Below are positions 1 to 64,000 of a stretch of DNA of 64,000 nucleotides, one piece after another. Within the stretch, counting starts at the first letter, position 1. Every line of letters starts with the position of its first letter. The stretch is from IMG/VR virus record IMGVR_UViG_3300027804_000053; one strand, written 5' to 3'. The DNA is from a virus (lineage: Duplodnaviria > Heunggongvirae > Uroviricota > Caudoviricetes). The position numbers and the translations under genes were made by a program. The notes below the pieces were generated by a model. The model worked only from the letters and a program-made list of their open reading frames with translations, did no database searches and was not told the origin of the DNA.

Positions 1-25
1 TTCAGATTTAGTAGATTTCAACACT

Positions 26-259
26 TTGGATGTCTACCCCAATAACGTACAATGGTCTGGTAAATTAATTGATGAGAATATAGATTTTATTTTCTCAATA
101 GGTGAGGATAGTGGAATTTATGTTCAAGGTAACATGATTAAAGTTGACGAAGATTTTATTGATACACTTAATAAACTTCAATCCTTCTTTGAAAAATTCA
201 AATCTAAGTGGGCAAAAATTTTGGCGGGAAGGAAAAAAACTAGAGAACAAAATGTCTAA
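26..259 (+). CDS. hypothetical protein (TTG start in ORF track; frame stays open upstream to the window edge, so it may be 5'-partial)
   Basis: ORF track. No stop codon upstream in frame back to position 2. Confidence 0.3.
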   Translation: MDVYPNNVQWSGKLIDENIDFIFSIGEDSGIYVQGNMIKVDEDFIDTLNKLQSFFEKFKSKWAKILAGRKKTREQNV

Positions 260-614
260 AATTTTAAATCTTTTGAAATCAAACTACAAATTAATCCTCC
301 AAGTCACATTTGGGGTTTTTGTGTTATATTATTTGATATTCTTTTTGACACCTAATGTTAGAATGTCGGCGAGTCAAAAACAACAACTCGACTCTTTGAA
401 TGTTGTAATAAATAAATTACACGAAGATAATTTAAAATTAGAGGATAAAATCTCAGAATTCAATGAGGAAATCAAAGAAGTTGATAACCATATTGGAAAA
501 ATAAAAGGTCAAAAAACCATAGTAAAAGAAATTTACCATGAAAAGATTAGTAGTGTTGACAAGCTTACTGTTCGTGAGCTTGACAGTTTTTTCACAGACA
601 GATACAACAAGTAA
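252..614 (+). CDS. membrane protein with N-terminal TM helix and coiled-coil region
   Basis: ATG at 252 inside ORF 144..614. Hydrophobic stretch LILQVTFGVFVLYYLIFFL followed by a heptad-like K/E-rich segment. Confidence 0.4.
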   Translation: MSKILNLLKSNYKLILQVTFGVFVLYYLIFFLTPNVRMSASQKQQLDSLNVVINKLHEDNLKLEDKISEFNEEIKEVDNHIGKIKGQKTIVKEIYHEKISSVDKLTVRELDSFFTDRYNK

Positions 615-948
615 TATAAAATGTTTCCCAATTCCAGTTGTGAAACAAATTATGAAAGACGTTCTTAGTGGAGACTCGGCAAAAGCACAATTGAAGCTGG
701 TTGAAGAACAACTCATTCAAACTGAAAAAAAGGTTGTTCTGAAAGATAGTGTTATTAATACTCTAAGATTGAAAGAAGAGAATTATAATACAATAATCGG
801 AACGGAAAGACAAAAGTTTGACATAATGGAGAAGTATTCGAAGAAATTAGAATTCGACTTGAAGAAGGAAAAAGTAAAAAATAAATTCAAATCAATTTTG
901 GGAACCGGGGTAATTGCGGTATTAGGTTTCTTTTTAATAACTAAGTAA
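538..948 (+). CDS. hypothetical protein with signal peptide and C-terminal TM anchor
   Basis: N-terminal MKRLVVLTSLLFVSLTVFS is signal-like. C-terminal GTGVIAVLGFFLITK is hydrophobic. Overlaps the upstream gene in another frame. Confidence 0.4.
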   Translation: MKRLVVLTSLLFVSLTVFSQTDTTSNIKCFPIPVVKQIMKDVLSGDSAKAQLKLVEEQLIQTEKKVVLKDSVINTLRLKEENYNTIIGTERQKFDIMEKYSKKLEFDLKKEKVKNKFKSILGTGVIAVLGFFLITK

Positions 949-1193
949 TGGCACTTACAAGTTCAGAAATCAGAGAGATTGAAAGATTAATCCGTAAAGA
1001 GATAAGAGACTTTATGGAAACATCTACAATCAAACAATATGAAGATAAAATTTTGGATAAAGTTCAGAAAGAAATAAAGAGGGGAAAACTCGAAGGAGAG
1101 ATTAAAGAAATCACTGTGAAAATGTTCAGAGAATTTTACCAATTTATGTGGCAAAACAGAAGTTATTGGGAGCCCAGATTAAAAAATGCTTAA
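948..1193 (+). CDS. hypothetical protein
   Basis: ORF track. ATG overlaps the preceding stop (TAATG). Confidence 0.4.
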   Translation: MALTSSEIREIERLIRKEIRDFMETSTIKQYEDKILDKVQKEIKRGKLEGEIKEITVKMFREFYQFMWQNRSYWEPRLKNA

Positions 1194-2328
1194 TATGAAA
1201 AGTAGTAGGAATGAATTTACAAATGCATTGAAATCCAATTTTTCAGCGGCTTTGGGTGGTGCACAAACACAAACTTTGATGCAAGACCTCAACAAGTATT
1301 CCAAAGAAATGAAAGAAGATTTGGAAGGTGGAAAATCGGACAAAAAAACCCTTTTGGACCTTGCAATCAAACATGCAATGAAAGACAAAGTTTTGACCAC
1401 TGGTCATAAAATAAATTCAATCCTTGGAATTTTGAAATCTGAGTTGAAAAAAGGTTTAGAAGTAGAAAAGGAACATACTGATGACGAGGAGATTGCTAGA
1501 GAAATTGCCATGGACCATTTAGCTGAAGACCCTCACTATTATACAAAACTCAAAAAAATGGAAAACAATGAACAGATTATAAGGAAATCCATTAAGAAAG
1601 GAATTGCGGACAAATTAGTAGGAATGAATAAAATGGAAAAACCAATCGGTAAACTTTACTCTATGGGTAAATCTGAGACCAAAGAAAACGTTGGAAACTC
1701 AGCTAAAAGGGAATTTGCAAAAGATTTACAAATGGATAAAGATTATTTGGAATTCAAAAAGAATTCGAAAAGAAAAGAGGGATATAAGGAATTCAACTAC
1801 GGTGTTCCAAATGTAACCGTAGACGACCCATACATAAAGAAAACTAAATACAGTAGACCTGGAAAGGAAGAGGCTACAGAAGCAACAAGTTCTGGTTCAA
1901 GCGGAGCTTATTCGGCACCTCTATTTGGTGGAGACAATCAATTCATCAAAAAAAGTAATAAAGAAACTCCGAAACTTGAAGAGGGTATAGCTGTTGGTGC
2001 CATGGGGTCGGACAAAGTCGAGGCGACTGAAGCAACAAGTTCTAGTTCGGTAGGTGGATACTCTACACCAGCAATGTGGGCAAAGTCTACTAAGAAAAAA
2101 GACTGGGGACCTTCAAGAAAAACTCAGTATAAAGGAGGACAGTTTGTTCAAGTGAAGAAAAAATGCACCAAGTTCCCTTATTGTAATCAAGGAGATATCA
2201 ACGCACTCAAACTTTCCAAAAACGAATCAGTTCAAAAAGCGATTAAAGAAGTTTCAAAAAAACATAATATTAGTGAAGATGTAATTAAAACGATTTTAGA
2301 GTATGAATATTCTAAAATTAAACCATAA
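1186..2328 (+). CDS. hypothetical protein (possible virion component)
   Basis: 380-aa ORF. Internal duplicated EATEATSS(G/S)S..Y(S/T)(A/T)P segment. Confidence 0.5.
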   Translation: MLNMKSSRNEFTNALKSNFSAALGGAQTQTLMQDLNKYSKEMKEDLEGGKSDKKTLLDLAIKHAMKDKVLTTGHKINSILGILKSELKKGLEVEKEHTDDEEIAREIAMDHLAEDPHYYTKLKKMENNEQIIRKSIKKGIADKLVGMNKMEKPIGKLYSMGKSETKENVGNSAKREFAKDLQMDKDYLEFKKNSKRKEGYKEFNYGVPNVTVDDPYIKKTKYSRPGKEEATEATSSGSSGAYSAPLFGGDNQFIKKSNKETPKLEEGIAVGAMGSDKVEATEATSSSSVGGYSTPAMWAKSTKKKDWGPSRKTQYKGGQFVQVKKKCTKFPYCNQGDINALKLSKNESVQKAIKEVSKKHNISEDVIKTILEYEYSKIKP

Positions 2329-2356
2329 AACTAGATATTTATAAAGAAAAAATAGA

Positions 2357-4144
2357 ATGGAAAATTTCGAAAAAAATTTAGACAATATGATTTCGAAGAT
2401 ACTCAAAGAGGAAATCGAAACAAAAAGTAAAACTATATTGGAAAGACTCGAAGAGGGTGGTGAGTGGACTGAGATTGAAGTTGATGAAGCTCTTCATGGT
2501 GGTCAAAAAAAATTAGATAAAAACAAAAACGGTAAAATTGACGCCGAGGACTTCAAACTTTTGAGAAAAAAGAAATCTCATAAGAAAAAGATGGACGAAT
2601 TTTTCTTCGAAGATGAAGCAATAGAAGATGCTGAAGAGGCTTCGCAAAAAGAACCAACGTACGTTGGTAAAGGTTTGGCAGACAACAAAATTAAGGCTGA
2701 TTTAACTAATAAATTATTCGGTTCATTTGATGATGAGCACGGTTGGTTTGACCAAAATGACAGACAGTTCAAAGGGGATTTCGACTTCGATTTCGAAGAA
2801 GAAGAATTCTCTGATTTTGACTCATTGATGTCAAAATACGGTAAACAACAACTTTGGTTTGCACCGGAGAGAAAAGATGCAACTCCGATGGGAGATGGTA
2901 GAAGATTTTTCGATTTATATCAGAAAAAATTCGGTGGTAAACCATTCAGAGTTAGAGTGATGAAAGGTTTAGAGGAAGCTGAAACTGAAGAAGGAAATGC
3001 ATTCTCTGGAGCTTTAGCAGACGCAAAAGAAAAAGGAAAAGATACTTTTGAAGTGGATGGTAAAACATACCAAGTTAGAGAAGCAAGAGACAAGTTTGAC
3101 GGCAGAAAAAGTAAAGTTATTGGAGTATACTCAAACATAGACAAACAAAGAAAAGAAATGGGTGAGAAGTGGGAAGGTGATGTTGAAGTAAAACAAACAG
3201 GTGAATATTCAGGTATGTCAATTGAGGAATTGAATGCCGCAATCAAAAAATTGAAAACTAAAAATGATAAGGCGAAGGACGCTGGAAAAAAAGTACCTCA
3301 AGCTGACAGAACCAAAATGAGTCAACTTTATTTTGCTAAAAGAGCTAAACAAGGATGGAAAGGTAAAGGTAAGGCTGCGGTAAAGGAAAGTTTACAACTG
3401 ACTGAGGAAGAACTTATTGACTTGATTGAGACTATTGTTATGGAACAGAAAGTAAAAGATATTGCAGAAAAAAATAATATTACCAATAAAAAAGCTGAAG
3501 GTTTGAAAAAAACAGAGAAAGTTTTGAAAGCAGATAAGAAAGAAAATGATGATTATGCTAAAGAGGTAGTAAAGAAAATGAAAGAGTATGTAAAAGCAGG
3601 CTCTGTAGGGGAATATAACGAATCACCTGAGAGTTTTCCTCAAAGTAATTACACTATGGGTAAAATGAAAGAAAAAACGATGAAGTATCATCCATCTCAA
3701 GCGGTCGATGAATATATTGAAGCTTTTGCTTTTCCAGGTATGACTAATTTGGTTTATGATGAAATTAAACCTGATGAGAAAAAAATTGAGAAACATTTGA
3801 AGGGCGATAGTACTACAGGAAATGCTGTCAAAGATAAAGACGGAAAAGCTTTAGGTAACGTGGTTCCTAGTGAAGTCGGAGAAAGATTCATGAAGAATTT
3901 CGAGGACAACTTATATGGTGCAGAACAAATGAATGTTTCTTATAAAAGACAACCACAACCAGTTGATGTTGGTGGAACTGATAAAGTGGATGGTTCTTTG
4001 AAGAGTATAAGAAAAGGTTCTACCAAGAAGGCTGAAAAAATCATGAACCAACTTGAGTCTTCTGAAGATAGAAAAGATGAAGTTATAAAAGAAGAGATGA
4101 ATAAGATGATGAATCTCATTACTTACAACAAAAAGACGCAGTAA
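2357..4144 (+). CDS. Lys/Glu-rich protein with one EF-hand-like loop
   Basis: 595-aa ORF. DKNKNGKIDAEDF resembles the Ca-binding loop DxNxxGxIxxxE/D. Highly charged and low complexity. Confidence 0.5.
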   Translation: MENFEKNLDNMISKILKEEIETKSKTILERLEEGGEWTEIEVDEALHGGQKKLDKNKNGKIDAEDFKLLRKKKSHKKKMDEFFFEDEAIEDAEEASQKEPTYVGKGLADNKIKADLTNKLFGSFDDEHGWFDQNDRQFKGDFDFDFEEEEFSDFDSLMSKYGKQQLWFAPERKDATPMGDGRRFFDLYQKKFGGKPFRVRVMKGLEEAETEEGNAFSGALADAKEKGKDTFEVDGKTYQVREARDKFDGRKSKVIGVYSNIDKQRKEMGEKWEGDVEVKQTGEYSGMSIEELNAAIKKLKTKNDKAKDAGKKVPQADRTKMSQLYFAKRAKQGWKGKGKAAVKESLQLTEEELIDLIETIVMEQKVKDIAEKNNITNKKAEGLKKTEKVLKADKKENDDYAKEVVKKMKEYVKAGSVGEYNESPESFPQSNYTMGKMKEKTMKYHPSQAVDEYIEAFAFPGMTNLVYDEIKPDEKKIEKHLKGDSTTGNAVKDKDGKALGNVVPSEVGERFMKNFEDNLYGAEQMNVSYKRQPQPVDVGGTDKVDGSLKSIRKGSTKKAEKIMNQLESSEDRKDEVIKEEMNKMMNLITYNKKTQ

Positions 4145-4183
4145 AAATTCACAAATAGTGTTAAATTATTATATTCTCCATAG

Positions 4184-4651
4184 ATGAACTCTATGGAGAA
4201 TTTTTTTAATTGGGTATCCAAACCTGTTCCTAAGGAAGAGGTTATTGTTTGGTTCAACATTAATAATATAAATTATGAAAAAGTTGAACTTTATGGTGAT
4301 TTTTTTAAATCCTTGAATATGAAAGTCACCGACACATTTTTCGAGGAAGACCACCATGAGACAAGGATAAGCCTTTCTGAAGAAAATAAAAAAGAACATT
4401 TTGAATGGTGTTGGATAAAAACAATCGAAGACTTTTCAAAAGAAAATATTTCCTTCAATTCTGAAGGGGAACATAAAAACTATTTTGAAAAATTTTTTTT
4501 TGATACCTTTTACAATCAAAATCAAAGAAATATTAAAGAAGCCATTCCAAGTTTTTTGGAGGAAGTATTTGACCTAGACAAACCCTGTACTAAATCAGAT
4601 TTAGAAATTATAACAGAAATTTATAAACTGATGGAGAAAAATATTAAGTGA
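4184..4651 (+). CDS. hypothetical protein
   Basis: ORF track, 155 aa. Confidence 0.4.
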   Translation: MNSMENFFNWVSKPVPKEEVIVWFNINNINYEKVELYGDFFKSLNMKVTDTFFEEDHHETRISLSEENKKEHFEWCWIKTIEDFSKENISFNSEGEHKNYFEKFFFDTFYNQNQRNIKEAIPSFLEEVFDLDKPCTKSDLEIITEIYKLMEKNIK

Positions 4652-4729
4652 AAAAACCTTGTTTATATTGACAATACACACGAATTTTTTATTTTTATCC
4701 ACAAATAAACTACACAATATTTTTTAAAA

Positions 4730-4912
4730 ATGGAAACATTAGAAAAAATCAAAGAATTGACTGAACTTCTTTCTGTAGATGCAACAAAATTCTACAAAGG
4801 AAATAAAAGTGCTGGTACAAGAGCTAGAAAATCTGCACAAGAACTGAAAGCACTACTTCAGAAATTCAGAGCAGAAATTTTGGAACACAAAAAAACTGAA
4901 CCTAATGCATAA
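4730..4912 (+). CDS. small histone H1-like DNA-binding protein (Bacteroidota-type)
   Basis: 60 aa. The F-Y-K-G-N-K-S-A-G-T-R-A-R-K ... Q-E-L-K-A-L-L-Q-K-F-R pattern is typical of ~60-aa histone-H1-like proteins of Bacteroidota. Has its own intergenic region upstream. Confidence 0.5.
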   Translation: METLEKIKELTELLSVDATKFYKGNKSAGTRARKSAQELKALLQKFRAEILEHKKTEPNA

Positions 4913-5089
4913 TATAGAATCTGTATATTTTTTTATATTCATATTCTCAATATTAGTATTATCAAATTTCTTAAGCAAATTTTTAAGAGCCCTGTTACTT
5001 ACAAATCCAAAACCATTTGTATTAAGTAACAGGGAACTTATAATTTTATCCTGTTCAATTAGTTACTTAATTACATACTTAAATTTCAA

Positions 5090-5521
5090 ATGAACTTTTA
5101 CCAAAATATTATCCCTTTTGTAGACTATCTATTTTCAATCAGAAAATTAAAAGATTATATAAGTATAGACCTTTTGATACCAAATAAATGGTCAATTCCA
5201 AAAAGTCTTTCAGAGTCTTCTGAAATAGTACCATTCAATTCTGATACACCGGACACCAAGGGAATATCATTTGTTTGCCCGTCTGAAGAGGTAAGTATCA
5301 ATACAACTATCTCAAAAATAGTCAAATTGATTACCCTTAATAAAGAAAAAGAATTGAAAGAAGTTTTATTCAAAGAAACAATAGATACTCTCAAAAAAAC
5401 ATTCGAAAAAAACGACTTAGAGACACTCAAAAGACTTTATTTTGATTTTGAAACTGACATAGAAAATTTTGATGAAAATGGAGAAGACGCCTCAGAACCA
5501 ACGACTCTTGAATTGGCTTGA
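5090..5521 (+). CDS. hypothetical protein
   Basis: ORF track. Overlapped out of frame by ORF 5469..5672. Confidence 0.4.
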   Translation: MNFYQNIIPFVDYLFSIRKLKDYISIDLLIPNKWSIPKSLSESSEIVPFNSDTPDTKGISFVCPSEEVSINTTISKIVKLITLNKEKELKEVLFKETIDTLKKTFEKNDLETLKRLYFDFETDIENFDENGEDASEPTTLELA

Positions 5522-5635
5522 TAAAGAAAAAAAGAAAGACACTCTCAACGTAGAATTTGAGAAAAAGAAATTCATAGAGGAAATTAAAAAATTTAAAAAA
5601 GAGGACCTAATCAAAGTCCCAAAAAAACCTTCAAT

Positions 5636-5887
5636 ATGGCAGAAAATAAAAATAATGATTTGGGGACATTAGAAAAACTTGCACTGATTGCTGAGTCTGT
5701 TCAAACTTTATTCAGAGGGAAAGGGACCATAATTTTCGAATTGGAAAAGGATGAATATGCTCCAGTAATATCACACTTCAGAGAAATAGACAGACATTAC
5801 AAACAATTTTCAATAGAGATTTCGGGAACAGAATTTCATTTTGTTTTAGACGAAAAAAAAGAACCCACAACTACCGAGGGTGAGTAG
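5636..5887 (+). CDS. hypothetical protein
   Basis: ORF track, 83 aa. Same frame as 5090..5521. Confidence 0.35.
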   Translation: MAENKNNDLGTLEKLALIAESVQTLFRGKGTIIFELEKDEYAPVISHFREIDRHYKQFSIEISGTEFHFVLDEKKEPTTTEGE

Positions 5888-6509
5888 TAGATTTTCGGTA
5901 AAGTACTTTCTTATCAAATCCTTTTTCCGATAGTAAATTCAATAAATATTTTTTTTGAGCTGTTGAATTGTCTTTTACAACCAAACAATCCTTTTTGTTA
6001 TTTTTTTGGAAGTGAATGGTGAGACAGTCCAAAAATCTATGGACTTCGCTCTCGTTTTTTAAACTGAAAAGTTTACAGTCATCATCATTTTGTACAACAA
6101 CCTTATTGTTCAAAGAGGAAATCATTTTGAGCCCTGTACCTCTAAGATTTTTTTGAATAAACTCTTGAATGGTAATTTTTTTGTTCTGACCAATATCAAA
6201 AATTTTTTCTTCTTTTCTGTATAAAGAAATCTCTGAAATAGTTTTACCTGAGTTTTCAAGTTTAACCTTTTTACTCCTACCCATTTCATCTGTCAAATAA
6301 ACAGGAATAAGTTTAGTGTGGGAGTTCTCAACAATAGCAATTTCATACTTACAACTTTTACCATTTTCTATAATCACTTCGAATATAACATCATTTGTTT
6401 CTTTTAGGACAGTATCATAAAAGTTCTTTGCATTTTTAAAAGTAACAAATTCCTTTAGAATTTTTTTTGATGTTTTATCCTTGAATAAGACTACGGAATA
6501 ATTTACCAT
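5871..6509 (-). CDS. hypothetical protein
   Basis: 212-aa ORF with ATG verified (cat at 6507-6509). Divergent from the dnaJ-like gene. Confidence 0.5.
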   Translation of the reverse strand: MVNYSVVLFKDKTSKKILKEFVTFKNAKNFYDTVLKETNDVIFEVIIENGKSCKYEIAIVENSHTKLIPVYLTDEMGRSKKVKLENSGKTISEISLYRKEEKIFDIGQNKKITIQEFIQKNLRGTGLKMISSLNNKVVVQNDDDCKLFSLKNESEVHRFLDCLTIHFQKNNKKDCLVVKDNSTAQKKYLLNLLSEKGFDKKVLYRKSTTHPR

Positions 6510-6510
6510 A

Positions 6511-7428
6511 ATGAAAGATTACTATAAAATATTAGAAGTTGAAGAGAATGCGACTGATGATGAAATCAAAAAAAGTTTCAGAAATCTGTCCAAAAGATAT
6601 CATCCCGATTTAAATCCCGAAGGGGCTGAAAAATTTAAAGAAATTAATGAGGCTTATGAGGTTCTTGGGGACCAACAAAAAAGGTCAAACTACAACAATC
6701 AAAAAAACAATCCCTATGGTGGTACACCTTTTGAAGCAATTTTTTCCCAAATGTTTGGGAACAGAGGTCCCAACCAACCAAGAAGAAAGCAAGCACCCGA
6801 TAAGATTGTAAAAGTCAGTGTATCTCCAATTGAGTCATATCGAGGGTCCCAAAAAAATATAATGTATTTTAGAGACACTCACTGTGTCACATGTAACGGT
6901 ACAGGGGGTGACCAAAGAATTTGTAACACCTGTGAGGGTAGTGGGTTCATAATAAAAACTTTTGGAACAGGTTTTATGGTTCAACAAATAAGAACCGCAT
7001 GCCCGTCTTGTCAGGGGAAGGGATACAATCTGATTTCAAGATGTTATGATTGTCAAGGTAGAGGAACAAAATCATCTAAAAATGAAATTTCAATAAATCT
7101 ACCTGTTGGGGTTGATAATGGTCAGTTTGTTAAAATTCCTGACGTGGGAGATTTCAGAAGTGGAGACTATGGAGATTTGATTTTACAAATTGAACTCGAA
7201 CCAAAAGACGGTTTTGAAAAGATTAATAGTGATTTGGTTTACACTTTATATTTGGATTTAAATGGGATAAATTCCGACAAATATAAAATTCCTCATCCTG
7301 ATGGGGAACTTCAAATACCAGCACCCAAATCCTTTGATACATCCAAACCACTAAGATTAAGAGGTAAAGGATATAGTGGGGGGGATATGTATGTGAAATT
7401 ACAAGTAAGGTTCGAAAGAACTAATTAA
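6511..7428 (+). CDS. dnaJ: DnaJ-like co-chaperone (J domain plus CxxCxGxG zinc-finger domain)
   Basis: N-terminal J domain (KDYYKILEV...RYHPDLNP...AYEVL). Four CxxCxGxG repeats follow (CVTCNGTG, CNTCEGSG, CPSCQGKG, CYDCQGRG). Confidence 0.8.
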   Translation: MKDYYKILEVEENATDDEIKKSFRNLSKRYHPDLNPEGAEKFKEINEAYEVLGDQQKRSNYNNQKNNPYGGTPFEAIFSQMFGNRGPNQPRRKQAPDKIVKVSVSPIESYRGSQKNIMYFRDTHCVTCNGTGGDQRICNTCEGSGFIIKTFGTGFMVQQIRTACPSCQGKGYNLISRCYDCQGRGTKSSKNEISINLPVGVDNGQFVKIPDVGDFRSGDYGDLILQIELEPKDGFEKINSDLVYTLYLDLNGINSDKYKIPHPDGELQIPAPKSFDTSKPLRLRGKGYSGGDMYVKLQVRFERTN

Positions 7429-7791
7429 AAAATTCTATCAGAAGTTTTACAACATAGTATATTCCGAAGACAGAGAGGGAAAATAAAAGCATTCCTGAAA
7501 ACAAAATTCTGTTTTTAATAGTCGACATTTTTAATTTCTTACAAGTATTGCATCCTTTTTTTTCCATGATATTTATAAATATGATTTCTGAACAATTAAT
7601 AAGAAGAGTAATTCATCAATTCGTAGAAGAAAAGGAAAAAAAATTCAAAAAACCAAGAAAGTATAGTAAATCCTATTGTAAATCTACCGCATGTTCTGAA
7701 ATGGGTTTTACACAGAAAGCTTCTTGTAGACCTTACAAAAATTGTTACAAATAGATTTGCTTTTTGATTTTTTTTGTGTTATATTTTATTC

Positions 7792-8631
7792 ATGTTAAGT
7801 TATATTGGTGGTAAATCCAAAATAGGTAAGTGGATTGTACCTTATTATCTTGAAGACATGGAAACATATGTCGAAACATTTGGAGGTATGTTTTGGTGTT
7901 ACTTCAATATGGACCTGTCAAAGTTCAAAAATCTTAAAAGAGTTGTTTACAATGATTTCAACCCTTTGAATTACAACTTATTCAGATGTGTTCAAAATCC
8001 TTCTGAACTCCAAAGACACTTAGATAATATTCCTGTGCAAGAATTTGGGGTTTCACCTACCGACCAAATTTATAAGATTAGATTTCAGGAGTTTCAAACA
8101 GAACTATTTTCTTCTGGGCTCACAATAAATTATCCTGATTATACGATTGCTGCAAAGTATGTTTATGTTGTGACACAAGTCTTCAGTGGTAGTAAACCTG
8201 AAACTTCAAGTTTCATTGATTTGAAAGGGAAATACCGTTCTAAATACTTGGCTTTCAGAGACAAACTTTCCAATCCAAAATGGGTTGACCACTTCAGTAA
8301 AATTACCCATGTTGAAAATCTTGATTTCCAACAGGTGATTGAAAAATACGATTCTCCTTCAACTTACATTTATTTAGACCCTCCCTATTGGAAGACTGAA
8401 AATTACTATTCAAATCACGATTTCGATAGAAATGACCATGAAAGACTTGCTCAAACATTGAGTTGTGTACAAGGAAAATTTTCTTTATCATATTACGATT
8501 TTTCTTTATTACACGATTGGTTTCCTGAAAGTAGATATAGATGGGAGAAAAAACAATTTGCTAAAGCTGCTTCTGCAAAAAAAGGTGTAAAACAAAATTT
8601 AGGAGAAGAGCTTTTGATATTAAATTATTAG
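7792..8631 (+). CDS. dam: DNA adenine methyltransferase, Dam family (N6A, D12 class)
   Basis: N-terminal SYIGGK (Dam motif). Catalytic DPPYW (YIYLDPPYWKTE). ATG at 7792 preferred over the TTG at 7774. Confidence 0.75.
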   Translation: MLSYIGGKSKIGKWIVPYYLEDMETYVETFGGMFWCYFNMDLSKFKNLKRVVYNDFNPLNYNLFRCVQNPSELQRHLDNIPVQEFGVSPTDQIYKIRFQEFQTELFSSGLTINYPDYTIAAKYVYVVTQVFSGSKPETSSFIDLKGKYRSKYLAFRDKLSNPKWVDHFSKITHVENLDFQQVIEKYDSPSTYIYLDPPYWKTENYYSNHDFDRNDHERLAQTLSCVQGKFSLSYYDFSLLHDWFPESRYRWEKKQFAKAASAKKGVKQNLGEELLILNY

Positions 8632-8674
8632 TTATTTTTGTTGTTCCATTATATTTATTATTAAATTGTTTTCA

Positions 8675-9997
8675 ATGAAATTCACATCGTTGTTGAAAAA
8701 ACTTATTGTTGAGGCATCGGCTTATGAAATAAAGTTGGTGCAAAACACAAAACCTATTGTTGCTAAAGATGGCAAGAAGAAAAAACCAAAAATGAGTAAA
8801 GAGGTTTTTGACCTACTTGTTCAAGCTGACCCAACAACTCGTCTCAACGATGTAGATTTACAAACCACCGATGAAAAAGAATTAGGTAAAGTGAAAGCTG
8901 GTAAATATGTAGATTGGATTATACAATCTTATTTGAAAGTTCCAACAGAGGTACAATCAGACCATCCTAATTATGAAAAAGAGTTGAAGGTTATGAGGGA
9001 GAGGTTTTTGGAAGACCTCTATAAAGTTACTGACGACCTGAAGAAATTTGATAGATTTAAAGGAAGATTACCATTAGAACAAAGACAAATACAAAATCTC
9101 ACGCCTGAACAGTTATATCATGCGGTTAAGGATTTTGACCTCACAATGGCCACCACGTCCAAAGCAGAAAGAAAATCTACACCGGTTCACCCTGGAGGTA
9201 AACTTATTTTCGACTCACCCAATTTGAGAGTTATTGAGATTAAAGATAAAGGAGCCACAGGTAAGGAAGCTGCTTGTTTCTATGGTGGAAACAATAAGGA
9301 GACTAGATGGTGTACATCCGCACCTGGTCTTAGTCACTTTGATTATTACATTGTTAAGGGACCGTTATACGTTATATTTGACCCTAATGACCCAAATGTA
9401 GCACCAACTACCGGTTTACCTGTTGAGAGATATCAGTTGAACTTTGAGACTGATTCTTACATGGACAGACACGACTCTAGAATTGATATCATTGAAAAAC
9501 TTAATGGACCTTGGAAAGAATTGAAACCATTATTCAAATCCAAATTTGCTAAAGGTCTTACTGAAGCTGGAGGAACAACACTCAGAATTAACGGATTCAG
9601 TAGTGGTAATGTTGGAAAATTTGTTGCCCTTTATGGTCTTGAAGAACTTATCAATTCACAACCTGATACTTTAGAAGAGTTACAAATCAGAAATAACGAG
9701 AAAAATGGAATGACTATCGAAATTCCAAGTTCAATAAAAAGATTCAAAAATCTTCAATTGATTTTATTTGATAATTGTATTGAAACTATACCTGATGCCA
9801 TTTGTGAATTGGATAATTTAAATTTCCTTTCATTGATGAACAACCCTAAATTGAAAACTGTTCCTGAGTGTATTGCGGATATGCCGAATTTGATGTTCCT
9901 TAATACGAAAGGAAGTGAAAACCTTGTAATTCCTGAAAAAATTAGGAACAGGGCTAAATCGAAATTGGGTAATTATATGTTAGATTTCCAACCTTAA
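8675..9997 (+). CDS. protein with conserved C-x-YGG-x-WCTS domain and C-terminal leucine-rich repeats
   Basis: ATG at 8675. Central ACFYGGNNKETRWCTSAPG motif is shared with ORF 26270. C-terminus has LRR-like LxxLxxLxLxxN units (LQLILFDNCIETIPDAICELDNLNFLSLMNNPKLKTVP). Confidence 0.5.
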   Translation: MKFTSLLKKLIVEASAYEIKLVQNTKPIVAKDGKKKKPKMSKEVFDLLVQADPTTRLNDVDLQTTDEKELGKVKAGKYVDWIIQSYLKVPTEVQSDHPNYEKELKVMRERFLEDLYKVTDDLKKFDRFKGRLPLEQRQIQNLTPEQLYHAVKDFDLTMATTSKAERKSTPVHPGGKLIFDSPNLRVIEIKDKGATGKEAACFYGGNNKETRWCTSAPGLSHFDYYIVKGPLYVIFDPNDPNVAPTTGLPVERYQLNFETDSYMDRHDSRIDIIEKLNGPWKELKPLFKSKFAKGLTEAGGTTLRINGFSSGNVGKFVALYGLEELINSQPDTLEELQIRNNEKNGMTIEIPSSIKRFKNLQLILFDNCIETIPDAICELDNLNFLSLMNNPKLKTVPECIADMPNLMFLNTKGSENLVIPEKIRNRAKSKLGNYMLDFQP

Positions 9998-10007
9998 AAT
10001 TTAACCT

Positions 10008-10289
10008 ATGAATGTTGATTTAGAAATTTATATCAACAACCTCACAAAATTTTTTAAGAAAAACCCAAAAGAGTTAATGTCTTTGGTTCCCAAAGAAAAA
10101 GAAAAAGAATTATTAAGCCGTATTAGACAACGTGCCGCTCGAAATATCGAAGAGGGTCTTAATCTTGTTTTAACACAAAAACAAATAATAGAAATTTGTG
10201 TTGATATAAATCAAGTTAAACCTAAAGAACTTGATATTGACTCCAAAATTTTTCAAAACACACCTTTTGGTACTATCTGTTTAAATTAA
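10008..10289 (+). CDS. hypothetical protein
   Basis: ORF track, 93 aa. Confidence 0.4.
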   Translation: MNVDLEIYINNLTKFFKKNPKELMSLVPKEKEKELLSRIRQRAARNIEEGLNLVLTQKQIIEICVDINQVKPKELDIDSKIFQNTPFGTICLN

Positions 10290-10322
10290 GGTTATTTTTC
10301 ATTTTTTACTTATATTTGTGGT

Positions 10323-11948
10323 ATGAAAGAGACTATCCTTAAAAAAGAGGTTAAAGCTTATCTTACAGAAAAAATGTTTGACAAAACTGAATTTAATTCA
10401 GGGTTAAATGGTAATTCATTTTCAAAAAAACACCCTTATTTTCAGATTGAATCTACTTTTACAGATGAACAAAGCTTTGTTAAAAATTTTGCCAATCCAT
10501 TGTGTAATGTATTTTTAGATTACCGTATGGTCGTAATAGAAAAGGATGCAGATAAAATTTCGATTAAACTTTTTCACGGGTACAAAACACGAAGGGCGGG
10601 AGTTGTTTGGTTCAAAAAATCAAAAAATTGTGATTTTATATCTGTTAATTTGAAAACAGGAAATGTCTACAATGGGTACATTCACAATTACCACTTGAAA
10701 AAAAAACTGACTAAAAAAATCAGTTGTAATACTTTTATAAGTCAAGTCGTAGAAAATTTCCAAATAAAATTGAAAAACTCTTTGACTCCGAATCCAGACT
10801 TTTATTTACAACCTTTGGAAGATTTCATGAATTTAATTGATGTGAGAAATGATTTTAAGTTACCGCTTGGTCAAAGATTACTTAAATTTCATTTGGATAA
10901 AAAAGGTGTTAAGTACCCGAATAATTTTTATTTATTCAACGAGTTTACTTTTGGTACGGAATACAGAAAAATTCTAAAAAAGAATGAAAATAAATTAATA
11001 GATTCTGTCATGGAACTATTGAAAATAAAGGGGAGTAAATTAAAAAAAACTTTACATCAAACAACACAAAAAATTAATCTCAACAATTACTTAACCGTAA
11101 AATCGTTGTTTGGAGAGGATTGGTTGAACCAAGATGAAAATATTATATATTTACTAATCAACTCACAGAACACTATTATGTCAGCGGACATGAATAATAA
11201 ATATTTTTATTTGAATGCCACCAAAAAAGAAAAAAGAAACGCATTTGACCTATTAAAAGATTCTTTGATAAATTTTTCAACTGATGTATATTCACTTTCC
11301 GACCACTTCAGATTTTGGGTTGAGTTAAAAAGATATGGTGATACAGAGATATTTTGGAAGTCCGATGGAAAAAATGAAAAATTCTTCAGGGAAGAACACT
11401 TAGATTGGGCTGACAAATTGGAACACTATAAAAGAGGACACTACGAGAGGATTTATTCCGATATATTCAATGAAACTATTAAGACTATTGAACATGAAGG
11501 TGTAAAATATTTTCCTGTAGTTCTGATGAATTCAACTGATTACAATAATGAAAGTGCGATGCAATCGAATTGTGTAAAAGGGTATATAGGTAGATGTTCT
11601 TCTTTGATAATTTCTCTCAGGAAAGGAAATGAAGATTCAGAGGACAGACTTACAGTCGAATATTCAATCAGTAAATTACCGGATGTAAAATGGGTAATTA
11701 TAAAGAGAATTCAAACTCGTGCTAGATATAATTCAGAACCATCTTTAGAATGGAACCAACCCTTACACTCTTTAGATTGTATGATGAATGAGATTGCACT
11801 TAGTCCAAAATTTGAACCTCACAAATTGATAAAGATTTGCTCAAATGGTGTTCAAATGGAATCAGATTCTCATTTTGACGAGAAAGGTTATTTAAAATGG
11901 TCTTACACTCCTATTGACCAATACGGATTTGAACCTTATTTTATCTGA
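10323..11948 (+). CDS. hypothetical protein
   Basis: 541-aa ORF with ATG verified. No recognisable motifs. Confidence 0.5.
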   Translation: MKETILKKEVKAYLTEKMFDKTEFNSGLNGNSFSKKHPYFQIESTFTDEQSFVKNFANPLCNVFLDYRMVVIEKDADKISIKLFHGYKTRRAGVVWFKKSKNCDFISVNLKTGNVYNGYIHNYHLKKKLTKKISCNTFISQVVENFQIKLKNSLTPNPDFYLQPLEDFMNLIDVRNDFKLPLGQRLLKFHLDKKGVKYPNNFYLFNEFTFGTEYRKILKKNENKLIDSVMELLKIKGSKLKKTLHQTTQKINLNNYLTVKSLFGEDWLNQDENIIYLLINSQNTIMSADMNNKYFYLNATKKEKRNAFDLLKDSLINFSTDVYSLSDHFRFWVELKRYGDTEIFWKSDGKNEKFFREEHLDWADKLEHYKRGHYERIYSDIFNETIKTIEHEGVKYFPVVLMNSTDYNNESAMQSNCVKGYIGRCSSLIISLRKGNEDSEDRLTVEYSISKLPDVKWVIIKRIQTRARYNSEPSLEWNQPLHSLDCMMNEIALSPKFEPHKLIKICSNGVQMESDSHFDEKGYLKWSYTPIDQYGFEPYFI

Positions 11949-12284
11949 ATGAAAAAACCTGAGTACATACAAAAAATTGAAGGCGAAAGAAGAACTTTTT
12001 CATCGTATGTTCTAAAAGATATGAAAATAACTTTTCCTAAGAACTTACAAGAAAAAAAATATTTTCCTGTCTATTCCGAAAGGATTCATGAACAAGACGG
12101 TAAAACAGTGCTTTCACGTTATATACTCAAATCTGCTCAAGGATTTTATCTATGTTTTGATAAATCCACAGAAAACAATTCATATCAAATTACTATTTAT
12201 TTTGAGGAGTCACAGGACTCGGAATTACAATTTTTCATTAAAAATTTTCTTAAAACATTCAAAAATGATACAACTGACAACTGA
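11949..12284 (+). CDS. hypothetical protein
   Basis: ATG immediately after the preceding stop (TGAATG). Confidence 0.4.
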   Translation: MKKPEYIQKIEGERRTFSSYVLKDMKITFPKNLQEKKYFPVYSERIHEQDGKTVLSRYILKSAQGFYLCFDKSTENNSYQITIYFEESQDSELQFFIKNFLKTFKNDTTDN

Positions 12285-12588
12285 AGAACTAAAACAAAAA
12301 ATTAACAATGGTGAAAACTTCGTTTTGGATTTATATGCAACATGGTGTGGTCCTTGTAAAATAATGTTGAGAAACTTGGAACAAGTTAATGAATCCTTGA
12401 TAAAAGAATCAACAAACCAACCAAAATACAAAATTTACAAGTACGATATCGACACTGACAAAGAGTTCGTAGTATCCGAACTCGGAATCAGAAGTGTTCC
12501 AACTATAAAAATCTTCAAAGAGGGAAAAGAAGTTTTTTCAAGACCTGGCGTAATGATGCCAACTGAACTTCTCACTCTATTAAACTAA
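12265..12588 (+). CDS. trxA: thioredoxin
   Basis: Active site WCGPCK within a thioredoxin-fold-length ORF. ATG at 12265 chosen inside ORF 12088..12588. Confidence 0.75.
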   Translation: MIQLTTEELKQKINNGENFVLDLYATWCGPCKIMLRNLEQVNESLIKESTNQPKYKIYKYDIDTDKEFVVSELGIRSVPTIKIFKEGKEVFSRPGVMMPTELLTLLN

Positions 12589-12593
12589 TTTCT

Positions 12594-12878
12594 ATGAAAA
12601 AAGTTAATGTCATTGTCTATACCATGAAAGGATGTCCTTTTTGTCAGGACTTCAAAAAGTTGTTGGAAGATGAAAAAATCGATTTCGTTGATAGGGACAT
12701 TCACGAGCATGAACAAGAATACGATACATACTCCAAAATTACTGGTAATGATATGATACCCGCACTTCTTATAATTGAAGGGGATGAAAAAAATCATAAG
12801 TCTTATCTCTACGCGCCAGAAAGAAACTATAATGAGTTGACCGAGGCTTTGGAATTAGTTAAAAAACACTTAATTTAA
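12594..12878 (+). CDS. glutaredoxin-like protein (NrdH/Grx-like, CPFC active site)
   Basis: VIVYTMKGCPFCQDFKKLL is the N-terminal glutaredoxin motif. 94 aa. Confidence 0.6.
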   Translation: MKKVNVIVYTMKGCPFCQDFKKLLEDEKIDFVDRDIHEHEQEYDTYSKITGNDMIPALLIIEGDEKNHKSYLYAPERNYNELTEALELVKKHLI

Positions 12879-13570
12879 AAGAGGATTAAATCTTTGTTAA
12901 GTTCTTTTACAAAATAAAATTCTTTCTCTTTGTCAATTATTGGTTCCCACCAATCGGAGTCAACAATTTTTTTCTCGAAACTCCCATAGTTGAAAGTAAA
13001 ACAATCCAATATTGAAGATTTAAGTTCTTCATTTGATACATCACAAGAGTCCAAATACAACTTCAAATTTTCTTCATTATTTTTATAACTTATTTCAATA
13101 ATTAATCTGTCCCAAGTATATTTTGATTGTAGATTATATGCAATGTGTTTTGCGTAATAAAAAAGATTTTTTCCCATTTTGAATGAGTGCCCAAACGGAA
13201 ATTCCGATTTAAAGGTTAAAGATGTGTTCGGGATGTTACACTTACTAGATGATAAATCAACCGTGTTAAAAAACTCGAAAGCCATTTTGTCTTTTGAATC
13301 CAATTCAAAACCATACTCGATTAAATCGATTGTGTTTCCAATTTTAAAATTTTCAGAAATTTTTAAAAACTTTTCATGAAACTCTTCTTTTATTTTATTC
13401 AAGTCCAAAACCTCAGTACTTGAAGTTTTACCTTTGACAACAAAAAAATTTTGACAATCCACTACTTCAATGACCGTTTCGGAGGTAATATTAATTTTGT
13501 TTAAAATAAATTCAGAGAATAAGTTTACCACAGATAGTTTTATCTGATGATTCTGTCCTTCATTATTCAT
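12875..13570 (-). CDS. hypothetical protein
   Basis: 231-aa ORF with ATG verified. Divergent from the collagen-fibre operon. Confidence 0.5.
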   Translation of the reverse strand: MNNEGQNHQIKLSVVNLFSEFILNKINITSETVIEVVDCQNFFVVKGKTSSTEVLDLNKIKEEFHEKFLKISENFKIGNTIDLIEYGFELDSKDKMAFEFFNTVDLSSSKCNIPNTSLTFKSEFPFGHSFKMGKNLFYYAKHIAYNLQSKYTWDRLIIEISYKNNEENLKLYLDSCDVSNEELKSSILDCFTFNYGSFEKKIVDSDWWEPIIDKEKEFYFVKELNKDLILF

Positions 13571-13675
13571 TTCGTTATATTTATTAATTGAGATTTTTTA
13601 TGTCTCGGAATTATATTCAAAAATAATGACAAGATAAATCCAATTTAAAATATTTATTCAAGTATACAGAAATAG

Positions 13676-16600
13676 ATGGGTGAAAACATTTTTATAAGAC
13701 CGAGTAATAGTATTTCAAGAACAGTTGATAGAATACCTTTTATTGATTTTATTAACGAGGCTTCTGATGCACCACTTAGAATGAGGATTTATGATTACAC
13801 CGTTGGAGGTGGACCTGCAATTTGGGGTCAGGTTATAAATTTTTCTGCTAGTACTTCACCGAACATTTTAACTCTGAATGCTTATTTAGGAACACTTACT
13901 GCAACTTCAATAAACGTAATAAATAATCTTACTGTTGGTTCAACTCAAGTAATCAACGACACCGCAAATTGGATTGGTTCTCAAGCTGGTATTGCGGGAG
14001 CGCAGGGACCAAAAGGAAATCAAGGTACACAAGGAACCCAAGGGGCTCAGGGTAATACGGGGGCTCAAGGTTCCATTGGTACAAACGGTGCACAGGGTGG
14101 ACAAGGTGCCCAAGGTAGTATAGGACCTCAAGGTGCCCAAGGTACTCAAGGGGCTCAGGGTAATACAGGTGCTCAGGGGAATGTTGGACCTCAAGGGGCT
14201 CAAGGTGTTAAAGGGCCTTTTGGAGATACAGGTGCACAAGGACCAGTGGGACCACAAGGTGCACAAGGACCAATTGGTGCTCAAGGAAATACAGGTGCAC
14301 AGGGACACACTGGTGCACAAGGTGCTGTTGGACCTGTTGGTTCACAAGGAAGTACGGGTGCACAGGGAAATGTTGGTCCACAAGGTGCCACAGGTCCGAC
14401 TGGAGCACAAGGAAACACAGGTGCCCAAGGAAACACAGGTGCCCAAGGTGCCACTGGCCCAACAGGAGCCCAAGGAAACACAGGCGCCCAAGGGCATACT
14501 GGAGCACAAGGTGCCACAGGTCCGACAGGAGCTCAAGGAAACACAGGTGCTCAAGGACTCACAGGGGCACAAGGTGCCACAGGTCCACAAGGTGCTCAAG
14601 GCCCAACGGGTGCACAAGGTAACACCGGAGCACAGGGAGCTGCAGGCCCGACAGGAGCTCAAGGAGATACAGGTGCACAGGGTGCTGTTGGTCCACAAGG
14701 GGCCACTGGAGATACTGGTGCGCAAGGAGCCACAGGGGCTCAAGGTAATTTGGGACCACAAGGTGCTCAAGGTATTCAAGGTATTCAGGGAAAAGTTGGT
14801 GCTCAAGGAGCGGTTGGCCCACAAGGAGCGACAGGACCGACAGGTCCACAAGGGGCACAAGGTGGGACAGGACATCCTGGTGCACAAGGCGCTTTAGGAC
14901 CAACAGGTCCACAGGGAGCTCAAGGCGCGACAGGACACCCTGGTGCACAAGGAGCAATAGGACCAACAGGTCCACAAGGGGCACAAGGTGGGACAGGACA
15001 TCCTGGTGCACAAGGCTCCGTAGGTCCTGTAGGTTCACAGGGAAGTACAGGTGCTCAGGGTCTTGCTGGACCATTCGGAAATCAAGGAGCAACCGGTTCA
15101 CAGGGTGCAACAGGAAGTGTTGGGGCGGTAGGTCCACAGGGGGCAACAGGAAACGAAGGTGCACAAGGTGCAACTGGTGCTCAAGGAACCATTGGACCAC
15201 AAGGAAACACTGGACCCACAGGTGTACAAGGAGCTCAGGGAGCAACTGGACATCCTGGCGCTCAAGGAGCACTCGGACCAACAGGAGGACAAGGTGCTCA
15301 GGGAGGAACGGGTCATCCAGGTGCACAAGGAGCAACAGGTCCAGCCGGACCTCAAGGTAGTACAGGTGCTCAAGGGGCTTTAGGACCACAAGGGGCAACT
15401 GGACCAACAGGTCCAGCAGGTGCTACTGGTAATGTAGGTGCCGTAGGACCACAAGGGGCCACAGGAACAGCAGGTGCTCAAGGGTCAACAGGTGCCCAAG
15501 GTGCGTTTGGACCGACAGGAAACATTGGACCTACGGGTCCACAAGGAGCTCAAGGAGCAACTGGACATCCTGGCGCTCAAGGAGCTCTCGGACCAACAGG
15601 TGGACAAGGTGCTCAAGGTGCCACGGGTCATCCTGGTGCACAAGGTGCATTAGGACCCGCAGGACCTACAGGATTTCAAGGAGCAACGGGACACCCGGGA
15701 GCTCAAGGTGCCACAGGTCCAACCGGACCAACTGGTCCGCAAGGTGCCACCGGTCATTCTGGAGCTCAAGGTGCTAAAGGGTCTATTGGCCCTCAAGGTG
15801 CTGGAGGTGCAACCGGAGCTCTTGGTCCAACAGGAAACACAGGTCCAACAGGACCAACAGGTCCACAAGGTGCAACTGGACCTATCGGTGCCACAGGTAA
15901 TGTAGGTCCAACAGGTCCTACAGGACCACAAGGTGCAACTGGACCTATCGGTGCGGGAGGAGCGACAGGACCACAAGGTCCTACAGGACCACAAGGTGCT
16001 GCTGGAACCAAAGGAGCAACGGGTGCAACAGGTCCACAAGGTCCTACAGGACCACAAGGTGCCGCAGGTGCAACGGGTGCTACAGGTGCAACTGGTCCCA
16101 CTGGACCAACTGGACCAACAGGAGGTCAAGGTGCTCAAGGGGCAACAGGAACAAAAGGACCAATAGGTCCTGTAGGTGCCACAGGGGCTCCAGGTTCTAA
16201 CGGTCCCCTTGGACCACAGGGGGGACAAGGTGCACAAGGTCCTACAGGACCTCAGGGTCCCGCTGGAGGAACTGGTCCTACTGGTCCAACAGGTAGTCAA
16301 GGTGCTCAAGGAGCTACTGGTGTGACTGGTCCTACAGGACCACAAGGTCCAACGGGGGCTACAGGTTCACAAGGTGCTCAGGGTGCAACGGGACCAGGAA
16401 GTGTAACATGTTATGCCTATTATCCAATTTTGAGAGGAGGAAGGGGTGCGAGTTGTACTTCAGTATGTATACAAACTTTTACTGTAGGTCCAATCTACAC
16501 ACAAAGTGGGACATATTCACCATCAGACAACAAATATTTCAATTATACCAACTGTACGAATTCAAGCTGTGATTTCGGTAACCTTTATCAATACGAAAAA

Positions 16601-17005
16601 ACCGCTGCTAATCAGTGTTATACTCTGAATGCAACATGTGGTAACGGAACCTTCAATCAAACCTGTGCGTATTCGGACGTAAATTTAAAACAAAGTATAG
16701 AGACCTTAGAGGGGGTAATGGATAAAATTATAGAAATCGAGACTGTTGAGTATGATTGGAATGAAAATATAGGTAAAGAAAAATATGACATATTTGAAAA
16801 AAATAAAAAACTTCACCAAATAGGTCTTATTGCACAGAACGTAAGGTTACATTTCCCACAAGTGGTTAAAATGGGACCTGACGGGTATTATTTTATAGAT
16901 TATACAAAATTAAATGCCGTGATAGTTGAAGGAATTAAAGAACATCAATTATTTATAGAAGATATTAATAATAAACTTGATGAATTAGAAAAAAGTATTA
17001 GCTGA
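13676..17005 (+). CDS. collagen-like fibre protein 1 with Cys-rich distal domain and C-terminal intramolecular chaperone (peptidase S74-like) domain
   Basis: 1109 aa. N-terminal ~103-aa domain. ~266 uninterrupted Gly-X-Y triplets ([10 protein letters not shown]...). A ~98-aa Cys-rich segment follows. C-terminus [11 protein letters not shown]...IGLIAQN...[10 protein letters not shown] matches the phage endosialidase/T5-fibre autoproteolytic chaperone domain. Confidence 0.85.
13988..16396. repeat. Gly-X-Y triplet-repeat (collagenous) coding region of fibre 1
   Basis: 9-nt periodicity GGN-NNN-CAA/ACN visible in sequence. Produces spurious ORFs in other frames and on the opposite strand. Confidence 0.8.
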
Positions 17006-20000
17006 TGCCGAACGAACTAAAGATATTTCCTCAGGGTAATGCTTACGATAGTAGACCTTGGTTTTATTGGGATGATGGAAGCAATCAAGTTGCTTTTTTT
17101 GTAACGGCAAGAACTTTAAATTTTTCTGCGGGAACATTCACGCAAGGATTAATGATTGGTCCTCAAGGTATAAGAACTTCAGGATTAACTATAAATAATT
17201 CAGGATTATATGTGGGTCCAACTCAAATGATTAATGTTTCGGGAGTTTGGACTGGACCTACAGCAGGTATTGCGGGAGCTCAAGGTGCTCAAGGAGCACA
17301 AGGTGCTACAGGTAAACAAGGTGCTCAAGGTACTCAAGGAGCAAACACAGGTGCTCAGGGTGATACAGGAGCTCAAGGTGCGACGGGTGCTAAGGGAACA
17401 GCCAGTGCGGTTTCAGGTCCTACTGGTGCCACAGGTGCTCAAGGTGCCCAAGGAACTCAGGGAGCTCAAGGAGGAACACAAGGAGCTCAAGGAGCCGTTG
17501 GAAATCAAGGAGCACAGGGGGCTCAAGGGGACCAAGGTGCAACAGTTGGAGCACAAGGTAAACAAGGAGCTCAAGGAGCTCAAGGTGCTCAGGGAGCTCA
17601 AGGAGCTAAACAAGGTGCTCAAGGTGCAACAGGAAATACAGGTGCTCAGGGTTCTCAAGGTGCTCAAGGCGCAACCACAGGTGCCCAAGGTAACACAGGA
17701 GCTCAGGGTGCTCAGGGCTCTCAAGGAGCACAAGGTGCGAACACCGGTGCACAAGGTAATACAGGTGCTCAAGGTGCTCAAGGCTCTCAGGGGGCACAAG
17801 GAGCAAACACAGGAGCTCAAGGAAATACAGGTGCTCAAGGTGCTCAAGGAAACATAGGTGCTCAAGGTAGTCCTGTTGGGGCGCAAGGAAATACAGGTGC
17901 TCAAGGAAAGCAGGGTGCTCAGGGAGCTCAAGGTACTCCGACAGGTGCACAAGGTGCAACAGGAAAGCAGGGTGCCCAAGGTTCACAAGGTGCTCAAAGT
18001 GGGGTTCAGGGTTCACAAGGTGCCCAAGGTGCTCAAGGAGCCGTCGGGAGTCAAGGTGCGCAAGGTGGAACTACAGGTGCTCAAGGAGACCTTGGAGTTT
18101 CTGGTGCTCAAGGTTCACAAGGTGCTCAAGGTGGAACAACGGGAGCGCAAGGTGCTACAGGACCCACAGGTGCTCAAGGTGCTCAAGGTACTCAAGGTGC
18201 AAATACAGGTGCACAAGGAGCTACAGGACCTACAGGTGCTCAGGGTGCTCAAGGTACTCAGGGAGCAAATCAAGGAGCTCAAGGACCTACAGGACCTACA
18301 GGTGCTCAAGGTGCTCAAGGTACTCAGGGTGCAAACGCGGGTGCACAAGGTGCGACAGGTAATACGGGTGCTCAAGGTTCGCAAGGGGCTAAAGGTGGAG
18401 TTCAAGGACCAACAGGTGCTCAAGGACCAACAGGAGCTCAAGGAAATACAGGAGCTCAGGGTGCGACAACAGGTGCTCAAGGGAGTACTGGAGCTCAAGG
18501 TGCCCAAGGGTTTCAAGGAGCAGCTAGCGCAACTCAAGGGTCTCAGGGTGCGACAGGACCTACAGGTGCTCAAGGAGCTCAAGGTACACAAGGTGCTAAC
18601 ACTGGAGCACAAGGAGCCACAGGACCCACAGGTGCTCAGGGAGCTCAAGGAACCCAAGGAGCTAATACAGGTGCTCAGGGTGCGACAGGAAAAACAGGTG
18701 CACAAGGCTCTCAGGGAGCACAAGGAGGAAATACAGGTGCACAAGGAGCCACGGGTCCACAGGGAGCTCAAGGTAACACAGGAGCTCAAGGGGGTACAAC
18801 AGGTGCTCAAGGTGCAACAGGAAAAACAGGAGCTCAAGGAGCTCAGGGTTCAGCAAGTTCAACACAAGGTGCTCAGGGAGCAACTGGAAATACGGGAGCT
18901 CAAGGAGCACAGGGTTCGCAGGGTGCGAACCAAGGTGCTCAAGGTGCGACAGGACCAACAGGGCCAACAGGTGCTCAAGGTTCTCAGGGTGCAAACACAG
19001 GAGCTCAAGGTGCCATAGGTGTTCAGGGTAATCAGGGAGCTCAGGGTTCTCAAGGTGCGAACCAAGGTGCTCAGGGTGCGACAGGACCAACAGGGCCAAC
19101 AGGGGCTCAAGGTTCTCAGGGTGCAAACACAGGAGCTCAAGGAGCAACAGGACCCACAGGAGCTCAAGGTGCCCAAGGTTCTCAGGGAGCAAACCAAGGA
19201 GCGCAAGGTGCTCCAGGACCCACAGGAAATACAGGAGCACAAGGGTCAGGACCTGGTCCTCAAGGAGCACAAGGAGCCACAGGGCCAACAGGAAATACAG
19301 GTGCGCAAGGGTCAGGACCTGGTCCTCAAGGAGCACAAGGAGCCACAGGGCCAACAGGAAATACAGGGGCGCAAGGCTCAGGACCCGGTCCTCAAGGTGC
19401 ACAAGGAGCTACGGGTCCAGGTGGAGCCACAGGAGCACAAGGCGCGGGACCCGGTCCACAAGGTGCTCAAGGTGCTCCAGGTGGTACGGGACCACAAGGA
19501 CCTACTGGAGCTCAGGGCTCACAAGGGTCAGGACCTGGTCCAACAGGACCCCAAGGCGCTCAGGGTGCTCAAGGTGCCGCAAGTGGAACCGCGGGTGCTC
19601 CGGGACCAGTAGGACCCTCGGGTCAACCCGGAGCGACTGGATTAGCAGGTGCAACAGGACCAACTGGCCCACAAGGACCTACGGGAGCTCAAGGTGCTCA
19701 AGGTGCTGGAGGTTCAACAGGTCCTACAGGTCCACAGGGACCAACAGGTGGTCAGGGAGCACAAGGTGCTCAAGGTCCATCTTCTGACATCCGATTGAAG
19801 GATAATATTATTCCGCTGAGAGAACCTGAGAAAAAAATTAAAACAATTGAAAGTGTATCATTTGAGTGGGATACAGAACACAGGAAAATCAAAGAACACC
19901 CAGCAATTGTTTTCAAAGAAGCTTTCACAGGTACTACTTTCGGTTTCATTGCTCAAGATGTGGAGAAGATTATACCTGAGGTAGTAGATACAGATGATGA

Positions 20001-20124
20001 GGGTTATAAAAGTATGCACTACGGACCTCTTGTTAGTTTGGGACTTGCAAATCTCAAAATAAATCAAAAACGTATTGACTCTATTTATGAGAGGATAAAT
20101 AAGTTGACTGAAACATTAACATAA
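17005..20124 (+). CDS. collagen-like fibre protein 2 with C-terminal intramolecular chaperone (S74-like) domain
   Basis: 1039 aa. Start overlaps the upstream stop (TGATG). N-terminal domain is paralogous to fibre 1 (…[25 protein letters not shown]). ~840-residue collagenous region carries regular single-residue register breaks ([24 protein letters not shown]). C-terminus [10 protein letters not shown]...FGFIAQD. Confidence 0.85.
17263..19779. repeat. Gly-X-Y triplet-repeat coding region of fibre 2 (with periodic one-residue interruptions and GSGPGPQG sub-repeats near the 3' end)
   Basis: Seen directly in the translated frame and in nucleotide periodicity. Confidence 0.8.
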
Positions 20125-20125
20125 G

Positions 20126-23100
20126 ATGGCTTGTAAGATATATAAAGTAGTTGGTGGTACAGGAGGTGGTTCATGGAGTGGAGAACTCTGTGCATCTTTA
20201 ACCGCAGTAAGTAGTAATGTTAATCAAGGGGTTTCACTTTATACTCCTTGTATAAAAGACACTGCAACATTTACTAATGTAACCACAACTTCTGTAGATT
20301 GCGATAATAATGGGACTGCTGAAAACATTATTGTTGCTCCTTCACTATCTTTAATGCAACTTGTAAGTAGTGCAGATACATTTGTGAACTGGGTATTGGA
20401 AGGTGGGGTTCTGAAATTTGTACCATATAATAATGCTGCAGGTACTGCTTATTTAAGTATTCACACATCTGGAAATATATTAAGGTCAGATTTTCCAATT
20501 TACTTGGAAAATTCATTAAGTAATAATGCTCTAAGCCCATTAATTAATTCTACAGGTTGGTTAGGAAACAAACTCGCTCAGGGTTCACAAGGTGCACAAG
20601 GTGCTCAAGGAGACCAAGGTGCCCAGGGAAATATTGGAGGACAAGGTGCGCAAGGAGGCCAAGGGTCACAAGGAGCTCAAGGTTCTCAAGGAGCGGTAGG
20701 TGCTCAAGGAGTACAAGGAGCACAGGGAGCACAAGGCGCGGTTGGGGGACAAGGCTCTCAAGGAGGAACGGGTGCCCAAGGAGCTCAAGGTTCTCAGGGA
20801 ATAACCGGTCTACAAGGTGCACAGGGTGGACAAGGTGCGCAAGGAGTGCAAGGTGCACAGGGAGCTCAAGGAGATATTGGTCAACCTGGAAGTCAGGGAG
20901 CACAAGGAGCCCAAGGTGGTCAAGGAGCCCAAGGAGGACAAGGTGCACAGGGTGGTCAAGGTGCACAGGGTGGTCAAGGTGCTCAGGGTCTTACGGGGGG
21001 TCAAGGTTCTCAAGGAGGACAAGGTGCTCAAGGAGGGCAAGGTTCTCAGGGTTCTACAGGTGGACAAGGTTCACAAGGTGGTCAGGGTTCACAGGGACCT
21101 GTAGGTGCTCAAGGTTCTCAAGGAGGACAGGGTGCACAGGGTGGTCAAGGTGCTCAAGGAGGACAAGGGGCTCAAGGGGTACAAGGAGCTCAGGGTTCTC
21201 AAGGAGGACAAGGTGCCCAAGGAGCCCAAGGTGGTCAAGGTGCTCAAGGTGGTCAAGGTGCTCAAGGTGCAAAAGGAGTACAGGGTTCTCAAGGTGCTCA
21301 GGGTGCCGTAGGGGGACAAGGTGCCCAAGGTGGACAAGGAACACAGGGTGCTCAAGGTGGACAAGGTGCTCAAGGACCTCAAGGTGCTCAAGGGGGGACA
21401 GGTGCACAGGGTGCTCAAGGTCCTCAGGGTTTAACTGGTGCTCAGGGTCCAGCTGGTGTACAGGGTGCTCAGGGTACACAAGGACCGCAAGGTACACAAG
21501 GTGCTCAAGGGCCTACTGGTGGACAGGGAGCCCAAGGTGGTCAAGGTCCTCAAGGTCCCACAGGGGCACAAGGTCCAACCGGTGTACAAGGAGCCCAAGG
21601 AGCCCAAGGTGGTCAAGGTGCTCAAGGAGGGCAAGGAGCCCAAGGCGGACAAGGTGGACAGGGTGCACAAGGAGGACAGGGAGCCCAAGGTGGTCAAGGT
21701 GCTCAAGGAGGACAAGGAGCCCAAGGTGGTCAAGGTGCTCAGGGTTCTTTTGGAGCTAAAGGAGCTCTCGGTGCTCAGGGAGCCCAAGGTGCTCAAGGAC
21801 CTCAAGGTTCAACAGGAGCTCAAGGACCGGGCGGTGTACAAGGAGCCCAAGGTGCTCAAGGACCTCAAGGTTCAACAGGAGCTCAAGGACCGGGTGGTGT
21901 TCAAGGTGCTCAAGGTGCTCAAGGTGGTCAAGGTTCACAAGGTGGACAAGGAGCTCAAGGAGGTCAAGGTACTCAAGGTTCACAGGGTGGACAGGGAGCC
22001 CAAGGTGGTCAAGGGGCTCAAGGTGGACAAGGAACCCAAGGAGCTCAAGGTGGACAAGGAGCCCAAGGTGGTGGTGGTGCCGCTGGAGGTCAAGGAGCAC
22101 AAGGTGCTCAAGGACCTGTAGGTTCAACAGGAGCTCAAGGTCCAACAGGAGGACAAGGAGCACAAGGTGCTCAAGGGCCTCAAGGTTCAACAGGTGCGCA
22201 GGGACCTGGTGGAGGTCAAGGTGCCCAAGGTCAAAAAGGACCCCTTGGACCTACAGGTGCACAAGGACCAGCTGGAGGTCAAGGTGCCCAAGGAGCTCAG
22301 GGTCCACAAGGTGGACAAGGTTCACAAGGACCAACTGGAGGACAAGGCGCCCAAGGATTAATAGGTGGAACAGGTGGTCAAGGTGCCCAAGGACCAGCTG
22401 GAGGTCAAGGTGCCCAAGGAGCTCAGGGTCCACAAGGTGGTCAAGGTTCGCAGGGACCGGCTGGAGGACAGGGAGCACAAGGAGCTCAAGGTCCTCAAGG
22501 TGGTCAAGGAGCTCAAGGACCTGCGGGTGGTCAAGGAGCTCAAGGAGCTCAAGGCCCTCAAGGTGGTCAAGGAGCTCAAGGACCAGCGGGTGGTCAAGGA
22601 GCACAAGGGTCACAAGGCCCAGGTGGAGCTCAAGGTGCACAAGGACCAGCTGGTGGACAAGGTGCTCAAGGAGCTCAAGGGGGAGGAGGTGGAACAGGTG
22701 GTCAGGGAGCTCAAGGTGCAGTTGGACCGGCTGGAGCAACAGGTATTACAGGTGCGCAAGGAGCTCAAGGACCAGCGGGTGGTCAAGGAGCTCAAGGACC
22801 TACAGGAGCTACAGGAGCTCAAGGTTCACAAGGTGCAAAAGGTCCACTTGGACCTACAGGTTCACCAGGAGGAACGGGAGCTCAAGGTGCGCAAGGTCCA
22901 AAAGGACCTACAGGACCACAAGGTCCGGCAGGTGGGACGGGACCTCAGGGTGCTCAGGGTGCTCAAGGTGCAACAGGACCTTCGGATTATAGAGTAAAGA
23001 AAAACATTAAATCGATTGAAAATGTTTTACCAAAAGTTCTTAAACTTAGAGGTGTATCTTTCGAGTGGAAAAATATTGATACCAAATCTCACGGACCTCA

Positions 23101-23302
23101 AGTAAGTGACATTGGATTTATCGCTCAAGAAATTCAACAAATATTCCCTGAACTTGTATTCAAAAAGAATCAGAAAGATTCTCATTATATGGTAAAATAC
23201 TCTGAAGTTATTGCTTTATGTCTTCAAGCTATAAAAGAACAGTCTTTATTATTAGATGAAAAAGAGGAGAGACTTGAAAAACTTGAAATGAAAGTTAAGT
23301 AA
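20126..23302 (+). CDS. collagen-like fibre protein 3 with C-terminal intramolecular chaperone (S74-like) domain
   Basis: 1058 aa. ~150-aa N-terminal globular domain. Extremely regular (G-[AGS]-Q)n tract of ~800 residues. C-terminus [12 protein letters not shown]...IGFIAQE...HYMVKYSEV. Confidence 0.85.
20579..22981. repeat. Gly-X-Y triplet-repeat coding region of fibre 3
   Basis: GGN-GCN/GGN-CAA nonamer periodicity throughout. Confidence 0.8.
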
Positions 23303-23307
23303 AAAAA

Positions 23308-23332
23308 AAAGGGTTTTTTTAAACCCTTTTTA
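23308..23332. terminator. bidirectional intrinsic terminator (A-run, AAAGGGTTT/AAACCCTTT hairpin, T-run)
   Basis: aaaaaaaaaagggtttttttaaaccctttttat lies between the convergent fibre-3 gene and the minus-strand gene at 23319. Confidence 0.6.
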
Positions 23333-24173
23333 TATTAATCTTATTTTTTGTGTCTTCAATTGATTTGTACAACATGGTCAAAAATCTCGGCCAAATTTTC
23401 GGGTTGTGATTTTTGATAAGTTCCACATAAGTCAAATAATATGGTTCATTACCTTCTCTAGCGGAAATAAAATCCGAAAGACCAGGATTTTCAGTTGCAA
23501 TATCACTTATAGATTTGGAAATTCTGTTTTCCAATACCTCTTCATCATTAACTCTCCTTAAAATATCCAAAGAAAGTTTGGAAAGTTTTTCACCATTGGC
23601 AAAATAATTCAAAATGTTATCCAAGCTTTGAACCAAATACTTTTTATTTTCAGGATTTTTTAACATCAAGGTTCTTCTATCCATCTCAAGTTCTAAACCC
23701 TCCAAAAACTCATTAGAAATTGCTCTGAATTCAATTGGATGACCCCAATACTTCTCATCACTTTTCTCGTCGTAAGTTAGGCTGTATTTTGGGCTAAACT
23801 TTGTGGATTGAGTGGGGTCTGTTGCGTGGAGCATTTCGTGGTAAATTGTAAGGTATAAGTTCCTTCTCGAAACATATTCTTTTGGTTGTAATTCCATTAC
23901 AAAATCCATTGGGTCTCTTGATTCTTTTGGTTTGGTATCCATATAACCCAAATAAGGAAGTCTTGGGTTGATTATTACTTTCACATAACCATCAACACCG
24001 TCAGAAGTTTTAAATGGAAATCCGTCAACAAGAGTTTTTCTTGTAAACTTTTTATCTCTCATACTCCACAATCTATCAGCTAAATCTTGAATGTAGAAAT
24101 TTAGTTCAGGGTCCATTTTGAACCTTGATGCTTCAGTTAGAATAGAAGTTAATATGTTTAATATTTTAGGCAT
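23319..24173 (-). CDS. putative zinc metallopeptidase-like protein (HExxH)
   Basis: YHEMLHATDP contains HEMLH. 284 aa. ATG verified. Confidence 0.45.
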   Translation of the reverse strand: MPKILNILTSILTEASRFKMDPELNFYIQDLADRLWSMRDKKFTRKTLVDGFPFKTSDGVDGYVKVIINPRLPYLGYMDTKPKESRDPMDFVMELQPKEYVSRRNLYLTIYHEMLHATDPTQSTKFSPKYSLTYDEKSDEKYWGHPIEFRAISNEFLEGLELEMDRRTLMLKNPENKKYLVQSLDNILNYFANGEKLSKLSLDILRRVNDEEVLENRISKSISDIATENPGLSDFISAREGNEPYYLTYVELIKNHNPKIWPRFLTMLYKSIEDTKNKINIKRV

Positions 24174-24936
24174 TTAAGTCAGTTCTCCAATCAATAGGTA
24201 TGCTCTTTGTATACATTTTGGAGGCATACTTCTGAAATGTGTCTTTAAATTTTATTACATATTTTTTTATTTCCTTTATACTCGTCAAAGGGGCTTCAAT
24301 CCCTGTAGATAAATAGGCTTGAATCTCATCATCTATCACGTTTGGTCCATAACCCATTTTGGCAATCTTGTTTCTCAAAGGCTCCTCAACAAAATCAGGA
24401 AGTTCATCTATATTCATAGTCTGTTCTGCTTTATATTGGGGGGATGAAAACCACAGACCGTGTGCGAGTTCGTGTTGAATTAAAGAAGCGTCCTCACCAT
24501 TTTCTTGGTCAATTCCAATAAGATAAAACTTATCTCCTCCAACCTTTGATTTGATTGTATCAACAATACTGAACATTATTAAGTCGTAAAAATTAATGTC
24601 AGGGATTAGAGCCATACACGATTCAATTGAATCACAAGGGATATTATATCCAGCCCAATCTTCATGATATGTTAAGATGTCATTCTTTGTTTTTCTTTTG
24701 TAATAATCTACAAACTCTGTCCACTTGAAACCTTTCCCTCTGAAAGTATCCGAGTCAGATTCATAAAACTCTTGATACCTCATAAACACTCTCCCTCTCA
24801 ATTTATTGTCTTTAATAACAACGGCATATATTCTCGGATAGACCTCAAATAATTTAATTTGAGATAGTAAGTTACCTATGTACTTCGGTGGGGTTTTGGA
24901 AGGGCTCCTCGATATTTCTTTCAAATAATTTTTCAT
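24166..24936 (-). CDS. putative zinc metallopeptidase-like protein (HExxH), paralogous context
   Basis: IQHELAHGLWF contains HELAH. ATG at 24936 (the track's 24939 is a TTG). Overlaps the upstream stop. Confidence 0.45.
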   Translation of the reverse strand: MKNYLKEISRSPSKTPPKYIGNLLSQIKLFEVYPRIYAVVIKDNKLRGRVFMRYQEFYESDSDTFRGKGFKWTEFVDYYKRKTKNDILTYHEDWAGYNIPCDSIESCMALIPDINFYDLIMFSIVDTIKSKVGGDKFYLIGIDQENGEDASLIQHELAHGLWFSSPQYKAEQTMNIDELPDFVEEPLRNKIAKMGYGPNVIDDEIQAYLSTGIEAPLTSIKEIKKYVIKFKDTFQKYASKMYTKSIPIDWRTDLNA

Positions 24937-25949
24937 CAAATATAATCTCTGAAATACAAATTTATGTTTTTATCAACCGTGGAATAATTTGGATAGTCAG
25001 GAATACTAACCGAGAGACAATCATGGTCTTCTCTGATTATGGTCAGTAAAGCTCCTTGATATTCCAAAGTACCTCTATAAAAACCTTTATTATTATATAA
25101 ATATTCGTTCACAACCCCTTCTAAATCTCTTATCGGTAATTTGAATTTCTGAACCATCGTATTTTCTTTGAAAGGATGTGGTTTGGAAAACCATTCACCT
25201 TGTCCATCAAAATAATCATTCAACTCTGACCAAATTTCATCGTAAATTGTAGTTTCATAAGCTGAATTGTAAGCATTTGAGTGTATACTATATAGCTCTG
25301 ATTTCAGGTCAGATAGTTCATCATCCAATAATGAATTCATAGATTCTTCATCGTCAATTATTCTTGATACAACTTCTGAATTAATTTCCCAATAATCATT
25401 ATGACCTTGTTCTGTAGCAATTAGTTCCATTTCTTCTGTTTCGGGGGAAAGTTGTTTATCCTTGAGATTTTCGATGATGTATTCTTTCAAACGTTCAATA
25501 TTTTCTGAATTCAATTCCTCAATTACGTCTCTGTATAAATCGTCAGTTGTATCCCAATAACTGTCATACCAGTCTCCGTCGTCCGAGAGAATTTTTCTTA
25601 TAGTATCTTGTGATACGTCATTTCTGTGACCACCACAAAAAAGGTCCGCTAAATCTTCCCTATCACCAATCCAATAAGCTTTTCTCGTTTTTGGGTCAAT
25701 TTCAACATCTCCCAAAAATCTTCCAACCCAAAAATAATATCTTGGTTTATCATTTTCGTATAACCACAAGAGATAATCGTTTTGCCAACCTTCAGAATCG
25801 TAACTTTCTATGTCTAATTTTGTGTAAAGACCTCTTGATTTGAGAACATCAAAAAAAGTTTCTAAATCTCCGAAATAAGATATAACATCATCTTGTTCCT
25901 TATTTAGGAAGTCATCAAGTATTCTGTTTAGATTATCATTAATACTCAT
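24936..25949 (-). CDS. highly acidic hypothetical protein
   Basis: 337 aa, D/E-rich throughout. ATG verified. Confidence 0.5.
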   Translation of the reverse strand: MSINDNLNRILDDFLNKEQDDVISYFGDLETFFDVLKSRGLYTKLDIESYDSEGWQNDYLLWLYENDKPRYYFWVGRFLGDVEIDPKTRKAYWIGDREDLADLFCGGHRNDVSQDTIRKILSDDGDWYDSYWDTTDDLYRDVIEELNSENIERLKEYIIENLKDKQLSPETEEMELIATEQGHNDYWEINSEVVSRIIDDEESMNSLLDDELSDLKSELYSIHSNAYNSAYETTIYDEIWSELNDYFDGQGEWFSKPHPFKENTMVQKFKLPIRDLEGVVNEYLYNNKGFYRGTLEYQGALLTIIREDHDCLSVSIPDYPNYSTVDKNINLYFRDYI

Positions 25950-26012
25950 ACATTATAAATACAAAAAAAGGGACAAATTTTGTCCCTTATAATGATTAGA
26001 AGTTATATCTTT

Positions 26013-26183
26013 TTATTTGTTGGTCTTATTCGCTTGGTAATACTTTTCAATTGTTTTTTTCACGGAGGCTTTTACGTTGTCCTGTTGAATTTTTTGTTGC
26101 TCTTGTATTTGTCTTTGTTGAGCCGCGGCCTCAGCTGCAGAAACAGGTTGTTGTTGACCTTTATTTTTACATCCACATCCCAT
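26013..26183 (-). CDS. possible small Gln-rich protein (MGCGCKNKGQQQ...)
   Basis: 56-codon ATG-initiated ORF found by hand in the otherwise ORF-poor 25950-26270 intergenic region. Not in the ORF track (below 60 aa). Better composition than the listed ORF 26072..26284. Confidence 0.25.
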   Translation of the reverse strand: MGCGCKNKGQQQPVSAAEAAAQQRQIQEQQKIQQDNVKASVKKTIEKYYQANKTNK

Positions 26184-26269
26184 AAAAAATTATTTTTGTT
26201 GAGTTTATTTAGATAAATATATTTGTAGGGGAAATATAATTTAGAAAAGATATTTATTAAATAAAAAAG

Positions 26270-28012
26270 GTGAAATTTTTTCAAATTTTAAAAGAGTCGA
26301 GAGTTGATGAGTTTGCTTTCAAATATGCTAACAAGTTTACCGGTGAACAGCTTAAAAGAATGATTGATTTGATTAAACCAAAATTTTTAGATTGGTCAGG
26401 ACGAGTTTTGGACGGAATTTCCTTTGAAAAAGAAATTTTACAACTCAATGAATATTTAAATATTTTCGAGAACATTTCATCAAATTTACCTCAAACAGAC
26501 ATTAATCGTTATAAGTCATTGGATGAGTTAATCCAAGAGATTAAAAAGTATCGAGACAAGCTGAAAAGAAATTATACAGAGACTGAGGGTGGAAATTTAG
26601 TTTTCCAAGATGATAGATTTTACATTGTAAATCCACTTAATCATAAATCATCTTGTTATTATGGTGCTGGAACTAAATGGTGTACCAGCACAACTGATAG
26701 TGATGCAAACTTCAACAAATACAATAGTGATGGAAAACTTTTTTATTTTATTGATAAAAAGTTAAAAACAGATGACCCTTTCTATAAAGTTGCCCTCCTT
26801 TATAAATTTGATAAAGAGAAATCTTGGTGGGACGCTCGAGACAACTCTTTCTCTAAGGGATGGATACTTGGTTCCGAAGAACTTGATAAAATTTTGGGAC
26901 AAATTGAAGAATACCTCAGAAATCAATATCCCGAACAAATTCAAAAGTTTGAGGATGAAAAAAGAAAAAAAGAAGAGAAGGAAAGACAGAGACGATTGGA
27001 AATCCAAAGAATTCAAAGACAAAGGTACGAGGACGCCGAAGAAAGAAGAGCGGAGGGAGAATGGGATTTAGGACCCGATTGTCCTGAGGAAGGGTTGAAA
27101 GCTCATGCACTTCTCGATTGGTTGGTTGATACAAGTGATATTAAAGTCTTAACCAATGCAGACAGAATTGAAATTCAGAGAATTAATGATGAAATTGAAA
27201 GGTTGAACACAGAATACGACACATCTGATGAAGTAAGAACAGACCTTTTAGACACAATAAGTGATTTAGAAGATGAAAGAGATGAGTTAGTTTCAAAAAT
27301 TGATGTTTATAATATTGTACCAACAGGAGAACATTACGAAATGACTGAATTTGAAGTTACAGAAAGTGCGGATTTGGAAGGAAGAAGATATGCTGTTGGA
27401 ACTTTAGATGAAACTAGAGAGAGCGCTGAAGATGCTTTGAGACAACAAATAGATGATATGGGTGTGGATGCATTCAATCATGGGTTTGCGAAAGGTCATT
27501 TGGACAAGGATAAAATTGAGGACACCGCTAGAGATTATTTTTATCAAGACATTTGGGATAATCCAGATGCGTTCTTAGATGATTCACAAAGGGAACTATC
27601 AAAAAAACAAGATGATAATATAAGTTTATTAGAAAGAAAAATAAAACAAGCTGAAGACTCAATTGAAAGTTTGGAAGAATTAGAGGGCACTGAGGAAAAA
27701 ATAGAGGAATTACAAGATATGATTGTGGATTGGGAGGACGAAATTCAAGAAATAAAAGATGACCCTCAAGGAGATTTTCCAAGTGAACTGATTGAAGAAA
27801 GAATAGATGAGATGGTGGAAGACGCGGTAAGTGACCCTGAATATTTTTTGAGTAACTATGGTTTAGATTGGGCGGATTTTATAGACGTTGAATCATTAAT
27901 TGAGGAAGCGATTGATGTGGATGGTGAAGCTCATTTTATTAATTCTTATGACGGAAATTCTGATGAAGTTACAGTACAAGACCAAACCTTTGTGGTTATG
28001 AGAATTGATTAA
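26270..28012 (+). CDS. protein with conserved C-x-YG-x-G-x-WCTS domain and acidic coiled-coil C-terminal half
   Basis: 580 aa. SSCYYGAGTKWCTSTTD motif is paralogous to ORF 8675. GTG start per the track. First in-frame ATG is at 26360. Confidence 0.5.
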   Translation: MKFFQILKESRVDEFAFKYANKFTGEQLKRMIDLIKPKFLDWSGRVLDGISFEKEILQLNEYLNIFENISSNLPQTDINRYKSLDELIQEIKKYRDKLKRNYTETEGGNLVFQDDRFYIVNPLNHKSSCYYGAGTKWCTSTTDSDANFNKYNSDGKLFYFIDKKLKTDDPFYKVALLYKFDKEKSWWDARDNSFSKGWILGSEELDKILGQIEEYLRNQYPEQIQKFEDEKRKKEEKERQRRLEIQRIQRQRYEDAEERRAEGEWDLGPDCPEEGLKAHALLDWLVDTSDIKVLTNADRIEIQRINDEIERLNTEYDTSDEVRTDLLDTISDLEDERDELVSKIDVYNIVPTGEHYEMTEFEVTESADLEGRRYAVGTLDETRESAEDALRQQIDDMGVDAFNHGFAKGHLDKDKIEDTARDYFYQDIWDNPDAFLDDSQRELSKKQDDNISLLERKIKQAEDSIESLEELEGTEEKIEELQDMIVDWEDEIQEIKDDPQGDFPSELIEERIDEMVEDAVSDPEYFLSNYGLDWADFIDVESLIEEAIDVDGEAHFINSYDGNSDEVTVQDQTFVVMRID

Positions 28013-28040
28013 GAAAATTTTTTAACTATTTTTCTCATAT

Positions 28041-28619
28041 ATGAACGGAAAAGAAAAGTTAGTTTTTGGTGACAATTATATTTTTTTACCTGAGTTAGAT
28101 GGATATGTAATGCATGTTGCAGAAAAAAAATTAATGAGGGAGTTAGCATCCCTTGCAACGAGAAATGGAGGACACATACTTGAGATTGGTTTCGGGTTGA
28201 ATATAACAGCCGACTTTGTTCAAGAAAATCCGAACGTTCTTTCCCACACCATTATTGAAGTTCATCCTGAAATTTATGAAAGAGCCGTGAAATGGGCTGA
28301 GAATAAAAAAAATGTTACTTTATTATTGGGAAGTTGGGAAGAGGTAATTCCCAAATTGGATAAAAAGTTCGACGGGGTTTTACATGATACACACGAGGAC
28401 CCTAACATTCCATTTTTCCTTACGGATGTTAAAAAAAATTGTAATGAAAACTGCATTGTTGCATTTTTCGAGTATCTGATAAGGGACTATAGATTAACTG
28501 AGATTGTTTATGAGTTTGAAAATGAAGATATAAGTAATTTACCCTACTCTCTTCCAAAAAAATATCCGTTAAAATACACAATTTTCCGAAATGGTGAGTT
28601 CAGTCCGGATAGTTATTAA
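28041..28619 (+). CDS. hypothetical protein, weak class I SAM-methyltransferase-like motif
   Basis: GGHILEIGFGLNITADF resembles motif I (hhhE/DhGxGxG). Weak. Confidence 0.3.
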   Translation: MNGKEKLVFGDNYIFLPELDGYVMHVAEKKLMRELASLATRNGGHILEIGFGLNITADFVQENPNVLSHTIIEVHPEIYERAVKWAENKKNVTLLLGSWEEVIPKLDKKFDGVLHDTHEDPNIPFFLTDVKKNCNENCIVAFFEYLIRDYRLTEIVYEFENEDISNLPYSLPKKYPLKYTIFRNGEFSPDSY

Positions 28620-28622
28620 AAA

Positions 28623-29402
28623 ATGCCAAGAAAGAAAAAAATATCATTTCAATTGGACCCTGAGTGGATGTTGAAATCTCCCGTAGATTTTGAGTTCAAC
28701 AAGTATACTCTTTTGGACTACATTCAAAAGTGTGAAAAAAGGTTTGAAAAATTGGAGATATACCCTGATTTTGTGGAGCTCTCTCTTCACTTAGCAAACC
28801 TACAATCACTCACAAAAGAGAAGACATTACTTCTGACTGATAAAAAATTTAATTCTTGTGATGATGAGATTTTACTCAAAGAACTTTATCCAAAAAAACC
28901 AAGAGACCTTTCTAGAGAAGAGGAGGAACAACTTGACAAAACAATAATGTATTCAGGGAACAAACTTTTTGATACCTTCAATATTGGTAAATCAATTTGG
29001 AATCTTGCATTTGATAACATTTTCATCAATTTGAAAAAAAATAGAGATAGTTTACATTTGGGTAAGGGGTTTTGTTACTTTGTTGAACAAGATACAAGGA
29101 AATTGTACATTTGGCAATATGAGATTAAGAGAGATAGGAAAAAAGGGGGTGACCACAAAACAAATCTTACACTCATATTCGAAAACAATTTGTCCGATAA
29201 CTCGATAACAGAATTAATCACCAATTTTTCAACTTGGAAAAATGATGTAACAATTTATCCAATTTTTGAAATCAAATCCAAAATAGCCTTCCCGATGGAA
29301 CAAACCTTCGTTCCGATGATGAAAAGAAAAATTTTGACTTTTATATTTCAAGTTGCCAATGCGGAACTTATGAAATCCTTTGATTCTTCTCCGAAAGTTT
29401 AA
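28623..29402 (+). CDS. hypothetical protein
   Basis: ORF track, 259 aa. Confidence 0.45.
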   Translation: MPRKKKISFQLDPEWMLKSPVDFEFNKYTLLDYIQKCEKRFEKLEIYPDFVELSLHLANLQSLTKEKTLLLTDKKFNSCDDEILLKELYPKKPRDLSREEEEQLDKTIMYSGNKLFDTFNIGKSIWNLAFDNIFINLKKNRDSLHLGKGFCYFVEQDTRKLYIWQYEIKRDRKKGGDHKTNLTLIFENNLSDNSITELITNFSTWKNDVTIYPIFEIKSKIAFPMEQTFVPMMKRKILTFIFQVANAELMKSFDSSPKV

Positions 29403-29414
29403 TATATTTGTTTT

Positions 29415-29630
29415 ATGGGATTTAATAGAAGATATGTCGACAAAGACACTTCAATTCACGCTTTGAAAAATGGTGGACTGAAAAATTATTACGGAAAGTC
29501 CGATGCACTTATTTTCGAAGATGATATTAGTTCAAAAATTTACGAACTCTATAAATCTGGTCACAATTCCGAAGAAATTCTTATCATTATAAATCAAAAC
29601 ATGGAGGAAAAAACCAATGAAATGTATTAA
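29415..29630 (+). CDS. hypothetical small protein
   Basis: ORF track. Confidence 0.35.
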   Translation: MGFNRRYVDKDTSIHALKNGGLKNYYGKSDALIFEDDISSKIYELYKSGHNSEEILIIINQNMEEKTNEMY

Positions 29631-29874
29631 ATCAATCAAAGAAACAAAAGACGTAGCTCTCGGGACCATTAAGAGAGTTGATGACAAAACTGCAATTAAT
29701 ATGGTCGGAAATATGTGGACTTATATTTCCAAAGCAGAATGGAAATCGGCTACGAGAAAATCCAAACTAACTGAAGTAAAAGGAGAAGAAAATTCTCAAC
29801 AACCCCAAGAACAAAATGAAAAAAAACCTTATAAAAAGGGCCAAAAGTCCGACAAACATAAAAACAAACAATAA
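29617..29874 (+). CDS. hypothetical small basic protein
   Basis: ORF track. Lys-rich C-terminus. Confidence 0.35.
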   Translation: MKCIKSIKETKDVALGTIKRVDDKTAINMVGNMWTYISKAEWKSATRKSKLTEVKGEENSQQPQEQNEKKPYKKGQKSDKHKNKQ

Positions 29875-30104
29875 TGGGAAACGTATCTGAACAGTTGATT
29901 AGAATGCTTCGTTGTGAAGCTATTGCACAAAGAGCCAAAGCTCTTCTCACATTCAAATTATTATCTGAGAATGCTGCAGGGATTGGAGACCACTCAACAG
30001 GTGATTTTTATAAAAACGCAGAAGAAGCATTACAAATGCTCGTTGATGCTGATGATAAATTGGAGGCTTTGCAAAAATACTTTCCTAATGAAAAAGATAA
30101 TTAA
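29874..30104 (+). CDS. hypothetical small protein
   Basis: ORF track. ATG overlaps the upstream stop (TAATG). Confidence 0.35.
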   Translation: MGNVSEQLIRMLRCEAIAQRAKALLTFKLLSENAAGIGDHSTGDFYKNAEEALQMLVDADDKLEALQKYFPNEKDN

Positions 30105-30208
30105 GAAATTGGAGTGGATATTCGATTATTATTTCGCTTGGATGTTATACAACGGAAATAAAACACACAAGTACTTAGAGTACATGGAAAAAAAGTGGGG
30201 AAATAAAA

Positions 30209-30439
30209 ATGATTGACAATACAGAATGGGTCAATGGACCCTCTCACTACGGTGGAAAGGAAAACCCATACGAAGTAATTAAGGTTTGTGAAGCTTGGGA
30301 GCTCGACAAAGACGCTTATTTATTCAACGTGGTCAAATATGTCGCTCGAGCAGGAAAGAAAGACGTTTCTAAAGAAATCGAAGACCTCAAGAAAGCGGCT
30401 TTTTATTTGGATAGAAAAATTAAAAATTTAGAAAAATGA
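30209..30439 (+). CDS. DUF3310-like phage protein
   Basis: GPSHYGGKENPYEVIKVCEAWEL...FNVVKYVARAGKK...IEDLKKAAFYL matches the conserved SHY...KY..RAG.K pattern of a phage-restricted family, as I recall it. Confidence 0.45.
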   Translation: MIDNTEWVNGPSHYGGKENPYEVIKVCEAWELDKDAYLFNVVKYVARAGKKDVSKEIEDLKKAAFYLDRKIKNLEK

Positions 30440-30876
30440 TTATTTGGTTAACAGGCCAACCCGGTGCGGGTAAAACAACAATTTGTAAAAAAATTTTACT
30501 TAGAGATGCCAGTTTTTTCCACATCGATGGAGATGACCTTAGAGATTTATTTGAAAACAAAGACTACTCTGAACAAGGTAGAAGAAAAAACATTGAGTTA
30601 GCACAACAAATTGCTCAGTATCTCACAAACAAGGGTGAAGATGTATTAGTATCTTTGGTTTCCCCCTATAAAGACCAAAGAGATAAATTCAAAGAAAAGA
30701 TGGGGGATAAATTGGTGGAGGTTTATATACATACTTCTGAAAAAAGAGGAAGAGAAGATTTCTTCGTTAAAGAATATGGACAACCAACCGAAAATTACCT
30801 TGACATCGACACAACAAATGAAAGTGTTGAGGACTCAGCTAAAAAAGTATTAGAATATGCAAAAATTTCACGTTGA
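30436..30876 (+). CDS. adenylyl-sulfate (APS) kinase-like P-loop kinase
   Basis: IIWLTGQPGAGKTT P-loop is of the APS-kinase type. Downstream FHIDGDDLRDLF ... SEQGRRKNIELAQQIAQYL ... VSLVSPYKDQRDK parallels CysC motifs (DGDNVR..., ...SEADRNENIRR..., SFISPY..DRD). Confidence 0.5.
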   Translation: MIIWLTGQPGAGKTTICKKILLRDASFFHIDGDDLRDLFENKDYSEQGRRKNIELAQQIAQYLTNKGEDVLVSLVSPYKDQRDKFKEKMGDKLVEVYIHTSEKRGREDFFVKEYGQPTENYLDIDTTNESVEDSAKKVLEYAKISR

Positions 30877-31258
30877 AGGAGACCCAAAATTGAAGAACAC
30901 GGGGGGTAAACAATACTCTATGTTCGTGGGAAGATTTCAGCCTTTTCATGGGGGTCACAAATGGATTGTGGATGAAATTATAAAAGAAGGTAAAAATGTT
31001 CTAATTTGTATTAGAGACATTGAACCAGATGAAAAAAATCCGTTCACCGCACAAGAAGTTGAGACAAATATTAAGAAGGAACTTTGGCAACTTATTGGTG
31101 AGGAAAGGGTTAAAGTAATTACGATTCCTGATATCGAATCAGTAAACTTCGGCCGAGGAGTTGGATATGATATCATTGAACATGTACCACCTCAAGAAGT
31201 TCATGATATTTCTGCAACGAAAATACGTGAACAAATGAGACAGGAAGGAAAATTATAA
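30857..31258 (+). CDS. nucleotidyltransferase of the HxGH cytidylyl/adenylyltransferase superfamily, NMN adenylyltransferase (NadM)-like
   Basis: FVGRFQPFHGGH is the GRFQPFHxGH motif of archaeal/phage-type NMNAT. 133 aa. Confidence 0.55.
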   Translation: MQKFHVEGDPKLKNTGGKQYSMFVGRFQPFHGGHKWIVDEIIKEGKNVLICIRDIEPDEKNPFTAQEVETNIKKELWQLIGEERVKVITIPDIESVNFGRGVGYDIIEHVPPQEVHDISATKIREQMRQEGKL

Positions 31259-31329
31259 TGGAAAATATTTTTCAATTTACTGGACTTAGTGGAAAAAAAT
31301 CATTAGAATTGAATTATTAAACTGTTATA

Positions 31330-32193
31330 ATGGAAAATTTTTTAGGAAATATAATAAATGGTGATTGTATAATTGAGATGGCTAAAATGCCTGAAAACTC
31401 TATTGACCTTATTGTTACTTCACCACCCTATGGAGTGGGTATTGAATATGATTCATTTGATGATGATATGAACATAGAGGACTACAAAGACTTTTCAAAG
31501 AAATGGCTCACCGAGGCTTATAGAGTTCTGAAGGCGGATGGTAGAATTGCTCTTAATGTTCCTTATGAAATCAATCGACAGGATAAAGGAGGTAGAGTTT
31601 TTATTGCCTCTGAACTTTGGCAGATTATGCAAAGAATTGGTTTTAAATTTTATGGTATTGTGGATTTAGATGAAGATTCTCCACATAGAAGTAAGACAAC
31701 GGCTTGGGGTTCATGGATGTCTCCTTCTGCACCTTACATCTACAATCCGAAAGAGTGTGTTATCTTGGCTTACAAGTCTAAACATATTAAGATTGTTAAG
31801 GGAGAACCCGAGTGGGTTGGGGTGATTGATGAGATTGAACAAGAGGATGGAACGAAAAAGAAAAAAACTCTCTATACTGAAGAACAGAAGAAAGAGTTTA
31901 TGGATTTGGTTTATGGACAGTGGACATATTTTGCAGACACTAAACAAATGACCAAAGCAACCTTTTCCTTGGACATTCCAATGAAAGCTATGAAGATACT
32001 CACTTACAAAAATGACGTCGTTTTAGACCCTTTCTGTGGTTCTGGTACAACTCCAGTTGCGGCAGTAATATCAGGAAGAAACTGGGTAGGTATTGAACTC
32101 AGTCCGAACTATTGTGAAATTGCTAAAAAGAGAGTTCAACAATTTATCGATAAAAAGAAACAATCTAAATTAGATTTTGAAGAAGGGGTTTAA
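31330..32193 (+). CDS. DNA methyltransferase, beta-class amino-MTase (N6-adenine or N4-cytosine)
   Basis: Motif IV IVTSPPYGVG lies N-terminal to motif I LDPFCGSGTT, the beta-class order. ParB-less stand-alone MTase. Confidence 0.7.
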   Translation: MENFLGNIINGDCIIEMAKMPENSIDLIVTSPPYGVGIEYDSFDDDMNIEDYKDFSKKWLTEAYRVLKADGRIALNVPYEINRQDKGGRVFIASELWQIMQRIGFKFYGIVDLDEDSPHRSKTTAWGSWMSPSAPYIYNPKECVILAYKSKHIKIVKGEPEWVGVIDEIEQEDGTKKKKTLYTEEQKKEFMDLVYGQWTYFADTKQMTKATFSLDIPMKAMKILTYKNDVVLDPFCGSGTTPVAAVISGRNWVGIELSPNYCEIAKKRVQQFIDKKKQSKLDFEEGV

Positions 32194-32207
32194 AAACCCC
32201 TTTTTTT
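32185..32207 (+). terminator. intrinsic terminator (GGGGTTT-AAA-AACCCC hairpin plus T7)
   Basis: gaaggggtttaaaaacccctttttttatt overlaps the MTase stop codon. Confidence 0.6.
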
Positions 32208-32239
32208 ATTCTCAAGATATTTATAGAAAAATTACTTCT

Positions 32240-32611
32240 ATGAAAGAAGAACTCATTAAAAAACTCGTTCAAATTCAACTTCAATTTAAATTTTTACATT
32301 GGCAAACTTTTGGAGATGCTAAACACAGACTTTATGGAGACATCTACGATAAGTTGGGAGAATTGATAGATGAGTTCACTGAAACAATGATGGGAAAATA
32401 TGGAAGACCTGAGTTTGACTCTGAATTCGGAATTATGTTTCAAGATATTTCTGCATTGAGTATGCAGAATTTCATAGATGGAATTACTGAATTTTTTGTT
32501 GGGATGTCAGACCAACTCGATTCAAGATATGATACAGACTTACTCAACATTAGAGATGAGATGTTGGGTCTCATAAATAAATCTAAGTACTTATTAACAC
32601 TCAAATACTAA
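32240..32611 (+). CDS. hypothetical protein
   Basis: ATG at 32240 (MKEELIKKLV...) lies downstream of the terminator. The track's ORF 32177..32611 begins inside the terminator. Confidence 0.4.
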   Translation: MKEELIKKLVQIQLQFKFLHWQTFGDAKHRLYGDIYDKLGELIDEFTETMMGKYGRPEFDSEFGIMFQDISALSMQNFIDGITEFFVGMSDQLDSRYDTDLLNIRDEMLGLINKSKYLLTLKY

Positions 32612-32907
32612 TGGCAAAAAAAATTGTAAGACTAACCGAAGGTGACTTAATTAATCTTGTAAAAAGGGTTATCTCTGAACAAAAAAAATTCGAACTATTC
32701 ATGAATCCTGGTCAAACAGCTGAGGCAGAATTGATTGGAGACATATTGACTATTTTTTCTCAAATGGGGAAAGACCAAATCTTTAAAGTAAAAACATCTT
32801 TACCAAAAGGTAAATTTATGTTTGAATTTTCAAAAGATGGAAAATATTACGGGTACGATAAGAGAGGGAAAAAACATGAAATCCTTTTGATAGAAAAAAG
32901 AAAATGA
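32611..32907 (+). CDS. hypothetical protein
   Basis: ORF track. Start overlaps the upstream stop. Confidence 0.4.
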   Translation: MAKKIVRLTEGDLINLVKRVISEQKKFELFMNPGQTAEAELIGDILTIFSQMGKDQIFKVKTSLPKGKFMFEFSKDGKYYGYDKRGKKHEILLIEKRK

Positions 32908-34328
32908 AAAAACTATTAAAAGAGTCTGGTTTAAGAGATATTTCGGCTTTGAGGAAAAGATACCCAAAAGCCGAAATTTATTTTCACCTTGACCTTGATG
33001 GGGTGACCACCGCAATTGCAATGAAAAAATACCTTGAGGACAATGGTATCAAGGTCGTTGGAGCACATACCATTCAATATGGGGACAAGGAATTTGCAGT
33101 TAAAAAGTTGGATGCTGAAGGTGATACAATGCCAGTGCTCGTAGATTTCGCACACGGTAAACCGATGTTTGTTATTCATACTGACCACCACGATAGGCAG
33201 GTTGGTGCAGAACCTGAGGCTTCTAAATCATTCAGACAAGCCCGTTCGAACGTTGAAACAATATCTCAAATTGTTTCACCTAAGGAAATATTTCCAACCG
33301 CTGATATACTTTTAATCAGTACTGTAGACTCAGCTAACTTTTTGAAACATGAAATCACACCAGAGGATGTTGTAAATTATATCTTTAGATTAGATAAAGA
33401 TAAGACCCTTCAGAAAAATAAAATGTTACTTGGGTTGGTTATCAACAAACTGATTTTAGCTTTCAAAAACCGAAAAGGGTTTATGGAGAGTTTGGTTATG
33501 GACTCAGAACCCTCCCTCATGTCTATTTTCAATAACATCAAGAAATGGATGAAAATGACAAGTGCTGAAGACTTCGCTACTCTCCAACAGAGGTCCGATG
33601 ATTACTTGGAACAAATGAAAAAATATCCCAAGGTAAGAGTAGAAGACGGAATAATTTTTCAGTATGGTGCGGGAAGTATGAAGTCAGGTTCTTACGATAG
33701 ATACACTCCTTTCAGAGTAAATCCGAATGCGGACTTTTTAATTCTAATGTGGCCGATGGGACTTTTACAAGTCTCATGTAACCCTTTCAAAAAAGATAGA
33801 AAGTTGAAAGGAGTTAATTTGGGAGAGATGGCTCAGGACGTTCTGAAACCTTTTGAAAGCCAACTCAAATCAAGAACAATCCCCCTTTCGACAATCAAAT
33901 GGTTAAGTGAAATATCAACCAAACCAGGTGATGTTGGATTTACATTCAAAGACTTCAATGCCCTTTTCGGTGGTAAAATTGCATTTATTGATGGGGGTAA
34001 CGAAATTTTAGATAGAATAAAACCCATGATGGACAAACCTTTTTCAGAACTCAAAGAAGAAGAAAAACAACTTTTGGACAAGATTGGAATTAATATGTGG
34101 GATTTTATTCAATCTAACTCAGGAGGACACAAGTGTATCACGAATATTTCAGGTCTAAATTTTCTTGGAAGAAAGACAAGACCATCAGAGGACCCATACA
34201 GATACGACCCTGACAAGCCAGATGTTCCGTATATTAAATTCATGAAACAACTCGGAACAAAATTTTTCAATATACTGAAAGAAAAAATTCAAGAGGAACA
34301 ACAAAAAGAAAAAGAAGTGTCAAATTAA
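32904..34328 (+). CDS. DHH-family phosphoesterase (NrnA/RecJ-like)
   Basis: HLDLDGVTTAIAM (DHH motif I, DxDGxxS/T). VDFAHG. HTDHHD (DHH motif III). 474 aa, consistent with DHH plus DHHA1 architecture. Confidence 0.6.
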   Translation: MKKLLKESGLRDISALRKRYPKAEIYFHLDLDGVTTAIAMKKYLEDNGIKVVGAHTIQYGDKEFAVKKLDAEGDTMPVLVDFAHGKPMFVIHTDHHDRQVGAEPEASKSFRQARSNVETISQIVSPKEIFPTADILLISTVDSANFLKHEITPEDVVNYIFRLDKDKTLQKNKMLLGLVINKLILAFKNRKGFMESLVMDSEPSLMSIFNNIKKWMKMTSAEDFATLQQRSDDYLEQMKKYPKVRVEDGIIFQYGAGSMKSGSYDRYTPFRVNPNADFLILMWPMGLLQVSCNPFKKDRKLKGVNLGEMAQDVLKPFESQLKSRTIPLSTIKWLSEISTKPGDVGFTFKDFNALFGGKIAFIDGGNEILDRIKPMMDKPFSELKEEEKQLLDKIGINMWDFIQSNSGGHKCITNISGLNFLGRKTRPSEDPYRYDPDKPDVPYIKFMKQLGTKFFNILKEKIQEEQQKEKEVSN

Positions 34329-34600
34329 AAATGATACTCAACCCAATCGCCGGGTTCTATACCAACAGTATCACAATAACCTCCCGGTAACTCCAAAACA
34401 ATATTTCCATTTCCACAATATGTTGGACAAGGGTCTTCATCGCAAGGAGGACAATCAGAGTGAATATTAACAATTACATTATTTTTTATCATTATGATAT
34501 CTAAGGGTATAATACAATTTTTCATCCAAAAACATTGTTTGTTCCCACTCATCAAAAATAAAAGAGCTTCAAAGTCTTTATTGAAAGTTTTACCCATCAT
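34325..34600 (-). CDS. small Cys-rich hypothetical protein
   Basis: ATG pair at 34595-34600 (MMGKTF...). Contains CPPCDEDPCPTYCGNGN. The track's longer ORF would run into the Nudix start. Confidence 0.4.
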   Translation of the reverse strand: MMGKTFNKDFEALLFLMSGNKQCFWMKNCIIPLDIIMIKNNVIVNIHSDCPPCDEDPCPTYCGNGNIVLELPGGYCDTVGIEPGDWVEYHF

Positions 34601-34686
34601 CCCAATTGCTTGAGATTTTTTATCGGTTAGAACTTTTGTTTTAAAAATATTTTTGTTAATTTTGACAAACACAATAATAAATACAA

Positions 34687-35106
34687 ATGGAATCAAAAAG
34701 ATACGCTGGCGTTTTAGTGAAATGTGGAGACGAAGTTCTCCTTTGCAAAAGAAATAACTTGGGGTCTTTCCCTGGTATGTGGTCAATACCAGGTGGAAAG
34801 ATGGAGGAAGGTGAAAACTCTCAAGATAGTGCGAAAAGAGAGTTTGTGGAAGAAACTGCCGTGGACATTTCAGATAGAAACATAAAGTTCATCGGACTTC
34901 TTCCGAGACACACAAGAGACGGAAAAAAAGTGAAAGGGATGATGTACGTTTATCAACTTGATACCGACCAGCCAATTGAACCTGACTTTTCCGTAGCAAA
35001 AGATGGTGAAGAACACACTGAATGGAAATACTTTAAATTAGATGAGATTGATTTTGGACAGTGTGGTGAATATATGTATAAACTTATTGAAATCGTACTA
35101 CAATGA
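34687..35106 (+). CDS. Nudix hydrolase
   Basis: Nudix box GGKMEEGENSQDSAKREFVEETAV follows Gx5Ex7REUxEExGU, with A in place of the last G. Confidence 0.7.
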   Translation: MESKRYAGVLVKCGDEVLLCKRNNLGSFPGMWSIPGGKMEEGENSQDSAKREFVEETAVDISDRNIKFIGLLPRHTRDGKKVKGMMYVYQLDTDQPIEPDFSVAKDGEEHTEWKYFKLDEIDFGQCGEYMYKLIEIVLQ

Positions 35107-35207
35107 AAGTTTTATTGATATCTATAACAATTATAACTGTCATCGGACTTTACGGTTGGTTCAAAATAAATCAACAAATCAAAAAAAATATTGACAGGTT
35201 AGGATGA
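35103..35207 (+). CDS. possible 34-aa single-pass membrane peptide
   Basis: ATGA overlap with the Nudix stop. MKVLLISITIITVIGLYGWFKINQQIKKNIDRLG. Below the ORF-track size cutoff. Confidence 0.3.
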   Translation: MKVLLISITIITVIGLYGWFKINQQIKKNIDRLG

Positions 35208-35340
35208 TTTTCCGAAACTTGGAGATATTTATATGTTCTTATCCGAAAGGATGAACATCCCCAACATGAGAACTGAAGAAACTGAGAAGTTTCAATAAAA
35301 TCGGTCCTCACGAGATGAATGAAGCAGTAATCTCAAAAAA

Positions 35341-35397
35341 AAAGTCCCACAAAATTTGGAAGTTAAATTATCTCACCTTATTTTTGTGGGACTTTAT
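35341..35397 (+). terminator. long-stem hairpin terminator-like element
   Basis: AAAGTCCCACAAAA ... TTTTGTGGGACTTT is a 13-bp inverted repeat followed by TATTAT. Confidence 0.4.
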
Positions 35398-35489
35398 TAT
35401 CAAAGTAGTTCTTTAACATACTTCTACTCAAGGTTCAACCAGAGCATGACTTGGATGGTGACACGGGGACTTGGGTAGTTTTATTATAT

Positions 35490-35562
35490 CGCATGGTAGT
35501 AGCAGCGGTAGCTCGCCAGGCTCATAACCTGGAGGTCGTCAGTTCGATTCTGACCCATGCAA
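35490..35562 (+). tRNA. tRNA-Met (anticodon CAU), initiator-like
   Basis: Hand-folded cloverleaf. Acceptor CGCATGG/CCATGCA with C1xA72 mismatch. Anticodon stem CCAGG/CCTGG with loop CTCATAA. Variable loop AGGTC. T arm GTCAG-TTCGATT-CTGAC. Discriminator A. The D arm is non-canonical (3 bp AGC/GCT, loop AGCGGTA). CCA is not encoded. Confidence 0.55.
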
Positions 35563-35569
35563 CGAAAAA

Positions 35570-36580
35570 AAAAGTTTTATAAAAATTTGACGAATTGAAA
35601 AGTTCTTCTTAATTTTGTAAGACAGTTGAAGGAAAAGGGTTGTAAAGTTCCTTACCGAAGTCGGGGGTTGTAAAAAATTTCCACTCTCCTTCAATACTTG
35701 ATAGTTCTTTGTTTTAAGATATTGGCCGCCTATGGTCATTAAATAAACTACGAAAGTAGTATAAAGTGGGACACCAGGTTTTAGTGTTCTGCGGTATCAA
35801 AGGGGTACTCGAGTAGGCAATCAGGATATGTTCTGACCTTTAGTACTGAGGGTAACACTGTAGGGAAAGTGGTTGGAATACGGGGCGATACGGGTCGTCT
35901 CGTTGAGGTCGGAAGACTAATAAGAATAACCTGAGGAATCTATGTGAGAAATTATGGCTTCCACCATAGTCATCACGTAATTCAATATGAAAGTTGACTT
36001 AAAACCGAAAGGTAAGTTGATGTACAGGTGGTGCTGTTATTAACCTTGAAACGTCTCTACCAAGAGCGTATCACTGAAGTTGACTTGAAGTATGGAGGTC
36101 GGGAGACTTCAGAGAGTAGTTTAGTATCGTGTCGTTCAAAAGGCGACACGGCTGGTGACAGACCGCTACTTTCCACATCCGTAAACCAACCCTTAATTGT
36201 TAATTCTGGTTTAACAACTTATAATTAAAATCAAGGAAAAGTGTCTGTCAGTCGTTGGAAACAGGTGACTACATAGTCTTGAGATGTTCATGACCGTGTT
36301 GGGTCCCAAGCCCTTCACGATTTTCACGAAAGTTCTCTATTCCCGCAAGGAAGAATTGGGGTGGCAACCTCGAAGAGTGATGAGTAAGGAGAGAGTATTC
36401 AACGATTTAAGGATTGGTTAATCTAATTGACCGTCACTGAGAGTTACTGTTCAAAAGACAGTGGAAACGGAGGGAATAAATAATCCTTCTAAAGATTCTC
36501 AACAAAGCTTGTATTCTCAGAGTTTTTTGCCTGACCCTGACCGTCTCTACGGTTGGGGTTTTTTGTTTTTTGAAGTATTT
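35570..36580 (+). ncRNA. candidate large structured non-coding RNA (~1 kb) immediately downstream of the tRNA
   Basis: No credible ORF. The only one listed (36028..36228) has no start context. G+C visibly higher than the flanks. Many local hairpins (e.g. CGTGTCG-ttcaaaag-CGACACG, GACTAcaTAGTC). Ends in ACCGT-ctct-ACGGT-TGGGG-T6-G-T6, a terminator-like element, at ~36540-36580. Confidence 0.4.
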
Positions 36581-36595
36581 ATAAGAAAAAATACG

Positions 36596-37636
36596 ATGTA
36601 CATAAAAAAACTTTCGCCTCAGGAGGCTTTAGAAACAATCAAATTGAGAATGAATTATGATTCATCAAAAACTTTGAACGAAAATAAGTTGATAGTCCTC
36701 GAACAAAAAGCCAATCTCACAACAAACCAACAAGCAGCATTAACTCAAGGTTTTGGTCCTGTGACAGCCAAAGCAGCTGACGATTTAGCTAAACAGGGAA
36801 AGTTGAAAACAAACACATTAAAATCTGTTTTTGGGGGCACTCAAACTCCTACCTCCGCGGTTGATACAAGTACCGCTAACAAACAAACCTCTGACACAGG
36901 AGTTGGAAAAGCTATACAACAAGGTGTTCAAGCGGCAAACCTCAAAATAGATGTATCTTGTATTGGATTCAACGGTGAAGAATATAAAGAAATCACAACA
37001 GCTTTAGTAAGCTCTGACGGCATTGGAAAACCGGTTCACGTTTGGAGATTTTGGCCTGACGGAAAAGCAATATATGTCGAAAGTGGGGATAAGTACAAGT
37101 ATACATACAAATGTAGTAAAACTAAACCTGGTGTTGTTGAAATAACAGATGTTGATTCTTCAGAAGTGGATGAATACAAATTATTTGATAAGAAAAATTC
37201 ACAAACAGTTGCCCCTAAAAAAGCTGTTCCAATTCCATCAGAATTGAAAGACATCGAGGGTGTAAAAAAATTCCAAGATTGGTTAGATAAAAACCATGAG
37301 GGTTGGCATGACAAATACAAAGTTCTGAATGGTAGCGTCCCTAAAGGTTATGGTAAATTTGGTCCGAGAACAAATAAATGGTGGAAACTTCAAAGGGTAA
37401 ATTATCTTAATTCATCTCCTACTACAAATACAACAACTTCATCAAAAGTAGATACAACACAATCTCAATCTTCCACGAAAATTGATACAACTCCACCTAA
37501 AGCTCAAATCCCAAGCGCATCTAAAGGTTTCCAAAAGTTCGCACAATCACAATTTGGTGCAAACTCTCAACCTTCTAATTCTGAAACCACAACAAAACCA
37601 ACTACAAGGGTTGCAAGTGCAGACACCGAATTCTAA
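36596..37636 (+). CDS. Thr/Ser/Gln-rich hypothetical protein
   Basis: ATG at 36596 (MYIKKLSPQEA...). The track's GTG at 36461 lies inside the structured region. Low-complexity T/S-rich C-terminal third. Confidence 0.45.
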   Translation: MYIKKLSPQEALETIKLRMNYDSSKTLNENKLIVLEQKANLTTNQQAALTQGFGPVTAKAADDLAKQGKLKTNTLKSVFGGTQTPTSAVDTSTANKQTSDTGVGKAIQQGVQAANLKIDVSCIGFNGEEYKEITTALVSSDGIGKPVHVWRFWPDGKAIYVESGDKYKYTYKCSKTKPGVVEITDVDSSEVDEYKLFDKKNSQTVAPKKAVPIPSELKDIEGVKKFQDWLDKNHEGWHDKYKVLNGSVPKGYGKFGPRTNKWWKLQRVNYLNSSPTTNTTTSSKVDTTQSQSSTKIDTTPPKAQIPSASKGFQKFAQSQFGANSQPSNSETTTKPTTRVASADTEF

Positions 37637-37693
37637 CTGATTGAAATTCTTGTTTTTAGAAGAATTTGTTCATACGAGGGATTATTCATATCT

Positions 37694-38257
37694 TTGTATC
37701 ATAAAAGAAAAGATATGTTTGACAAACTCATTGACCTAATCGTTACTTTTATTAATGACATTTTACCTTGGAAAATCGTAGACCAATGGGAACAAGGAGT
37801 TCATCTTAGAACCGGAAAGTTTCTGAGAGTAGTTCTTCCTGGTTTGAACTGGAAAATCCCTTTTTTTGACCAAATTTTAACTACTCCTGTCATTACCCAA
37901 ACGGTAAACTTAAAACCTCAAACGGTGACATCCTTGGATGAAAAAAGTGTCGTTCTTTCGAGTATTGTCCGTTATCACATTGATGACGTTGAAAAATTTC
38001 TCTTGGGCGTAATGCACGCGAATGATGTTTTAATTGATACAACACAAGGTATTATTCGAGACGTGGTAGAAAGCTCAAATTGGAGTGACCTTTATGAACT
38101 TGGTAACACCGTTACACCGGCTGTTAATAATGAAGTTGAAAAGTGGGGTATTGTGGTGGAACAAATAAGCTTTCCTGATTTAGGAGAAATTGTAACTTAT
38201 AGAATTATGGGAGACTCTTATAAAAATCCATCAGGAATTTTGCCGGTAATGGAATAA
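37694..38257 (+). CDS. SPFH/band-7 (stomatin/prohibitin/HflKC-like) domain protein
   Basis: VHLRTGKFLRVVLPGLNWKIPFFDQILTTPVITQTVNL ... SIVRYHIDDVEKF ... WGIVVEQISFPD follows the SPFH core pattern. Confidence 0.5.
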   Translation: MYHKRKDMFDKLIDLIVTFINDILPWKIVDQWEQGVHLRTGKFLRVVLPGLNWKIPFFDQILTTPVITQTVNLKPQTVTSLDEKSVVLSSIVRYHIDDVEKFLLGVMHANDVLIDTTQGIIRDVVESSNWSDLYELGNTVTPAVNNEVEKWGIVVEQISFPDLGEIVTYRIMGDSYKNPSGILPVME

Positions 38258-38273
38258 TCTGTATATTTGAACC

Positions 38274-38534
38274 ATGAACCAAACAATAAAAATACAACAC
38301 AAGACACTTGGTGTAATTACGGAAGAAACTTTTGTTGACCCAATTCAGTTTAAGATTTTCTTACAAACTATCCATGGATGTCTTTTGTCATCAAGTGATT
38401 TGGATTTTTTCAATGGTACCACCTTCCTTTTACACATCCCTTATGAGGTATTGAAGGAAAGCGTTGTTACCACAAAACATACACCTCAAACACTTACCGA
38501 AAAATTTACCAATAAATCTTTAATTGAATCATGA
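38274..38534 (+). CDS. hypothetical protein
   Basis: ORF track. Confidence 0.35.
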   Translation: MNQTIKIQHKTLGVITEETFVDPIQFKIFLQTIHGCLLSSSDLDFFNGTTFLLHIPYEVLKESVVTTKHTPQTLTEKFTNKSLIES

Positions 38535-38824
38535 TTACTATAGAAAATATCAAGGATTGGTCCCGACCTCACAGACGCTCTTCAGAAGGTAGAAGAACGG
38601 TTATCGGGAATGATTTATTTGATTTCTCAATAGTTGGAGGTGCTAGCGGTCTTTATGGTGATTTCGAAAAAGACTTCGAGGTTGCTGTAATCAATCGTAA
38701 AACCAAAGAGTTTATGACAAACTTCTTTTTTTCTGTGTCCGATGATGTAATTCCTTACATGGAAGGTCATGAGCTTGTGAAATCACTAAATGAAATTCTG
38801 GGAGAAAATTTCCAAGTTAGATAA
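38531..38824 (+). CDS. hypothetical protein
   Basis: ORF track. Start overlaps the upstream stop (ATGA). Confidence 0.4.
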   Translation: MITIENIKDWSRPHRRSSEGRRTVIGNDLFDFSIVGGASGLYGDFEKDFEVAVINRKTKEFMTNFFFSVSDDVIPYMEGHELVKSLNEILGENFQVR

Positions 38825-38856
38825 ACTTGGTGGTGGAGGCGTAAACCAACGCCCTA

Positions 38857-38880
38857 AAGGGACTTCGGTCCCTTTTTTTT
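38857..38880. terminator. bidirectional intrinsic terminator (AAAGGGAC-TTCG-GTCCCTTT plus T8)
   Basis: Canonical GNRA-like TTCG tetraloop hairpin between convergent genes. Confidence 0.65.
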
Positions 38881-39358
38881 ATTCCCACCAAATATAGAAA
38901 CCACAATTTTTGTATACGTACTCACTGGCATTATCTTTGATACCGTCAATTAAGTCGTCCAAATCTCCCCATTCTCCTATACCTACATCATCAATTATCT
39001 CTTGAATTGTTGCATAATACTGAACACCATCCTCGCTTACTGTTAATATTTTTGAATCACCCCATTTACCCTCTGAAATTATACCATTTTCAGTTTCGTT
39101 TTCATCATAGTATTTTGGGTTTATATGGATATAACAAAATTCACCTGAACCCAAATCAACCTTGATACCGTCTTTTCCTGATATCTTTTCGATTGCTTTT
39201 TTACAAAAATCTTCTACGCCATCCCTTCCTATTCCTGTACTCAAATCCCATAAAAAATTATCCAAATTATATCCTACCATGTCAGCCAAAGTCCTCATCT
39301 TTGGATTTGGATAACCATAATTTTTAACAACATTGAGAAATGATTTTACTTCACTCAT
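38879..39358 (-). CDS. hypothetical protein
   Basis: 159 aa. ATG verified. Confidence 0.45.
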   Translation of the reverse strand: MSEVKSFLNVVKNYGYPNPKMRTLADMVGYNLDNFLWDLSTGIGRDGVEDFCKKAIEKISGKDGIKVDLGSGEFCYIHINPKYYDENETENGIISEGKWGDSKILTVSEDGVQYYATIQEIIDDVGIGEWGDLDDLIDGIKDNASEYVYKNCGFYIWWE

Positions 39359-39651
39359 TTAGGATATTTATATATAAATATTTTGACGTGAGTAATTACC
39401 TGATTAATGAAATGCAACTTAAAAGAATTCTCGAGACAATAGAGCTCGAAAAAGAAATGACTTTGGGTAACGCTATGAGAAAGATTGTTTCAGTTCTCAG
39501 AGAAAAAGGTTTTGAAGATGAACAAATTGTTGATTTTATGATTGCACTTCGTCAAGATGACCCGTTCACTAAAATACTTGCGCAAGATTTGGGTAAAGAT
39601 GAAGAATTCCGAAGAGCGGTGGAAAGATTATTGATTCCCGTACAAGTTTAA
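39340..39651 (+). CDS. hypothetical protein
   Basis: ORF track. Internal ATG at about 39412 is an alternative start. Confidence 0.3.
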   Translation: MILLHSFRIFIYKYFDVSNYLINEMQLKRILETIELEKEMTLGNAMRKIVSVLREKGFEDEQIVDFMIALRQDDPFTKILAQDLGKDEEFRRAVERLLIPVQV

Positions 39652-40491
39652 CTCACCTCTAACTCTTGTTGGTATTATTTCAAGTGAATGACTCAAAGTA
39701 AGGTCTGGGATATCAGTCATTGAAACACAGTATAATTTGTATGGTTCTATATCATCATTTGGCTCAATGGAAATGGTTGTTTTATTCAACGTAATTTTAT
39801 CTGACAACTGATTAAACTCATTGTCATCCATAACTGGATAAATTGTTTGTTCTTCTAATTCACATTTATTGTTGAATTGTTTGTCCCAACTACAAACAAA
39901 TAATATTTCTGCATCCTTATGGGTATCACTAACTACCTCACCGTTGCCTTGACACTCGTCACAACTTTCGCGACCATCTCCTGAACAAACTGAACAAGAT
40001 GTTGTACCCTCTCCTCCACAGTCAGGACAAGTTAAGTTCCCTCGTCCACCACACTCATCACAATCTTCTAAAGACCCATCCTCCGTTTCCTCCCTACCAC
40101 TTCCATCACATTCATCACAGGTTATTTCACCATCTCCACTACATTCATAACATTTTTCTTCGCCTCTACCATCACACTCTTGACAATCCACGTTTCCACT
40201 ACCACCACATTCCTCACATTCAACTTCAGTACAATATTCAGACAAAGAAAATAATTTTATGAATTCCAATTCCTCCATTATTTTATCTGCTCCATCAAAA
40301 GAACCTTCTTTTTTAAGAAAGTATGTATAAAGAACTATCTTGAGTAAGTCTACAGGGTCCAAATTAGAAAAATAATCTTCCTGTCTTTTGAAAACTCTGA
40401 CCAAAAGACTATACATATCCTGTGGAGTTTGAATATCACCACGGATGTTGTTTTTTAATTTGGATGCAATTATTTTTGCTTTTTGACTCAT
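39628..40491 (-). CDS. DnaJ-type zinc-finger repeat protein (nine tandem CxxCxGxG units, no J domain)
   Basis: CEECGGSG, CQECDGRG, CYECSGDG, CDECDGSG, CDECGGRG, CPDCGGEG, CSVCSGDG, CDECQGNG and others. ATG at 40491 (MSQKAKIIASKL) preferred over the track's TTG at 40650. Confidence 0.6.
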   Translation of the reverse strand: MSQKAKIIASKLKNNIRGDIQTPQDMYSLLVRVFKRQEDYFSNLDPVDLLKIVLYTYFLKKEGSFDGADKIMEELEFIKLFSLSEYCTEVECEECGGSGNVDCQECDGRGEEKCYECSGDGEITCDECDGSGREETEDGSLEDCDECGGRGNLTCPDCGGEGTTSCSVCSGDGRESCDECQGNGEVVSDTHKDAEILFVCSWDKQFNNKCELEEQTIYPVMDDNEFNQLSDKITLNKTTISIEPNDDIEPYKLYCVSMTDIPDLTLSHSLEIIPTRVRGELNLYGNQ

Positions 40492-40567
40492 CTTAAAAAT
40501 TTCATTTCTTTTAAATAAATACCTTTCTTTTATAGAAGTAAGATTGTATTTTTTTAAAAAAAAGTTT

Positions 40568-40984
40568 ATGAACATAACTGTAACCGTAACCGAAAAAGAA
40601 ATTTTGCAAACATCAAATGATTTTGAATTGGGTGGACTTGTAAGAAACAAATATTGGCAAGAAAGAAGAAATCAAGAGGGTCCTCCTCGTGATGATGAAC
40701 ACTTTTTCTTGAACATCGGGGATGATGGTTTGGTTAAATCAATCGGTAGACCGTGGGTTTGTTCCATCTGTGGAAAAGATACAAGTGGTGTTGACTCAGA
40801 TTACTTGGCAGGATGGGACCACATAGGGTGTCGTATAAGTGAAGAAATTAAAACAGAAGATGAGTTTGACAAATGTGTTATCTGTGGAAAAGAAACTCCT
40901 TACAAACGCTCCACACATATTGATATGAGAATTGGTTACGTAGAAGGGTCAGGACAGGTTTGTCATGAATGTTATAACAAATAA
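40568..40984 (+). CDS. Cys-rich zinc-ribbon protein
   Basis: CSICGKD...GCRI and CVICGKE...CHECYNK pairs. ATG at 40568. Confidence 0.4.
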   Translation: MNITVTVTEKEILQTSNDFELGGLVRNKYWQERRNQEGPPRDDEHFFLNIGDDGLVKSIGRPWVCSICGKDTSGVDSDYLAGWDHIGCRISEEIKTEDEFDKCVICGKETPYKRSTHIDMRIGYVEGSGQVCHECYNK

Positions 40985-41147
40985 AATTCAATTTATGAAA
41001 ATAGTTAATCCAAAAGAACACGTTACAGCTCTATTAGCTGAAATAGAAGTACTTAAATCAAGACTAGAACCACATGACACTGGTCACCTTCACACAACAA
41101 TCAACGTGCTTGAAGAAAGAGTAAAAGAAATTATTAATTCATTGTGA
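40965..41147 (+). CDS. hypothetical small protein
   Basis: ORF track. Confidence 0.3.
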   Translation: MNVITNKIQFMKIVNPKEHVTALLAEIEVLKSRLEPHDTGHLHTTINVLEERVKEIINSL

Positions 41148-41153
41148 TAAATA

Positions 41154-41753
41154 ATGAATGTCAATTTTCACGAATCCTACAACGTTTCCGAAAAATATAA
41201 ATCATTGGTTTGGTTACCTGAAAGAACAGGTTCGCGTACATCTGCGAAGTTTCTAACAAATTATGGTTTCGAACGCGGAGAAGTTCCACTTATCAACGGT
41301 AAATGGTGGGTATACACTCATTATTGTGGAATGAATGAAAGATTCAACGACTATACTTTGATATCCACCGCTAGAAATCCATATTCGAGGGTACTTTCCA
41401 TCTATCTTTCTCTTACAGGTTTTCCTCCTGAATATAAAGGGAATACAAAAGAGACTTTCAGGGAATATCTCAAATGGGTTCAAAATCAGGATTACGATGA
41501 CCTCACTAAGGCATACATAACGAATCCAAGGTTAAAAGTTAGACCAAATTATTTATTGAAACTTGAAAATTTACTTGAGGATTATATGAAATTACCCTTC
41601 ATCCTTGATGTTTTCACGTTTGATGAGATTACTGAAAAACTTAAACATAAGAAACCACCTTATGATTGGGAACCTTATTATGATGAACACATGAAAAATA
41701 TCGTTTACGATTTATGTGCTCATCATTTTGAGATTTGGGGTTATGAAAAATAA
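41154..41753 (+). CDS. sulfotransferase-family protein (paralog A)
   Basis: WLPERTGSRTS is the 5'-PSB-like motif (PKTGTT-type). TARNPYSRVLS is the 3'-PB-like motif (RxxxxxxxS). Paralog of ORF 52087, with the same order and spacing of motifs and a similar C-terminal W/FGY(E/D) end. Confidence 0.55.
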   Translation: MNVNFHESYNVSEKYKSLVWLPERTGSRTSAKFLTNYGFERGEVPLINGKWWVYTHYCGMNERFNDYTLISTARNPYSRVLSIYLSLTGFPPEYKGNTKETFREYLKWVQNQDYDDLTKAYITNPRLKVRPNYLLKLENLLEDYMKLPFILDVFTFDEITEKLKHKKPPYDWEPYYDEHMKNIVYDLCAHHFEIWGYEK

Positions 41754-41814
41754 TTAAAGTTTTTTTTGTTGGTATTTCGGAAACTCATATTTTTGTGTAA
41801 CAAAACACAAAACC

Positions 41815-42303
41815 ATGACAACTACCAACACTCTTCCCGCAGTTAAAGTAAACACAGATTCATTAGCAGGAGACGTTTTCTACGGCTCCTTTGATACAGT
41901 CGTCAACGGTAAGAAAACCTCAATTATGGTTTCAAACCACATTAAAGATGTTAACAATACTTACAATTTTCGTTCCGCAGCTAAATGTAAAGCCGGCTTT
42001 GTCAACATCAGCGAGTTCAAGAGCACTCCAGTCGGAGCGATTTCAAACTGGCAAAAGAACGCTCTTGTTACCCTTCAAGTGGAAGTTGTATTTGAGAGTG
42101 GAAAATCAAGTTGGTTCAACGTTTTTACAACAAAGGGTGGGAAGTGGTACTCAATCGACCGTAGTTTCTTGGAAGTTCTTACTGTGGGAGCTATGAGACA
42201 ATCTTTCCCAAACATGTGTGATATGAAACTTTGGGAGTTGGTTGGTGCCAAAACCTGGGCAGATAACGCATTCAAAAAAAAAATAAGTACCCATGAACAA
42301 TAA
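41815..42303 (+). CDS. hypothetical protein
   Basis: ORF track. Confidence 0.4.
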   Translation: MTTTNTLPAVKVNTDSLAGDVFYGSFDTVVNGKKTSIMVSNHIKDVNNTYNFRSAAKCKAGFVNISEFKSTPVGAISNWQKNALVTLQVEVVFESGKSSWFNVFTTKGGKWYSIDRSFLEVLTVGAMRQSFPNMCDMKLWELVGAKTWADNAFKKKISTHEQ

Positions 42304-42748
42304 TCAGCTCGAAAATATTAAAGAGACCTTGAAAGACTTCAAGGCTCTTTTACCTCGTTATAAAACAGTAGAAAAAGATATTTTTTTACTGAAAAAGTTT
42401 TGTTCGAGAAACAGAAATCCATTATTCGATATATCCCAAAACGCATTTTTTGAGACTGGATTGAAGTCTCATAATGCCAAAAGTTCATCCAAAACGGTGA
42501 AAGACCATTACATTCAGAGAGCCAAAGCAATAAAATTGGTATTTGAGGAGTTAAAGAAAGAACCTCAAATGGATACAAAAAAATTCATTTTTTTATTAAA
42601 AAAATATTGCTCCACTGTTGAACTTACCAAAGATGAACACACAAAAGTCACACAATTTGCCAAAAAGAATCCCAATTATATAAATTATGAAAGCTATCTG
42701 GCTTGTGGTATTGAGGTTTCAGGGTTATCTGAATTGATTCTATCTTAA
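42293..42748 (+). CDS. hypothetical protein
   Basis: ORF track. Internal duplication: two KKF(C/I)...-containing halves. Confidence 0.4.
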   Translation: MNNNQLENIKETLKDFKALLPRYKTVEKDIFLLKKFCSRNRNPLFDISQNAFFETGLKSHNAKSSSKTVKDHYIQRAKAIKLVFEELKKEPQMDTKKFIFLLKKYCSTVELTKDEHTKVTQFAKKNPNYINYESYLACGIEVSGLSELILS

Positions 42749-42761
42749 GATATTTATATAC

Positions 42762-43229
42762 ATGAAGTATCTTGTAAATAATGGACAATTTCAACGATTG
42801 ATGGAACAAGGTGAGTTAAAACTCAAAAGAAAAAGAAGAACTTCTGCACAGATAGAAAAAGAAAGACTCGAATGGGAAGAAAGATTCAAGAAGAAGTACA
42901 CTGAAATTAAAAACAGACTTCAGAAAGAAATCAACCAAATAATAATACCTCTATTTAATCAAGGGGACTATGAAATAAAAATTATTTCCGCAGAGATTGA
43001 AGATATGCAACTGAATGTGGGGTCTAACATTGCAAATATCTATCTCTTCATAAAGTTTACTTCTAAAGACAAGGAGACCGAGAATAATTTCAGAAAAAAA
43101 GGTTTTTATCCTTATTTTTTATTATCCCCCTTTTATAGTTTAGTTCGTAAAAAATTAAGAGAAGTTTACAATCAAAGAGTTGGGGTTTCACAAGAACAAA
43201 TGAATTATAAAATCATACCCTTTTCATAA
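42762..43229 (+). CDS. hypothetical protein
   Basis: ORF track. Confidence 0.4.
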   Translation: MKYLVNNGQFQRLMEQGELKLKRKRRTSAQIEKERLEWEERFKKKYTEIKNRLQKEINQIIIPLFNQGDYEIKIISAEIEDMQLNVGSNIANIYLFIKFTSKDKETENNFRKKGFYPYFLLSPFYSLVRKKLREVYNQRVGVSQEQMNYKIIPFS

Positions 43230-43283
43230 TTTTTTTTTGGTAATCAAAAAATCATTATCTTTGTATTCACAAAAACATCCACC

Positions 43284-44036
43284 ATGTCTATCGAAACCAT
43301 CCAAAAGGTCCGTAACTACCAAGGACAGAGTAACTTTTTGAACAACCTTAAAAGTAACCTTCAGAAGTATGGTTCACTTACTCCGAAACAAATCGAAGCG
43401 GCACAAAAAAGTTTGAACTCCGAGGTCAAAACCATCGACCTTGAAAACCTCCCCGAAGACCTCAAAAAGATTTTGAACTACACTGGTGAAAACAAGTTCA
43501 TTAAGGACATTTCCGAAAAGTTGAAAAAGTATGGAACTCTCACCGATAAACAAAAATTGGTCGTGTCTCAAGCCATTCAGAAAGAAGAGGATAAAAATAA
43601 ATCAATGTTGGTTCATTGGGCAACTCCTGGCCAAACAATCCAATTAGGAAGAAAGGTTGGACAAGAACTCAAAGAAAAATACAATTTAGATTTCAATCCA
43701 ATTGTTCTCGATATTACAGAGATTATTGAGGTTCGTCCCAAAGCAATTAAGTTCAAAGCTAAGATGACCATCTCTCGTGGTAATGTTTGTACAATCTGTA
43801 ACAAGACTTTGACTGATGAGTTCTCAATGCTTACAAACATGGGTAAGATTTGTGCAGGTCACATGAAAGTTGAATACATCACTGACGCCTCTCAAGCGGA
43901 ATCTTTCCGTGAGAGATATCTGAAAAGAATTGATGAGATTGGAGAAATGGAAGTTTGGGCTCCGAAAGCCTCCATCAAAAAATGGGAAGGTGGTAAATCA
44001 AGAATTCACAAAGAAGCGATTGAATCGCTATACTAA
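43284..44036 (+). CDS. hypothetical protein with internal ~45-aa duplication and C-terminal Cys cluster
   Basis: FLNNLKSNLQKYGSLTPKQIEAAQK and FIKDISEKLKKYGTLTDKQKLVVSQA repeat. CTICNK...CAGH. Confidence 0.45.
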   Translation: MSIETIQKVRNYQGQSNFLNNLKSNLQKYGSLTPKQIEAAQKSLNSEVKTIDLENLPEDLKKILNYTGENKFIKDISEKLKKYGTLTDKQKLVVSQAIQKEEDKNKSMLVHWATPGQTIQLGRKVGQELKEKYNLDFNPIVLDITEIIEVRPKAIKFKAKMTISRGNVCTICNKTLTDEFSMLTNMGKICAGHMKVEYITDASQAESFRERYLKRIDEIGEMEVWAPKASIKKWEGGKSRIHKEAIESLY

Positions 44037-44040
44037 TCTG

Positions 44041-44079
44041 AACCCCGAGTTGACTAGCTCGGGGTTAATTTTTATTTTT
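44041..44079 (+). terminator. intrinsic terminator (AACCCCGAG-ttgactag-CTCGGGGTT plus T-run)
   Basis: 9-bp GC-rich stem followed by TAATTTTTATTTTT. Confidence 0.6.
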
Positions 44080-44084
44080 CCACT

Positions 44085-44420
44085 ATGAAGAGAGAATTGG
44101 TTTCAGAAGAATCAATGATTAATGATATTTTGGAGAATTTTGATTGGGAAAAGTGTGTAAAAACAATGAGGGCTCTTAACTGGACTTGGGCTCTTGTTGG
44201 TTTTCCTCAAATTCACAATTTGAAAGAAACGGCGAAACATCTCCTTAATAGTTCTATCCAAGGTGTTAAAGAAAAAGATATAAATTTTCACTCATCATAT
44301 TTCAGTGCCACAGGAGGACTAAAGGCAACAGCTTGGAAAAATAGGTTCGGACAAGTGGTTGGTATTAACTTAGAATTTGTTGTTACTGATTGGGAAAGTG
44401 ATGGAGATTATCACGAGTAA
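44085..44420 (+). CDS. hypothetical protein
   Basis: ORF track. Confidence 0.4.
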   Translation: MKRELVSEESMINDILENFDWEKCVKTMRALNWTWALVGFPQIHNLKETAKHLLNSSIQGVKEKDINFHSSYFSATGGLKATAWKNRFGQVVGINLEFVVTDWESDGDYHE

Positions 44421-44459
44421 GATTTACAATAGTTTTATTGATTTTATACTTGTGTTTGT

Positions 44460-45707
44460 ATGATTACAAAAAAGCCAAGTGCAATCATCTACGGATGGTA
44501 CAAATTAGGTGAAGAAGTTTTAGAAAGTAACATCTATACCGAAGAGGGTTTATGGGATGAAGTTATGGTTTTTTCTTTACCGGACTCATCGAGTTGGTTA
44601 GAAGATTACACCAAATATAGACCAGACCTAATAATTTCGTTCGGTAAAAAAATAGATTTACCACATTATCAATTACAAAGAATACATTCACATTTTGATG
44701 AACCTCTTAATGATTATGAACTTGCAAATGAAATAGTGAAAAACGCGGTTTATAAATCTTGTGAAGTTCAAAGACCAAGGTTTTCAATTTTTACTCCTGT
44801 TTACAAAACAGGTGAAAGAATTAAAAGAACCTATAAAAGTCTTCAAAATCAAAAATGGACTAATTGGGAATGGGTTGTTGTTGACGACTCTCCTGATGAG
44901 GAAACTTGGAAATTACTCGTTGAAATCTCAAAAAAAGATTATAGAGTAAAGCTTCATAGAATTTATCCCACTTCGGGTGGAATTGTTGGATTAGCTAAGA
45001 ACAGAGCGGCTTCTCTCAGTGATGGAGACTGGTTGGTTGAATTAGACCATGATGATTATTTGACAAGTGATTGTTTATCAACTTGTAATGCTGCAATAGA
45101 AAAACATCCTGATTCTGGGTTTTTATATTCAGACGTCGCTGAGCTTTACGATGATGGTGAAATGAAACATTATGACCATGATTGGACAGGAAATTGGTAT
45201 GCCCGCCACGACAACTATTTTGATTTCGGTTATGCGGGACATAGTTGGGTGAAAGTAGACGGAACGGATATATTGGCTCATTGGTATCCAGATATCAATC
45301 CTTTATCTATTAGATTCAATATTTCAATGCCGAACCATGTAAGGATGTGGGAAAGGAATTTCTATCATTCAATCGGAGGTCATAACAAGACAACGCCCGT
45401 TGCTGATGACTTTGAAATTATTATAAGAAGTTTTCTTCATACAAGAATTATACACGTAAAAAAATGCTTGTACTTACAATACAACAATAGAAATAGCACA
45501 GTTGATAATAATGCAACAGATATAAACCGAAGAGCCCGTCTCATAAGAGATTATTATGATGAGGCAATTCATAACCGTATACTTGAGCTTGGGTTCAAAG
45601 ATTGGAATTGGGATGAAGAAACAAAACATTCACAAAGATTTCAAAACAGAGTTCCCATTAGAAAGTATTACAAAGAAGAAGAAGTAATGAACTACATTTA
45701 TGAGTAA
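44460..45707 (+). CDS. glycosyltransferase family 2
   Basis: FSIFTPVYKTGERIKRTYKSLQNQKWTNWEWVVVDDSPDE is the GT2 N-terminal signature with a DxD-type VVDD. Confidence 0.6.
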   Translation: MITKKPSAIIYGWYKLGEEVLESNIYTEEGLWDEVMVFSLPDSSSWLEDYTKYRPDLIISFGKKIDLPHYQLQRIHSHFDEPLNDYELANEIVKNAVYKSCEVQRPRFSIFTPVYKTGERIKRTYKSLQNQKWTNWEWVVVDDSPDEETWKLLVEISKKDYRVKLHRIYPTSGGIVGLAKNRAASLSDGDWLVELDHDDYLTSDCLSTCNAAIEKHPDSGFLYSDVAELYDDGEMKHYDHDWTGNWYARHDNYFDFGYAGHSWVKVDGTDILAHWYPDINPLSIRFNISMPNHVRMWERNFYHSIGGHNKTTPVADDFEIIIRSFLHTRIIHVKKCLYLQYNNRNSTVDNNATDINRRARLIRDYYDEAIHNRILELGFKDWNWDEETKHSQRFQNRVPIRKYYKEEEVMNYIYE

Positions 45708-46851
45708 GAAAACAAAAATTTGTTTGAATGCAATGGTTGGAAATGAGTCCAAAACCATTTTGAGGATGTTAGAATCCGCTGAACCGTACATTGACTATTG
45801 GGTTATCCAATGTAATGGAAATGACAACACAGAAAAAATTATTCAAGATTTTTTCAATAGTAAAAACAAACCTGGTTTTACTTATCAAATTGAATGGAAT
45901 TTTCCTGGTTGGAATAGAGACCACACCTTACAAACATGTTTGAAGTCTGACCATGGATGTGATTGGATTCTAAGAATGGACGCTGACGAAAGGTTACACG
46001 TTGACCCTGATTTTGATTGGAGTGTCTTGGAAGATACATCAATAGACAGTTTCAACATGGTTGCTCAGAATGGTGAACTAAGATATCTCAGAACTTGGTT
46101 TTGGAATGCTAAAAGACCATGGTTCTTCCAACACGATAAACGTCATGAAACAATTCATCTTCCCGAAATTGGTGAAGGATTTGTAAGAATTACAATGCCG
46201 AGTGGTTTTAGGCATCTTGTATCTCAGGACGGTGAAACATGGGCTGCACCGAGAAAGTTTCTCAAAGATGCGTTGGAACTTGAAATGGACAAGGTGGTTG
46301 GTAACACCGTCCTTGAGGACCCTTATCATTTGTGGTATATTGCAAAAAGTTACTCTGATTGTTACGGAGACTTTTCACAACTTCCTTTCGGAAAAAAACA
46401 CGCTGACGAATATGCTAGAAGAAGTGTTTGGTATTACGATAGATGGTTCGAATATAATTTCCAATGGGATATTACCAAAAGTGTAACAAGACTTGATGAA
46501 ATGGGATATTTCGCACTAATAATGATGGCTCACGCGTATGAATTTATGGGTGAAATTGAAAAATCCCTCCAATACATGAATAAAGCTGGAGAGTTCGCAC
46601 CCAACAGAAATGAACACTTAATATATGCAAATTTCATTTTGGAAAAATTAGAGAGATTTGATGAGATATTGAAAAATATTGAATATATGGTTCAACCTGA
46701 AAGAAAAAATCCTTTCCCTAACTCTTCTTTCTTAATTGAGGATAGAGCTTATGCGAACACAAGTAATTATTTGTTTGAATATAGAGAAAAAATAATTAAA
46801 AGGATGGAAACTCCTATCATAGATAATTCAAGTTTCAAATTCGAATTCTAA
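45700..46851 (+). CDS. glycosyltransferase-like protein (GT-A fold, tentative)
   Basis: ICLNAMVGNESKTILRMLESAEPYIDYWVIQCNGNDNT resembles a GT2/SpsA-like N-terminus. Overlaps the upstream stop. Sits between GT2 and glf. Confidence 0.4.
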   Translation: MSKKTKICLNAMVGNESKTILRMLESAEPYIDYWVIQCNGNDNTEKIIQDFFNSKNKPGFTYQIEWNFPGWNRDHTLQTCLKSDHGCDWILRMDADERLHVDPDFDWSVLEDTSIDSFNMVAQNGELRYLRTWFWNAKRPWFFQHDKRHETIHLPEIGEGFVRITMPSGFRHLVSQDGETWAAPRKFLKDALELEMDKVVGNTVLEDPYHLWYIAKSYSDCYGDFSQLPFGKKHADEYARRSVWYYDRWFEYNFQWDITKSVTRLDEMGYFALIMMAHAYEFMGEIEKSLQYMNKAGEFAPNRNEHLIYANFILEKLERFDEILKNIEYMVQPERKNPFPNSSFLIEDRAYANTSNYLFEYREKIIKRMETPIIDNSSFKFEF

Positions 46852-47943
46852 ATGTATGATTTTTTGATAGTCGGAGCGGGCCCTTTTGGGTCCGTTTGCG
46901 CATATGAACTGAACAAGGCGGGAAAAAAATGTTTGGTCATAGATAAAAGAAATCATATCGCGGGAAATTGTTATACCTCAAACCAAAATGGAATACACGT
47001 TCATCAATACGGTGCTCATATCTTTCATACCAACGATGACAAAATATGGAATTACGTAAACCAATTCGCTTACTTCAAACAGTATTGTCATAATGTAATT
47101 GCAAATTATAAAGGTCAAATGTTCACCTTACCATTCAATATGTGGACATTCAATCAACTTTGGGGTGTAAATTCTCCTGAAGAGGCCAGTCAAATTATAA
47201 AAGGCCAGTCTTTTTCAGGTAAAATTACTAATTTGAAAGAACAGGCAATCTCAATGGTGGGTTTTGACATCTTCGAAAAATTAATAAGAGGTTACACTGA
47301 AAAACAATGGAACACCTCTTGTGAAAATTTACCACCATCAATAATTAAAAGATTACCTGTAAGATATACTTGGGACTCAAATTATTTTGATGACAAATAC
47401 ACAGGTATACCTGTTGGAGGATATACTCAAATCTTTGAAAAAATGTTAGAGGGAGTTGAGGTAAGAACTTCCACAGATTACTTCGAGAACAAAGAATACT
47501 TCGACCAAATTGCTGATAAAATAATTTACACTGGACCCATCGACAAATTCTACAATTACGAATTTGGAAAATTAGGCTACAGGAGTTTGGAATGGTCTAC
47601 TCACACTTTAGAAACTGATAATCATCAAGGTGTACCTGTTGTCAATTATACTGACGAAGAAACACCATATACTAGAATACTTGAACACAAATGGTTTGAC
47701 TACCAAAAACAAAAGGGCACAATCGTAAGTTATGAATATCCAACAAACTATACTGGTCGTAATGAACCCTTTTATCCTATAAGAGATGAGGAAAATACAA
47801 AAATCTATCTCAAATATGAAAATCTTGCAAACAATGAAACCAAATTCATATTCGGTGGACGTTTAGCAAGATACGTTTATTACGACATGCACCAAATCAT
47901 TGCACAGGCGTTGAAAAAAACAGAAGAACTTCTACAGAACTAA
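46852..47943 (+). CDS. glf: UDP-galactopyranose mutase
   Basis: YDFLIVGAGPFGSVCAYEL (FAD-binding GxGxxG). HQYGAHIFHT. 363-aa length and overall pattern typical of Glf. Confidence 0.7.
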   Translation: MYDFLIVGAGPFGSVCAYELNKAGKKCLVIDKRNHIAGNCYTSNQNGIHVHQYGAHIFHTNDDKIWNYVNQFAYFKQYCHNVIANYKGQMFTLPFNMWTFNQLWGVNSPEEASQIIKGQSFSGKITNLKEQAISMVGFDIFEKLIRGYTEKQWNTSCENLPPSIIKRLPVRYTWDSNYFDDKYTGIPVGGYTQIFEKMLEGVEVRTSTDYFENKEYFDQIADKIIYTGPIDKFYNYEFGKLGYRSLEWSTHTLETDNHQGVPVVNYTDEETPYTRILEHKWFDYQKQKGTIVSYEYPTNYTGRNEPFYPIRDEENTKIYLKYENLANNETKFIFGGRLARYVYYDMHQIIAQALKKTEELLQN

Positions 47944-47954
47944 TATTTATAGTT

Positions 47955-48365
47955 ATGAAACTGAAGTTGAAGAATACAAAAAATTATTTTTCCGACTTGG
48001 AAAAAAAAACATTGGAAGACTTTTCCAAATTTTTACAAAAACAACTCCCACTAAATAAAGAAACTCACATCTCTTTCGAGAAAAATAGGCTTGAAGGGAA
48101 CATGACAACAGGTGTTCGGTTACCGAAAAACAACATTCATATATTGGCTAAAGACAGACTATTGATTGATATCTTAAGAACTTTATCACACGAGTGGGTT
48201 CATGAGTTTCAACATCAGAAATTAGGTTTGAAGGACACCACTGAAATTCAAAACATCGGTGGACCCGAGGAGAACATGGCAAATGTTCTTTCAGGTATAT
48301 TTCTGAAACAATTCATTAAAGATTTTCCTCAACACAAAGCAGCCGTCTTCGGAGAACTTGACTAA
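47955..48365 (+). CDS. small putative metallopeptidase-like protein (HExxH)
   Basis: LSHEWVHEFQH contains HEWVH plus an additional His. Confidence 0.35.
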   Translation: MKLKLKNTKNYFSDLEKKTLEDFSKFLQKQLPLNKETHISFEKNRLEGNMTTGVRLPKNNIHILAKDRLLIDILRTLSHEWVHEFQHQKLGLKDTTEIQNIGGPEENMANVLSGIFLKQFIKDFPQHKAAVFGELD

Positions 48366-48394
48366 AACTAGTTACTCACTTATTTTCAAGAAAT

Positions 48395-48796
48395 ATGAGA
48401 ATTGTAAAAAAAATTTTGAGTTATTTTAACTCTGATAAATTATTAAATTTAGAAAATTTCGGTTTATTGTTAGTATTGATAAGTTCTCTTTTTTTAATTT
48501 TCACAGGGATTTGTATAATTTTTGGTCTTTATCAAACTATAGAAATTTTCAAAGCTACTAAAATAGACCATATCAGAATATTAGTTGGTATTTTAGAAAT
48601 AGTGATATCAATTCTCATTATTCTACCTAGAACATCTCTGATTGGAATTTTTTTATTGGGTATTATAATGGGAGGTGCTATTTCATTTCATCTTTCACAT
48701 TTACAAGGTAAAGGAATGGAAGCACCAATAATCATTTTACTCACAGCGACAATTGGTTACTTAATTCGAAATCTCAAAACTTACAAATTAACATAA
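48395..48796 (+). CDS. polytopic membrane protein (DoxX-like, tentative)
   Basis: Four hydrophobic segments in 133 aa. Confidence 0.4.
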   Translation: MRIVKKILSYFNSDKLLNLENFGLLLVLISSLFLIFTGICIIFGLYQTIEIFKATKIDHIRILVGILEIVISILIILPRTSLIGIFLLGIIMGGAISFHLSHLQGKGMEAPIIILLTATIGYLIRNLKTYKLT

Positions 48797-48799
48797 AAA

Positions 48800-48828
48800 A
48801 AACCCTCAATTCGAGGGTTTTGATTTAA
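48800..48828. terminator. bidirectional intrinsic terminator (AAAACCCTC-aattc-GAGGGTTTT)
   Basis: Between convergent genes 48395..48796 (+) and 48825..49190 (-). Confidence 0.6.
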
Positions 48829-49190
48829 CAATCACTGTCACCAGGTTCACCTATCAAATCCATTCCCATGAATGGTTTGTTTACATCTATTGAAACTGGT
48901 GGTTTCTTTTCCCAAGGTTGAAATCCTTCTCCCTTTTTAGGTTTACCACAGCAATCTACATAGAAGAAATCCTCAGGTGCTGGTCTAAAAGTTGCTTTTT
49001 GACAATCTATGGGTTCGGGCTTGATTGGCATTTCGCCCTCTGATGGTACCTCGGGTGTTTCTGTAGGGGTGTTAGGAGTGGTAGGAGTGTAAGGTACAAA
49101 TCCCCAATCTTTCTTAGCGGGTTTTCTTCTAAGAAAGTAAACCAAACCGCTGATTGCTAAAATTGAAATTAAAATTATTGCTATTGTCAT
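48825..49190 (-). CDS. N-terminally membrane-anchored Pro-rich protein
   Basis: MTIAIILISILAISGLVYFL TM, then PTTPNTPTETPEVPSEGEMPIKPEP. Confidence 0.45.
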   Translation of the reverse strand: MTIAIILISILAISGLVYFLRRKPAKKDWGFVPYTPTTPNTPTETPEVPSEGEMPIKPEPIDCQKATFRPAPEDFFYVDCCGKPKKGEGFQPWEKKPPVSIDVNKPFMGMDLIGEPGDSDC

Positions 49191-49217
49191 ATTGAAATGT
49201 TTTTATAAGGATAAATA

Positions 49218-49481
49218 TCAAGCGAGAGATACAATACATTCTTCATCTAATAAAATTCTTTCAATCTCATCTTCTCTTAGTCCATACGTTGAGATTGGAT
49301 TGTCATTTTCAAGGATTGTGAGTGTCCACAAAGATTTCTGATATTGTTTCAGCCGAATTTTTTGTCCAGGTACAACTCCCATCTCCATAAGTCTCATGCG
49401 AAGACAAGATTTACAATTCATACATACTTGGCTTTGTGGTACGTCCTTTATCACAAGGGTTTTTTCTGTTTCCATAATCAT
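49218..49481 (-). CDS. FeoA-like small protein (tentative)
   Basis: RLMEMGVVPGQKIRLKQ resembles the FeoA core (RLxxLGxxPGxxI). 87 aa. Confidence 0.35.
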   Translation of the reverse strand: MIMETEKTLVIKDVPQSQVCMNCKSCLRMRLMEMGVVPGQKIRLKQYQKSLWTLTILENDNPISTYGLREDEIERILLDEECIVSLA

Positions 49482-49539
49482 AATTACAAGATTAAATAAA
49501 AAATTTTGAAATTAAAAGAATAAGATTTATTTTTGTATT

Positions 49540-49857
49540 ATGAGTGCCCTAACACAAGACCTTCAAATCAAGTCAAGAACCACAGGTTTTGCCTCACCTG
49601 CCGAGTCTTATGTGGACAAACGACTTGACCTTAATGATTTAATCATTCAGAACACATTTACGACCTTTTATTTCCGTTATATGGGTCCAAACACACTTGG
49701 AGTTAAGACAGGAAATATCCTCGTTATAGACCGTTCTATTGAGCCACAGACGGATGATTTGGTTGTGTTAACTGAGAAGTCACACTTTATCATTAGAAAG
49801 TTTGAAGGACAAACAAATGTGTGGGGAAGGGTAAATTGGATTTTAAATAAATTATAA
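49540..49857 (+). CDS. umuD: UmuD'-like protein (LexA/S24-family C-terminal domain, starts at the processed-form boundary)
   Basis: TGFASPAESYVDKRLDLNDLIIQ parallels UmuD CGFPSPAADYVEQRIDLNQLLIQ. No N-terminal arm before it. The Ser/Lys dyad positions are not obviously conserved (YMGPNTLG instead of SGDSM). Confidence 0.55.
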   Translation: MSALTQDLQIKSRTTGFASPAESYVDKRLDLNDLIIQNTFTTFYFRYMGPNTLGVKTGNILVIDRSIEPQTDDLVVLTEKSHFIIRKFEGQTNVWGRVNWILNKL

Positions 49858-49858
49858 A

Positions 49859-50464
49859 ATGAAAATACTAAACATCATTGGCCATCCCAATAAAAACAGT
49901 TTCAATCATGCAATCCATAAAACTGTTAGTGAGTTCTCATTAACAAGTTCGGACATATCAGTAATCAACATTGATTTGTATGAAGAGGATTTTGAACCAA
50001 TAATCAGAGAAAATGAAACAGAAAGAAACCAACAGTTAGTTTTGGAGTATCAAGAACTTATCAGTGAGGCTGATATTATTGTAATAACTTCACCCGTTTG
50101 GTGGTTCCGATTGACACCGATGATTGAAGGATTTTTTGATAAAGTTCTTACACCAGGCTTTGCCTACAAGTTTAGACCAATAACAAAGGAATATGGAATT
50201 CCAATTCCACTATTAAAAGATAAAAAAGTCATAACATTTTTGACGCATGGAGCACCCGCATTTCCTGTACACACAATCTATCTCAATTCAGTAAAATTAA
50301 GACTTGTTATGGGTGTCTATTCATTTTGTTTTGGTTGGTTCAGACAAAAAGTTGTTCAATTTTGGTCGGTTCCTTTTGTTGGACAAAATGATAGAATGAT
50401 ATACCTCGAAAAGGTAAAGAGTGTTATGAAACGAACTTATTCAAAATTAAAATACAAAATATGA
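49859..50464 (+). CDS. flavodoxin-like fold NAD(P)H-dependent oxidoreductase (NQO/azoreductase-like)
   Basis: MKILNIIGHPNKNSFNHAI N-terminus is typical of Flavodoxin_2-type quinone reductases. 201 aa. Confidence 0.45.
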   Translation: MKILNIIGHPNKNSFNHAIHKTVSEFSLTSSDISVINIDLYEEDFEPIIRENETERNQQLVLEYQELISEADIIVITSPVWWFRLTPMIEGFFDKVLTPGFAYKFRPITKEYGIPIPLLKDKKVITFLTHGAPAFPVHTIYLNSVKLRLVMGVYSFCFGWFRQKVVQFWSVPFVGQNDRMIYLEKVKSVMKRTYSKLKYKI

Positions 50465-50685
50465 ATTTAGTTGATTTGATTGGTTGGGTTGCAACTGCAC
50501 TTGTCATTGGTTCATTCCTTTTCAAAGACATGCTCCGATTAAGAGTTACAAACTTTTTGGCAACATCCACTTGGGCGATTTATGGTTTGATAAAAATGGA
50601 CGGACCATTAATCGTTGTAAATCTAACCGTAATGACAATCCATATTTTTTGGTTTTATAAAAACGCTAAACTATGGAGAAGCTAG
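50461..50685 (+). CDS. small two-TM membrane protein
   Basis: ORF track. Two hydrophobic helices. Confidence 0.35.
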   Translation: MNLVDLIGWVATALVIGSFLFKDMLRLRVTNFLATSTWAIYGLIKMDGPLIVVNLTVMTIHIFWFYKNAKLWRS

Positions 50686-50885
50686 ACCTTCACGGGTTTC
50701 TTCATCACGATGTAGAGTTGGAAGTTAAGAATTTTTTGTTCTTAAATGAACCAAAATTTCCTGTTAAAATCATCACTGGTAAGTCTGATAAAATGAGCCA
50801 GTTGGTTGTAGACATTTTGAGAAAAAATGGTTATAATTTTGAGGTCCCTGCACACAATTCTGGGGAAATAATTGTTTATTACTGA
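50673..50885 (+). CDS. Smr-domain protein
   Basis: LDLHGFLHHDVELEV...KIITGKSD matches the Smr LDLHG...IHGKG pattern. 70 aa. Confidence 0.5.
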   Translation: MEKLDLHGFLHHDVELEVKNFLFLNEPKFPVKIITGKSDKMSQLVVDILRKNGYNFEVPAHNSGEIIVYY

Positions 50886-52090
50886 TGGAAAATAAAAAGA
50901 TTGGTATTGTAGACTGTAACAATTTCTATGTAAGTTGCGAAAGAGTATTTAATCCCGTATCAATCGGAAAACCAACTGTCGTATTATCAAACAACGATGG
51001 ATGTGTAATTGCACGTTCGCAAGAAGCTAAAGACCTCGGAATAAAGATGGGTGAACCATTCTTCCAAAAAAAGGATTTTATGGAAGAACACAGGTTCTGT
51101 GTATATTCTTCTAATTACAATCTATACGGAGATATGTCAGACCGAGTAATGACGGTCATAAAAAAGTATGCGAATGAAGTTGAAGTGTATTCAATTGATG
51201 AATGTTTTGTCGATTTCTCGAACATCCCATCAGAAGAGTTGTTAGACCGACTACACCTAATAAGAAATGAAGTTAAAAGACTTACAGGTATTCCCGTTTC
51301 AATTGGAGTAGGACCAAATAAAACTTTAGCTAAACTAACTTCACACATTGCAAAAAAACAACCATCATATGATGGGGTTTGTTCTTATTGGAATTTACAA
51401 AATTTTAGAAATTCACTTTATAATATTTCAGTTGACGAAGTTTGGGGGATTGGTAGAAAGTGGTCAAAGAAATTAAAAATGATTGGTGTTGAAAGTATCG
51501 GTCAATTTGTTATGTTGAATGATGGACTTGTTAGAAAAATGATGAATGTGAACGGTCTAAAAACAAAAATGGAAATCCTTGGAATGTATTGTCATCCCAT
51601 TCAACCTGTCCCAAAATTAAAAAGAAATGTGGCCTCGACACGTTCGTTTGGACAGGACATTGATTCTTTTGACCAAATTGCGGAGGCTATGTATTCATAT
51701 GTTAAAAACGGAGTTAAAAAATTGGAAGATAATGGAATATCTCCAAATAGAGCAACCATTTTCATGGCAGGTAATAAACACAAGGATGAAAAACATTATT
51801 CGAGTAGACAAATATTATTTCAACAACAAACCCGAGATATAAATCAAATTTGGTCTCAAATTTATCCACACCTTAAAAAAATGTTTAAAAACGGAAAAAG
51901 GTATAAAAAATGTGGAATTATATTCAATGAATTAATGCCTGAGAATGTTGAACAGGCAACATTGTTTTCAAGTTCAATACAAATTGTTCAACCACCTGTA
52001 AATGTTGAAAAGAATTGGGAAATGAGACAGGAGTTTATTTCACAGAAGTTTACGACAGATTGGGATGAAATTCCAAAAGTATTTGTATGA
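50885..52090 (+). CDS. umuC: Y-family DNA polymerase, UmuC-like
   Basis: IGIVDCNNFYVSCERVFNP is the UmuC/DinB N-terminal signature. 401 aa. Start overlaps the Smr stop (TGATG). Confidence 0.75.
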   Translation: MENKKIGIVDCNNFYVSCERVFNPVSIGKPTVVLSNNDGCVIARSQEAKDLGIKMGEPFFQKKDFMEEHRFCVYSSNYNLYGDMSDRVMTVIKKYANEVEVYSIDECFVDFSNIPSEELLDRLHLIRNEVKRLTGIPVSIGVGPNKTLAKLTSHIAKKQPSYDGVCSYWNLQNFRNSLYNISVDEVWGIGRKWSKKLKMIGVESIGQFVMLNDGLVRKMMNVNGLKTKMEILGMYCHPIQPVPKLKRNVASTRSFGQDIDSFDQIAEAMYSYVKNGVKKLEDNGISPNRATIFMAGNKHKDEKHYSSRQILFQQQTRDINQIWSQIYPHLKKMFKNGKRYKKCGIIFNELMPENVEQATLFSSSIQIVQPPVNVEKNWEMRQEFISQKFTTDWDEIPKVFV

Positions 52091-52686
52091 AAAACAACTA
52101 TACTGTAAATATTTCAGAAAAAAACAAAGCCTTTTTGTGGATGCCACCTAAAACTGGTTCGTTACATGCTTCTTTTATTTTCAATCATTTTGATTTTGTT
52201 ACTAAAAGCACTGGTGGTAGTGATTTGAGAGAAAAATTTTTGAGTCATAATCACGCTATGGATTTATTTACAGGACACGATAACTACAAATTCATCTGTA
52301 CCATAAGAAATCCTTTCACAAAACTTGTATCAGAATTCAAGTACAGATTAACAAATAAAGATGAATTCACTGTCAAAAATTTCAGAAATTTTTTTCATGA
52401 AAAGTCAGAACGAAACTTTGATTTGGGTTTTATCATGTTCCAAGATAGAAAACCTGATTATCCGATTAGAGTTGAGCAACTGTGGACTGATTATATAAAA
52501 ATTCCTTTCGTTTACAACTCAAAAATATGTCAATCAGGTGCTTTATATGATTTATGTAAAAAAAGAATGAATGGTACTTTTTTCAGTGACGCAGAAAAAG
52601 AGTTTTATACAAAAGATATGATTGAACATATAAAATATGTGGCAAAAGATTATCTTGAAATGTTCGGGTATGATTATCCATATTGA
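52087..52686 (+). CDS. sulfotransferase-family protein (paralog B)
   Basis: WMPPKTGSLHAS (5'-PSB-like). TIRNPFTKLVS (3'-PB-like). Collinear with ORF 41154. Confidence 0.55.
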   Translation: MKNNYTVNISEKNKAFLWMPPKTGSLHASFIFNHFDFVTKSTGGSDLREKFLSHNHAMDLFTGHDNYKFICTIRNPFTKLVSEFKYRLTNKDEFTVKNFRNFFHEKSERNFDLGFIMFQDRKPDYPIRVEQLWTDYIKIPFVYNSKICQSGALYDLCKKRMNGTFFSDAEKEFYTKDMIEHIKYVAKDYLEMFGYDYPY

Positions 52687-52707
52687 TTTTTTCAGTATAT
52701 TTGTCCC

Positions 52708-53004
52708 ATGAAAGAAATAATCAGATTTTGGATGGTCAAAAAGATGATAAAAGATTCAATACTCAGCGCAGAGATTTATCAAATGCTCTACCACAAAAAG
52801 ACATTTGTATCATCAGTAACCAATCCAACACAAGTTGTTTATGGTCCAATTGAAGCACCTTTAACAAAAGTTACTCAACAACTTTCTGAAAGAAAAAAAC
52901 AACTTATGGATAGTTTAAAAGTATTGATGGATAAAAAAATTAAGACCCAACAAGATAAAGAGTCAATTGAAATTTTGAAAGCTGTTTTACAAAATGAAAA
53001 ATAA
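52708..53004 (+). CDS. hypothetical protein
   Basis: ORF track. Confidence 0.35.
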   Translation: MKEIIRFWMVKKMIKDSILSAEIYQMLYHKKTFVSSVTNPTQVVYGPIEAPLTKVTQQLSERKKQLMDSLKVLMDKKIKTQQDKESIEILKAVLQNEK

Positions 53005-53638
53005 TATGAAAGAATTTAGGAGAAAGTATGTTGGTGGACTGGATTTGATTTGGGACCTGAATAACATTGTTGGTAAAGGAGTTGGTGCGGAAGTTGGAGT
53101 TTATCGTGGCGACCTTTCCAAAGAGATTTTGAGACTTTGGGATAATGGAACAATGTTCTTAATCGACATTTGGAGAAAAATCGGAGAAGAATACACAGAT
53201 GTTTGCAATGATGATGAACAACTTGGTTATATGATGGAAGTCTGTGAAGTAATAAAGGGGAATGAAGATAGGGCAAACCTAATAAGAGCTACCTCCGAAA
53301 CCGCTTCAAGTTTGTTCCAAAATGAATCTTTAGATTTTGTTTATATTGATGCTAATCATTCCTATGAACACGTAAAAAAAGATTTAGAACTTTGGTTTCC
53401 CAAAGTTAAGAAGGGTGGAATTTTTGCGGGTCATGATTATATCAATATCGATTGGTATGGTGATAATAATTTCCTTCCCAATAAAAAAGACAAACATATG
53501 TATAATATCCACGGAGGTAAAATGTATTATAGTGGTGTGTTCGGAGTTAATCCTGCGGTTGATGAATTTTGTGAAAAGTACGGATATGAATTAGATGTAA
53601 CAACCGAAATTTGGGGAACTTGGTGGATAGTAAAATAA
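52994..53638 (+). CDS. class I SAM-dependent O-methyltransferase, TylF/MycF-like
   Basis: GVGAEVGVYRGDLS matches the TylF-family G-x-x-V-E-x-G-V-x-R-G-x-S motif. Acidic motif FVYIDANHSYEHV. Confidence 0.5.
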   Translation: MKNNMKEFRRKYVGGLDLIWDLNNIVGKGVGAEVGVYRGDLSKEILRLWDNGTMFLIDIWRKIGEEYTDVCNDDEQLGYMMEVCEVIKGNEDRANLIRATSETASSLFQNESLDFVYIDANHSYEHVKKDLELWFPKVKKGGIFAGHDYINIDWYGDNNFLPNKKDKHMYNIHGGKMYYSGVFGVNPAVDEFCEKYGYELDVTTEIWGTWWIVK

Positions 53639-53645
53639 TTTTATT

Positions 53646-53834
53646 ATGGGAGAAAGAATAGACGGGATATACATTCCTCTTAAAGTTGGTGAGACCATTT
53701 ACACAGGGAGATTCAAGAATAAAAAAACAACTGTCAAAACAATAGGTGTTGATGAACACGGTATGCCCACCGTCAATGGAAAACCTGTTATGAATTTCAG
53801 AAAAACTCCACCAAATCAGAAACGTTCCAAATGA
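53646..53834 (+). CDS. hypothetical small protein
   Basis: ORF track. Confidence 0.3.
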   Translation: MGERIDGIYIPLKVGETIYTGRFKNKKTTVKTIGVDEHGMPTVNGKPVMNFRKTPPNQKRSK

Positions 53835-54124
53835 AGTGATACGGGAACACCTGTAAATACATAAATTCTTTGCCAGATATCGTCTAAAATTTCGTCCGTT
53901 TGACTTGGTAAAATATTAGGTTCAACTTTTAATGTGAAAGTTACATTGTTATTTGAAATTGTTAATTCATAACCCTTTACCCATTTTGGAAATTTAGGTG
54001 GAAGACCTTTTAAAAATCTCTTAGCAACCTCGTATTCACTTTCAACATTCTCAATTAAGAGACTAATTTGACTTTTTTTGAGAATGTATTTCATATTGAA
54101 TAAATACTTATTGATATGAATCAA
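53816..54124 (-). CDS. hypothetical protein
   Basis: Reading frame verified codon by codon against the track translation. TTG start per the track. Confidence 0.4.
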   Translation of the reverse strand: MIHINKYLFNMKYILKKSQISLLIENVESEYEVAKRFLKGLPPKFPKWVKGYELTISNNNVTFTLKVEPNILPSQTDEILDDIWQRIYVFTGVPVSLHLERF

Positions 54125-54373
54125 AACGAAAAACTCAAACTTGTGAGAAATTTTGTTGACAAAATAAAAATGCCCGGTGTCTGTGGGTTTTTAGTTTTAC
54201 AAGGTGACGATGTTCAAGTTATCATCAAGGTGGATATGGAATGGATGAGGGAAGTTCAGGCTCGTCCAGAGTTTATTGCAAAAGGGATGAGGGCTATGTT
54301 AGAGAAAAATATTAAAGATTATTTAGGAATGGAAGTTTTTGTTGGGTCTGTGGGGTTTGATAAGTGTGATTAG
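54116..54373 (+). CDS. hypothetical protein
   Basis: ORF track. Confidence 0.4.
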   Translation: MNQNEKLKLVRNFVDKIKMPGVCGFLVLQGDDVQVIIKVDMEWMREVQARPEFIAKGMRAMLEKNIKDYLGMEVFVGSVGFDKCD

Positions 54374-55938
54374 AAACTGAAAAAATCTCCGATTGAAGGA
54401 ATTTTATCAGAGCGATAATCTACTTTCTTAATAAATTCTCCTTTACTGTTATAAAGTTTTCCTTTCTCTCTTTCTTCCCAATTAAATTGATAAAGAAATT
54501 CGTCACCCCTTTTGGAAGAAAATATAAAAGTCCAATCTCCAGTTGGGCGTTCATTTTTAAACTGTCCCTCCGCCTTTATTGAGCCATCAGGTTTGAAAAT
54601 TGTCCATTTCCCTGTTTTCCTACCTAAAGTAGTTAATTGGCCGATGGCTTTTGGGGTACCACTTGGATAGAAAATAATTATTTTACCCCTGAAATCTTGT
54701 GTTCCACCGTCAGCAATTACTTTGATAACACCACTTTGAGTTATGCCGGTGACTGGAATTCTGTCATCATCAAAGTCTTTGATAACATAATAAATACCAA
54801 AAGGAGTGTAACGATTGTGAATTTTCCAAATCCCAATTTTTTTCCCTTTTTCATCGTACTTTCCCTTTTTTTCGATTGTTCCGTCATCAAAAAAACTTTC
54901 GTATTCTCCAACCCAATTATAATCAGACCTAGTTTCCCTCAGCGTTCCCTTTTCTGAAATCTTTCCGTTTTTTGAAAATAGGATTACTGGTCCGTTTCTC
55001 TTGTTATTAACGTAAGTGAGTATTCCATCTATCTTACCATCGTGAAAAGATTTCCAAATACCTTGTTTCCCTTTTTCATTTTCAAAACCCTTTCCTTCAA
55101 CAGGTATGTCGAATTCTAAATTTGATGCGATTTTTTCATAATTGTAGTATTCGGACTTTTCCGAAAGCCACTTATAAAAAATTTGAGGTATAAAATTAAA
55201 TCTCTCCACATCGTTTTTATTCATGAATTGTTGGCTTTCTACATGAAGTTGATATGGCGACAATGGGTCGTTGAGATTGAAAAGAACAATATATTTTGAG
55301 CCTTTATCAGATTTCAAATAATCCTTAAAGTAGTTAAAATGTGCAATTGTACAAATTTCGATTGAAGCTCCCTTCTCGCGTCCCTTACATCTACCCAACA
55401 AATCACGATAAACTTTCCAATTTTCTCTTGTGGGTTCTGAAATTTCGAAAACTTGGTAACCATCAGAGCCAGCAGCTTTTAGACCATTTTCGGGTTTCCA
55501 AAAACCAAGATACTTGTTTCCTCCCGTGGAGGTGAGTTTCTCAACTTCGTTTTTTGAAAGAAATGCCGAGGATTGAGGAATATCCTCATATTTGACGTCT
55601 CCTTCTTTAATTTGAATAACAGTTTCGATGAAGTTTTGTAAATCCTCTGCTGTCTTGTAAAGATTAAGGTCCTGAAATTTGAATTTCTTTTTATTCTTTT
55701 CAAAAATATCAATATACTCTTTCCACTTATATAGGTCTTCAGATTTCAAGAGGTTCGTGCCAATTTTTTTTGTAAGCCAAGCAAGAATATAAAACTTACC
55801 GTGAGAGAGGTCTTGAATTTTTTGAAACTCCTCGTCTTTGAGGGGTTTTCCTTCTCCAACATATTTGTCTTTAAGTTGTTGTATTTGAAGAGCCAAATCT
55901 TCCAATAAAATAGTTCTTAGGTTTTGAGATATACTCAT
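54370..55938 (-). CDS. MORN-repeat protein
   Basis: C-terminal two thirds contain repeated G-x-(W/Y)-x-x-(F/Y)-x-x-G-K-x-x-x-x-G units (GKQGIWKSFHDGKIDG, GKKIGIWKIHNRYTPFG, GKWTIFKPDGSIKAEG, PTGDWTFIFSSKRGDE). ATG at 55938. Confidence 0.5.
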   Translation of the reverse strand: MSISQNLRTILLEDLALQIQQLKDKYVGEGKPLKDEEFQKIQDLSHGKFYILAWLTKKIGTNLLKSEDLYKWKEYIDIFEKNKKKFKFQDLNLYKTAEDLQNFIETVIQIKEGDVKYEDIPQSSAFLSKNEVEKLTSTGGNKYLGFWKPENGLKAAGSDGYQVFEISEPTRENWKVYRDLLGRCKGREKGASIEICTIAHFNYFKDYLKSDKGSKYIVLFNLNDPLSPYQLHVESQQFMNKNDVERFNFIPQIFYKWLSEKSEYYNYEKIASNLEFDIPVEGKGFENEKGKQGIWKSFHDGKIDGILTYVNNKRNGPVILFSKNGKISEKGTLRETRSDYNWVGEYESFFDDGTIEKKGKYDEKGKKIGIWKIHNRYTPFGIYYVIKDFDDDRIPVTGITQSGVIKVIADGGTQDFRGKIIIFYPSGTPKAIGQLTTLGRKTGKWTIFKPDGSIKAEGQFKNERPTGDWTFIFSSKRGDEFLYQFNWEEREKGKLYNSKGEFIKKVDYRSDKIPSIGDFFSF

Positions 55939-55952
55939 AAACAATAAATACC

Positions 55953-56231
55953 TCAGGAGGATTGTTTTTTAATCCTTTTTTCAGTCCACTTTATCAGTTT
56001 TTTTTCAGCTTCAGAATAAGATAATTCGAACCACATGGTAAGTTGTTCGGGGGTTAAGTCATAATAATTATAAAATACACCTGTAAAACCACTCATTTTT
56101 ATGAATAATCTCTTATTTCCTGATTTATAAAGAAACATGGTAAGACCTTTTAAATTCGGATGCCTTTTCTCAGAAATCTCGATTTTTAAGGGGAATTTCT
56201 TATCTAAAAAAAGTTCAATGTAGTCTTTCAT
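55953..56231 (-). CDS. hypothetical protein
   Basis: ORF track. ATG verified. Confidence 0.4.
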   Translation of the reverse strand: MKDYIELFLDKKFPLKIEISEKRHPNLKGLTMFLYKSGNKRLFIKMSGFTGVFYNYYDLTPEQLTMWFELSYSEAEKKLIKWTEKRIKKQSS

Positions 56232-56289
56232 AGAATTAAATATTAATTTCCAAAAATACTACAAAAAAAGATATTTATAAAAAAAATCT

Positions 56290-56664
56290 ATGTGGCAAGC
56301 AAACGTAACAATTATAAACAATACTGAGTATAACTTGAGTATTGAAGGTGTTGGACCTGGTAACACAACCATCGGTTCGAATAGCCAAACATCTTGGTCT
56401 TCTTCAGAAATTCATAATACTAAGTCATTACTTTTTTGGGATACACCAAATGTATGGTATATGCAGGGTAATCTTTCATTTGGTCCTGAAGCTGGTGTGT
56501 ATGTTGATAGAGGTTGGATGGCAGAGAATGACCAAACTATCAAAATGGTCTCGGTTGCTAACGGTAAATCTTGGACACAAACTCAAAATGGTGGTGAAAC
56601 TCTTTTAGCTTGGAATGAATTTGAAGAGGGCGGTGACATCGAGTTAACATTCGAAAAACAATAA
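56290..56664 (+). CDS. hypothetical protein
   Basis: ORF track. Confidence 0.4.
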   Translation: MWQANVTIINNTEYNLSIEGVGPGNTTIGSNSQTSWSSSEIHNTKSLLFWDTPNVWYMQGNLSFGPEAGVYVDRGWMAENDQTIKMVSVANGKSWTQTQNGGETLLAWNEFEEGGDIELTFEKQ

Positions 56665-58025
56665 TGAATTTACTCAAAACCATAAAAAATATTATTGTTG
56701 AAAAAAAGGAACCAGAGTATGCGGTAATCCAAATTTTACCAGCACTATCCTATATGAATGATAGATATCGTTTTCAATTGGTTCCTTATCTGGCAACTCA
56801 AAGAGATTTGATTTATATAAACAAGGGGTCCAGTGGTCATAAATCAATTTCAACCAAGAACATAAAAATTATTGACACGGGAAATAAAGAAAAAATGGAA
56901 ACTCTTCTGAAGAAAATGCAAGAAGAAGGAAACCGTTCAGCGAAATGGATTAAATGTAAAAATTGTAAACAAAGGTTCACACAAACTATTCATAAAGGAA
57001 AAAAGTCAAAGCCCATTTGTCCTGTTTGTGGAACCCATAACACTGAGGAACTTTTAGGAATTAATGAATCAGAAAAAGTAAAACCTCATGGTTATTGGAC
57101 AATCGAAAAAATATCAGAGGAGATAGAAAAATATAAAACTTTGAATAATTTCATTAAATCAAGTCCCTCTGCATACAAAGCCCTTATGAAATTTGGTAGA
57201 GAAGTATTTGAAGAAAAAACCAAAAACCTGTCAAGACACCTAACCTTTTATTCTAAGGAAGAACTGGCAGATATTGCAAAAAGATTTAGAACAAGAATTG
57301 ATTTTGCTCGTGGGGACAGAAAAGCATACAATCAGGCACTGCGTAAGGGTAGAGAATTTTTTGACCAAATTACTGCACATATGGAAAGAATTGGTAATTT
57401 ATACAAAAGATATGTCTACACATTTGAATTTTCTGATAATACTGCGTATGCTGGATTAGCCAAAGACCCGAAAGAAAGATATGTGGAACATATGTTCAAG
57501 GGTCCTGTTCGTGATTACATGATAAAAACAGGACTTGTTCCGAAATTTGAAATCAAGACCTCCACAATGATTGATGCCGAAGATGCCGCACTGCTCGAAA
57601 AAAAGATATGGAACGAATATCTTCAAAGAGGATGGAATGTTCTTAACAAAGTATCACCTGGTGGATTGGGTGGACGTTCAGATTACAAATGGACAGATGA
57701 TTTATTAAACGCTGAGGTGGCAAAGTATTCTACTTTGAGAGATTTCATGGTTCAATCACCAAACGCTTACAAAACGGCACATAAAAGGGGAAAAGAATAT
57801 TTTCAAAATCTCACTAAAGATTTACAAAAGGTTTATACAAGACAAACTCTCGAGCAGATAATAAAAGAACTTCAAAATTATCCCACTTTAGAAATTTTAA
57901 GAAAGAAAAATGATAGTTTGTATAATAAACTATCGAGAAGAAAATTACTTTTCGTATTTTATCCAAAAGAAAATCAAGGAAAATTAGAGACGAACGTTGA
58001 TTTGAAAAATTTCCCAAACTTATGA
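56664..58025 (+). CDS. GIY-YIG nuclease-domain protein with N-terminal zinc ribbon (homing-endonuclease-like)
   Basis: CKNCKQ...CPVCG zinc ribbon. YVYTFEFSDNTAYAGLAKDPKERYVEHM fits the GIY...YIG...R...E spacing. Confidence 0.5.
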   Translation: MNLLKTIKNIIVEKKEPEYAVIQILPALSYMNDRYRFQLVPYLATQRDLIYINKGSSGHKSISTKNIKIIDTGNKEKMETLLKKMQEEGNRSAKWIKCKNCKQRFTQTIHKGKKSKPICPVCGTHNTEELLGINESEKVKPHGYWTIEKISEEIEKYKTLNNFIKSSPSAYKALMKFGREVFEEKTKNLSRHLTFYSKEELADIAKRFRTRIDFARGDRKAYNQALRKGREFFDQITAHMERIGNLYKRYVYTFEFSDNTAYAGLAKDPKERYVEHMFKGPVRDYMIKTGLVPKFEIKTSTMIDAEDAALLEKKIWNEYLQRGWNVLNKVSPGGLGGRSDYKWTDDLLNAEVAKYSTLRDFMVQSPNAYKTAHKRGKEYFQNLTKDLQKVYTRQTLEQIIKELQNYPTLEILRKKNDSLYNKLSRRKLLFVFYPKENQGKLETNVDLKNFPNL

Positions 58026-58029
58026 TAAA

Positions 58030-58422
58030 ATGAGAACTTTTGTTTTGTTTATTTTTTTACTTCTGACTTTTCATGTAAAAGCACAGAGACTTACAAATAA
58101 TTTGGGTTCAACCATTGGATTTATCGAAGATGGTAGAGTTAAAAACAATTTGGGTTCAACAGTTGGTTATATCGAAGAAGGAAGGATAAAAAATAATTTA
58201 GGGTCAACCATAGGTTCTTTCGATGGTATAAGAGTTAGAAACAATTTGGGAAGCACCATCGGTTATATAGAAAATGGTAGGGTTAGAAATCATTTAGGAA
58301 CAACCATAGGATATGTTCAGGGAGGAAGAGTAACCAACAATCTAGGTAAAACAATTGGACATTATATTGGTGTTAGAGATGAGGACGCTGCGTTGTATTT
58401 TTTCTTTTTCTTTTTCTTTTAG
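58030..58422 (+). CDS. secreted protein made of six tandem 16-aa repeats
   Basis: Signal-like N-terminus MRTFVLFIFLLLTFHVKA. (K/R)NNLGSTIGYIE(E/D)GR(V/I) repeated six times. Ends in FFFFFF encoded by (TTTTTC)n. Confidence 0.45.
   Translation: MRTFVLFIFLLLTFHVKAQRLTNNLGSTIGFIEDGRVKNNLGSTVGYIEEGRIKNNLGSTIGSFDGIRVRNNLGSTIGYIENGRVRNHLGTTIGYVQGGRVTNNLGKTIGHYIGVRDEDAALYFFFFFFF
58090..58377 (+). repeat. six tandem 48-nt coding repeats
   Basis: Direct repeats visible at protein level (NNLGSTIG... unit). Confidence 0.6.
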
Positions 58423-58660
58423 GTGGCTCTTCATCCATTTTAAAGGCGAGAGTGAAGGCCATCTTTTTGTCAGAATCCAACATATCAAAAAGTGTTTGAG
58501 TTTCTTTTGAAATTTCAAACCCTTCAGTATTGGTTGGAGGTCTTTTGAGAGTGTAATAAACATGCAAAAGTGGTCCTAACTCTATAACTAAGACCCTTTC
58601 GATTACGGGAAAGTGAGGTAATAAAATTTTTTCAAGAACCTTTTGGAAGTTTTCTCTCAT
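58373..58660 (-). CDS. hypothetical protein with basic KRKRKRK C-terminus (overlaps the 3' end of 58030..58422 convergently)
   Basis: ATG at 58660 (MRENFQKVLEK...). The C-terminal KRKRKRK is encoded by the complement of the (TTTTTC)n tract. Confidence 0.35.
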   Translation of the reverse strand: MRENFQKVLEKILLPHFPVIERVLVIELGPLLHVYYTLKRPPTNTEGFEISKETQTLFDMLDSDKKMAFTLAFKMDEEPPKRKRKRKNTTQRPHL

Positions 58661-58735
58661 ACCTGTAAATATAAAAAAAATTTCACAACAATTTCTTTTA
58701 TCAAAAATATTATTTATGATTAAAAAAAAATCAAA

Positions 58736-59314
58736 ATGGCAGAATACAGCGAAAAGTGGAAAAAGTCTTTTGAAAAGAAATATTCCAAAGTTATCAAAGA
58801 ACTTCAATCCTTAGAGAACGAATATAAGGAAATGATTGACACAAACCCGAATGAATGGATTTCAATTTATCCTGATGAATCTGTCGTTTATTTTGGTCCC
58901 TTAGAGGGATATTGGATTTCACATTACAAACAAGGTGAAGACGCTGAAAACCCACAAGAGTTCGTAAGTTTATCTCTTAATTCAAAACTTGGAAACTTTA
59001 GTTTTAGAATTGAATCATTGGAGCAACTAATCAAGTTAAGAAATGAATTACTTGAGTTCTCCGATAAGTTTAGTAGAACTGAGGACCCTGTTAAAAAAAT
59101 CGACCCTGATGAATGTGAAGATGAAGAAGGATGGGAAGATAACGAAGAAGAAGAATATACTATTCAATGTTCAAGAACTTGTGTACAAAGTTGGACACAC
59201 ACCGTTCAAGCGAGAAGTACTTGTGAAGCAATCAGAAAAGCTCAAGAAGGAGAAGGACATGATGAAAATGATGATTTGGATGATTACGGAGAAATAGATT
59301 ACGAATCAATTTAA
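58736..59314 (+). CDS. acidic hypothetical protein
   Basis: ORF track. D/E-rich C-terminal half. Confidence 0.45.
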   Translation: MAEYSEKWKKSFEKKYSKVIKELQSLENEYKEMIDTNPNEWISIYPDESVVYFGPLEGYWISHYKQGEDAENPQEFVSLSLNSKLGNFSFRIESLEQLIKLRNELLEFSDKFSRTEDPVKKIDPDECEDEEGWEDNEEEEYTIQCSRTCVQSWTHTVQARSTCEAIRKAQEGEGHDENDDLDDYGEIDYESI

Positions 59315-59321
59315 ACGATAA

Positions 59322-59347
59322 CCCTCACCAATGGTGGGGGTTTTTTA
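59322..59347 (+). terminator. intrinsic terminator (CCCTCACCA-atgg-TGGTGGGGG hairpin with G.U pair, then T6)
   Basis: accctcaccaatggtgggggttttttatt immediately after the stop. Confidence 0.55.
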
Positions 59348-59453
59348 TTCAAGTTCATCTTGTTGCAAATAAATCACTAAACATTCTAGCCCATTCGATG
59401 AATGTGATTACTGTGATTATCAATGCGATTATAATCAAGAATTTTTTCATTAG

Positions 59454-59786
59454 TTAGGGAATGATTTTATATAATTCTTCATCAGTACCTATGTCGTATT
59501 TGAAATAGAAATCTTCTATATATTTCAAAATCTTTCCATCCAAACAATTAATCAAACAGTCTTCGTAAGCTTCATAAAGTTCATCGTTTATATTGGCATA
59601 ATCATATTCGGCCATCAAAAAATCATCAATAGCTCTTGAATGAACGTCTTGAACGAATTGTTGCAAATCAACACCACGGTCATCATAATGGTTACAGGCA
59701 AATCTAACATATTCGAAATAATCTGTGGGAGACATTCTTCTTCTCAACCAATTTTCCCACTGACTTTCTGTGATGATGTATTTCAT
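59454..59786 (-). CDS. small acidic hypothetical protein
   Basis: ORF track. First of four tightly packed minus-strand small genes. Confidence 0.4.
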   Translation of the reverse strand: MKYIITESQWENWLRRRMSPTDYFEYVRFACNHYDDRGVDLQQFVQDVHSRAIDDFLMAEYDYANINDELYEAYEDCLINCLDGKILKYIEDFYFKYDIGTDEELYKIIP

Positions 59787-59804
59787 ACTTATAAATAGTA
59801 GAAA

Positions 59805-60131
59805 TTATTCTTCTACGATGATGATACTTATTCCGTGTTGTTCAATCGGGGAGAAATAATTGTTTGTGTATTGAAGACCTGATGTTTTAATTCCCAAATA
59901 CTTTTCAATGTATTCTCTAACTTCTTTTGCTAACATTGATTCTTTGTGTTCTTTCAAATCTTTGTGTTGACGATTTAAAATATAATCATCAGAAATATGG
60001 TCAAAATAAAATATCAAAAAATACTCTACATAATTTCCGCTCTTCAGTTCTCTGATACGAGTTTTTTCTGGGCGGTATACTTGTTCAACGAACTTTTGAA
60101 TTGCTTTAACGTTTTGTTCCCTTTCTGTCAT
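59805..60131 (-). CDS. small hypothetical protein
   Basis: ORF track. Confidence 0.4.
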   Translation of the reverse strand: MTEREQNVKAIQKFVEQVYRPEKTRIRELKSGNYVEYFLIFYFDHISDDYILNRQHKDLKEHKESMLAKEVREYIEKYLGIKTSGLQYTNNYFSPIEQHGISIIIVEE

Positions 60132-60141
60132 AAAATAATTT

Positions 60142-60444
60142 CTAAGGTCTATATATCCCTCTGACGTTAATCACAAATTTATTTTGAATTTTGTAGTCAT
60201 AGAGACCACCGAAAATTCCTCTAAGTCCAAGATGAGATAAAGCTCTTTCAAGTCTTTCTTTAATAATTAGAACCTCTTCTCTATCAGTTTTATGAGGAAG
60301 GTATATATAAATTTCATATAGTTCCAAGTTATCATCGCCTTGGTTTGCTTCGACGCTATAATCAGCGCCCGAAACATCTTTTAATACAAAGTTCTTAATT
60401 ATTTTTTCAATTGAGGTTCTCATCCATAATAAATAGACAATCAC
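60142..60444 (-). CDS. small hypothetical protein
   Basis: ORF track. Confidence 0.4.
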   Translation of the reverse strand: MIVYLLWMRTSIEKIIKNFVLKDVSGADYSVEANQGDDNLELYEIYIYLPHKTDREEVLIIKERLERALSHLGLRGIFGGLYDYKIQNKFVINVRGIYRP

Positions 60445-60737
60445 CTCAAATAATGACCTTTGTTTCTTAAGTTTTTGTGAGACCTAAAAATGATTGCATA
60501 GTCATCTTTTTCACCAAGACCAATCATATCAATTAAACCCGATGCTTTTTTGTGTATTTCGTGCATCATAACACTATCGACCCATTCGTAACTACCTTCT
60601 TTAATGACAAAGACAATTTCATAAAAGCGCTTAGGACCAACCTCACCATATTTCTTACTGAACACATAGTCAAATTCAGAGCATTGAGGTATGAGCATTT
60701 TATTAAACACGCAATCTATTTGTTCTCGAAGGTCCAT
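60441..60737 (-). CDS. small hypothetical protein
   Basis: ORF track. ATG verified. Stop overlaps the downstream start. Confidence 0.4.
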   Translation of the reverse strand: MDLREQIDCVFNKMLIPQCSEFDYVFSKKYGEVGPKRFYEIVFVIKEGSYEWVDSVMMHEIHKKASGLIDMIGLGEKDDYAIIFRSHKNLRNKGHYLR

Positions 60738-60857
60738 CCCAGCAAATATACAAAAATAAATTGTGAACTGTCAAGAAATCCTTGTCGGTTCCTTCTCCTT
60801 AGAGAAGTATACACCTAACAACAAGTACTTACCATCATTTAGCATGTCAAATTATTA

Positions 60858-61616
60858 TCAAGAAAGAGTAATCAATTCCCACTTGTTTTCTTTAGTAAGA
60901 ACAAGTGCGGAGAAATTTTCGACCCAATCTCCTGAGTTATAATAAGTTACCCCATTAATTTTTTTTATTGACGGAATATGGATGTGACCACAAACAACAA
61001 TATCTGCGTTTTTTGTTTTTGCATATTCACAAGCGTTAACTTCAAAATCATTGATAAAACTAATGGCATCTTTAACATTTTCCTTGATAATTTTGGATAT
61101 AGAAAAATAAGGTTTACCCATTTTATTTCTATAATCATTGTACCAAGTATTAACACGAAGAGCAATATCATAACCCACGGAGCCTATGTAAGATAAGAAT
61201 TTATATTTAACGGTCACATCTATTTTATCACCGTGGAATACAAAAACTTTCTTGGTACCGAAGTTATCATCTTCACCTAACCATACACTTTGATAATAGG
61301 TATAATCCTCAACGAACTTTATATTACCCAAATCAAATTCAAATAAGTCTTCCAAATCATTATCATGATTTCCGCGGATATATATAACTTCTGTGTGACG
61401 ACTTATATCCAATATTTTCATTAAGACTTTTGTATGTTTGTTTTTCCACTTGCTGCCACGTTTAAGAGCATCAATATCAATGATATCTCCGTTTAGAATC
61501 AGAAGTTCCGTTTCGATGGAATTTAAAAATTCCAATATCTTTTTTGGTGAGCTATCTTTCATTCCGAGGTGAAGGTCGGACATGATAACAACTTTATACC
61601 CAGTAATTGTGTTCAT
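60858..61616 (-). CDS. calcineurin-like metallophosphoesterase, LpxH-like
   Basis: VVIMSDLHLG (motif I). LNGDIID (II). IYIRGNHDN (III). VFHGDK. VVCGHIH (V). The C-terminal YYNSGDW matches the LpxH-type end. Confidence 0.55.
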   Translation of the reverse strand: MNTITGYKVVIMSDLHLGMKDSSPKKILEFLNSIETELLILNGDIIDIDALKRGSKWKNKHTKVLMKILDISRHTEVIYIRGNHDNDLEDLFEFDLGNIKFVEDYTYYQSVWLGEDDNFGTKKVFVFHGDKIDVTVKYKFLSYIGSVGYDIALRVNTWYNDYRNKMGKPYFSISKIIKENVKDAISFINDFEVNACEYAKTKNADIVVCGHIHIPSIKKINGVTYYNSGDWVENFSALVLTKENKWELITLS

Positions 61617-62292
61617 TTTTAAAAAACTCAGGATTGTCTTTATTAACAGCAGAAAGAACCGCCATTTTTAGCATGTACCACAAACCTTTTTTCTTGAACC
61701 TTCTATCTGTGGTATATATTTTTTTATTATAAACTCCAAATTTTGATGGGTGAACTTTTGAAGATAGATGAAAGTCTTCGGCAAATAAATCCTCATTAAT
61801 AAAACCTCCAAGTTTATCAAAAACTTCTTTATCGAACATCATAAAACCACCAATTGCACATGGCAGGTGATGAGAATAAAAATCTCTGAACCATTCAAAT
61901 ATAGGGAAGACCAATGAATATTTCCCACGAGTTCGGAATCTACAAGTAACAAGATAAAGTGAATTATTAATCATATAATTCAAAGAGTTATCTATTGTCT
62001 CATTATCATGTAAGAAAATATCTGCATCCAAGAAAAGAACATATGGTGTATCAACAAGTTTTGCTCCATTGTTTCTTGCTACAGATGGGAAACCTCCGTC
62101 AATTATTTCAACGTTGAGATGGGGACAATAGGTGTTGTTAATTATTTCTCTTGTAAGGTCATCTGATGAATCAGCGATGATTACCTTCGTCCCGTGGATG
62201 TTGATTTGTTTATCCAAATACTTCAACGTAAATGAAATCAAATCCCTTTCGTTTTTACAAGGGATTACAATGGTTAGAATATCTTTTATCAT
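61594..62292 (-). CDS. glycosyltransferase family 2
   Basis: IVIPCKNERDLISFTLKYL...KVIIADSSDD...FLDADIF has the GT2 signature with DxD. Confidence 0.55.
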   Translation of the reverse strand: MIKDILTIVIPCKNERDLISFTLKYLDKQINIHGTKVIIADSSDDLTREIINNTYCPHLNVEIIDGGFPSVARNNGAKLVDTPYVLFLDADIFLHDNETIDNSLNYMINNSLYLVTCRFRTRGKYSLVFPIFEWFRDFYSHHLPCAIGGFMMFDKEVFDKLGGFINEDLFAEDFHLSSKVHPSKFGVYNKKIYTTDRRFKKKGLWYMLKMAVLSAVNKDNPEFFKNEHNYWV

Positions 62293-62345
62293 TACAATAA
62301 ATAGAAAATTCTAACAAGACAAATATTAACTTATTATGAATAATG

Positions 62346-62720
62346 TTAATAATTAGGGGGACTTTTTCTAGTAGGATAGATATCAATTTCATCGATATCC
62401 ACATCAAACTTTTCACTGACCCAATCACCAATAATATCAAGGGCTTTTCCTTGTCTAACAGAAAATGTATTTCTTATAAAGTCGGCAACATCGGGGTGAA
62501 CATGCAAACTACCAATTCCGTTATGAGGGGTTCCGTCATCGTACTCGCCAGGTTCATACCAAAAATATGAAATGAGTTCTCTTTCTTTGTCATCAAACAT
62601 ATCAACCCTCCAATTTTCATCATCTATTACGTCTTTTCTAAAATCCTTTTTGCTGAACATCTTGTTCAGGTAACCATAAACTAAATTATGAAATTGTGTG
62701 GGTGTTATTACATATCTCAT
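62346..62720 (-). CDS. hypothetical protein
   Basis: ORF track. ATG verified. Confidence 0.4.
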   Translation of the reverse strand: MRYVITPTQFHNLVYGYLNKMFSKKDFRKDVIDDENWRVDMFDDKERELISYFWYEPGEYDDGTPHNGIGSLHVHPDVADFIRNTFSVRQGKALDIIGDWVSEKFDVDIDEIDIYPTRKSPPNY

Positions 62721-63308
62721 GATAACAAAGTATTATTTCTATCAATAAATAGTTCAGTAATGTGTAGTTCAATTATATTTATTTACATGACGCTCCACGA
62801 AAATATTCACAGGATAAAACAAGTGATGGGGATTATATCCGAAAGGTTAGAGGATATAAAAGGAACACCATTATATCACAAGACATCTACAAACCGCGGA
62901 TTAGATATTATATCTTCAAATTCATTAAGAGGTACATTACCGTCAGGGGAATATTTAAGTCACGACAAACGATTAGCCAGAACCAAACATCAAAACGCAA
63001 TATCATTTACAAGAGACAAAAATTGGATACCAAACTCTTCAATAGGTATTGGTCTCGAATCACCATTAGAAGACAATGACATGATATTTGTTGTTGATAA
63101 AAATAAATTAAGAACAAAATATAGAGTCGAACCTTTTAACTATCCAGGTATCGAACCTGATTATGAACATCATAAGAAAAATGATGAGTTAGAAGAAAGA
63201 GTTCTTACAGACGAGATTTACCCACTAAGAAAATATCTTACAGACATCATTTACACGGGGGACAATCCAAAAGTTCAAAGTATTATAGACAATTATCTCA
63301 ATGGGTAA
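62688..63308 (+). CDS. hypothetical protein
   Basis: ORF track. Start uncertain; internal Met codons are alternatives. Confidence 0.35.
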   Translation: MKLCGCYYISHDNKVLFLSINSSVMCSSIIFIYMTLHENIHRIKQVMGIISERLEDIKGTPLYHKTSTNRGLDIISSNSLRGTLPSGEYLSHDKRLARTKHQNAISFTRDKNWIPNSSIGIGLESPLEDNDMIFVVDKNKLRTKYRVEPFNYPGIEPDYEHHKKNDELEERVLTDEIYPLRKYLTDIIYTGDNPKVQSIIDNYLNG

Positions 63309-63399
63309 TGTGTAGTGTTGTCTCCTCAGTTCAATGGAAAAAAAACCGATTGAAAAAAAAATAAAAAAAAATTTGGTGGTTTAATTTTTTCATGTAATT

Positions 63400-63936
63400 T
63401 TGTTTTCAAATAAACAAATCAATATGAAAAAAACACTTGTGGTCGCAATCACCTTAATTGCCCTCGGAATCGTTGTTAAATCCTGCACATCATCTTCTGC
63501 AGAATCAACGTCAAAGTCAACAAAACCGACTGAAACCGAAATTACACAAAACATATGGAAGTATGATTCTTCTGTCAGTGAAATGGGAGACAAATCCCTT
63601 TTTGCAGAAATAGAAGCAAATGAAAAAGTATATATGGAATTCCCATACAATGGGGGTTCCACAGGAACTTTAATTGTTCGTAGTAAAAATGGTAAAAAAT
63701 CTGCAATGTTCATAATCGATAAAGGTCAGATTGATACAGATTATGACGGAACTTACGTAAGAATTAAATTCGATGACGAAGTACCACAAAAATGGTCTGC
63801 GTCTGGACCATCTGACAATTCTTCTGATGTCCTTTTTTTCAACAACGAAACTAAACTCATCAATAAATTGAAAACTACTAAAAAAGTTGTTTTGGCGGAT
63901 TCCGAGACCAATTCGAGTACTGTTACAACGAGTTGA
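63400..63936 (+). CDS. putative lipoprotein
   Basis: MKKTLVVAITLIALGIVVKSC: signal peptide followed by a lipobox-like VKSC, then a Ser/Thr-rich linker. Confidence 0.5.
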   Translation: MFSNKQINMKKTLVVAITLIALGIVVKSCTSSSAESTSKSTKPTETEITQNIWKYDSSVSEMGDKSLFAEIEANEKVYMEFPYNGGSTGTLIVRSKNGKKSAMFIIDKGQIDTDYDGTYVRIKFDDEVPQKWSASGPSDNSSDVLFFNNETKLINKLKTTKKVVLADSETNSSTVTTS

Positions 63937-64000
63937 AGTACTCCTGAGAAAACGAAAGGCTCACTTCAAGACTAAACGCTTGAAGCCAACTGAACTCGAG

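Follow-up and report, generated by a model that had tools for sequence, protein, structure and literature searches.

Three adjacent, co-oriented ORFs on the plus strand of the window (the whole stretch of 64,000 nt analysed here, IMG/VR record IMGVR_UViG_3300027804_000053) encode large collagen-like proteins of 1109, 1039 and 1058 amino acids, termed A, B and C in the following. The start of gene B overlaps the stop codon of gene A by 1 nt (TGATG) and a gap of 1 nt separates B from C (TAAgATG), in agreement with the first-pass annotation, which had described overlapping or abutting start and stop codons for the three consecutive genes. The following features were assigned:

13588..13617, plus strand: promoter-like site TTGAGA-18-TATATT 5' of gene A, 10/12 positions matching
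13676..17005, plus strand: gene A, 1109 aa, with N-terminal domain, 268 unbroken Gly-X-Y triplets, Cys-rich knob and type A S74 domain
13676..13987, plus strand: N-terminal domain of A (aa 1-104), ending in the conserved motif (V/I)IN-x-T-x-x-W-x-G
13988..16399, plus strand: collagen domain of A (aa 105-908), 268 triplets, 1.2% charged residues, DNA period 63 nt (7 triplets)
16400..16672, plus strand: knob of A (aa 909-999), 91 aa with 8 Cys, between collagen and S74 domain
16673..17002, plus strand: S74 domain of A (aa 1000-1109), Ser1000/Lys1005 dyad, IGLIAQ motif, C-terminal helix
17005..20124, plus strand: gene B, 1039 aa, with N-terminal domain, 265 triplets in 36 blocks and type B S74 domain
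17266..19782, plus strand: collagen domain of B (aa 88-926), 265 triplets, 36 blocks, period 22 aa (DNA 66 nt)
19783..20121, plus strand: S74 domain of B (aa 927-1039), Ser927/Lys932 dyad, FGFIAQ motif, C-terminal helix
20126..23302, plus strand: gene C, 1058 aa, with N-terminal domain, 267 unbroken triplets and type C S74 domain
20582..22984, plus strand: collagen domain of C (aa 153-953), 267 triplets, Gln at 202/267 Y positions, 42% Gly
22982..23299, plus strand: S74 domain of C (aa 953-1058), Ser953 as putative nucleophile in G-P-S-D-Y-R-V-K
23306..23331, no strand: hairpin with an 11-bp stem and A and T runs on both sides, between the convergent gene C and a 284-aa gene

Promoter-like sites are no more frequent in this region than expected from shuffling, and the site at 13588..13617 is a weak candidate for the promoter of gene A. 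The hairpin, judged from its sequence, is probably a bidirectional terminator. Tight packing of the genes, the promoter-like site upstream and the hairpin downstream would be consistent with one transcription unit.

The source is an uncultured freshwater jumbo bacteriophage. Genes of phage type in the context encode a sigma-70-type factor, an Amidase_2 lysin, a T4 endoV-like protein, Dam and UmuC, related IMG/VR phage contigs reach up to 321 kb, and one neighbouring gene is similar to that of a structural protein of the jumbo phage PA5oct; the bacteriophage gene context proposed earlier is thereby confirmed, and a giant virus context was not found. The overlapping or abutting codons of adjacent genes likewise speak against a nucleocytoplasmic large DNA virus of the Mimiviridae. 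The trio is surrounded by genes without known function and no tail module is recognisable there. Genes for a GT2 glycosyltransferase and a UDP-galactopyranose mutase are located at 44-48 kb of the window.

Architecture of the encoded proteins

All three proteins matched the Pfam Collagen profile PF01391 (E-values of 3e-109, 1e-69 and 9e-55 among the three), which was the search recommended in the first-pass annotation. The collagen tracts have an unusual composition; they contain only about 1% charged residues and 5-11% Pro, carry Gln at most Y positions and are free of KGE and KGD triplets. Gly-X-Y tracts of about 800 residues had been reported for each chain; this holds for A and C, which are unbroken, but not for B, whose tract is divided by 35 short interruptions. 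Most of these consist of one additional residue (T, Q or P) per seven triplets and create the 22-aa period, which is reflected in a DNA tandem period of 66 nt in B vs. 63 nt in A and C. The B-type chains of all relatives show the same pattern of seven triplets plus one residue, with 20-49 interruptions. For 268 triplets a rod of ~230 nm is predicted (268 x 3 x 0.286 nm), the length estimated before, and it would represent one of the longest unbroken, nearly charge-free Gly-X-Y helices we are aware of.

The assignment of S74-like domains to the C-termini was upheld as well. The scores of A, B and C against Peptidase_S74 (PF13884) were 36.3, 45.1 and 59.2 bits, compared to a curated gathering cutoff of 22 bits. 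Characteristic of the domain is an S-x4-K dyad at its N-terminal edge, e.g., S911/K916 in endoNF and S587/K592 in MyRF (PMC8326128). The pattern S-D-x-x-x-K is invariant in the three proteins described here, in 30 orthologues and in 42 A-type homologues, and in an alignment of 30 chains from the first ten trios this pattern, IG(F/L/V)IAQ and PE(V/L)V are kept with only conservative substitutions. In C, Ser953 doubles as the Y residue of the last collagen triplet. An AF2 model of the C-terminus of A (pLDDT about 83 in the S74 part) contains a 33-residue terminal helix (residues 174-206 of 207) and retrieved 7DC3 (probability 1.0) and 3GUD (0.82) with Foldseek, so that the modelled fold matches the ICA domain of MyRF as well as the chaperone domain of K1F. 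With phmmer, the C domain matched 6F45 (long tail fibre tip) and 7DC3 (MyRF ICA). The S74 matches fall in distal subunits of long tail fibres, and the three domains are ~30% identical to one another.

A C-terminal module of about 106-114 aa, as annotated initially, is present in B and C, where the collagen tract directly abuts S-D-x-x-x-K; in A, the corresponding region comprises 201 aa including the 91-aa Cys-rich knob. The knob, the periodic interruptions of B and the conservation of the trio in other phages (16 loci) had been overlooked in the earlier reading. The knob is hypervariable between phages (22% identity) and occurs on only one chain per trio; one locus (L272) is devoid of any knob. 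Presumably it represents the distal receptor-binding tip which remains after cleavage.

The non-collagenous N-termini comprise 104 aa in A, 87 aa in B and 152 aa in C, the latter compared to about 86-92 aa in relatives. A profile of these domains retrieved only 26 relatives from 1.84 billion representative proteins. The N-terminal domain of A is presumed to be the virion-attachment end. Searched on their own against Pfam and PHROG, the N-terminal domains and the knob gave no family match; the PHROG tail-fibre matches of the trio are due to the collagen repeats and the S74 domain, and no tail-fibre homology was found outside these parts.

Taken together, A, B and C are very probably collagen-like fibre chains with a C-terminal S74 domain that trimerises, nucleates folding in C-to-N direction and then cleaves itself off at the Ser-Lys dyad. 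We infer a role as virion fibres. All parts of the earlier interpretation accessible to checking proved correct.

Length and composition of the trio in related phages

Conservation of the trio extends over 16 distinct related loci. Ordered by S74 type A/B/C, the triplet counts are 268/265/267 in the phage of the window and, e.g., 266/269/265, 211/210/212, 195/195/193, 221/219/219, 303/299/304 and 97/95/96 in others. The number thus varies about three-fold between phages, from 96 to 304, whereas A and C of the same locus differ by at most three triplets in 14/16 loci. Correlations between chain lengths are r = 0.98-0.99, and the median spread within a locus is four triplets, a value which never fell below 35.5 in 200,000 permutations. 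Two loci are outliers, L017 with 126/152/144 and L280 with at least 309/324/270 triplets. B differs from A and C by 2.8 triplets on average but is 9-36 residues longer. Since the S74 domains of different phages (ten loci compared) are only 49-67% identical and near neighbours have unequal numbers of triplets (150 vs. 97; 266 vs. 211 vs. 118), lengths must have shifted repeatedly, and every shift affected all three genes.

Each trio contains exactly one S74 domain of types A, B and C. This also applies to locus L274 (219-221 triplets), in which the domains are permuted: the N-terminal domain of A is combined with the S74 domain of B, that of C with the knob and the S74 domain of A, and that of B with the S74 domain of C. 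Among the loci compared, none carried just one or two of the genes. In three relatives (L013, L015, L016) the flanking synteny is identical and all three genes are absent; the cassette is therefore accessory.

One heterotrimeric helix or three homotrimeric fibres

The match of lengths within a phage, combined with their three-fold variation between phages, suggests that A, B and C each contribute one chain to a single heterotrimeric triple helix. Rods 80-260 nm long with mismatches of 1-3 triplets (1-3 nm) are matched far more tightly than independent flexible fibres would need, and this would fit a shared helix. This co-variation, not noticed earlier, may point past three paralogous fibres to a single heterotrimer. 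In favour of it are also the agreement of B with A and C in triplets rather than in residues, the presence of one S74 domain of each type, the all-or-none occurrence of the genes and the single knob; the overlapping or abutting stop and start codons would fit an equimolar, coupled translation. We assign a probability of about 50% to this reading. At the same even odds, the product would be the first natural heterotrimeric A-B-C collagen outside animals, with chains and register set by co-evolved, self-excising S74 domains and an almost uncharged fibre of 80-260 nm that ends in one monomeric Cys-rich knob; we know of no heterotrimeric collagen from other sources.

According to this model the three diverged S74 domains would associate via their C-terminal coiled coil into an A-B-C heterotrimer with one chain of each kind, set the register and nucleate folding of the collagen helix in C-to-N direction. 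After ~267 triplets have zipped up, self-cleavage before Ser1000 (A), Ser927 (B) and Ser953 (C) would release all three domains, which in this respect would act like procollagen C-propeptides or the globular heads of C1q, but remove themselves. The mature product would be a ~230 nm fibre with a single Cys-rich distal knob, contributed by chain A alone, and a proximal pseudo-trimeric cap formed by the three related N-terminal domains. The additional residue per seven triplets in B may create regular bulges or hinges along the rod.

As the collagen tracts contain ~1% charged residues and neither KGE nor KGD, chain choice and register must come from the terminal domains. In the crystal structure solved for MyRF's ICA domain the C-terminal helices form a parallel triple coiled coil which drives trimerisation, and Arg695 (heptad g) bridges to Glu700 (e) on the neighbouring helix (PMC8326128). 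We transferred these two positions to the phage domains by HMMER alignment. C-type domains carry K/R at g and E at e (10/10), B-type domains R at g (22/25) and K or T at e (23/25), and A-type domains Q or E at g (81/88) and E at e (86/88). Considering this one heptad layer, B3 would be self-repulsive in 13 and A3 in eight of the 16 loci; complementary charges fit only the cyclic order A>B>C>A, which yields attractive pairs in 16/16, weakly so in the divergent clade L276/L281. C-type domains are electrostatically self-compatible in all loci, and A of the window phage has Lys at g, so that A3 is not disfavoured there. Moreover, triplets with Pro fall at the same places in different chains (lag 0) only if counting begins at the C-terminal end (A-B correlation +0.17, positive in 9/9 phages, z = 4.5). 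The signal derives mainly from the last ~80 triplets and could be residual paralogy. Interruptions of A and C were not enriched near those of B.

Several observations argue against a heterotrimer. Loci L017 and L280 break the length rule, the 20-49 interruptions of B are without counterpart in A or C and each would have to bulge from one chain only, and the charge argument concerns one heptad layer and fades in clade L276/L281. In addition, the S74 domain of A lies ~90 residues past the end of the collagen tract while those of B and C abut it, hence a heterotrimer would need a looped-out knob with its ends close together.

Three separate homotrimeric fibres A3, B3 and C3 on the same virion, equalised in length by a shared geometric constraint, are an alternative that we regard as quite possible. 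Fibres folded back along a matching tail, lateral bundling or a common span through a host capsule or sheath could impose such a constraint; A3 would then carry a trimeric receptor-binding knob, and the rod of B3 would be segmented and more flexible. The CIMCD of endosialidases is homotrimeric and, to our knowledge, so is every S74 or intramolecular-chaperone domain characterised so far. Precedents are the homotrimeric S74/ICA domain of MyRF (PMC8326128) and the prokaryotic collagens (PMC8968730). In homotrimers the interruptions of B would be harmless, being common to all three chains, and a knob just before the S74 domain follows the tip-plus-chaperone plan that is classical for tail fibres. 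The self-complementary charges of the C-type domains in all loci and of A in the window phage agree with this reading, as do the mismatches of 18-54 triplets tolerated in the two outliers. However, a match of 1-3 triplets over a three-fold range, reached through repeated independent length changes, demands an extra assumption without precedent, and B3 and C3, once cleaved, would be left with bare collagen and no domain at the distal end. Homotrimers also leave unexplained the strict one-each occurrence of S74 types even after permutation, the absence of single-gene loss or gain in any locus, and the R(g) opposite K(e) in B-type and mostly E/Q opposite E in A-type domains.

It is improbable that the products are something other than virion fibres, i.e., a hair or decoration of the capsid surface or a coat of the infected cell, with S74 as a folding aid only. 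The cassette is indeed dispensable, as seen from its absence in L013, L015 and L016, its neighbours are genes of unknown function without a tail module, and none of the N-terminal domains matches a known attachment domain. Nevertheless, viral S74 domains have so far been found in virion fibres and spikes (PHROG; PMC12220804), the hypervariable tip is typical of a host-recognition domain and a neighbouring gene resembles that of the PA5oct virion structural protein. Head fibres anchored on the capsid would still be virion fibres, so that this explanation overlaps with the main one.

Mis-assembly of repeats as the origin of the Gly-X-Y tracts or their equal lengths, or ORFs that are not real genes, has a negligible probability: although metagenomic assemblies often break in these genes, many homologues are fragments on 1-3 kb contigs and collapse of repeats could account for the two length outliers, three independent assemblies agree with one mismatch per 10-20 kb, collapse would lead to unequal rather than equal lengths, and all three frames are open over more than 1000 codons with conserved ends in 16 loci. 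ENA contig ERZ27247887, in which all three genes are contained, differs at one of 20,855 nt; JGI contig 3300017747 includes gene C plus 820 nt of B and differs at one of 10,139 nt. The trio is not an assembly artefact because these independent assemblies agree at 99.99%, and the read collapse that the first-pass annotation had named as a possible refutation is unlikely because the internal DNA repeats have diverged (59-86% alike in arrays of at least three copies).

Relation to known systems and significance

With other S74 proteins (K1F tailspike, T5 L-shaped fibre, long-tail-fibre tips, MyRF ICA) the trio shares the Ser-x4-Lys dyad, the Pfam score, the C-terminal site and a heptad helix at the end like the trimerising coiled coil of MyRF, in addition to the match of the A model with 7DC3 and 3GUD. 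It differs in that the domain follows collagen or a small knob instead of a triple beta-helix, in that three diverged types always occur together, one each, and in salt-bridge charges which suggest hetero-association, whereas the characterised members are homotrimers.

Collagen fused to S74 is already known from PHROG tail-fibre families (e.g., phrog_8745, 5668, 11011), from fibres of polinton-like viruses (PMC12220804) and from collagen-like prophage proteins of E. coli. These proteins have the same domain order and the same presumed role as trimeric adhesion fibre, but they are encoded by single genes, typically with short collagen among other repeats. The trio, in contrast, has 96-304 triplets, unbroken in two chains, family-specific N-terminal domains and knob, and three obligate, co-varying paralogues. 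Our literature search found no description of a conserved, length-matched collagen-S74 trio, in line with the first-pass annotation, which had known of no description of three equal-length tandem paralogues with S74-like domains.

As in the heterotrimeric collagens of types I, IV and IX and in C1q, distinct chains of equal length are encoded by separate genes, apart from the two outliers. The three C1q genes are adjacent to each other. C1q likewise consists of three different chains with collagen regions of equal length, a C-terminal heterotrimeric domain which serves as register and a bend where Gly-X-Y breaks (PMC5902488). Its terminal domains are not homologous to those of the trio, its heads are retained and form the binding unit, whereas the phage domains would be removed and only A keeps a small knob, and the predicted phage helix is ~10 times longer; the heterotrimer of the trio is a proposal. 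Procollagen C-propeptides select the chains at the C-terminus, nucleate C-to-N folding and are then removed by proteolysis (PMC5353611, PMC11923368), as proposed here for the S74 domains. They are cut by a separate proteinase, whereas cleavage of the phage S74 domains is putatively autocatalytic (Ser-Lys dyad), and their fold is unrelated; furthermore, the trio is almost uncharged and lacks hydroxyproline machinery.

The BclA exosporium nap of Bacillus and the collagen fibrils of Mimivirus are long surface filaments of Thr-/Gln-rich Gly-X-Y repeats with glycosyltransferase genes nearby. The trio is similar in its Thr-/Gln-rich repeats and in the GT2 and UDP-galactopyranose mutase genes of the window. 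Unlike the trio, BclA retains a C1q/TNF-like C-terminal domain, and the Mimivirus collagens are without S74 and belong to a eukaryotic virus instead of a bacteriophage.

Heterotrimeric collagens of defined composition and stagger are a standing difficulty in production (PMC8968730). As terminal domains alone would fix composition and register in a heterotrimer, the trio could be used as a ready-made kit to make defined heterotrimeric collagens in bacterial hosts. The long, nearly charge-free predicted helix bears on folding without electrostatic clamps (PMC11923368). Even if the fibres are homotrimers, selection holds three genes to the same triplet number (~1%) while this number drifts from 96 to 304, and the length-matched trio illustrates cleanly how a molecular length constraint acts in nature. 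Collagen-like proteins of prokaryotes and viruses have been taken as homotrimers; a phage heterotrimer, if true, would change this picture and would provide an experimentally simple model for chain selection via three self-removing C-terminal domains.

Collagen genes of the cassette and their terminal domains

The trio of collagen-like fibre genes, here designated A, B and C, is composed of the following ORFs:

13676-17005, + strand: gene A, ORF of 1109 aa
17005-20124, + strand: gene B, ORF of 1039 aa
20126-23302, + strand: gene C, ORF of 1058 aa

Gene A ends within the first codon of B, stop and start sharing the sequence TGATG, and a single base lies between B and C. The G+C content of the trio (47-58%, versus about 32% in the rest of the window) is raised because of the codons for Gly, Ala, Pro and Gln. 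The first-pass annotation had described Gly-X-Y tracts in all three chains. Counted as Gly in phase, 268 triplets (aa 105-908) in A and 267 (aa 153-953) in C are indeed unbroken; in B, 265 triplets (aa 88-926) are split into 36 blocks by 35 interruptions, mostly one additional residue (T, Q or P) per seven triplets, and the DNA tandem period is 66 nt versus 63 nt (seven triplets) in A and C. About 1% of the residues in the collagen domains (13988-16399, 17266-19782 and 20582-22984) are charged, KGE or KGD clamp triplets do not occur and Gln fills most of the Y positions (202 of 267 in C). Being nearly charge-free and devoid of these clamps, they differ from the salt-bridge-rich collagens described in PMC11923368. 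Chain C, with its high Gly and Gln content, may be unable to build a stable helix by itself. The collagen genes also contain many additional ORFs of up to 400 aa, out of frame or on the opposite strand (13940-22997; e.g., 20557-21759, +, and 15650-16345, -), which are by-products of the GGN-rich repeats, not genes.

An assembly artefact, which would have undermined the first-pass annotation, was rejected. The 73.6-kb contig of ENA assembly ERZ27247887 covers all three genes with 1 mismatch in 20,855 nt, and JGI assembly 3300017747, from a different sample, spans the end of B and all of gene C, again with 1 mismatch, in 10,139 nt. The internal DNA repeats (arrays of at least three copies) are only 59-86% identical, so that read collapse is unlikely.

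All three chains exceeded the thresholds of both Pfam models that had been proposed for verification, Collagen (E 3e-109 to 9e-55) and Peptidase_S74 (36, 45 and 59 bits; cutoff 22), and every testable feature of membership in the two families is present. The predicted C-terminal S74 module is found in each chain. The description of A had to be amended: a 91-residue domain with 8 Cys, termed knob here, separates its collagen from S74, while in B and C the helix joins the S-D-x-x-x-K motif directly. A, B and C are old paralogues, with about 30% identity to one another in the N-terminal as well as the C-terminal domains.

Within the first ten trios, S-D-x-x-x-K, IG(F/L/V)IAQ and PE(V/L)V are conserved in all 30 aligned chains with conservative substitutions only, and these chains fall cleanly into three orthologous S74 types (A-, B- and C-type). 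A sequence search of the PDB matched 6F45, the tip of a long tail fibre, and 7DC3, the ICA domain of MyRF. The C-terminal 207 residues of A were modelled with AlphaFold2 from an input of 41 metagenomic homologues; the model reached a pLDDT of 78 overall and about 83 in the S74 part, ends in a 33-residue helix and retrieved 7DC3 (probability 1.0) and the K1F chaperone domain 3GUD in Foldseek. MyRF is cleaved between P586 and S587, and S587 and K592 are required (PMC8326128); by analogy, A would be cut before Ser1000, B before Ser927 and C before Ser953, and fragments of about 12 kDa would be released.

Pfam and PHROG searches of the N-terminal domains and the knob gave no match, and the N-terminal-domain profile recovered only 26 of 1.84 billion proteins. 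In ten orthologues the knob comprises 84-95 aa, and its Cys count is always even (6, 8 or 10). Its mean identity is only 22%, versus 57% for the adjoining S74, a variability that would be expected of a host-recognition tip. Modelled alone, the knob is predicted with confidence as a monomer (pLDDT 88, pTM 0.77); it is absent from one lineage, L272.

Conservation of the trio and its helix lengths

IMG/VR and metagenomes were scanned with relatives of the neighbour gene and with alignments of the B- and C-type S74, which yielded 16 distinct loci with a trio.

Table. Gly-X-Y triplets per chain in the 16 trio loci (A/B/C, assigned by S74 type)
Window: 268/265/267
L035: 266/269/265
L029: 211/210/212
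L032: 195/195/193
L031: 174/169/176
L030: 161/155/160
L027: 150/148/147
L267: 152/148/149
L028: 97/95/96
L110: 118/114/117
L272: 166/162/163
L274: 221/219/219
L276: 303/299/304
L281: 301/287/300
L017: 126/152/144 (outlier)
L280: at least 309/324/270 (outlier)

In 14 of the 16 loci the counts of A and C lie within 3 triplets of each other, and the correlations of length between chains amount to 0.98-0.99. Within loci the spread has a median of 4 triplets, and 200,000 permutations never gave a value below 35.5. B resembles A and C more closely in triplets (mean difference 2.8) than in residues (longer by 9-36). Since the S74 domains are 49-67% identical between phages (ten loci compared) and near neighbours are unequal in collagen length, the length has changed on many occasions, always in A, B and C alike.

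Every trio contains exactly one S74 of each type. This applies also to L274 (1539-10348), in which the parts are permuted: the A-type N-terminal domain is combined with a B-like collagen and the B-type S74, the C-type N-terminal domain with the knob and the A-type S74, and the B-type N-terminal domain with the C-type S74. Each N-terminal and S74 type is still present once, on chains of 219-221 triplets. The interrupted chain of this locus carries two non-collagen inserts (about 165 and 67 aa) after its first 4 and 3 triplets.

In three relatives all three collagen genes are absent and the flanking genes, encoding proteins of 231 and 284 aa, are directly adjacent, about 90-115 nt apart:

L013, 10040-10131: cassette-less junction
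L015, 10846-10961: cassette-less junction
L016, 10840-10926: cassette-less junction

Loci with only one or two of the trio genes were not found. Because the cassette-less relatives keep the flanks and partial sets are missing, the cassette is a dispensable, accessory element and is gained or lost as a unit. Other viral lineages (L113, 6470-19420; L119; L321; L304-L325) show different layouts. Some possess tandem genes for collagen and S74 which are much larger, heavily interrupted and unequal (1292, 1942 and at least 1085 aa); in others a single protein of 2600-2900 aa combines about 160 triplets with an extended non-collagen region and S74.

One heterotrimeric fibre or three homotrimeric fibres

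We propose, with a probability of roughly one half, that A, B and C form one heterotrimeric collagen fibre. The three genes match the three chains of a collagen helix, their triplet numbers are held to about 1%, their coding sequences overlap or abut and a distal domain is present on one chain only. Matching to 1-3 nm would be needed by chains that share a helix but not by flexible rods of 80-260 nm that are independent of one another. With about 1% charge and no KGE/KGD clamps, composition and register must come from the terminal domains.

A more direct hint is given by the charges in the C-terminal helices. In MyRF these form a parallel triple coiled coil which drives trimerisation, and Arg695 (heptad position g) forms salt bridges to Glu700 (e), E693 and D697 of the neighbouring helix (PMC8326128). 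In the HMMER alignment 'LETRIDELE' of MyRF maps onto 'EERLEKLE' of chain C. The g/e residues are K/R and E in the C-type (10 of 10), R followed by K or T in the B-type and Q or E followed by E in the A-type. When trimers were scored by the summed charge products at these positions, B3 was repulsive in 13 and A3 in 8 of the 16 loci. The cyclic order A>B>C>A was attractive in all 16, weakly so in the divergent L276/L281 clade, and the opposite order was near neutral in most. By analogy with MyRF, this pattern would favour a mixed trimer. Weak support is also provided by the Pro-containing triplets, which coincide between chains at lag 0 only if counted from the C-terminal end (A-B correlation +0.17, z = 4.5, with a positive value in 9 of 9 phages); most of the signal comes from the last 80 triplets, and it fades beyond about 80.

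Three length-matched homotrimeric fibres (A3, B3 and C3) are an explanation to which we assign somewhat less than an even chance. Anchoring at both ends, or bundling of the fibres, could account for their equal lengths. Every S74 domain and prokaryotic collagen characterised so far is homotrimeric (PMC8326128; PMC8968730), a precedent which speaks against the heterotrimer. So do the outliers L017 and L280, mismatched by 18-54 triplets. The interruptions of B have no partner in A or C, nor are those of A and C aligned with B's, so that a heterotrimer would need single-chain bulges. Interruptions of A and C coincide 8 times versus 2.3 expected under a uniform model, a surplus which may reflect the clustering of both sets near the C-terminus. 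Moreover, the knob of A would have to loop out for its S74 to meet those of B and C. Also against a heterotrimer, the C-type S74 and, in the window itself, the A-type are electrostatically self-compatible, and in the L276/L281 clade the pattern of charges becomes faint.

That gene conversion keeps the lengths equal was rejected, since the tracts differ in composition and DNA period (63 versus 66 nt); identical triplets between chains showed no excess at lag 0, which likewise counters it. At the collagen-S74 junction, B reads G-x-x-S-D and C reads G-x-S-D in 10 of 10 phages of the main clade. A built-in one-residue stagger at this point was dropped as an argument, as it is lost in L272 and A and B share the same phase at the N-terminal junction.

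Genomic setting and significance

Further features of the window are:

8666-9997, + strand: 443-aa leucine-rich-repeat (LRR) protein
12283-12588, + strand: thioredoxin-like protein
12594-12878, + strand: glutaredoxin-like protein
26270-28012, + strand: 580-aa neighbour of the trio
35490-35562: tRNA-Met, the only tRNA gene of the window
36112-36523, + strand: full-length GOLLD RNA (Rfam RF02032)
44460-47943, + strand: cluster of a family-2 glycosyltransferase (GT2), a 383-aa gene and UDP-galactopyranose mutase
61594-62292: further GT2

The source is an uncultured freshwater jumbo phage. Near-identical DNA was not found in cultured or deposited phages, the sole match being a 120-nt collagen stretch of a 735-kb uncultured phage; tblastn gave S74-level similarity only (at most 36% identity), in tail-fibre genes. 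A giant-virus origin was rejected on gene content, which includes DnaJ, two DNA methyltransferases, a Y-family polymerase, glycosyltransferases and UDP-galactopyranose mutase, with a sigma-70-type factor, an Amidase_2 lysin and a T4 endonuclease V-like protein upstream of the window on the same contig. Viral contigs in IMG/VR, the largest of 321 kb, carry homologues of the trio's downstream neighbour. The N-terminus of the 580-aa protein resembles jumbo-phage proteins (PA5oct 'structural protein' and Salicola SCTP-2), and a weakly similar segment is common to this protein and the LRR protein. The conserved gene order comprises the LRR protein, a 541-aa gene, thioredoxin, glutaredoxin, the 231-aa gene, A, B and C, the 284-, 257- and 337-aa genes and the 580-aa gene.

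Across the whole window, Shine-Dalgarno-like motifs are depleted before the genes (2 of 49, 4%, versus 21% background), which hints at a host not relying on Shine-Dalgarno-led initiation. Such depletion is usually associated with Bacteroidota. Among GTDB genomes the sole close match was a 3.2-kb contig binned into a Betaproteobacteria MAG.

The thioredoxin/glutaredoxin pair lies a short distance upstream of the cassette in every relative examined; the cassette-less ones keep it too, as does L113, a distant lineage. The pair may be connected with the knob's even-numbered Cys residues, or may simply be part of nucleotide metabolism. The enzymes of the glycosyltransferase cluster are candidates which could glycosylate the Thr- and Gln-rich fibres. 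The GOLLD RNA scores 324.5 bits (E 4e-92), the gathering score being 150. It follows the tRNA gene at a distance of about 550 nt downstream and overlaps the start of the listed ORF 36461-37636.

The fusion of collagen and S74 is already known from PHROG tail-fibre families and polinton-like virus fibres (PMC12220804). New points, of which the literature searched gave no description, are an obligate set of three genes in which each S74 type occurs once, helix lengths that co-vary strictly across a three-fold range, the seven-triplet-plus-one pattern of chain B and a knob without recognisable structural relative. The closest functional analogues of the proposed mechanism are C1q, a three-chain protein with a kink and with C-terminal heads that are heterotrimeric (PMC5902488), and the procollagen C-propeptide. 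The latter chooses the chains, starts their folding from the C-terminal end and is later removed, a step which in the phage S74 would be autocatalytic. There is a substantial chance, at about even odds, that the trio represents the first natural heterotrimeric collagen outside animals.

Follow-up and report, generated by a model that had tools for sequence, protein, structure and literature searches.

A candidate sulfate-activation module and two predicted sulfotransferases in a tailed-phage genome

Introduction

Bifunctional PAPS synthases (bacterial and fungal Sat-CysC fusions, animal PAPSS1/2) carry out two-step sulfate activation with an adenylyltransferase of the HxxH/HIGH superfamily and a P-loop APS kinase. 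Soluble glycosyltransferases encoded by viruses glycosylate virions in giant viruses (fibrils) and mycobacteriophages. Virus-encoded sulfotransferase-fold proteins have been described in Ralstonia phage phiRSL1, Prochlorococcus phage P-SSM7, Synechococcus phages ACG-2014f, S-PRM1 and S-SRM01, Mimiviridae and pithoviruses (PMC10580990), and earlier work counts phage genes of this family among the auxiliary metabolic genes whose role is unclear (PMC10580990, PMC8290583). An earlier note on the DNA analysed here had called phage sulfation essentially undescribed, which was overstated: sulfotransferase-family genes are already annotated in many phages (phiRSL1, P-SSM7, ACG-2014f and S-PRM1 among them), and the novelty of the locus therefore lies in a module of a kinase and a nucleotidyltransferase.

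We analysed a stretch of 64,000 nucleotides (hereafter the window) from an uncultured, large Caudoviricetes phage (IMG/VR record IMGVR_UViG_3300027804_000053). With slightly better than even confidence, we favour the reading that this phage carries its own PAPS supply together with sulfotransferases, the nucleotidyltransferase being a candidate ATP sulfurylase.

A short-lid APS-kinase relative and its overlapping nucleotidyltransferase

The module consists of two overlapping genes, and a third gene of possible relevance lies downstream:
30436..30876, + strand: APS-kinase-like P-loop kinase with a short lid, 146 aa (Pfam APS_kinase, solved-structure matches, motifs)
30857..31258, + strand: HxGH nucleotidyltransferase, 133 aa, overlapping the kinase stop codon; candidate sulfate adenylyltransferase (CTP_transf_like 1.9e-7)
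32904..34328, + strand: DHH/DHHA1-type phosphoesterase, 474 aa; possible PAP (3'-phosphoadenosine 5'-phosphate) phosphatase (motifs)

The kinase is related to APS kinases, in agreement with the adenylyl-sulfate kinase type proposed for it earlier, and has a shortened lid; it would be active on APS. It matched Pfam APS_kinase with 68.8 bits (gathering score 21.1) over profile positions 4-112 of 152, its top solved-structure matches were APS kinases throughout (E ~1e-11), and it contains the DGD and SPY..RD motifs. In an alignment with three solved APS kinases, the P-loop, DGD, R36, S45, R49 and P77 were invariant and Y44/S45 and S76-P77 likewise conserved, and the residues that bind phosphosulfate in APS kinases are kept. 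The protein thus shares with CysC (PF01583/TIGR00455) the P-loop, DGD, phosphosulfate-contacting arginines and SP motif, but differs in its small size, in a lid ~15-20 residues shorter (the missing part binds substrate in canonical APS kinases) and in a TIGR00455 score of 73.8, under the NCBIfam equivalog cut-off of 138.7. More than 5000 homologs were found in metagenomes.

The nucleotidyltransferase gene had been overlooked by the earlier note. Its product retains the GRxQPxHxGH and ISxTxxR ATP-binding motifs of archaeal NadM-type NMN adenylyltransferases, which were the nearest solved structures to the family profile (E 1e-13), with an archaeal NMNAT as closest solved relative over an alignment limited to the N-terminal two thirds. 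Unlike in NadM, the acceptor-determining C-terminal third resembles no solved enzyme and is modelled with low confidence, the NMN-binding region is ~25-30 residues shorter, R53, R100 and a GRxVGY motif are invariant and specific to this family, and the genome neighbourhood concerns sulfur and polysaccharide rather than NAD. No ATP sulfurylase was present among the 60 best solved-structure matches, and the window protein had no match to PF01747 (ATP-sulfurylase). Weak PF01747 matches were obtained for 29 of 150 relatives; in P0291, the sole case inspected, the match sits on the C-terminal ISxTxxR segment, and since this motif is common to the whole nucleotidyltransferase superfamily we consider such matches unspecific.

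The nucleotidyltransferase gene lies directly downstream of the kinase gene in 80/80 related phage loci (overlapping it in 60/80) and likewise follows it in 6/6 Marinimicrobia chromosomes; the locus counts given here and below take in near-identical contigs and are therefore non-independent. Fusion to an APS-kinase domain, in both orders, was found in 31 of 150 representatives of the nucleotidyltransferase family (family best E 9.5e-69), with partners that include a full-length canonical APS kinase with its lid (P0291, 169.7 bits, profile positions 2-152 of 152). Fusions of this type include Xylella phage Salvo gp32 and phrog_10255, and others join the nucleotidyltransferase to a methyltransferase, DUF6717 or DUF2061. 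The phage family resembles PAPS synthases in the two activities that it would combine and in having both domains adjacent or fused in either order, but its putative adenylyltransferase is ~115-133 aa long against ~390 aa for Sat, has no PUA-like domain, QxRN or GRDHAG and is closest in sequence to NMNAT, and the window kinase is missing most of the lid. As for sat or cysDN, which the earlier note had thought worth seeking, no unexplained ORF in the window is big enough for canonical Sat or CysD/CysN; the candidate is the adjoining nucleotidyltransferase, a putative non-canonical ATP sulfurylase.

The DHH/DHHA1-type protein carries DxD (30-32), D81, DHH (94-96), VDSANF and GGH, and scored 20.1 bits against Pfam DHH, under the gathering score. 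One member of the nucleotidyltransferase family (P0398) is a fusion of nucleotidyltransferase and DHHA1, and a DHH-family PAP phosphatase adjoining ATPS and APSK genes has been documented (PMC10322725). The phage protein is like B. subtilis NrnA and M. thermolithotrophicus PAPP (PMC10322725) in its intact DHH/DHHA1 motifs and in the position of its gene near putative sulfate-activation genes; it differs in its length of 474 aa and in that none of the solved DHH proteins could be matched to it by sequence. We treat a PAP phosphatase function as a lead only, and the protein could equally be a RecJ-like nuclease.

Two sulfotransferase paralogs

We identified two copies, and exactly two, of one sulfotransferase family in the window using the family HMM:
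41154..41753, + strand: minimal soluble sulfotransferase, paralog 1, 199 aa (PAPS-binding motifs, modelled fold)
52087..52686, + strand: minimal soluble sulfotransferase, paralog 2, 199 aa (BLASTP, family HMM, same motifs)

Their description as paralogs with 5'-PSB and 3'-PB motifs was upheld by mutual BLASTP homology (E 2e-13, 25% identity) and by the invariance of P..TGS (5'-PSB), RNPxxxxxS (3'-PB) and one histidine across the 21-member family. Paralog 2, whose start overlaps the stop of a umuC-like gene, matched the family HMM at 6e-65. Both proteins are predicted to adopt a sulfotransferase fold in the models, with the PAPS-binding motifs in place. Sulfotransfer_2 was matched by half of the family, and tandem copies occur at the same site in loci L028-L030. 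Unlike other PAPS-dependent sulfotransferases (Sulfotransfer_1/2/3; SULTs, TPST, HS 2-O/3-O/6-O-ST, Stf0/Stf9), the two phage proteins are among the smallest and score under the Pfam gathering thresholds; unlike the annotated phage and giant-virus sulfotransferases, their family drew no sequence matches from the cultured-phage collection or PHROGs and is accompanied by its own candidate PAPS supply.

The window copies lie 10 and 21 kb away from the kinase. Of 49 phage loci from relatives, 24 have a sulfotransferase-family gene no more than 3 kb upstream of the kinase gene and 25 do not; many phage contigs, L122 for example, carry the pair with no sulfotransferase close by. In Marinimicrobia, a Sulfotransfer_5 gene (1e-50) is found near the pair in 6/6 loci despite rearrangement, together with capsule genes (Wzi, a Wzx-like flippase domain fused to GT1, and another GT1), and Salvo gp29 has a weak Sulfotransfer_4 match. 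We saw no PAPS reductase in the window. The PAPS-dependent sulfation capacity suggested earlier is supported by the APS-binding residues kept in the kinase, the sulfotransferase genes directly upstream of it in relatives and the presence of the module inside Marinimicrobia sulfotransferase/capsule loci.

Glycan genes and fibres

The remaining features are as follows:
13676..23302, + strand: three collagen-repeat fibre proteins (context; possible acceptor; first ORF Collagen + Peptidase_S74)
44085..44420, + strand: conserved gene, first of the glycosyltransferase operon (conserved with the glycosyltransferase block in relatives)
44460..45707, + strand: soluble GT2 glycosyltransferase (Glycos_transf_2 8.4e-20)
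45700..46851, + strand: weak GT2-like N-terminal domain with C-terminal TPR (Glycos_transf_2 E 0.0014, under the gathering score; TPR_8)
46852..47943, + strand: UDP-galactopyranose mutase, Glf (GLF 1.4e-73; TIGR00031 406.9, cut-off 303.75)
47955..48365, + strand: conserved gene downstream of glf (syntenic, 52-58% identity in relatives)
52994..53638, + strand: class I SAM methyltransferase, Methyltransf_24 (Pfam 9.1e-17)
60858..61616, - strand: calcineurin-like metallophosphoesterase, YfcE-like (Metallophos 3.6e-15)
61594..62292, - strand: soluble GT2 glycosyltransferase (Glycos_transf_2 6.1e-14)

Two of the three GT2s claimed earlier are solid, namely 44460-45707 (65-75% identity in relatives) and 61594-62292 (TIGR04283-like at 72.6 bits, under the cut-off), whereas 45700-46851 is weak; TPR designs were its sole solved-structure matches and a DAD motif is visible in its sequence. 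None of the window's sulfotransferases or glycosyltransferases has a transmembrane segment. A terminator-like hairpin (44041-44066) lies just upstream of 44085-44420. Glf was confirmed with a score above the TIGR00031 cut-off. The supposed TylF-like O-methyltransferase is indeed a Methyltransf_24 enzyme, but we rejected the TylF identity: it matched neither the TylF family nor any NCBIfam model, and its PHROG relative (phrog_2675, 6e-21) is annotated as "DNA methyltransferase". The GT2 and LpxH-like pair exists with the coordinates of its genes swapped, and the LpxH identity was likewise discarded in favour of a generic metallophosphoesterase, with no LpxH match and the YfcE family as best NCBIfam match, under its cut-off. 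The listed genes are scattered among a DNA methylase, UmuDC, SPFH and genes without assigned function, and do not form one cluster.

The giant collagen-like proteins reported earlier were recovered by profile, the first fibre ORF (13676-17005) matching Collagen (2.9e-109) and Peptidase_S74 (7e-9) in a GC-rich region (13676-23302). Sulfation is tied to galactofuranose, methylation and the collagen fibres by the shared genome only.

Discussion

In the pathway that we propose, the nucleotidyltransferase would adenylylate sulfate to APS, the translationally coupled short-lid kinase would phosphorylate the 3'-OH of APS to yield PAPS, and the two soluble sulfotransferases would pass sulfate from PAPS to acceptors that may be sugars, tyrosine or small molecules, while the DHH/DHHA1 phosphoesterase may remove the inhibitory by-product PAP. 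The soluble GT2s and Glf (44085-48365, 61594-62292) would build a galactofuranose-containing glycan, on virion proteins or host envelope polymers, which is a plausible acceptor for the sulfotransferases.

It is unlikely, in our estimate, that a genuine APS kinase is fed with APS by the host Sat/CysDN and that its partner serves NAD+ salvage or reconstitution as an NMN adenylyltransferase, unrelated to sulfate. Among solved structures and NCBIfam models, NadM-type NMNATs come closest to the nucleotidyltransferase, both ATP-binding motifs are retained, phage NAD salvage enzymes are known, and a NADAR-domain gene lies two genes upstream in Salvo; yet the match is confined to the ATP-binding two thirds, scores are far under the family cut-offs (48.6 against 127), the NMN-binding region is shortened and carries the invariant, family-specific R53 and R100, and NAD salvage gives no rationale for repeated fusions to canonical APS kinases in both orders or for the capsule/sulfotransferase loci. 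More doubtful still is a sulfur-assimilation auxiliary set that raises PAPS for host cysteine synthesis, with the sulfotransferase-like and glycan genes as unrelated accessories. The distance between pair and sulfotransferases in the window, the 25/49 loci without one nearby and the unrelated functions interspersed among the listed genes would fit it, but about half of the relatives have a sulfotransferase-family gene in the position upstream of the kinase, the pair co-localises independently with Sulfotransfer_5 (strong, Marinimicrobia) and Sulfotransfer_4 (weak, Salvo), and PAPS reductase was not seen in the window. We give very little credence to a pair that makes some other 3'-phospho-adenylylated compound, with sulfotransferase-fold proteins that transfer a non-sulfate group or merely bind: the truncated lid, the unusual C-terminal third and the fusions to methyltransferase, DUF6717 and DUF2061 point that way, against the retained phosphosulfate-binding residues, the fusions of other family members to complete, lid-bearing APS kinases of the canonical type and the two PAPS-binding motifs kept in the sulfotransferases.

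A separate alternative, tentative but less readily set aside, is about the target alone: sulfation and the galactofuranose glycan may be aimed at host envelope polysaccharide (capsule/O-antigen), blocking superinfection or altering the surface, and not at virion fibres. Cellular counterparts of the module are found in capsule loci, and for two glycosyltransferases the best PHROG matches, GtrB-like O-antigen conversion and beta-1,4-glycosyltransferase, are classed under "moron, auxiliary metabolic gene and host takeover", though both are weak (E 2.7e-5 and 3.7e-4). Against this, though not decisively, the glycosyltransferases and sulfotransferases are all soluble, the scan of window ORFs turned up no flippase, polymerase or initiating transferase, and the module lies just downstream of fibre genes in relatives. 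In gene content, soluble GT2s, Glf and large fibre proteins in one phage genome recall virion glycosylation in giant viruses and mycobacteriophages.

Whichever the target, our preferred reading is that the kinase and nucleotidyltransferase pair is a probable source of the sulfate donor PAPS, which it may make through a miniature type of sulfate-activating enzyme not recognised until now.

The kinase and the overlapping nucleotidyltransferase

The gene at 30436-30876 (+), encoding a 146-aa kinase, had been read in the earlier note as an adenylyl-sulfate (APS) kinase and as the source of PAPS. The Pfam APS_kinase profile matched this protein with 68.8 bits (gathering score 21.1), and all 19 of its best solved-structure matches were APS kinases. 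Compared with three solved APS kinases, the P-loop GQPGAGKTT (Walker A) and D31-G32-D33 were invariant, and R36, Y44-S45, R49, N52 and S76-P77, which we take from APS kinase structures to be APS-contacting positions, were aligned. The motifs support an APS-kinase-like identity, which is qualified on two counts: the mobile lid of APS kinases (KGLYK...FTG) is not intact, the segment being cut to RGREDFF, and the TIGR00455 score of 73.8 is under the cut-off of this NCBIfam equivalog (138.7). Coverage of the Pfam profile ends at position 112 of 152. A tblastn search with the kinase against cultured phages retrieved distant matches only, with at most 35% identity.

An open reading frame absent from the earlier note, 30857-31258 (+), overlaps the kinase stop codon and encodes a 133-aa HxGH nucleotidyltransferase (CTP_transf_like). 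Searching 1.8 billion cluster representatives yielded a total of 1,419 relatives; clustered at 50% identity, the family numbers no fewer than 1,400. Residues H31-G-G-H34 are invariant, the HxxH motif being generic to the superfamily.

Recurrence of the pair across genomes

The nucleotidyltransferase gene was located downstream of the kinase gene in 80 of 80 kinase-anchored viral loci and overlapped it in 60, counts that are not independent because some contigs are near-identical. Upstream sequence was long enough in 49 loci, and 24 of these had one or two genes of the phage sulfotransferase family no more than 3 kb ahead of the kinase. Among the best 150 nucleotidyltransferase relatives, 31 were APS-kinase fusions, with either domain first, including fusions to full-length canonical APS kinases with an intact lid (for example relative P0291, 169.7 bits), and PHROG family 10255 spans both kinase and nucleotidyltransferase. 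In Xylella phage Salvo (NC_042345, region 13822-15913), gp32 is a fusion of an APS-kinase-like domain and the nucleotidyltransferase, annotated only as 'kinase'; three genes upstream, gp29 has a weak Sulfotransfer_4 match, and gp30 encodes a NADAR domain.

Close homologs of the kinase in cellular genomes were found in only six chromosomes, all of Marinimicrobia (SAR406/Fidelibacterota; loci L114-L119, GC 28-30%), with 44-49% identity to the window for the kinase and 54-60% for the nucleotidyltransferase. The two genes are adjacent or overlapping in all six. Although the genomes are rearranged relative to one another, a strong Sulfotransfer_5 gene and Wzi are never more than a few kb away, and two of the loci add capsule-type Wzx-like and GT1 genes. 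A gene for a conserved 350-aa protein overlaps the kinase start (L114 8952-10004, with homologs in L115-L118); this protein, which returned no Pfam or solved-structure match, is possibly a further component of the module. The sequence link makes Marinimicrobia a possible host or gene donor of the uncultured jumbo-phage lineage.

Taken together, kinase and nucleotidyltransferase are clearly one functional unit, and this unit is repeatedly associated with sulfotransferases. Two of the families concerned, the phage one and Sulfotransfer_5, are unrelated and strongly supported, and the weak Sulfotransfer_4-like match in Salvo comes in addition.

Other arrangements were also recorded. Some nucleotidyltransferase relatives (P0383, P0398, P0314 and P0341) are fused to Methyltransf_11, DHHA1, DUF6717 and the membrane domain DUF2061, and elsewhere kinase and nucleotidyltransferase are separated by an inserted 2OG-Fe(II) oxygenase gene (8442-9197 in phage loci L001-L003, and several other loci, with a gap of 771 nt).

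The sulfotransferase paralogs

The two genes reported in the earlier note as sulfotransferase paralogs, 41154-41753 (+) and 52087-52686 (+), encode 199 aa each, are mutually homologous (E-value 2e-13) and are the only two copies of the family in the window. The 5'-phosphosulfate-binding loop (P-K/R-x-G-S/T) reads PERTGS in paralog 1 and PPKTGS in paralog 2, with P22, T25, G26 and S27 invariant among 21 sequences, and the 3'-phosphate-binding motif (R-x-P-x5-S) reads RNPYSRVLS and RNPFTKLVS, with R74, N75, P76 and S82 invariant in the same set, as is H56. A predicted model shows a sulfotransferase fold, with tyrosine sulfotransferases among the top fold matches. Set against homology, invariant motifs and fold, both copies remain under the Pfam gathering scores: paralog 1 reached 18.8 with Sulfotransfer_2 (E-value 0.002, gathering score 22), and the profile scan returned no Pfam sulfotransferase match for paralog 2. 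Sulfotransfer_2 was matched by 10 of 21 family relatives (best 4.4e-6). As both PAPS-binding motifs are kept, the sequences support the paralogs as candidate PAPS-dependent sulfotransferases.

In relatives' genomes the family was found at at least 4 distinct sites, including both window sites, and tandem pairs occur. A tblastn search against the cultured-phage collection gave zero matches, and the family profile found no relative in bacterial and archaeal species genomes. We do not assign Salvo gp29 or the Marinimicrobia Sulfotransfer_5 protein to the same family, as hhalign comparisons of the family profile with each gave no significant match.

Proposed function of the pair

Two types of sulfate-activating enzyme are known, Sat and CysDN, and to our knowledge ATP sulfurylase is the sole nucleotidyltransferase that partners APS kinase, often fused to it in either order. 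Because of this exclusive partnership and the link of the unit to sulfotransferases, the small nucleotidyltransferase would supply APS, and the pair would be a mini-PAPS synthase in split form that provides for the phage sulfotransferases. The proposed APS supply is guilt by association and not a sequence assignment, since the Sat signatures are absent, the weak matches of relatives to PF01747, where inspected, fall on a motif shared by the superfamily and the closest solved enzymes are NMN adenylyltransferases (NMNATs). The HxxH motif is common to Sat and the window protein, whereas what we take to be the marks of Sat, namely the sulfate-site signatures QxRN and GRDHAG and a PUA-like N-terminal domain, were not found in the 133 residues, which read GRFQPFHGGH and GRGVGY. 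The profile scan gave no PF01747 match for the window protein, and ATP sulfurylase was not among the 60 best solved-structure matches of its profile search. PF01747 was weakly matched by 29 of the 150 relatives (best 6.4e-6); we discounted these matches as evidence for an ATP sulfurylase, the match in one inspected case (P0291) being on the C-terminal ISxTxxR...W..P..V segment, which NadD-type enzymes share.

The same likeness to NMNATs frames the alternative, in which APS comes from the host and the nucleotidyltransferase acts as an NMNAT. The window protein keeps the NadM-type ATP-binding motifs GRxQPxHxGH and ISxTxxR, and archaeal NMN adenylyltransferases are its closest solved relatives, but they cover only its N-terminal, ATP-binding two thirds (residues 21-95, or profile positions 7-79 of 118), the NMN-binding region being unmatched and the NF002243 score of 48.6 falling under the curated cut-off of 127. 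The C-terminal third has family-specific invariant residues, R53 and G99-R100-x-V-G-Y; in an AlphaFold2 model (pLDDT 64), residues 96-124, which correspond to the family-specific region, were below 50. We regard the NMNAT alternative as unlikely. A new ATP sulfurylase appears to us a serious candidate, if still somewhat short of probable: the 115-133-aa HxGH family would be a third, miniature type, related to NMNATs and forming a compact PAPS synthase with APS kinase as coupled or fused partner. Its carriers are an uncultured jumbo-phage lineage of very high abundance, further phages including Salvo, and Marinimicrobia (SAR406), in which it would feed the sulfotransferases of capsule-type loci.

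A gene for a DHH/DHHA1 phosphoesterase is located 1.6 kb downstream of the pair. Its motifs are intact (DLD at 30-32, VLVDF, DHH at 94-96, VDSANF and SGGH), its Pfam score is under the gathering score and no solved-structure match was found for the protein; one member of the nucleotidyltransferase family, P0398, is a fusion to DHHA1. In a methanogen, a DHH enzyme encoded beside ATPS and APSK removes PAP (PMC10322725). By analogy the phage enzyme could do the same, which we offer as a lead only.

Glycan genes and the acceptor of sulfate

The other genes of the glycan-modification toolkit proposed earlier fared unevenly. The assignment of glf (46852-47943) was confirmed over the full length by the TIGR00031 equivalog (406.9, cut-off 303.75), with matches to GLF (1e-73) and, for the FAD-binding Rossmann N-terminus, NAD_binding_8. 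Of three proposed GT2s, those at 44460-45707 (71.8 bits) and 61594-62292 (52.7 bits) are above the Glycos_transf_2 gathering score, whereas 45700-46851 reached only 19.1 (gathering score 23.3) and has a weak GT2-like domain with TPR. The "TylF-like" O-methyltransferase matched only the generic Methyltransf_24 and no TylF or NCBIfam model, and the "LpxH-like" phosphoesterase is a generic Metallophos protein, with the YfcE family as best match and LpxG only at E-value 0.01; the coordinates of this gene and of the GT2 at 61594-62292 had been interchanged.

The GT2, GT-like and glf genes, together with two conserved unknowns, form an operon (44085-48365) that is bounded by a terminator-like hairpin, conserved in relatives (62-75% identity) and adjacent to neither sulfotransferase. 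Cytoplasmic acceptors, for example virion proteins, are mildly favoured because all GTs and sulfotransferases are without transmembrane segments and the window ORFs scanned yielded neither a flippase nor a polymerase. An envelope polysaccharide is favoured by the capsule setting in which the cellular homologs are found. Protein tyrosine sulfation is possible as well, given the tyrosine sulfotransferases among the fold matches of the predicted model.

Genomic context

The window (GC about 33%) derives from an uncultured phage with a large genome, as its relatives are carried by IMG/VR viral contigs reaching 321 kb and no close cultured phage was found by nucleotide and translated searches of the cultured-phage collection; megablast of 40000-54000 against cultured phages gave zero matches. 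Three consecutive GC-rich collagen-repeat ORFs of about 1040-1110 aa each occupy 13676-23302, where regional GC rises to 57%, and the one scanned (13676-17005) combines collagen repeats with a terminal Peptidase_S74 intramolecular chaperone domain. Besides many ORFs without known relatives, the remainder contains DNA methylases, a tRNA-Met and a GIY-YIG protein; the features recorded are:

7774-8631, DNA methyltransferase
31330-32193, DNA methyltransferase, N6_N4_Mtase
35490-35563, tRNA-Met (CAT), single
37694-38257, SPFH/Band_7 protein
39628-40650 (-), 340-aa protein with N-terminal hydrophobic segment and DnaJ-type CxxCxGxG zinc-finger repeats
54370-55944 (-), MORN-repeat protein, 524 aa
56664-58025, 453-aa homing-endonuclease-like protein; zinc-ribbon and GIY-YIG matches weak, sub-threshold

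In the phage lineage, the N6_N4_Mtase gene invariably keeps synteny with the kinase-nucleotidyltransferase pair, and the SPFH/Band_7 and zinc-finger-repeat genes neighbour sulfotransferase paralog 1 in relatives too. Elsewhere, a 380-aa protein (1186-2328) with DUF5661 and a weak match to Gp23, the T4 major capsid protein (E-value 0.0012), may be structural. Genes for a UmuD-like S24 peptidase, a flavodoxin-like NAD(P)H-quinone reductase and a UmuC-type Y-family polymerase stand in a row at 49540-52090, an arrangement suggestive of phage-borne translesion synthesis; identity in relatives is 81-86% for the UmuD-like and UmuC-like genes and about 59% for the reductase.

Novelty and implications

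Phage sulfotransferase genes are by themselves not new: many phages and giant viruses already have annotated genes of sulfotransferase families, and the literature notes viral ones as auxiliary metabolic genes with unclear function (PMC10580990, PMC8290583). In a literature search of incomplete coverage, we found no account of an NMNAT-like ATP sulfurylase or a phage PAPS pathway, and no description of the kinase-nucleotidyltransferase module, its fusions or a sulfotransferase-linked phage PAPS supply. The new part is this module, which would bring a candidate non-canonical first enzyme to PAPS synthesis for sulfotransfer.

If the proposal is true, a third, tiny sulfate-activating type is hidden under "cytidylyltransferase-like / NMNAT" annotations, sulfur metabolism would be read differently from genomes and viromes, and a compact two-gene PAPS supply would be available to biotechnology. 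Salvo is a cultured phage in which the module could be examined, and the sequence link to Marinimicrobia provides a host hypothesis for the uncultured phage lineage. An abundant group of large aquatic phages would be able to sulfate molecules without depending on the host, and sulfation of the virion or the cell surface in phage infection would become directly testable.

Follow-up and report, generated by a model that had tools for sequence, protein, structure and literature searches.

The window, as the whole 64,000-nt stretch of viral DNA analyzed here is called, contains a full-length GOLLD RNA gene at positions 35722-36523 (+). The joint reading that we favor, with a probability of roughly 85%, is that of an env-38-type GOLLD RNA that would be made from its own transcription unit with an rRNA-like leader, would form a cage and would belong to a phage of a Bacteroidota host. 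Membership of the family, a covarying structure in two domains, the presence of all ten bridge motifs and the absence of coding potential were established by computation. To our knowledge, GOLLD is one of a small number of natural RNAs that form closed cages with no protein involved. The family is said to have been first reported by Weinberg et al. in Nature in 2009.

The identity follows from the Rfam covariance model of GOLLD (RF02032), which matches 36112-36523 with 324.5 bits (gathering score 150, E 3.6e-92) over model positions 1-416 of 416, i.e. over its full length. This model spans only the 3' half of GOLLD. The preliminary description of this DNA had pointed to a candidate large structured ncRNA of the GOLLD or ROOL kind adjoining a tRNA and had suggested a search of Rfam; that search identifies the RNA as GOLLD. 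With a 3' domain that matches at twice the gathering score, a phage context and an adjoining tRNA, the locus conforms to RF02032, whereas the putative promoter, the boxA-type leader and the pairing with an initiator tRNA lie outside the family definition. The features of the locus are collected in Table 1.

Table 1. Features in and around the GOLLD locus (positions in the window; promoters, leader elements and terminator are predictions)
Feature	Position	Strand	Basis or detail
Putative Bacteroidota-type promoter of tRNA-Met (TTG-N-TATTTTTG)	35356..35386	+	pattern match
boxA-like motif GTTCTTTAACA in tRNA leader	35408..35418	+	perfect match to GYTCTTTAANA, the gamma-proteobacterial consensus (PMC5725501)
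tRNA-Met(CAT), initiator type	35490..35563	+	ARAGORN; Rfam tRNA 51.9 bits
Putative GOLLD promoter, Bacteroidota-type	35587..35617	+	-33 TTG at 35587-89, -7 TAATTTTG at 35610-17
Leader hairpin with two GGGTTGTAAA repeats	35625..35695	+	outer stem 35625-33 / 35687-95 (fold)
boxA-like motif GTTCTTTGTTT	35704..35714	+	18 nt before GOLLD P1
GOLLD 5' domain	35722..36111	+	env-38 alignment, RNAalifold covariation
GOLLD 3' domain	36112..36523	+	RF02032 full model, covariation
Variable A+U-rich linker, 76 nt, 68% A+T	36174..36249	+	unpaired in Rfam
Intrinsic terminator, 12-bp stem with 6 G-C pairs, then T-run	36533..36570	+	

Covarying domains and likeness to env-38

Relatives were drawn from at least 120 viral contigs carrying the GOLLD motif, and further ones exist. 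More than 100 of the 120 contigs listed are homologous to the region; the full 802-nt core is spanned by 86 of those listed, 75 of them distinct, and the relatives have no conserved reading frame in this non-coding core. A blastn search of GenBank phages gave nothing beyond the tRNA and short fragments of the 3' domain of GOLLD in huge uncultured phages, and no close relative. The phages CcrBL9 and Bajun gave no GOLLD match at the Rfam gathering score.

The structure of both domains was assessed on sets of 76 sequences, with slid pairing partners as controls. The 5' domain is the less conserved one, and its alignment with env-38 runs from residue 4 to about residue 420. For this domain RNAalifold yields 116 pairs, of which 91 have changed on both sides; 95.6% of the cells are paired, compared to 36-43% when the partners are slid. 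The same holds in a hold-out analysis, where the structure derived from one half of the set is maintained in the other half (95.4% paired, 89/112 pairs double-changed). In the 3' domain 94.3% of the cells are paired (40-46% slid), with compensatory changes in 75 of the 93 pairs. Conservation and covariation are both strong among the more than 75 relatives.

The linker in the 3' domain varies in length from 57 to 84 nt across the relatives. Its 3' end (G36235, G36236) pairs with a hairpin loop of the 3' domain and forms bridge B7. In this contact from L20 to J13/15, C36306:G36236 and C36307:G36235 pair in 76/76 sequences; the former does so in all of them since it is G:C in 42 and C:G in 34.

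The closest reference structure is that of env-38 (JCVI_SCAF_1096627009515/1239-410, PDB 9MEE), which forms a D7 14-mer cage as seen by cryo-EM. Its 5' domain makes up the cap and its 3' domain the ring of the cage, the disordered linker points inside, and a Met-tRNA precedes the gene (Kretsch et al., Nature 2025, PMC12286853). The whole 802 nt of the window RNA align end to end with residues 4-813 of the 816 residues read, with 66% identity, the 5' domain included. The env-38 query was taken from PDF text and comprises 816 of the 833 bases. Because about 17 bases were lost in this way, the mapping of env-38 residues rests on local sequence context, and the residue numbers were re-anchored by means of the base identities listed in Supplementary Table 2 of Kretsch et al. 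B4a and B1b were not anchored automatically, and B4a was placed by hand. The window contains the motifs behind all ten inter-chain bridges (B1-B10) of that table. At the core bases of these motifs the 76 sequences show little or no variation, and the covariation of B7 is perfect.

Both RNAs thus measure about 800-830 nt, share all ten bridge motifs and an internal A+U-rich linker, and are preceded by a tRNA-Met. They differ in exact length (802 nt in the window, 833 nt in env-38), in several stems that are altered by compensatory changes and in the hairpin with the conserved GAAA loop, which we take to be L11a and which is shorter in the window (CCGAAAGG) than in env-38 (GGGGAAACCCC). As an RNA of the env-38 type, the window RNA is predicted to assemble by itself, with no protein involved, into a closed homo-oligomeric cage that encloses the A+U-rich linker and is probably a 14-mer, judging from the similarity to env-38. 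The stoichiometry varies within the family, as the GOLLD of Streptococcus agalactiae is a dodecamer (PDB 9L0R; PMC12990946). The S. agalactiae RNA belongs to the same family and follows the cage principle predicted for the window RNA, but it is a 12-mer without P9, P11a-c and P21b. By comparing the two papers, we equate the GC-containing hairpin loops of B8 and B9 with the L21a/L21b kissing loops. As these loops are kept in the window, its RNA resembles env-38 and not the S. agalactiae RNA.

The locus brings nothing new on the structure of the GOLLD family. It does bring at least 75 distinct full-length close relatives from phages that apparently infect Bacteroidota, and Bacteroidota phage-host systems exist in culture, e.g. 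the Cellulophaga phages.

The predicted transcription unit and its leader

From the promoter and terminator listed in Table 1, we infer that GOLLD forms its own transcription unit of about 950 nt. The putative promoter is preceded by an A9 tract and follows the pattern TTG-N18-20-TAnnTTTG. This pattern occurs 15 times in the window, all on the + strand, compared to 4.6 +/- 2.1 times (both strands) in shuffled sequences. Promoter-like sites found by scanning with the sigma-70 consensus are no commoner than chance. The Bacteroidota consensus is the informative one here, and the promoters point to a Bacteroidota host. The same promoter design is present upstream of the leader motif discussed below in 57 of the 70 listed relatives with the exact motif and, in 76 of 78 Bacteroidota rRNA operons, upstream of a boxA-like motif. 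At the other end, the hairpin and T-run of the preliminary description are indeed present, the 12-bp stem at 36533-36560 and the T-run up to 36570. In most relatives the GOLLD 3' end is followed after 8-18 nt by a tRNA or by a terminator of this kind, and the sequence beyond it differs among contigs.

The leader hairpin sits where boxB sits in rrn leaders. It contains the direct repeat GGGTTGTAAA that had been noticed earlier, with copies at 35637-35646 and 35665-35674; the repeats are part of the leader, which is predicted to be transcribed, and lie outside the GOLLD core. A similar hairpin design is seen in six relatives (L046, L057, L017, L076, L006 and L011). Folded alone, the leader scores no better than shuffles (z -0.27), and neither the leader nor its repeats match an Rfam family at E up to 1. 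The motif of the leader hairpin reads UUGUAAAG(A/G)UU.

Downstream of the hairpin lies the GTTCTTTG motif (35704), which we read as an rrn-type boxA antitermination signal. It is exact in 70 of the 75 listed relatives and present in 75/75 when one mismatch is allowed. On the GOLLD strand, GTTCTTT[GA]A occurs 3.1 times per kb in the 300 nt ahead of GOLLD, compared to 0.07 per kb elsewhere in those loci. The 9-mer of the relatives, GTTCTTTGA, is also found in the rRNA leaders of Bacteroidota: at -300 to -50 of the 16S genes it has 55 matches on the same strand and 1 on the opposite strand. Its density in these leaders, 2.05 per kb, exceeds the background of 0.03-0.04 per kb about 50-fold, and it is also found in 16S-23S spacers. 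The window copy (GTTCTTTGT) matches 8 of the 9 positions of GTTCTTTGA and departs from the consensus of the relatives past position 8 (GTTCTTTGTTTT vs GTTCTTTGAAAA). The distance from the end of the -7 element to the motif is typically 26-28 nt in the relatives and 86 nt in the window, whose leader has a larger hairpin. An enrichment of about 7-fold is furthermore seen for the motif immediately ahead of phage tRNA and tmRNA genes. The boxA consensus GYTCTTTAANA was derived experimentally for gamma-proteobacteria (PMC5725501), and the motif of the GOLLD leader matches it at 10 of 11 positions.

The arrangement resembles that of the rrn leader (boxB-boxA; NusB/NusE/NusA/NusG/SuhB) in that a promoter, a hairpin and a boxA-like motif follow each other in the same order ahead of a long structured untranslated RNA, with the 9-mer shared with Bacteroidota rRNA leaders. 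It differs in being phage-borne, in standing ahead of GOLLD and of a tRNA, and in the window copy of the motif, which departs from the consensus past position 8. Since the leader copies the leader of host rRNA operons (promoter, hairpin, GTTCTTTGA), recruitment of NusB/NusE is proposed. Transcription would start at the host sigma-A-type promoter, pass through the leader hairpin, the boxA-like motif and GOLLD, and end at the terminator. On the way, the leader may recruit NusB/NusE together with the rrn antitermination complex, which would shield the long untranslated RNA from Rho and aid its folding during transcription. Should the leader act in this way, it would account for the escape of a long untranslated phage RNA from Rho and possibly for its co-transcriptional folding.

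The GTTCTTTG motif could also be something other than boxA: a site of RNase processing, an element that docks or pairs inside the mature GOLLD particle, or a promoter-proximal element acting at the DNA level. The motif is invariant and, in relatives of the window type, just 17-20 nt away from P1, as would suit such a role. As it is short and invariant, covariation cannot tell a single-stranded boxA, a processing site and a part of the fold apart. Moreover, the gamma-proteobacterial consensus is missing ahead of the GOLLD genes of three Vibrio T5-like phages, and nothing boxA-like is seen upstream of the GOLLD of Caulobacter phage phiCbK. However, the distance between motif and P1 ranges from 17 to 221 nt across the relatives, many of which have extra hairpins inserted, and this argues against a fixed structural partner. 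The 9-mer is similarly placed in the rRNA leaders and 16S-23S spacers of the host phylum, behind a promoter of the same type and, in many cases, a hairpin. Together with the near-complete match to the gamma-proteobacterial consensus and the copies ahead of phage tRNA and tmRNA genes, this makes a non-boxA function rather doubtful, though worth keeping in mind. In view of the Vibrio phages and phiCbK, the leader is not family-wide, and the reading of the motif as boxA is limited to the Bacteroidota-phage clade.

The adjacent tRNA-Met and the possible role of the cage

The tRNA-Met lies upstream of the GOLLD core, with 158 nt between its end and the core. By its sequence features, it is an initiator-type tRNA: it has a CAU anticodon and a C1xA72 mismatch, hence no Watson-Crick 1:72 pair. 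Of the three consecutive initiator-typical G-C pairs beside the anticodon loop, its anticodon stem (A29-U41, G30-C40, G31-C39) has only two. In the relatives, the 1:72 mismatch is found in 25 of 29 distinct GOLLD-adjacent tRNA-Met genes, 8 of the 29 having all three G-C pairs and 17 having two. The pairing with GOLLD appears to recur strongly. A tRNA-Met is the nearest tRNA in 35/55 cases, compared to 28/412 for the other tRNAs at the same loci (contig kinship ignored), and 60 of 61 neighboring RNA genes share the orientation of GOLLD. In many relatives GOLLD lies in or beside a tRNA array, and tmRNA genes are neighbors as well; ARAGORN finds no tmRNA in the window. Neither GOLLD with boxA nor GOLLD with an initiator tRNA was found in the searchable literature, to which Weinberg 2009 and Morgado 2020 did not belong, and the newness of both is unproven.

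It was shown that GOLLD pulls down ribosomes and that its expression goes up at phage lysis (PMC12286853). Our best guess, which is speculation, is that the cage helps to take over or protect translation during infection. This guess is made because GOLLD is consistently co-oriented with an initiator-type tRNA-Met and because tmRNA and tRNA arrays occur in the relatives. A more specific and quite tentative joint proposal, which we think possible but would not bet on, is that the GOLLD of Bacteroidota phages represents a miniature rRNA-like operon. Its order would be a host housekeeping promoter, a hairpin, boxA and a structured RNA, with the initiator tRNA before or directly after. Synthesis and folding of the cage would then depend on the Nus antitermination and RNA-chaperone complex of the host, while GOLLD and the phage initiator tRNA would make up one module that acts on translation initiation in infection.

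An unlikely alternative is that the cage handles tRNA, storing or protecting the phage tRNAs, rather than affecting translation initiation as such. Such a role has been proposed for tRNAs embedded in some GOLLD linkers, and the linker of a Mycolicibacterium GOLLD carries a tRNA-Phe (PMC12990946). In phiCbK a tRNA-Gly lies within the GOLLD 3' domain, and the association with tRNA arrays would suit this role as well. The linker in the window, however, holds no tRNA according to ARAGORN and Rfam. The neighboring tRNA is located outside GOLLD both here and in the majority of relatives, and a promoter of its own is predicted for the one in the window. That GOLLD repeatedly occurs with an initiator-type tRNA-Met, and in relatives with tmRNA, narrows the field in which to look for a function to translation, and both the leader and the tRNA pairing provide concrete handles for experiment.

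Other identities and composition of the region

The preliminary description had noted about 1 kb without a credible ORF. The ORF scan agrees, with no ORF of at least 70 aa on either strand across 35107-36460 (1354 nt), a gap much larger than any other in the window (the runner-up measures 438 nt). The 1-kb span that had been delimited does include the GOLLD core, but it also covers the putative promoter and leader (35587-35721) and the terminator. The G+C content, likewise described as above that of the flanks, is 0.42 in the core, compared to 0.361 in the whole window and 0.30-0.36 in the flanks.

The size and the tRNA adjacency would also suit ROOL (RF03087), a large phage-associated RNA that is found near tRNA genes and forms an RNA-only cage (PMC12286853). 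Its sequence and fold are unrelated to those of GOLLD. Across the whole window GOLLD and tRNA are the only families that reach the Rfam gathering score, so that ROOL, group I/II introns, RNase P and tmRNA all lack a gathering-level match. At E up to 1, the other matches in 35250-36650 are weak, far under the thresholds and to none of these families. The region could instead be a cis-acting 5' leader of the gene that follows (36596-37636, probable start ATG 36596), which is on the same strand. Between GOLLD and this gene, however, lies the strong intrinsic terminator, and the relatives show a terminator or tRNA at the same place with contig-specific sequence beyond. Another large RNA or a 5' leader is thus very improbable. 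Even less credible is a decayed or frameshifted protein-coding gene, a reading refuted for practical purposes: two 66-aa ORFs overlap the region (36028-36228, +; 35539-35739, -), but base pairs are preserved with 166 pairs changed on both sides in 76 homologues, a conserved ORF across the region is absent (taken over all six frames, the longest run without a stop codon measures 76 aa in the median relative) and the Rfam covariance model is matched end to end.

Two individual hairpins had been singled out earlier, and they fared differently. For CGTGTCG...CGACACG, the stem exists at 36128-36150 and covaries strongly in the 76 sequences, but its loop is TTCAAAAGG instead of ttcaaaag; from its position at the start of the 3' domain, we take it to be P14. 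The hairpin GACTA-ca-TAGTC (36267-36278) is not borne out, as its outer pairs are kept in only 21/76 and 49/76 sequences, with zero compensatory changes, and GACUA is unpaired in Rfam. The phage genes in the window include those for a tail fibre, a methylase, a NUDIX protein and a Y-family polymerase.

Identity, extent and conservation of the RNA

The window carries a further member of the known GOLLD family (Rfam RF02032; phage RNAs of about 800 nt that form a hollow cage), and no new kind of element. A whole-window Rfam scan at gathering thresholds returned two matches only, a tRNA and GOLLD, the latter at 36112-36523 from the first to the last model position (324.5 bits versus a threshold of 150, E 3.6e-92). 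The GOLLD/ROOL-like RNA suspected in the preliminary description is thus correctly read, as GOLLD. The RF02032 model covers the conserved 3' half only; the 5' half was compared via env-38, a GOLLD RNA whose 14-mer nanocage was solved by cryo-EM and whose sequence Kretsch et al. give in their supplement (PMC12286853). Residues 4-813 of env-38 align to 35723-36520 of the window without large gaps, at an identity of ~66% that is approximate because the env-38 sequence as extracted is ~17 bases short. The alignment therefore places the gene approximately within the limits listed in the table and makes it of the env-38-like two-domain type.

The longest ORF-free gap of the 64-kb window lies here (35107-36460, 1354 nt; runner-up 438 nt; ORF cut-off 70 aa). 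One tRNA and zero credible ORFs are found between the small ORF after the NUDIX gene and the ATG of the following gene. The G+C content of 35722-36523 is 0.42 versus 0.361 for the whole window. The earlier observations of about 1 kb lacking ORFs, of G+C enrichment and of a terminal hairpin with a T-run are therefore borne out. Its CGTGTCG/CGACACG hairpin exists with a loop one base longer than was written, and the direct repeat GGGTTGTAAA does occur twice, the second copy truly spanning 35665-35674. Homologues do not preserve the GACTA/TAGTC hairpin, which is dropped.

A 16-base GOLLD motif retrieved at least 120 viral contigs, of which more than 100 are homologous to this region by nhmmer and at least 86 span the full 802-nt core. 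At least 75 distinct full-length relatives (780-836 nt) share 58-84% identity with the window. A degraded ORF was considered as an alternative: no conserved reading frame was found in the relatives, whose longest stop-free stretches, over all frames, have a median length of 76 aa. Structure is what the relatives retain. In a MAFFT alignment of 76 sequences (those among the matches listed, plus the window), the Rfam structure of the 3' domain is paired in 94.3% of cells, versus 40-46% when the 3' partners are displaced by 1-3 columns, and 75 of 93 pairs change on both sides. For the 5' domain, RNAalifold gave 116 pairs (95.6% paired versus 36-43% slid; double changes in 91). Circularity was checked by deriving the structure from every second sequence and scoring it on the remaining half, which was 95.4% paired with 89/112 pairs covarying; the window alone reached 94.6%.

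The residues of the ten inter-chain bridges (B1-B10) of the env-38 14-mer, as listed by Kretsch et al. (PMC12286853), were anchored by base identity and their equivalents located in the window at the level of sequence. Across the 76 sequences the core bases of the bridge motifs are invariant or almost so. Covariation at B7 is perfect, with G:C in 42 sequences against C:G in 34; at B4, T:A has become C:G in 2. GOLLD RNAs differ in stoichiometry: that of Streptococcus agalactiae, which is without several helices, is a 12-mer (PMC12990946). Comparison of the two papers equates the B8/B9 loops with the kissing loops L21a/L21b. The second of these (L21b) is missing in the 12-mer, whereas the window keeps both GC-containing hairpin loops, and an env-38-like particle is expected because of this retention.

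Features of the GOLLD locus (window coordinates)
Feature	Position	Strand	Detail
NUDIX gene	3' end 35106
Small downstream ORF	3' end 35207
Inverted repeat around tRNA promoter	35344-54, 35382-92		GTCCCACAAAA, TTTTGTGGGAC
Promoter ahead of tRNA-Met	35356-35386	+	TTG/TAnnTTTG match
boxA-like motif ahead of tRNA-Met	35408-18		GTTCTTTAACA, perfect consensus (11/11)
Structured tRNA leader	35424-78		~60 nt
tRNA-Met(CAT)	35490-35563		ARAGORN and Rfam
Promoter ahead of GOLLD	35587-35617	+	TTG/TAnnTTTG match
Leader hairpin, promoter to boxA-like motif	35625-35695		two GGGTTGTAAA copies, 35637-46 and 35665-74
boxA-like motif ahead of GOLLD	35704		GTTCTTTGT
GOLLD gene	~35722-36523		802 nt
B1	35752-55		GAAA loop
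B2	35848-58		GAGGGUAACAC
B3	35911-14		GGAA loop
B4	U35959-C35962 with G36102-G36105		loop-loop helix
B5	36028-33, 36059-62		GUGGUG, ACCA
B6	36137-41		CAAAA loop of P14
B7	C36306/C36307 with G36236/G36235
B8	36344-48		CGCAA loop
B9	36363-66		GGCA loop
B10	36452-57		CAAAAG loop
Terminator-like element	36533-36570		12-bp hairpin, then T-run
Likely start of next gene	36596		ATG
Flanking genes and Y-family DNA polymerase	32904-35106, 37694-38257, 50885-52090

An rRNA-style leader

The 160 nt upstream of GOLLD share a design in the relatives (75 among the matches listed): an A-tract, TTGAC, ~19 nt, TAnnTTTG, a short hairpin, the motif GTTCTTTGAA, an extra hairpin in many, and then GOLLD helix P1. 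In Bacteroidota, TTG/TAnnTTTG is the consensus of housekeeping promoters. The window contains 15 matches to it, all on the + strand (4.6 +/- 2.1 in shuffles, both strands), often just ahead of ORFs (e.g. starts 26196, 34636, 37666, 38240, 41766, 63373). The enrichment of this pattern, with one copy ahead of GOLLD and another ahead of the tRNA, makes a Bacteroidota host probable; the similarity of the window tRNA to Cellulophaga phage tRNAs agrees. The strand bias suggests mostly one-directional transcription.

Upstream of GOLLD, within 300 nt and on its strand, GTTCTTTGA is exact in 70/75 relatives among the matches listed (3.1 per kb versus 0.07 per kb elsewhere in the same loci); the remaining five, the window among them, are one base off. 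GTTCTTTGA fits 10/11 positions of the experimentally derived consensus GYTCTTTAANA (PMC5725501) of boxA, the rrn-type antitermination signal. Ahead of rRNA the same arrangement is seen. In 120 genomic loci whose 16S 5' end is of the Bacteroidota form, the interval from -300 to -50 relative to the start of 16S holds 55 copies of GYTCTTTRA on the rRNA strand and one on the opposite strand (2.05 per kb versus a background of 0.03-0.04 per kb), and the motif is also present in the 16S-23S spacer. Loci without an exact copy mostly have a one-base variant in the same place, and the TTG/TAnnTTTG promoter lies upstream of the motif in 76/78 Bacteroidota rRNA loci. The GOLLD leader thus reads as a copy of the leader of host rRNA operons. 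In the fetched loci the motif is also ~7-fold enriched directly upstream of phage tRNA/tmRNA genes.

The proposed reading is that these phages place a Nus-factor loading site ahead of their stable RNA genes. Such loading would shield the long untranslated GOLLD transcript from Rho, and could assist its co-transcriptional folding as in rRNA synthesis. The boxA-like leader is not general to GOLLD, since the consensus is absent upstream in three Vibrio T5-like phages and nothing boxA-like was seen in Caulobacter phage phiCbK. A literature search, which the original 2009 description lay outside, found no paper joining GOLLD and boxA.

The leader hairpin matched no Rfam family. It is laid out as an outer stem, UUGUAAAG(A/G)UU, a small hairpin, U(U/C)GUAAAGAUU and the closing outer stem, as in the closest relatives among the matches listed (loci L046, L057, L017, L076, L006, L011). 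Locus L062 places a single GGGTTGTAAA copy within a terminal loop; most of the remaining relatives have a plain hairpin. An extra small conserved element (...AACCTGTCCCATTAAGAGTGGGGGGT...) lies between tRNA-Met and the GOLLD promoter in L046, L062/L027, L017/L082 and L057. It has its own boxA-like motif ahead (GTTCTTTGA, or GATCTTTGA in L062/L027), may be another small phage RNA, and is absent from the window.

Initiator-type tRNA, tmRNA and neighbouring genes

The window tRNA-Met appears initiator-like because of its C1xA72 mismatch and two G-C pairs beside the anticodon loop. Its leader is conserved in L026, L046, L017, L062 and L057. In the relatives a same-strand tRNA-Met either precedes the GOLLD promoter or follows the GOLLD 3' end by 8-18 nt, and env-38 likewise sits downstream of a Met-tRNA (Kretsch et al., PMC12286853). 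Among the matches listed, the nearest tRNA is tRNA-Met in 35/55 cases, versus a tRNA-Met share of 28/412 among the other tRNAs of those loci (odds ratio 24, kinship of contigs ignored), and RNA genes neighbouring GOLLD are on its strand in 60/61. The 29 distinct adjacent tRNA-Met genes among the matches listed comprise 25 with a 1:72 mismatch, 3 with U1:A72 and 1 of the G:C elongator type. The count of adjacent tRNA-Met is a lower bound because ARAGORN missed some tRNA-like sequences, with CAT in the anticodon loop, that lie up- or downstream of GOLLD (L026 6087-6160, L064, L037).

Phage-encoded tmRNA genes, often together with tRNA-Met, stand directly beside GOLLD in L005, L020, L029, L035/L103, L043, phiCbK (L241) and Bajun (L243), directly upstream in several relatives; a Brevundimonas phage also has one nearby. 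The tmRNAs of phiCbK and Bajun, both alphaproteobacterial phages, are of the permuted type.

Published ideas on GOLLD include encapsulation of a linker or cargo (tRNAs, ribosomes) and storage of embedded tRNAs (PMC12286853, PMC12990946). With low confidence, translation is put forward as its most likely functional area because of the context of rRNA-like expression signals, initiator tRNA, tmRNA and tRNA arrays. No paper joining GOLLD and initiator tRNA was found in the literature search; this pairing and the rRNA-style leader are modest new leads.

The gene directly after GOLLD (36596-37636) had no match in Pfam or PHROG. The RNA region is flanked by a weakly DHH-like protein, a NUDIX hydrolase and an SPFH/Band-7 protein, with a Y-family (UmuC-like) DNA polymerase farther on. 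Three consecutive genes at 13676-23302, ~1040-1110 aa in length, probably encode tail fibres; all carry long collagen triple-helix repeats and, at the C-terminus, an endosialidase-chaperone (Peptidase_S74) domain.
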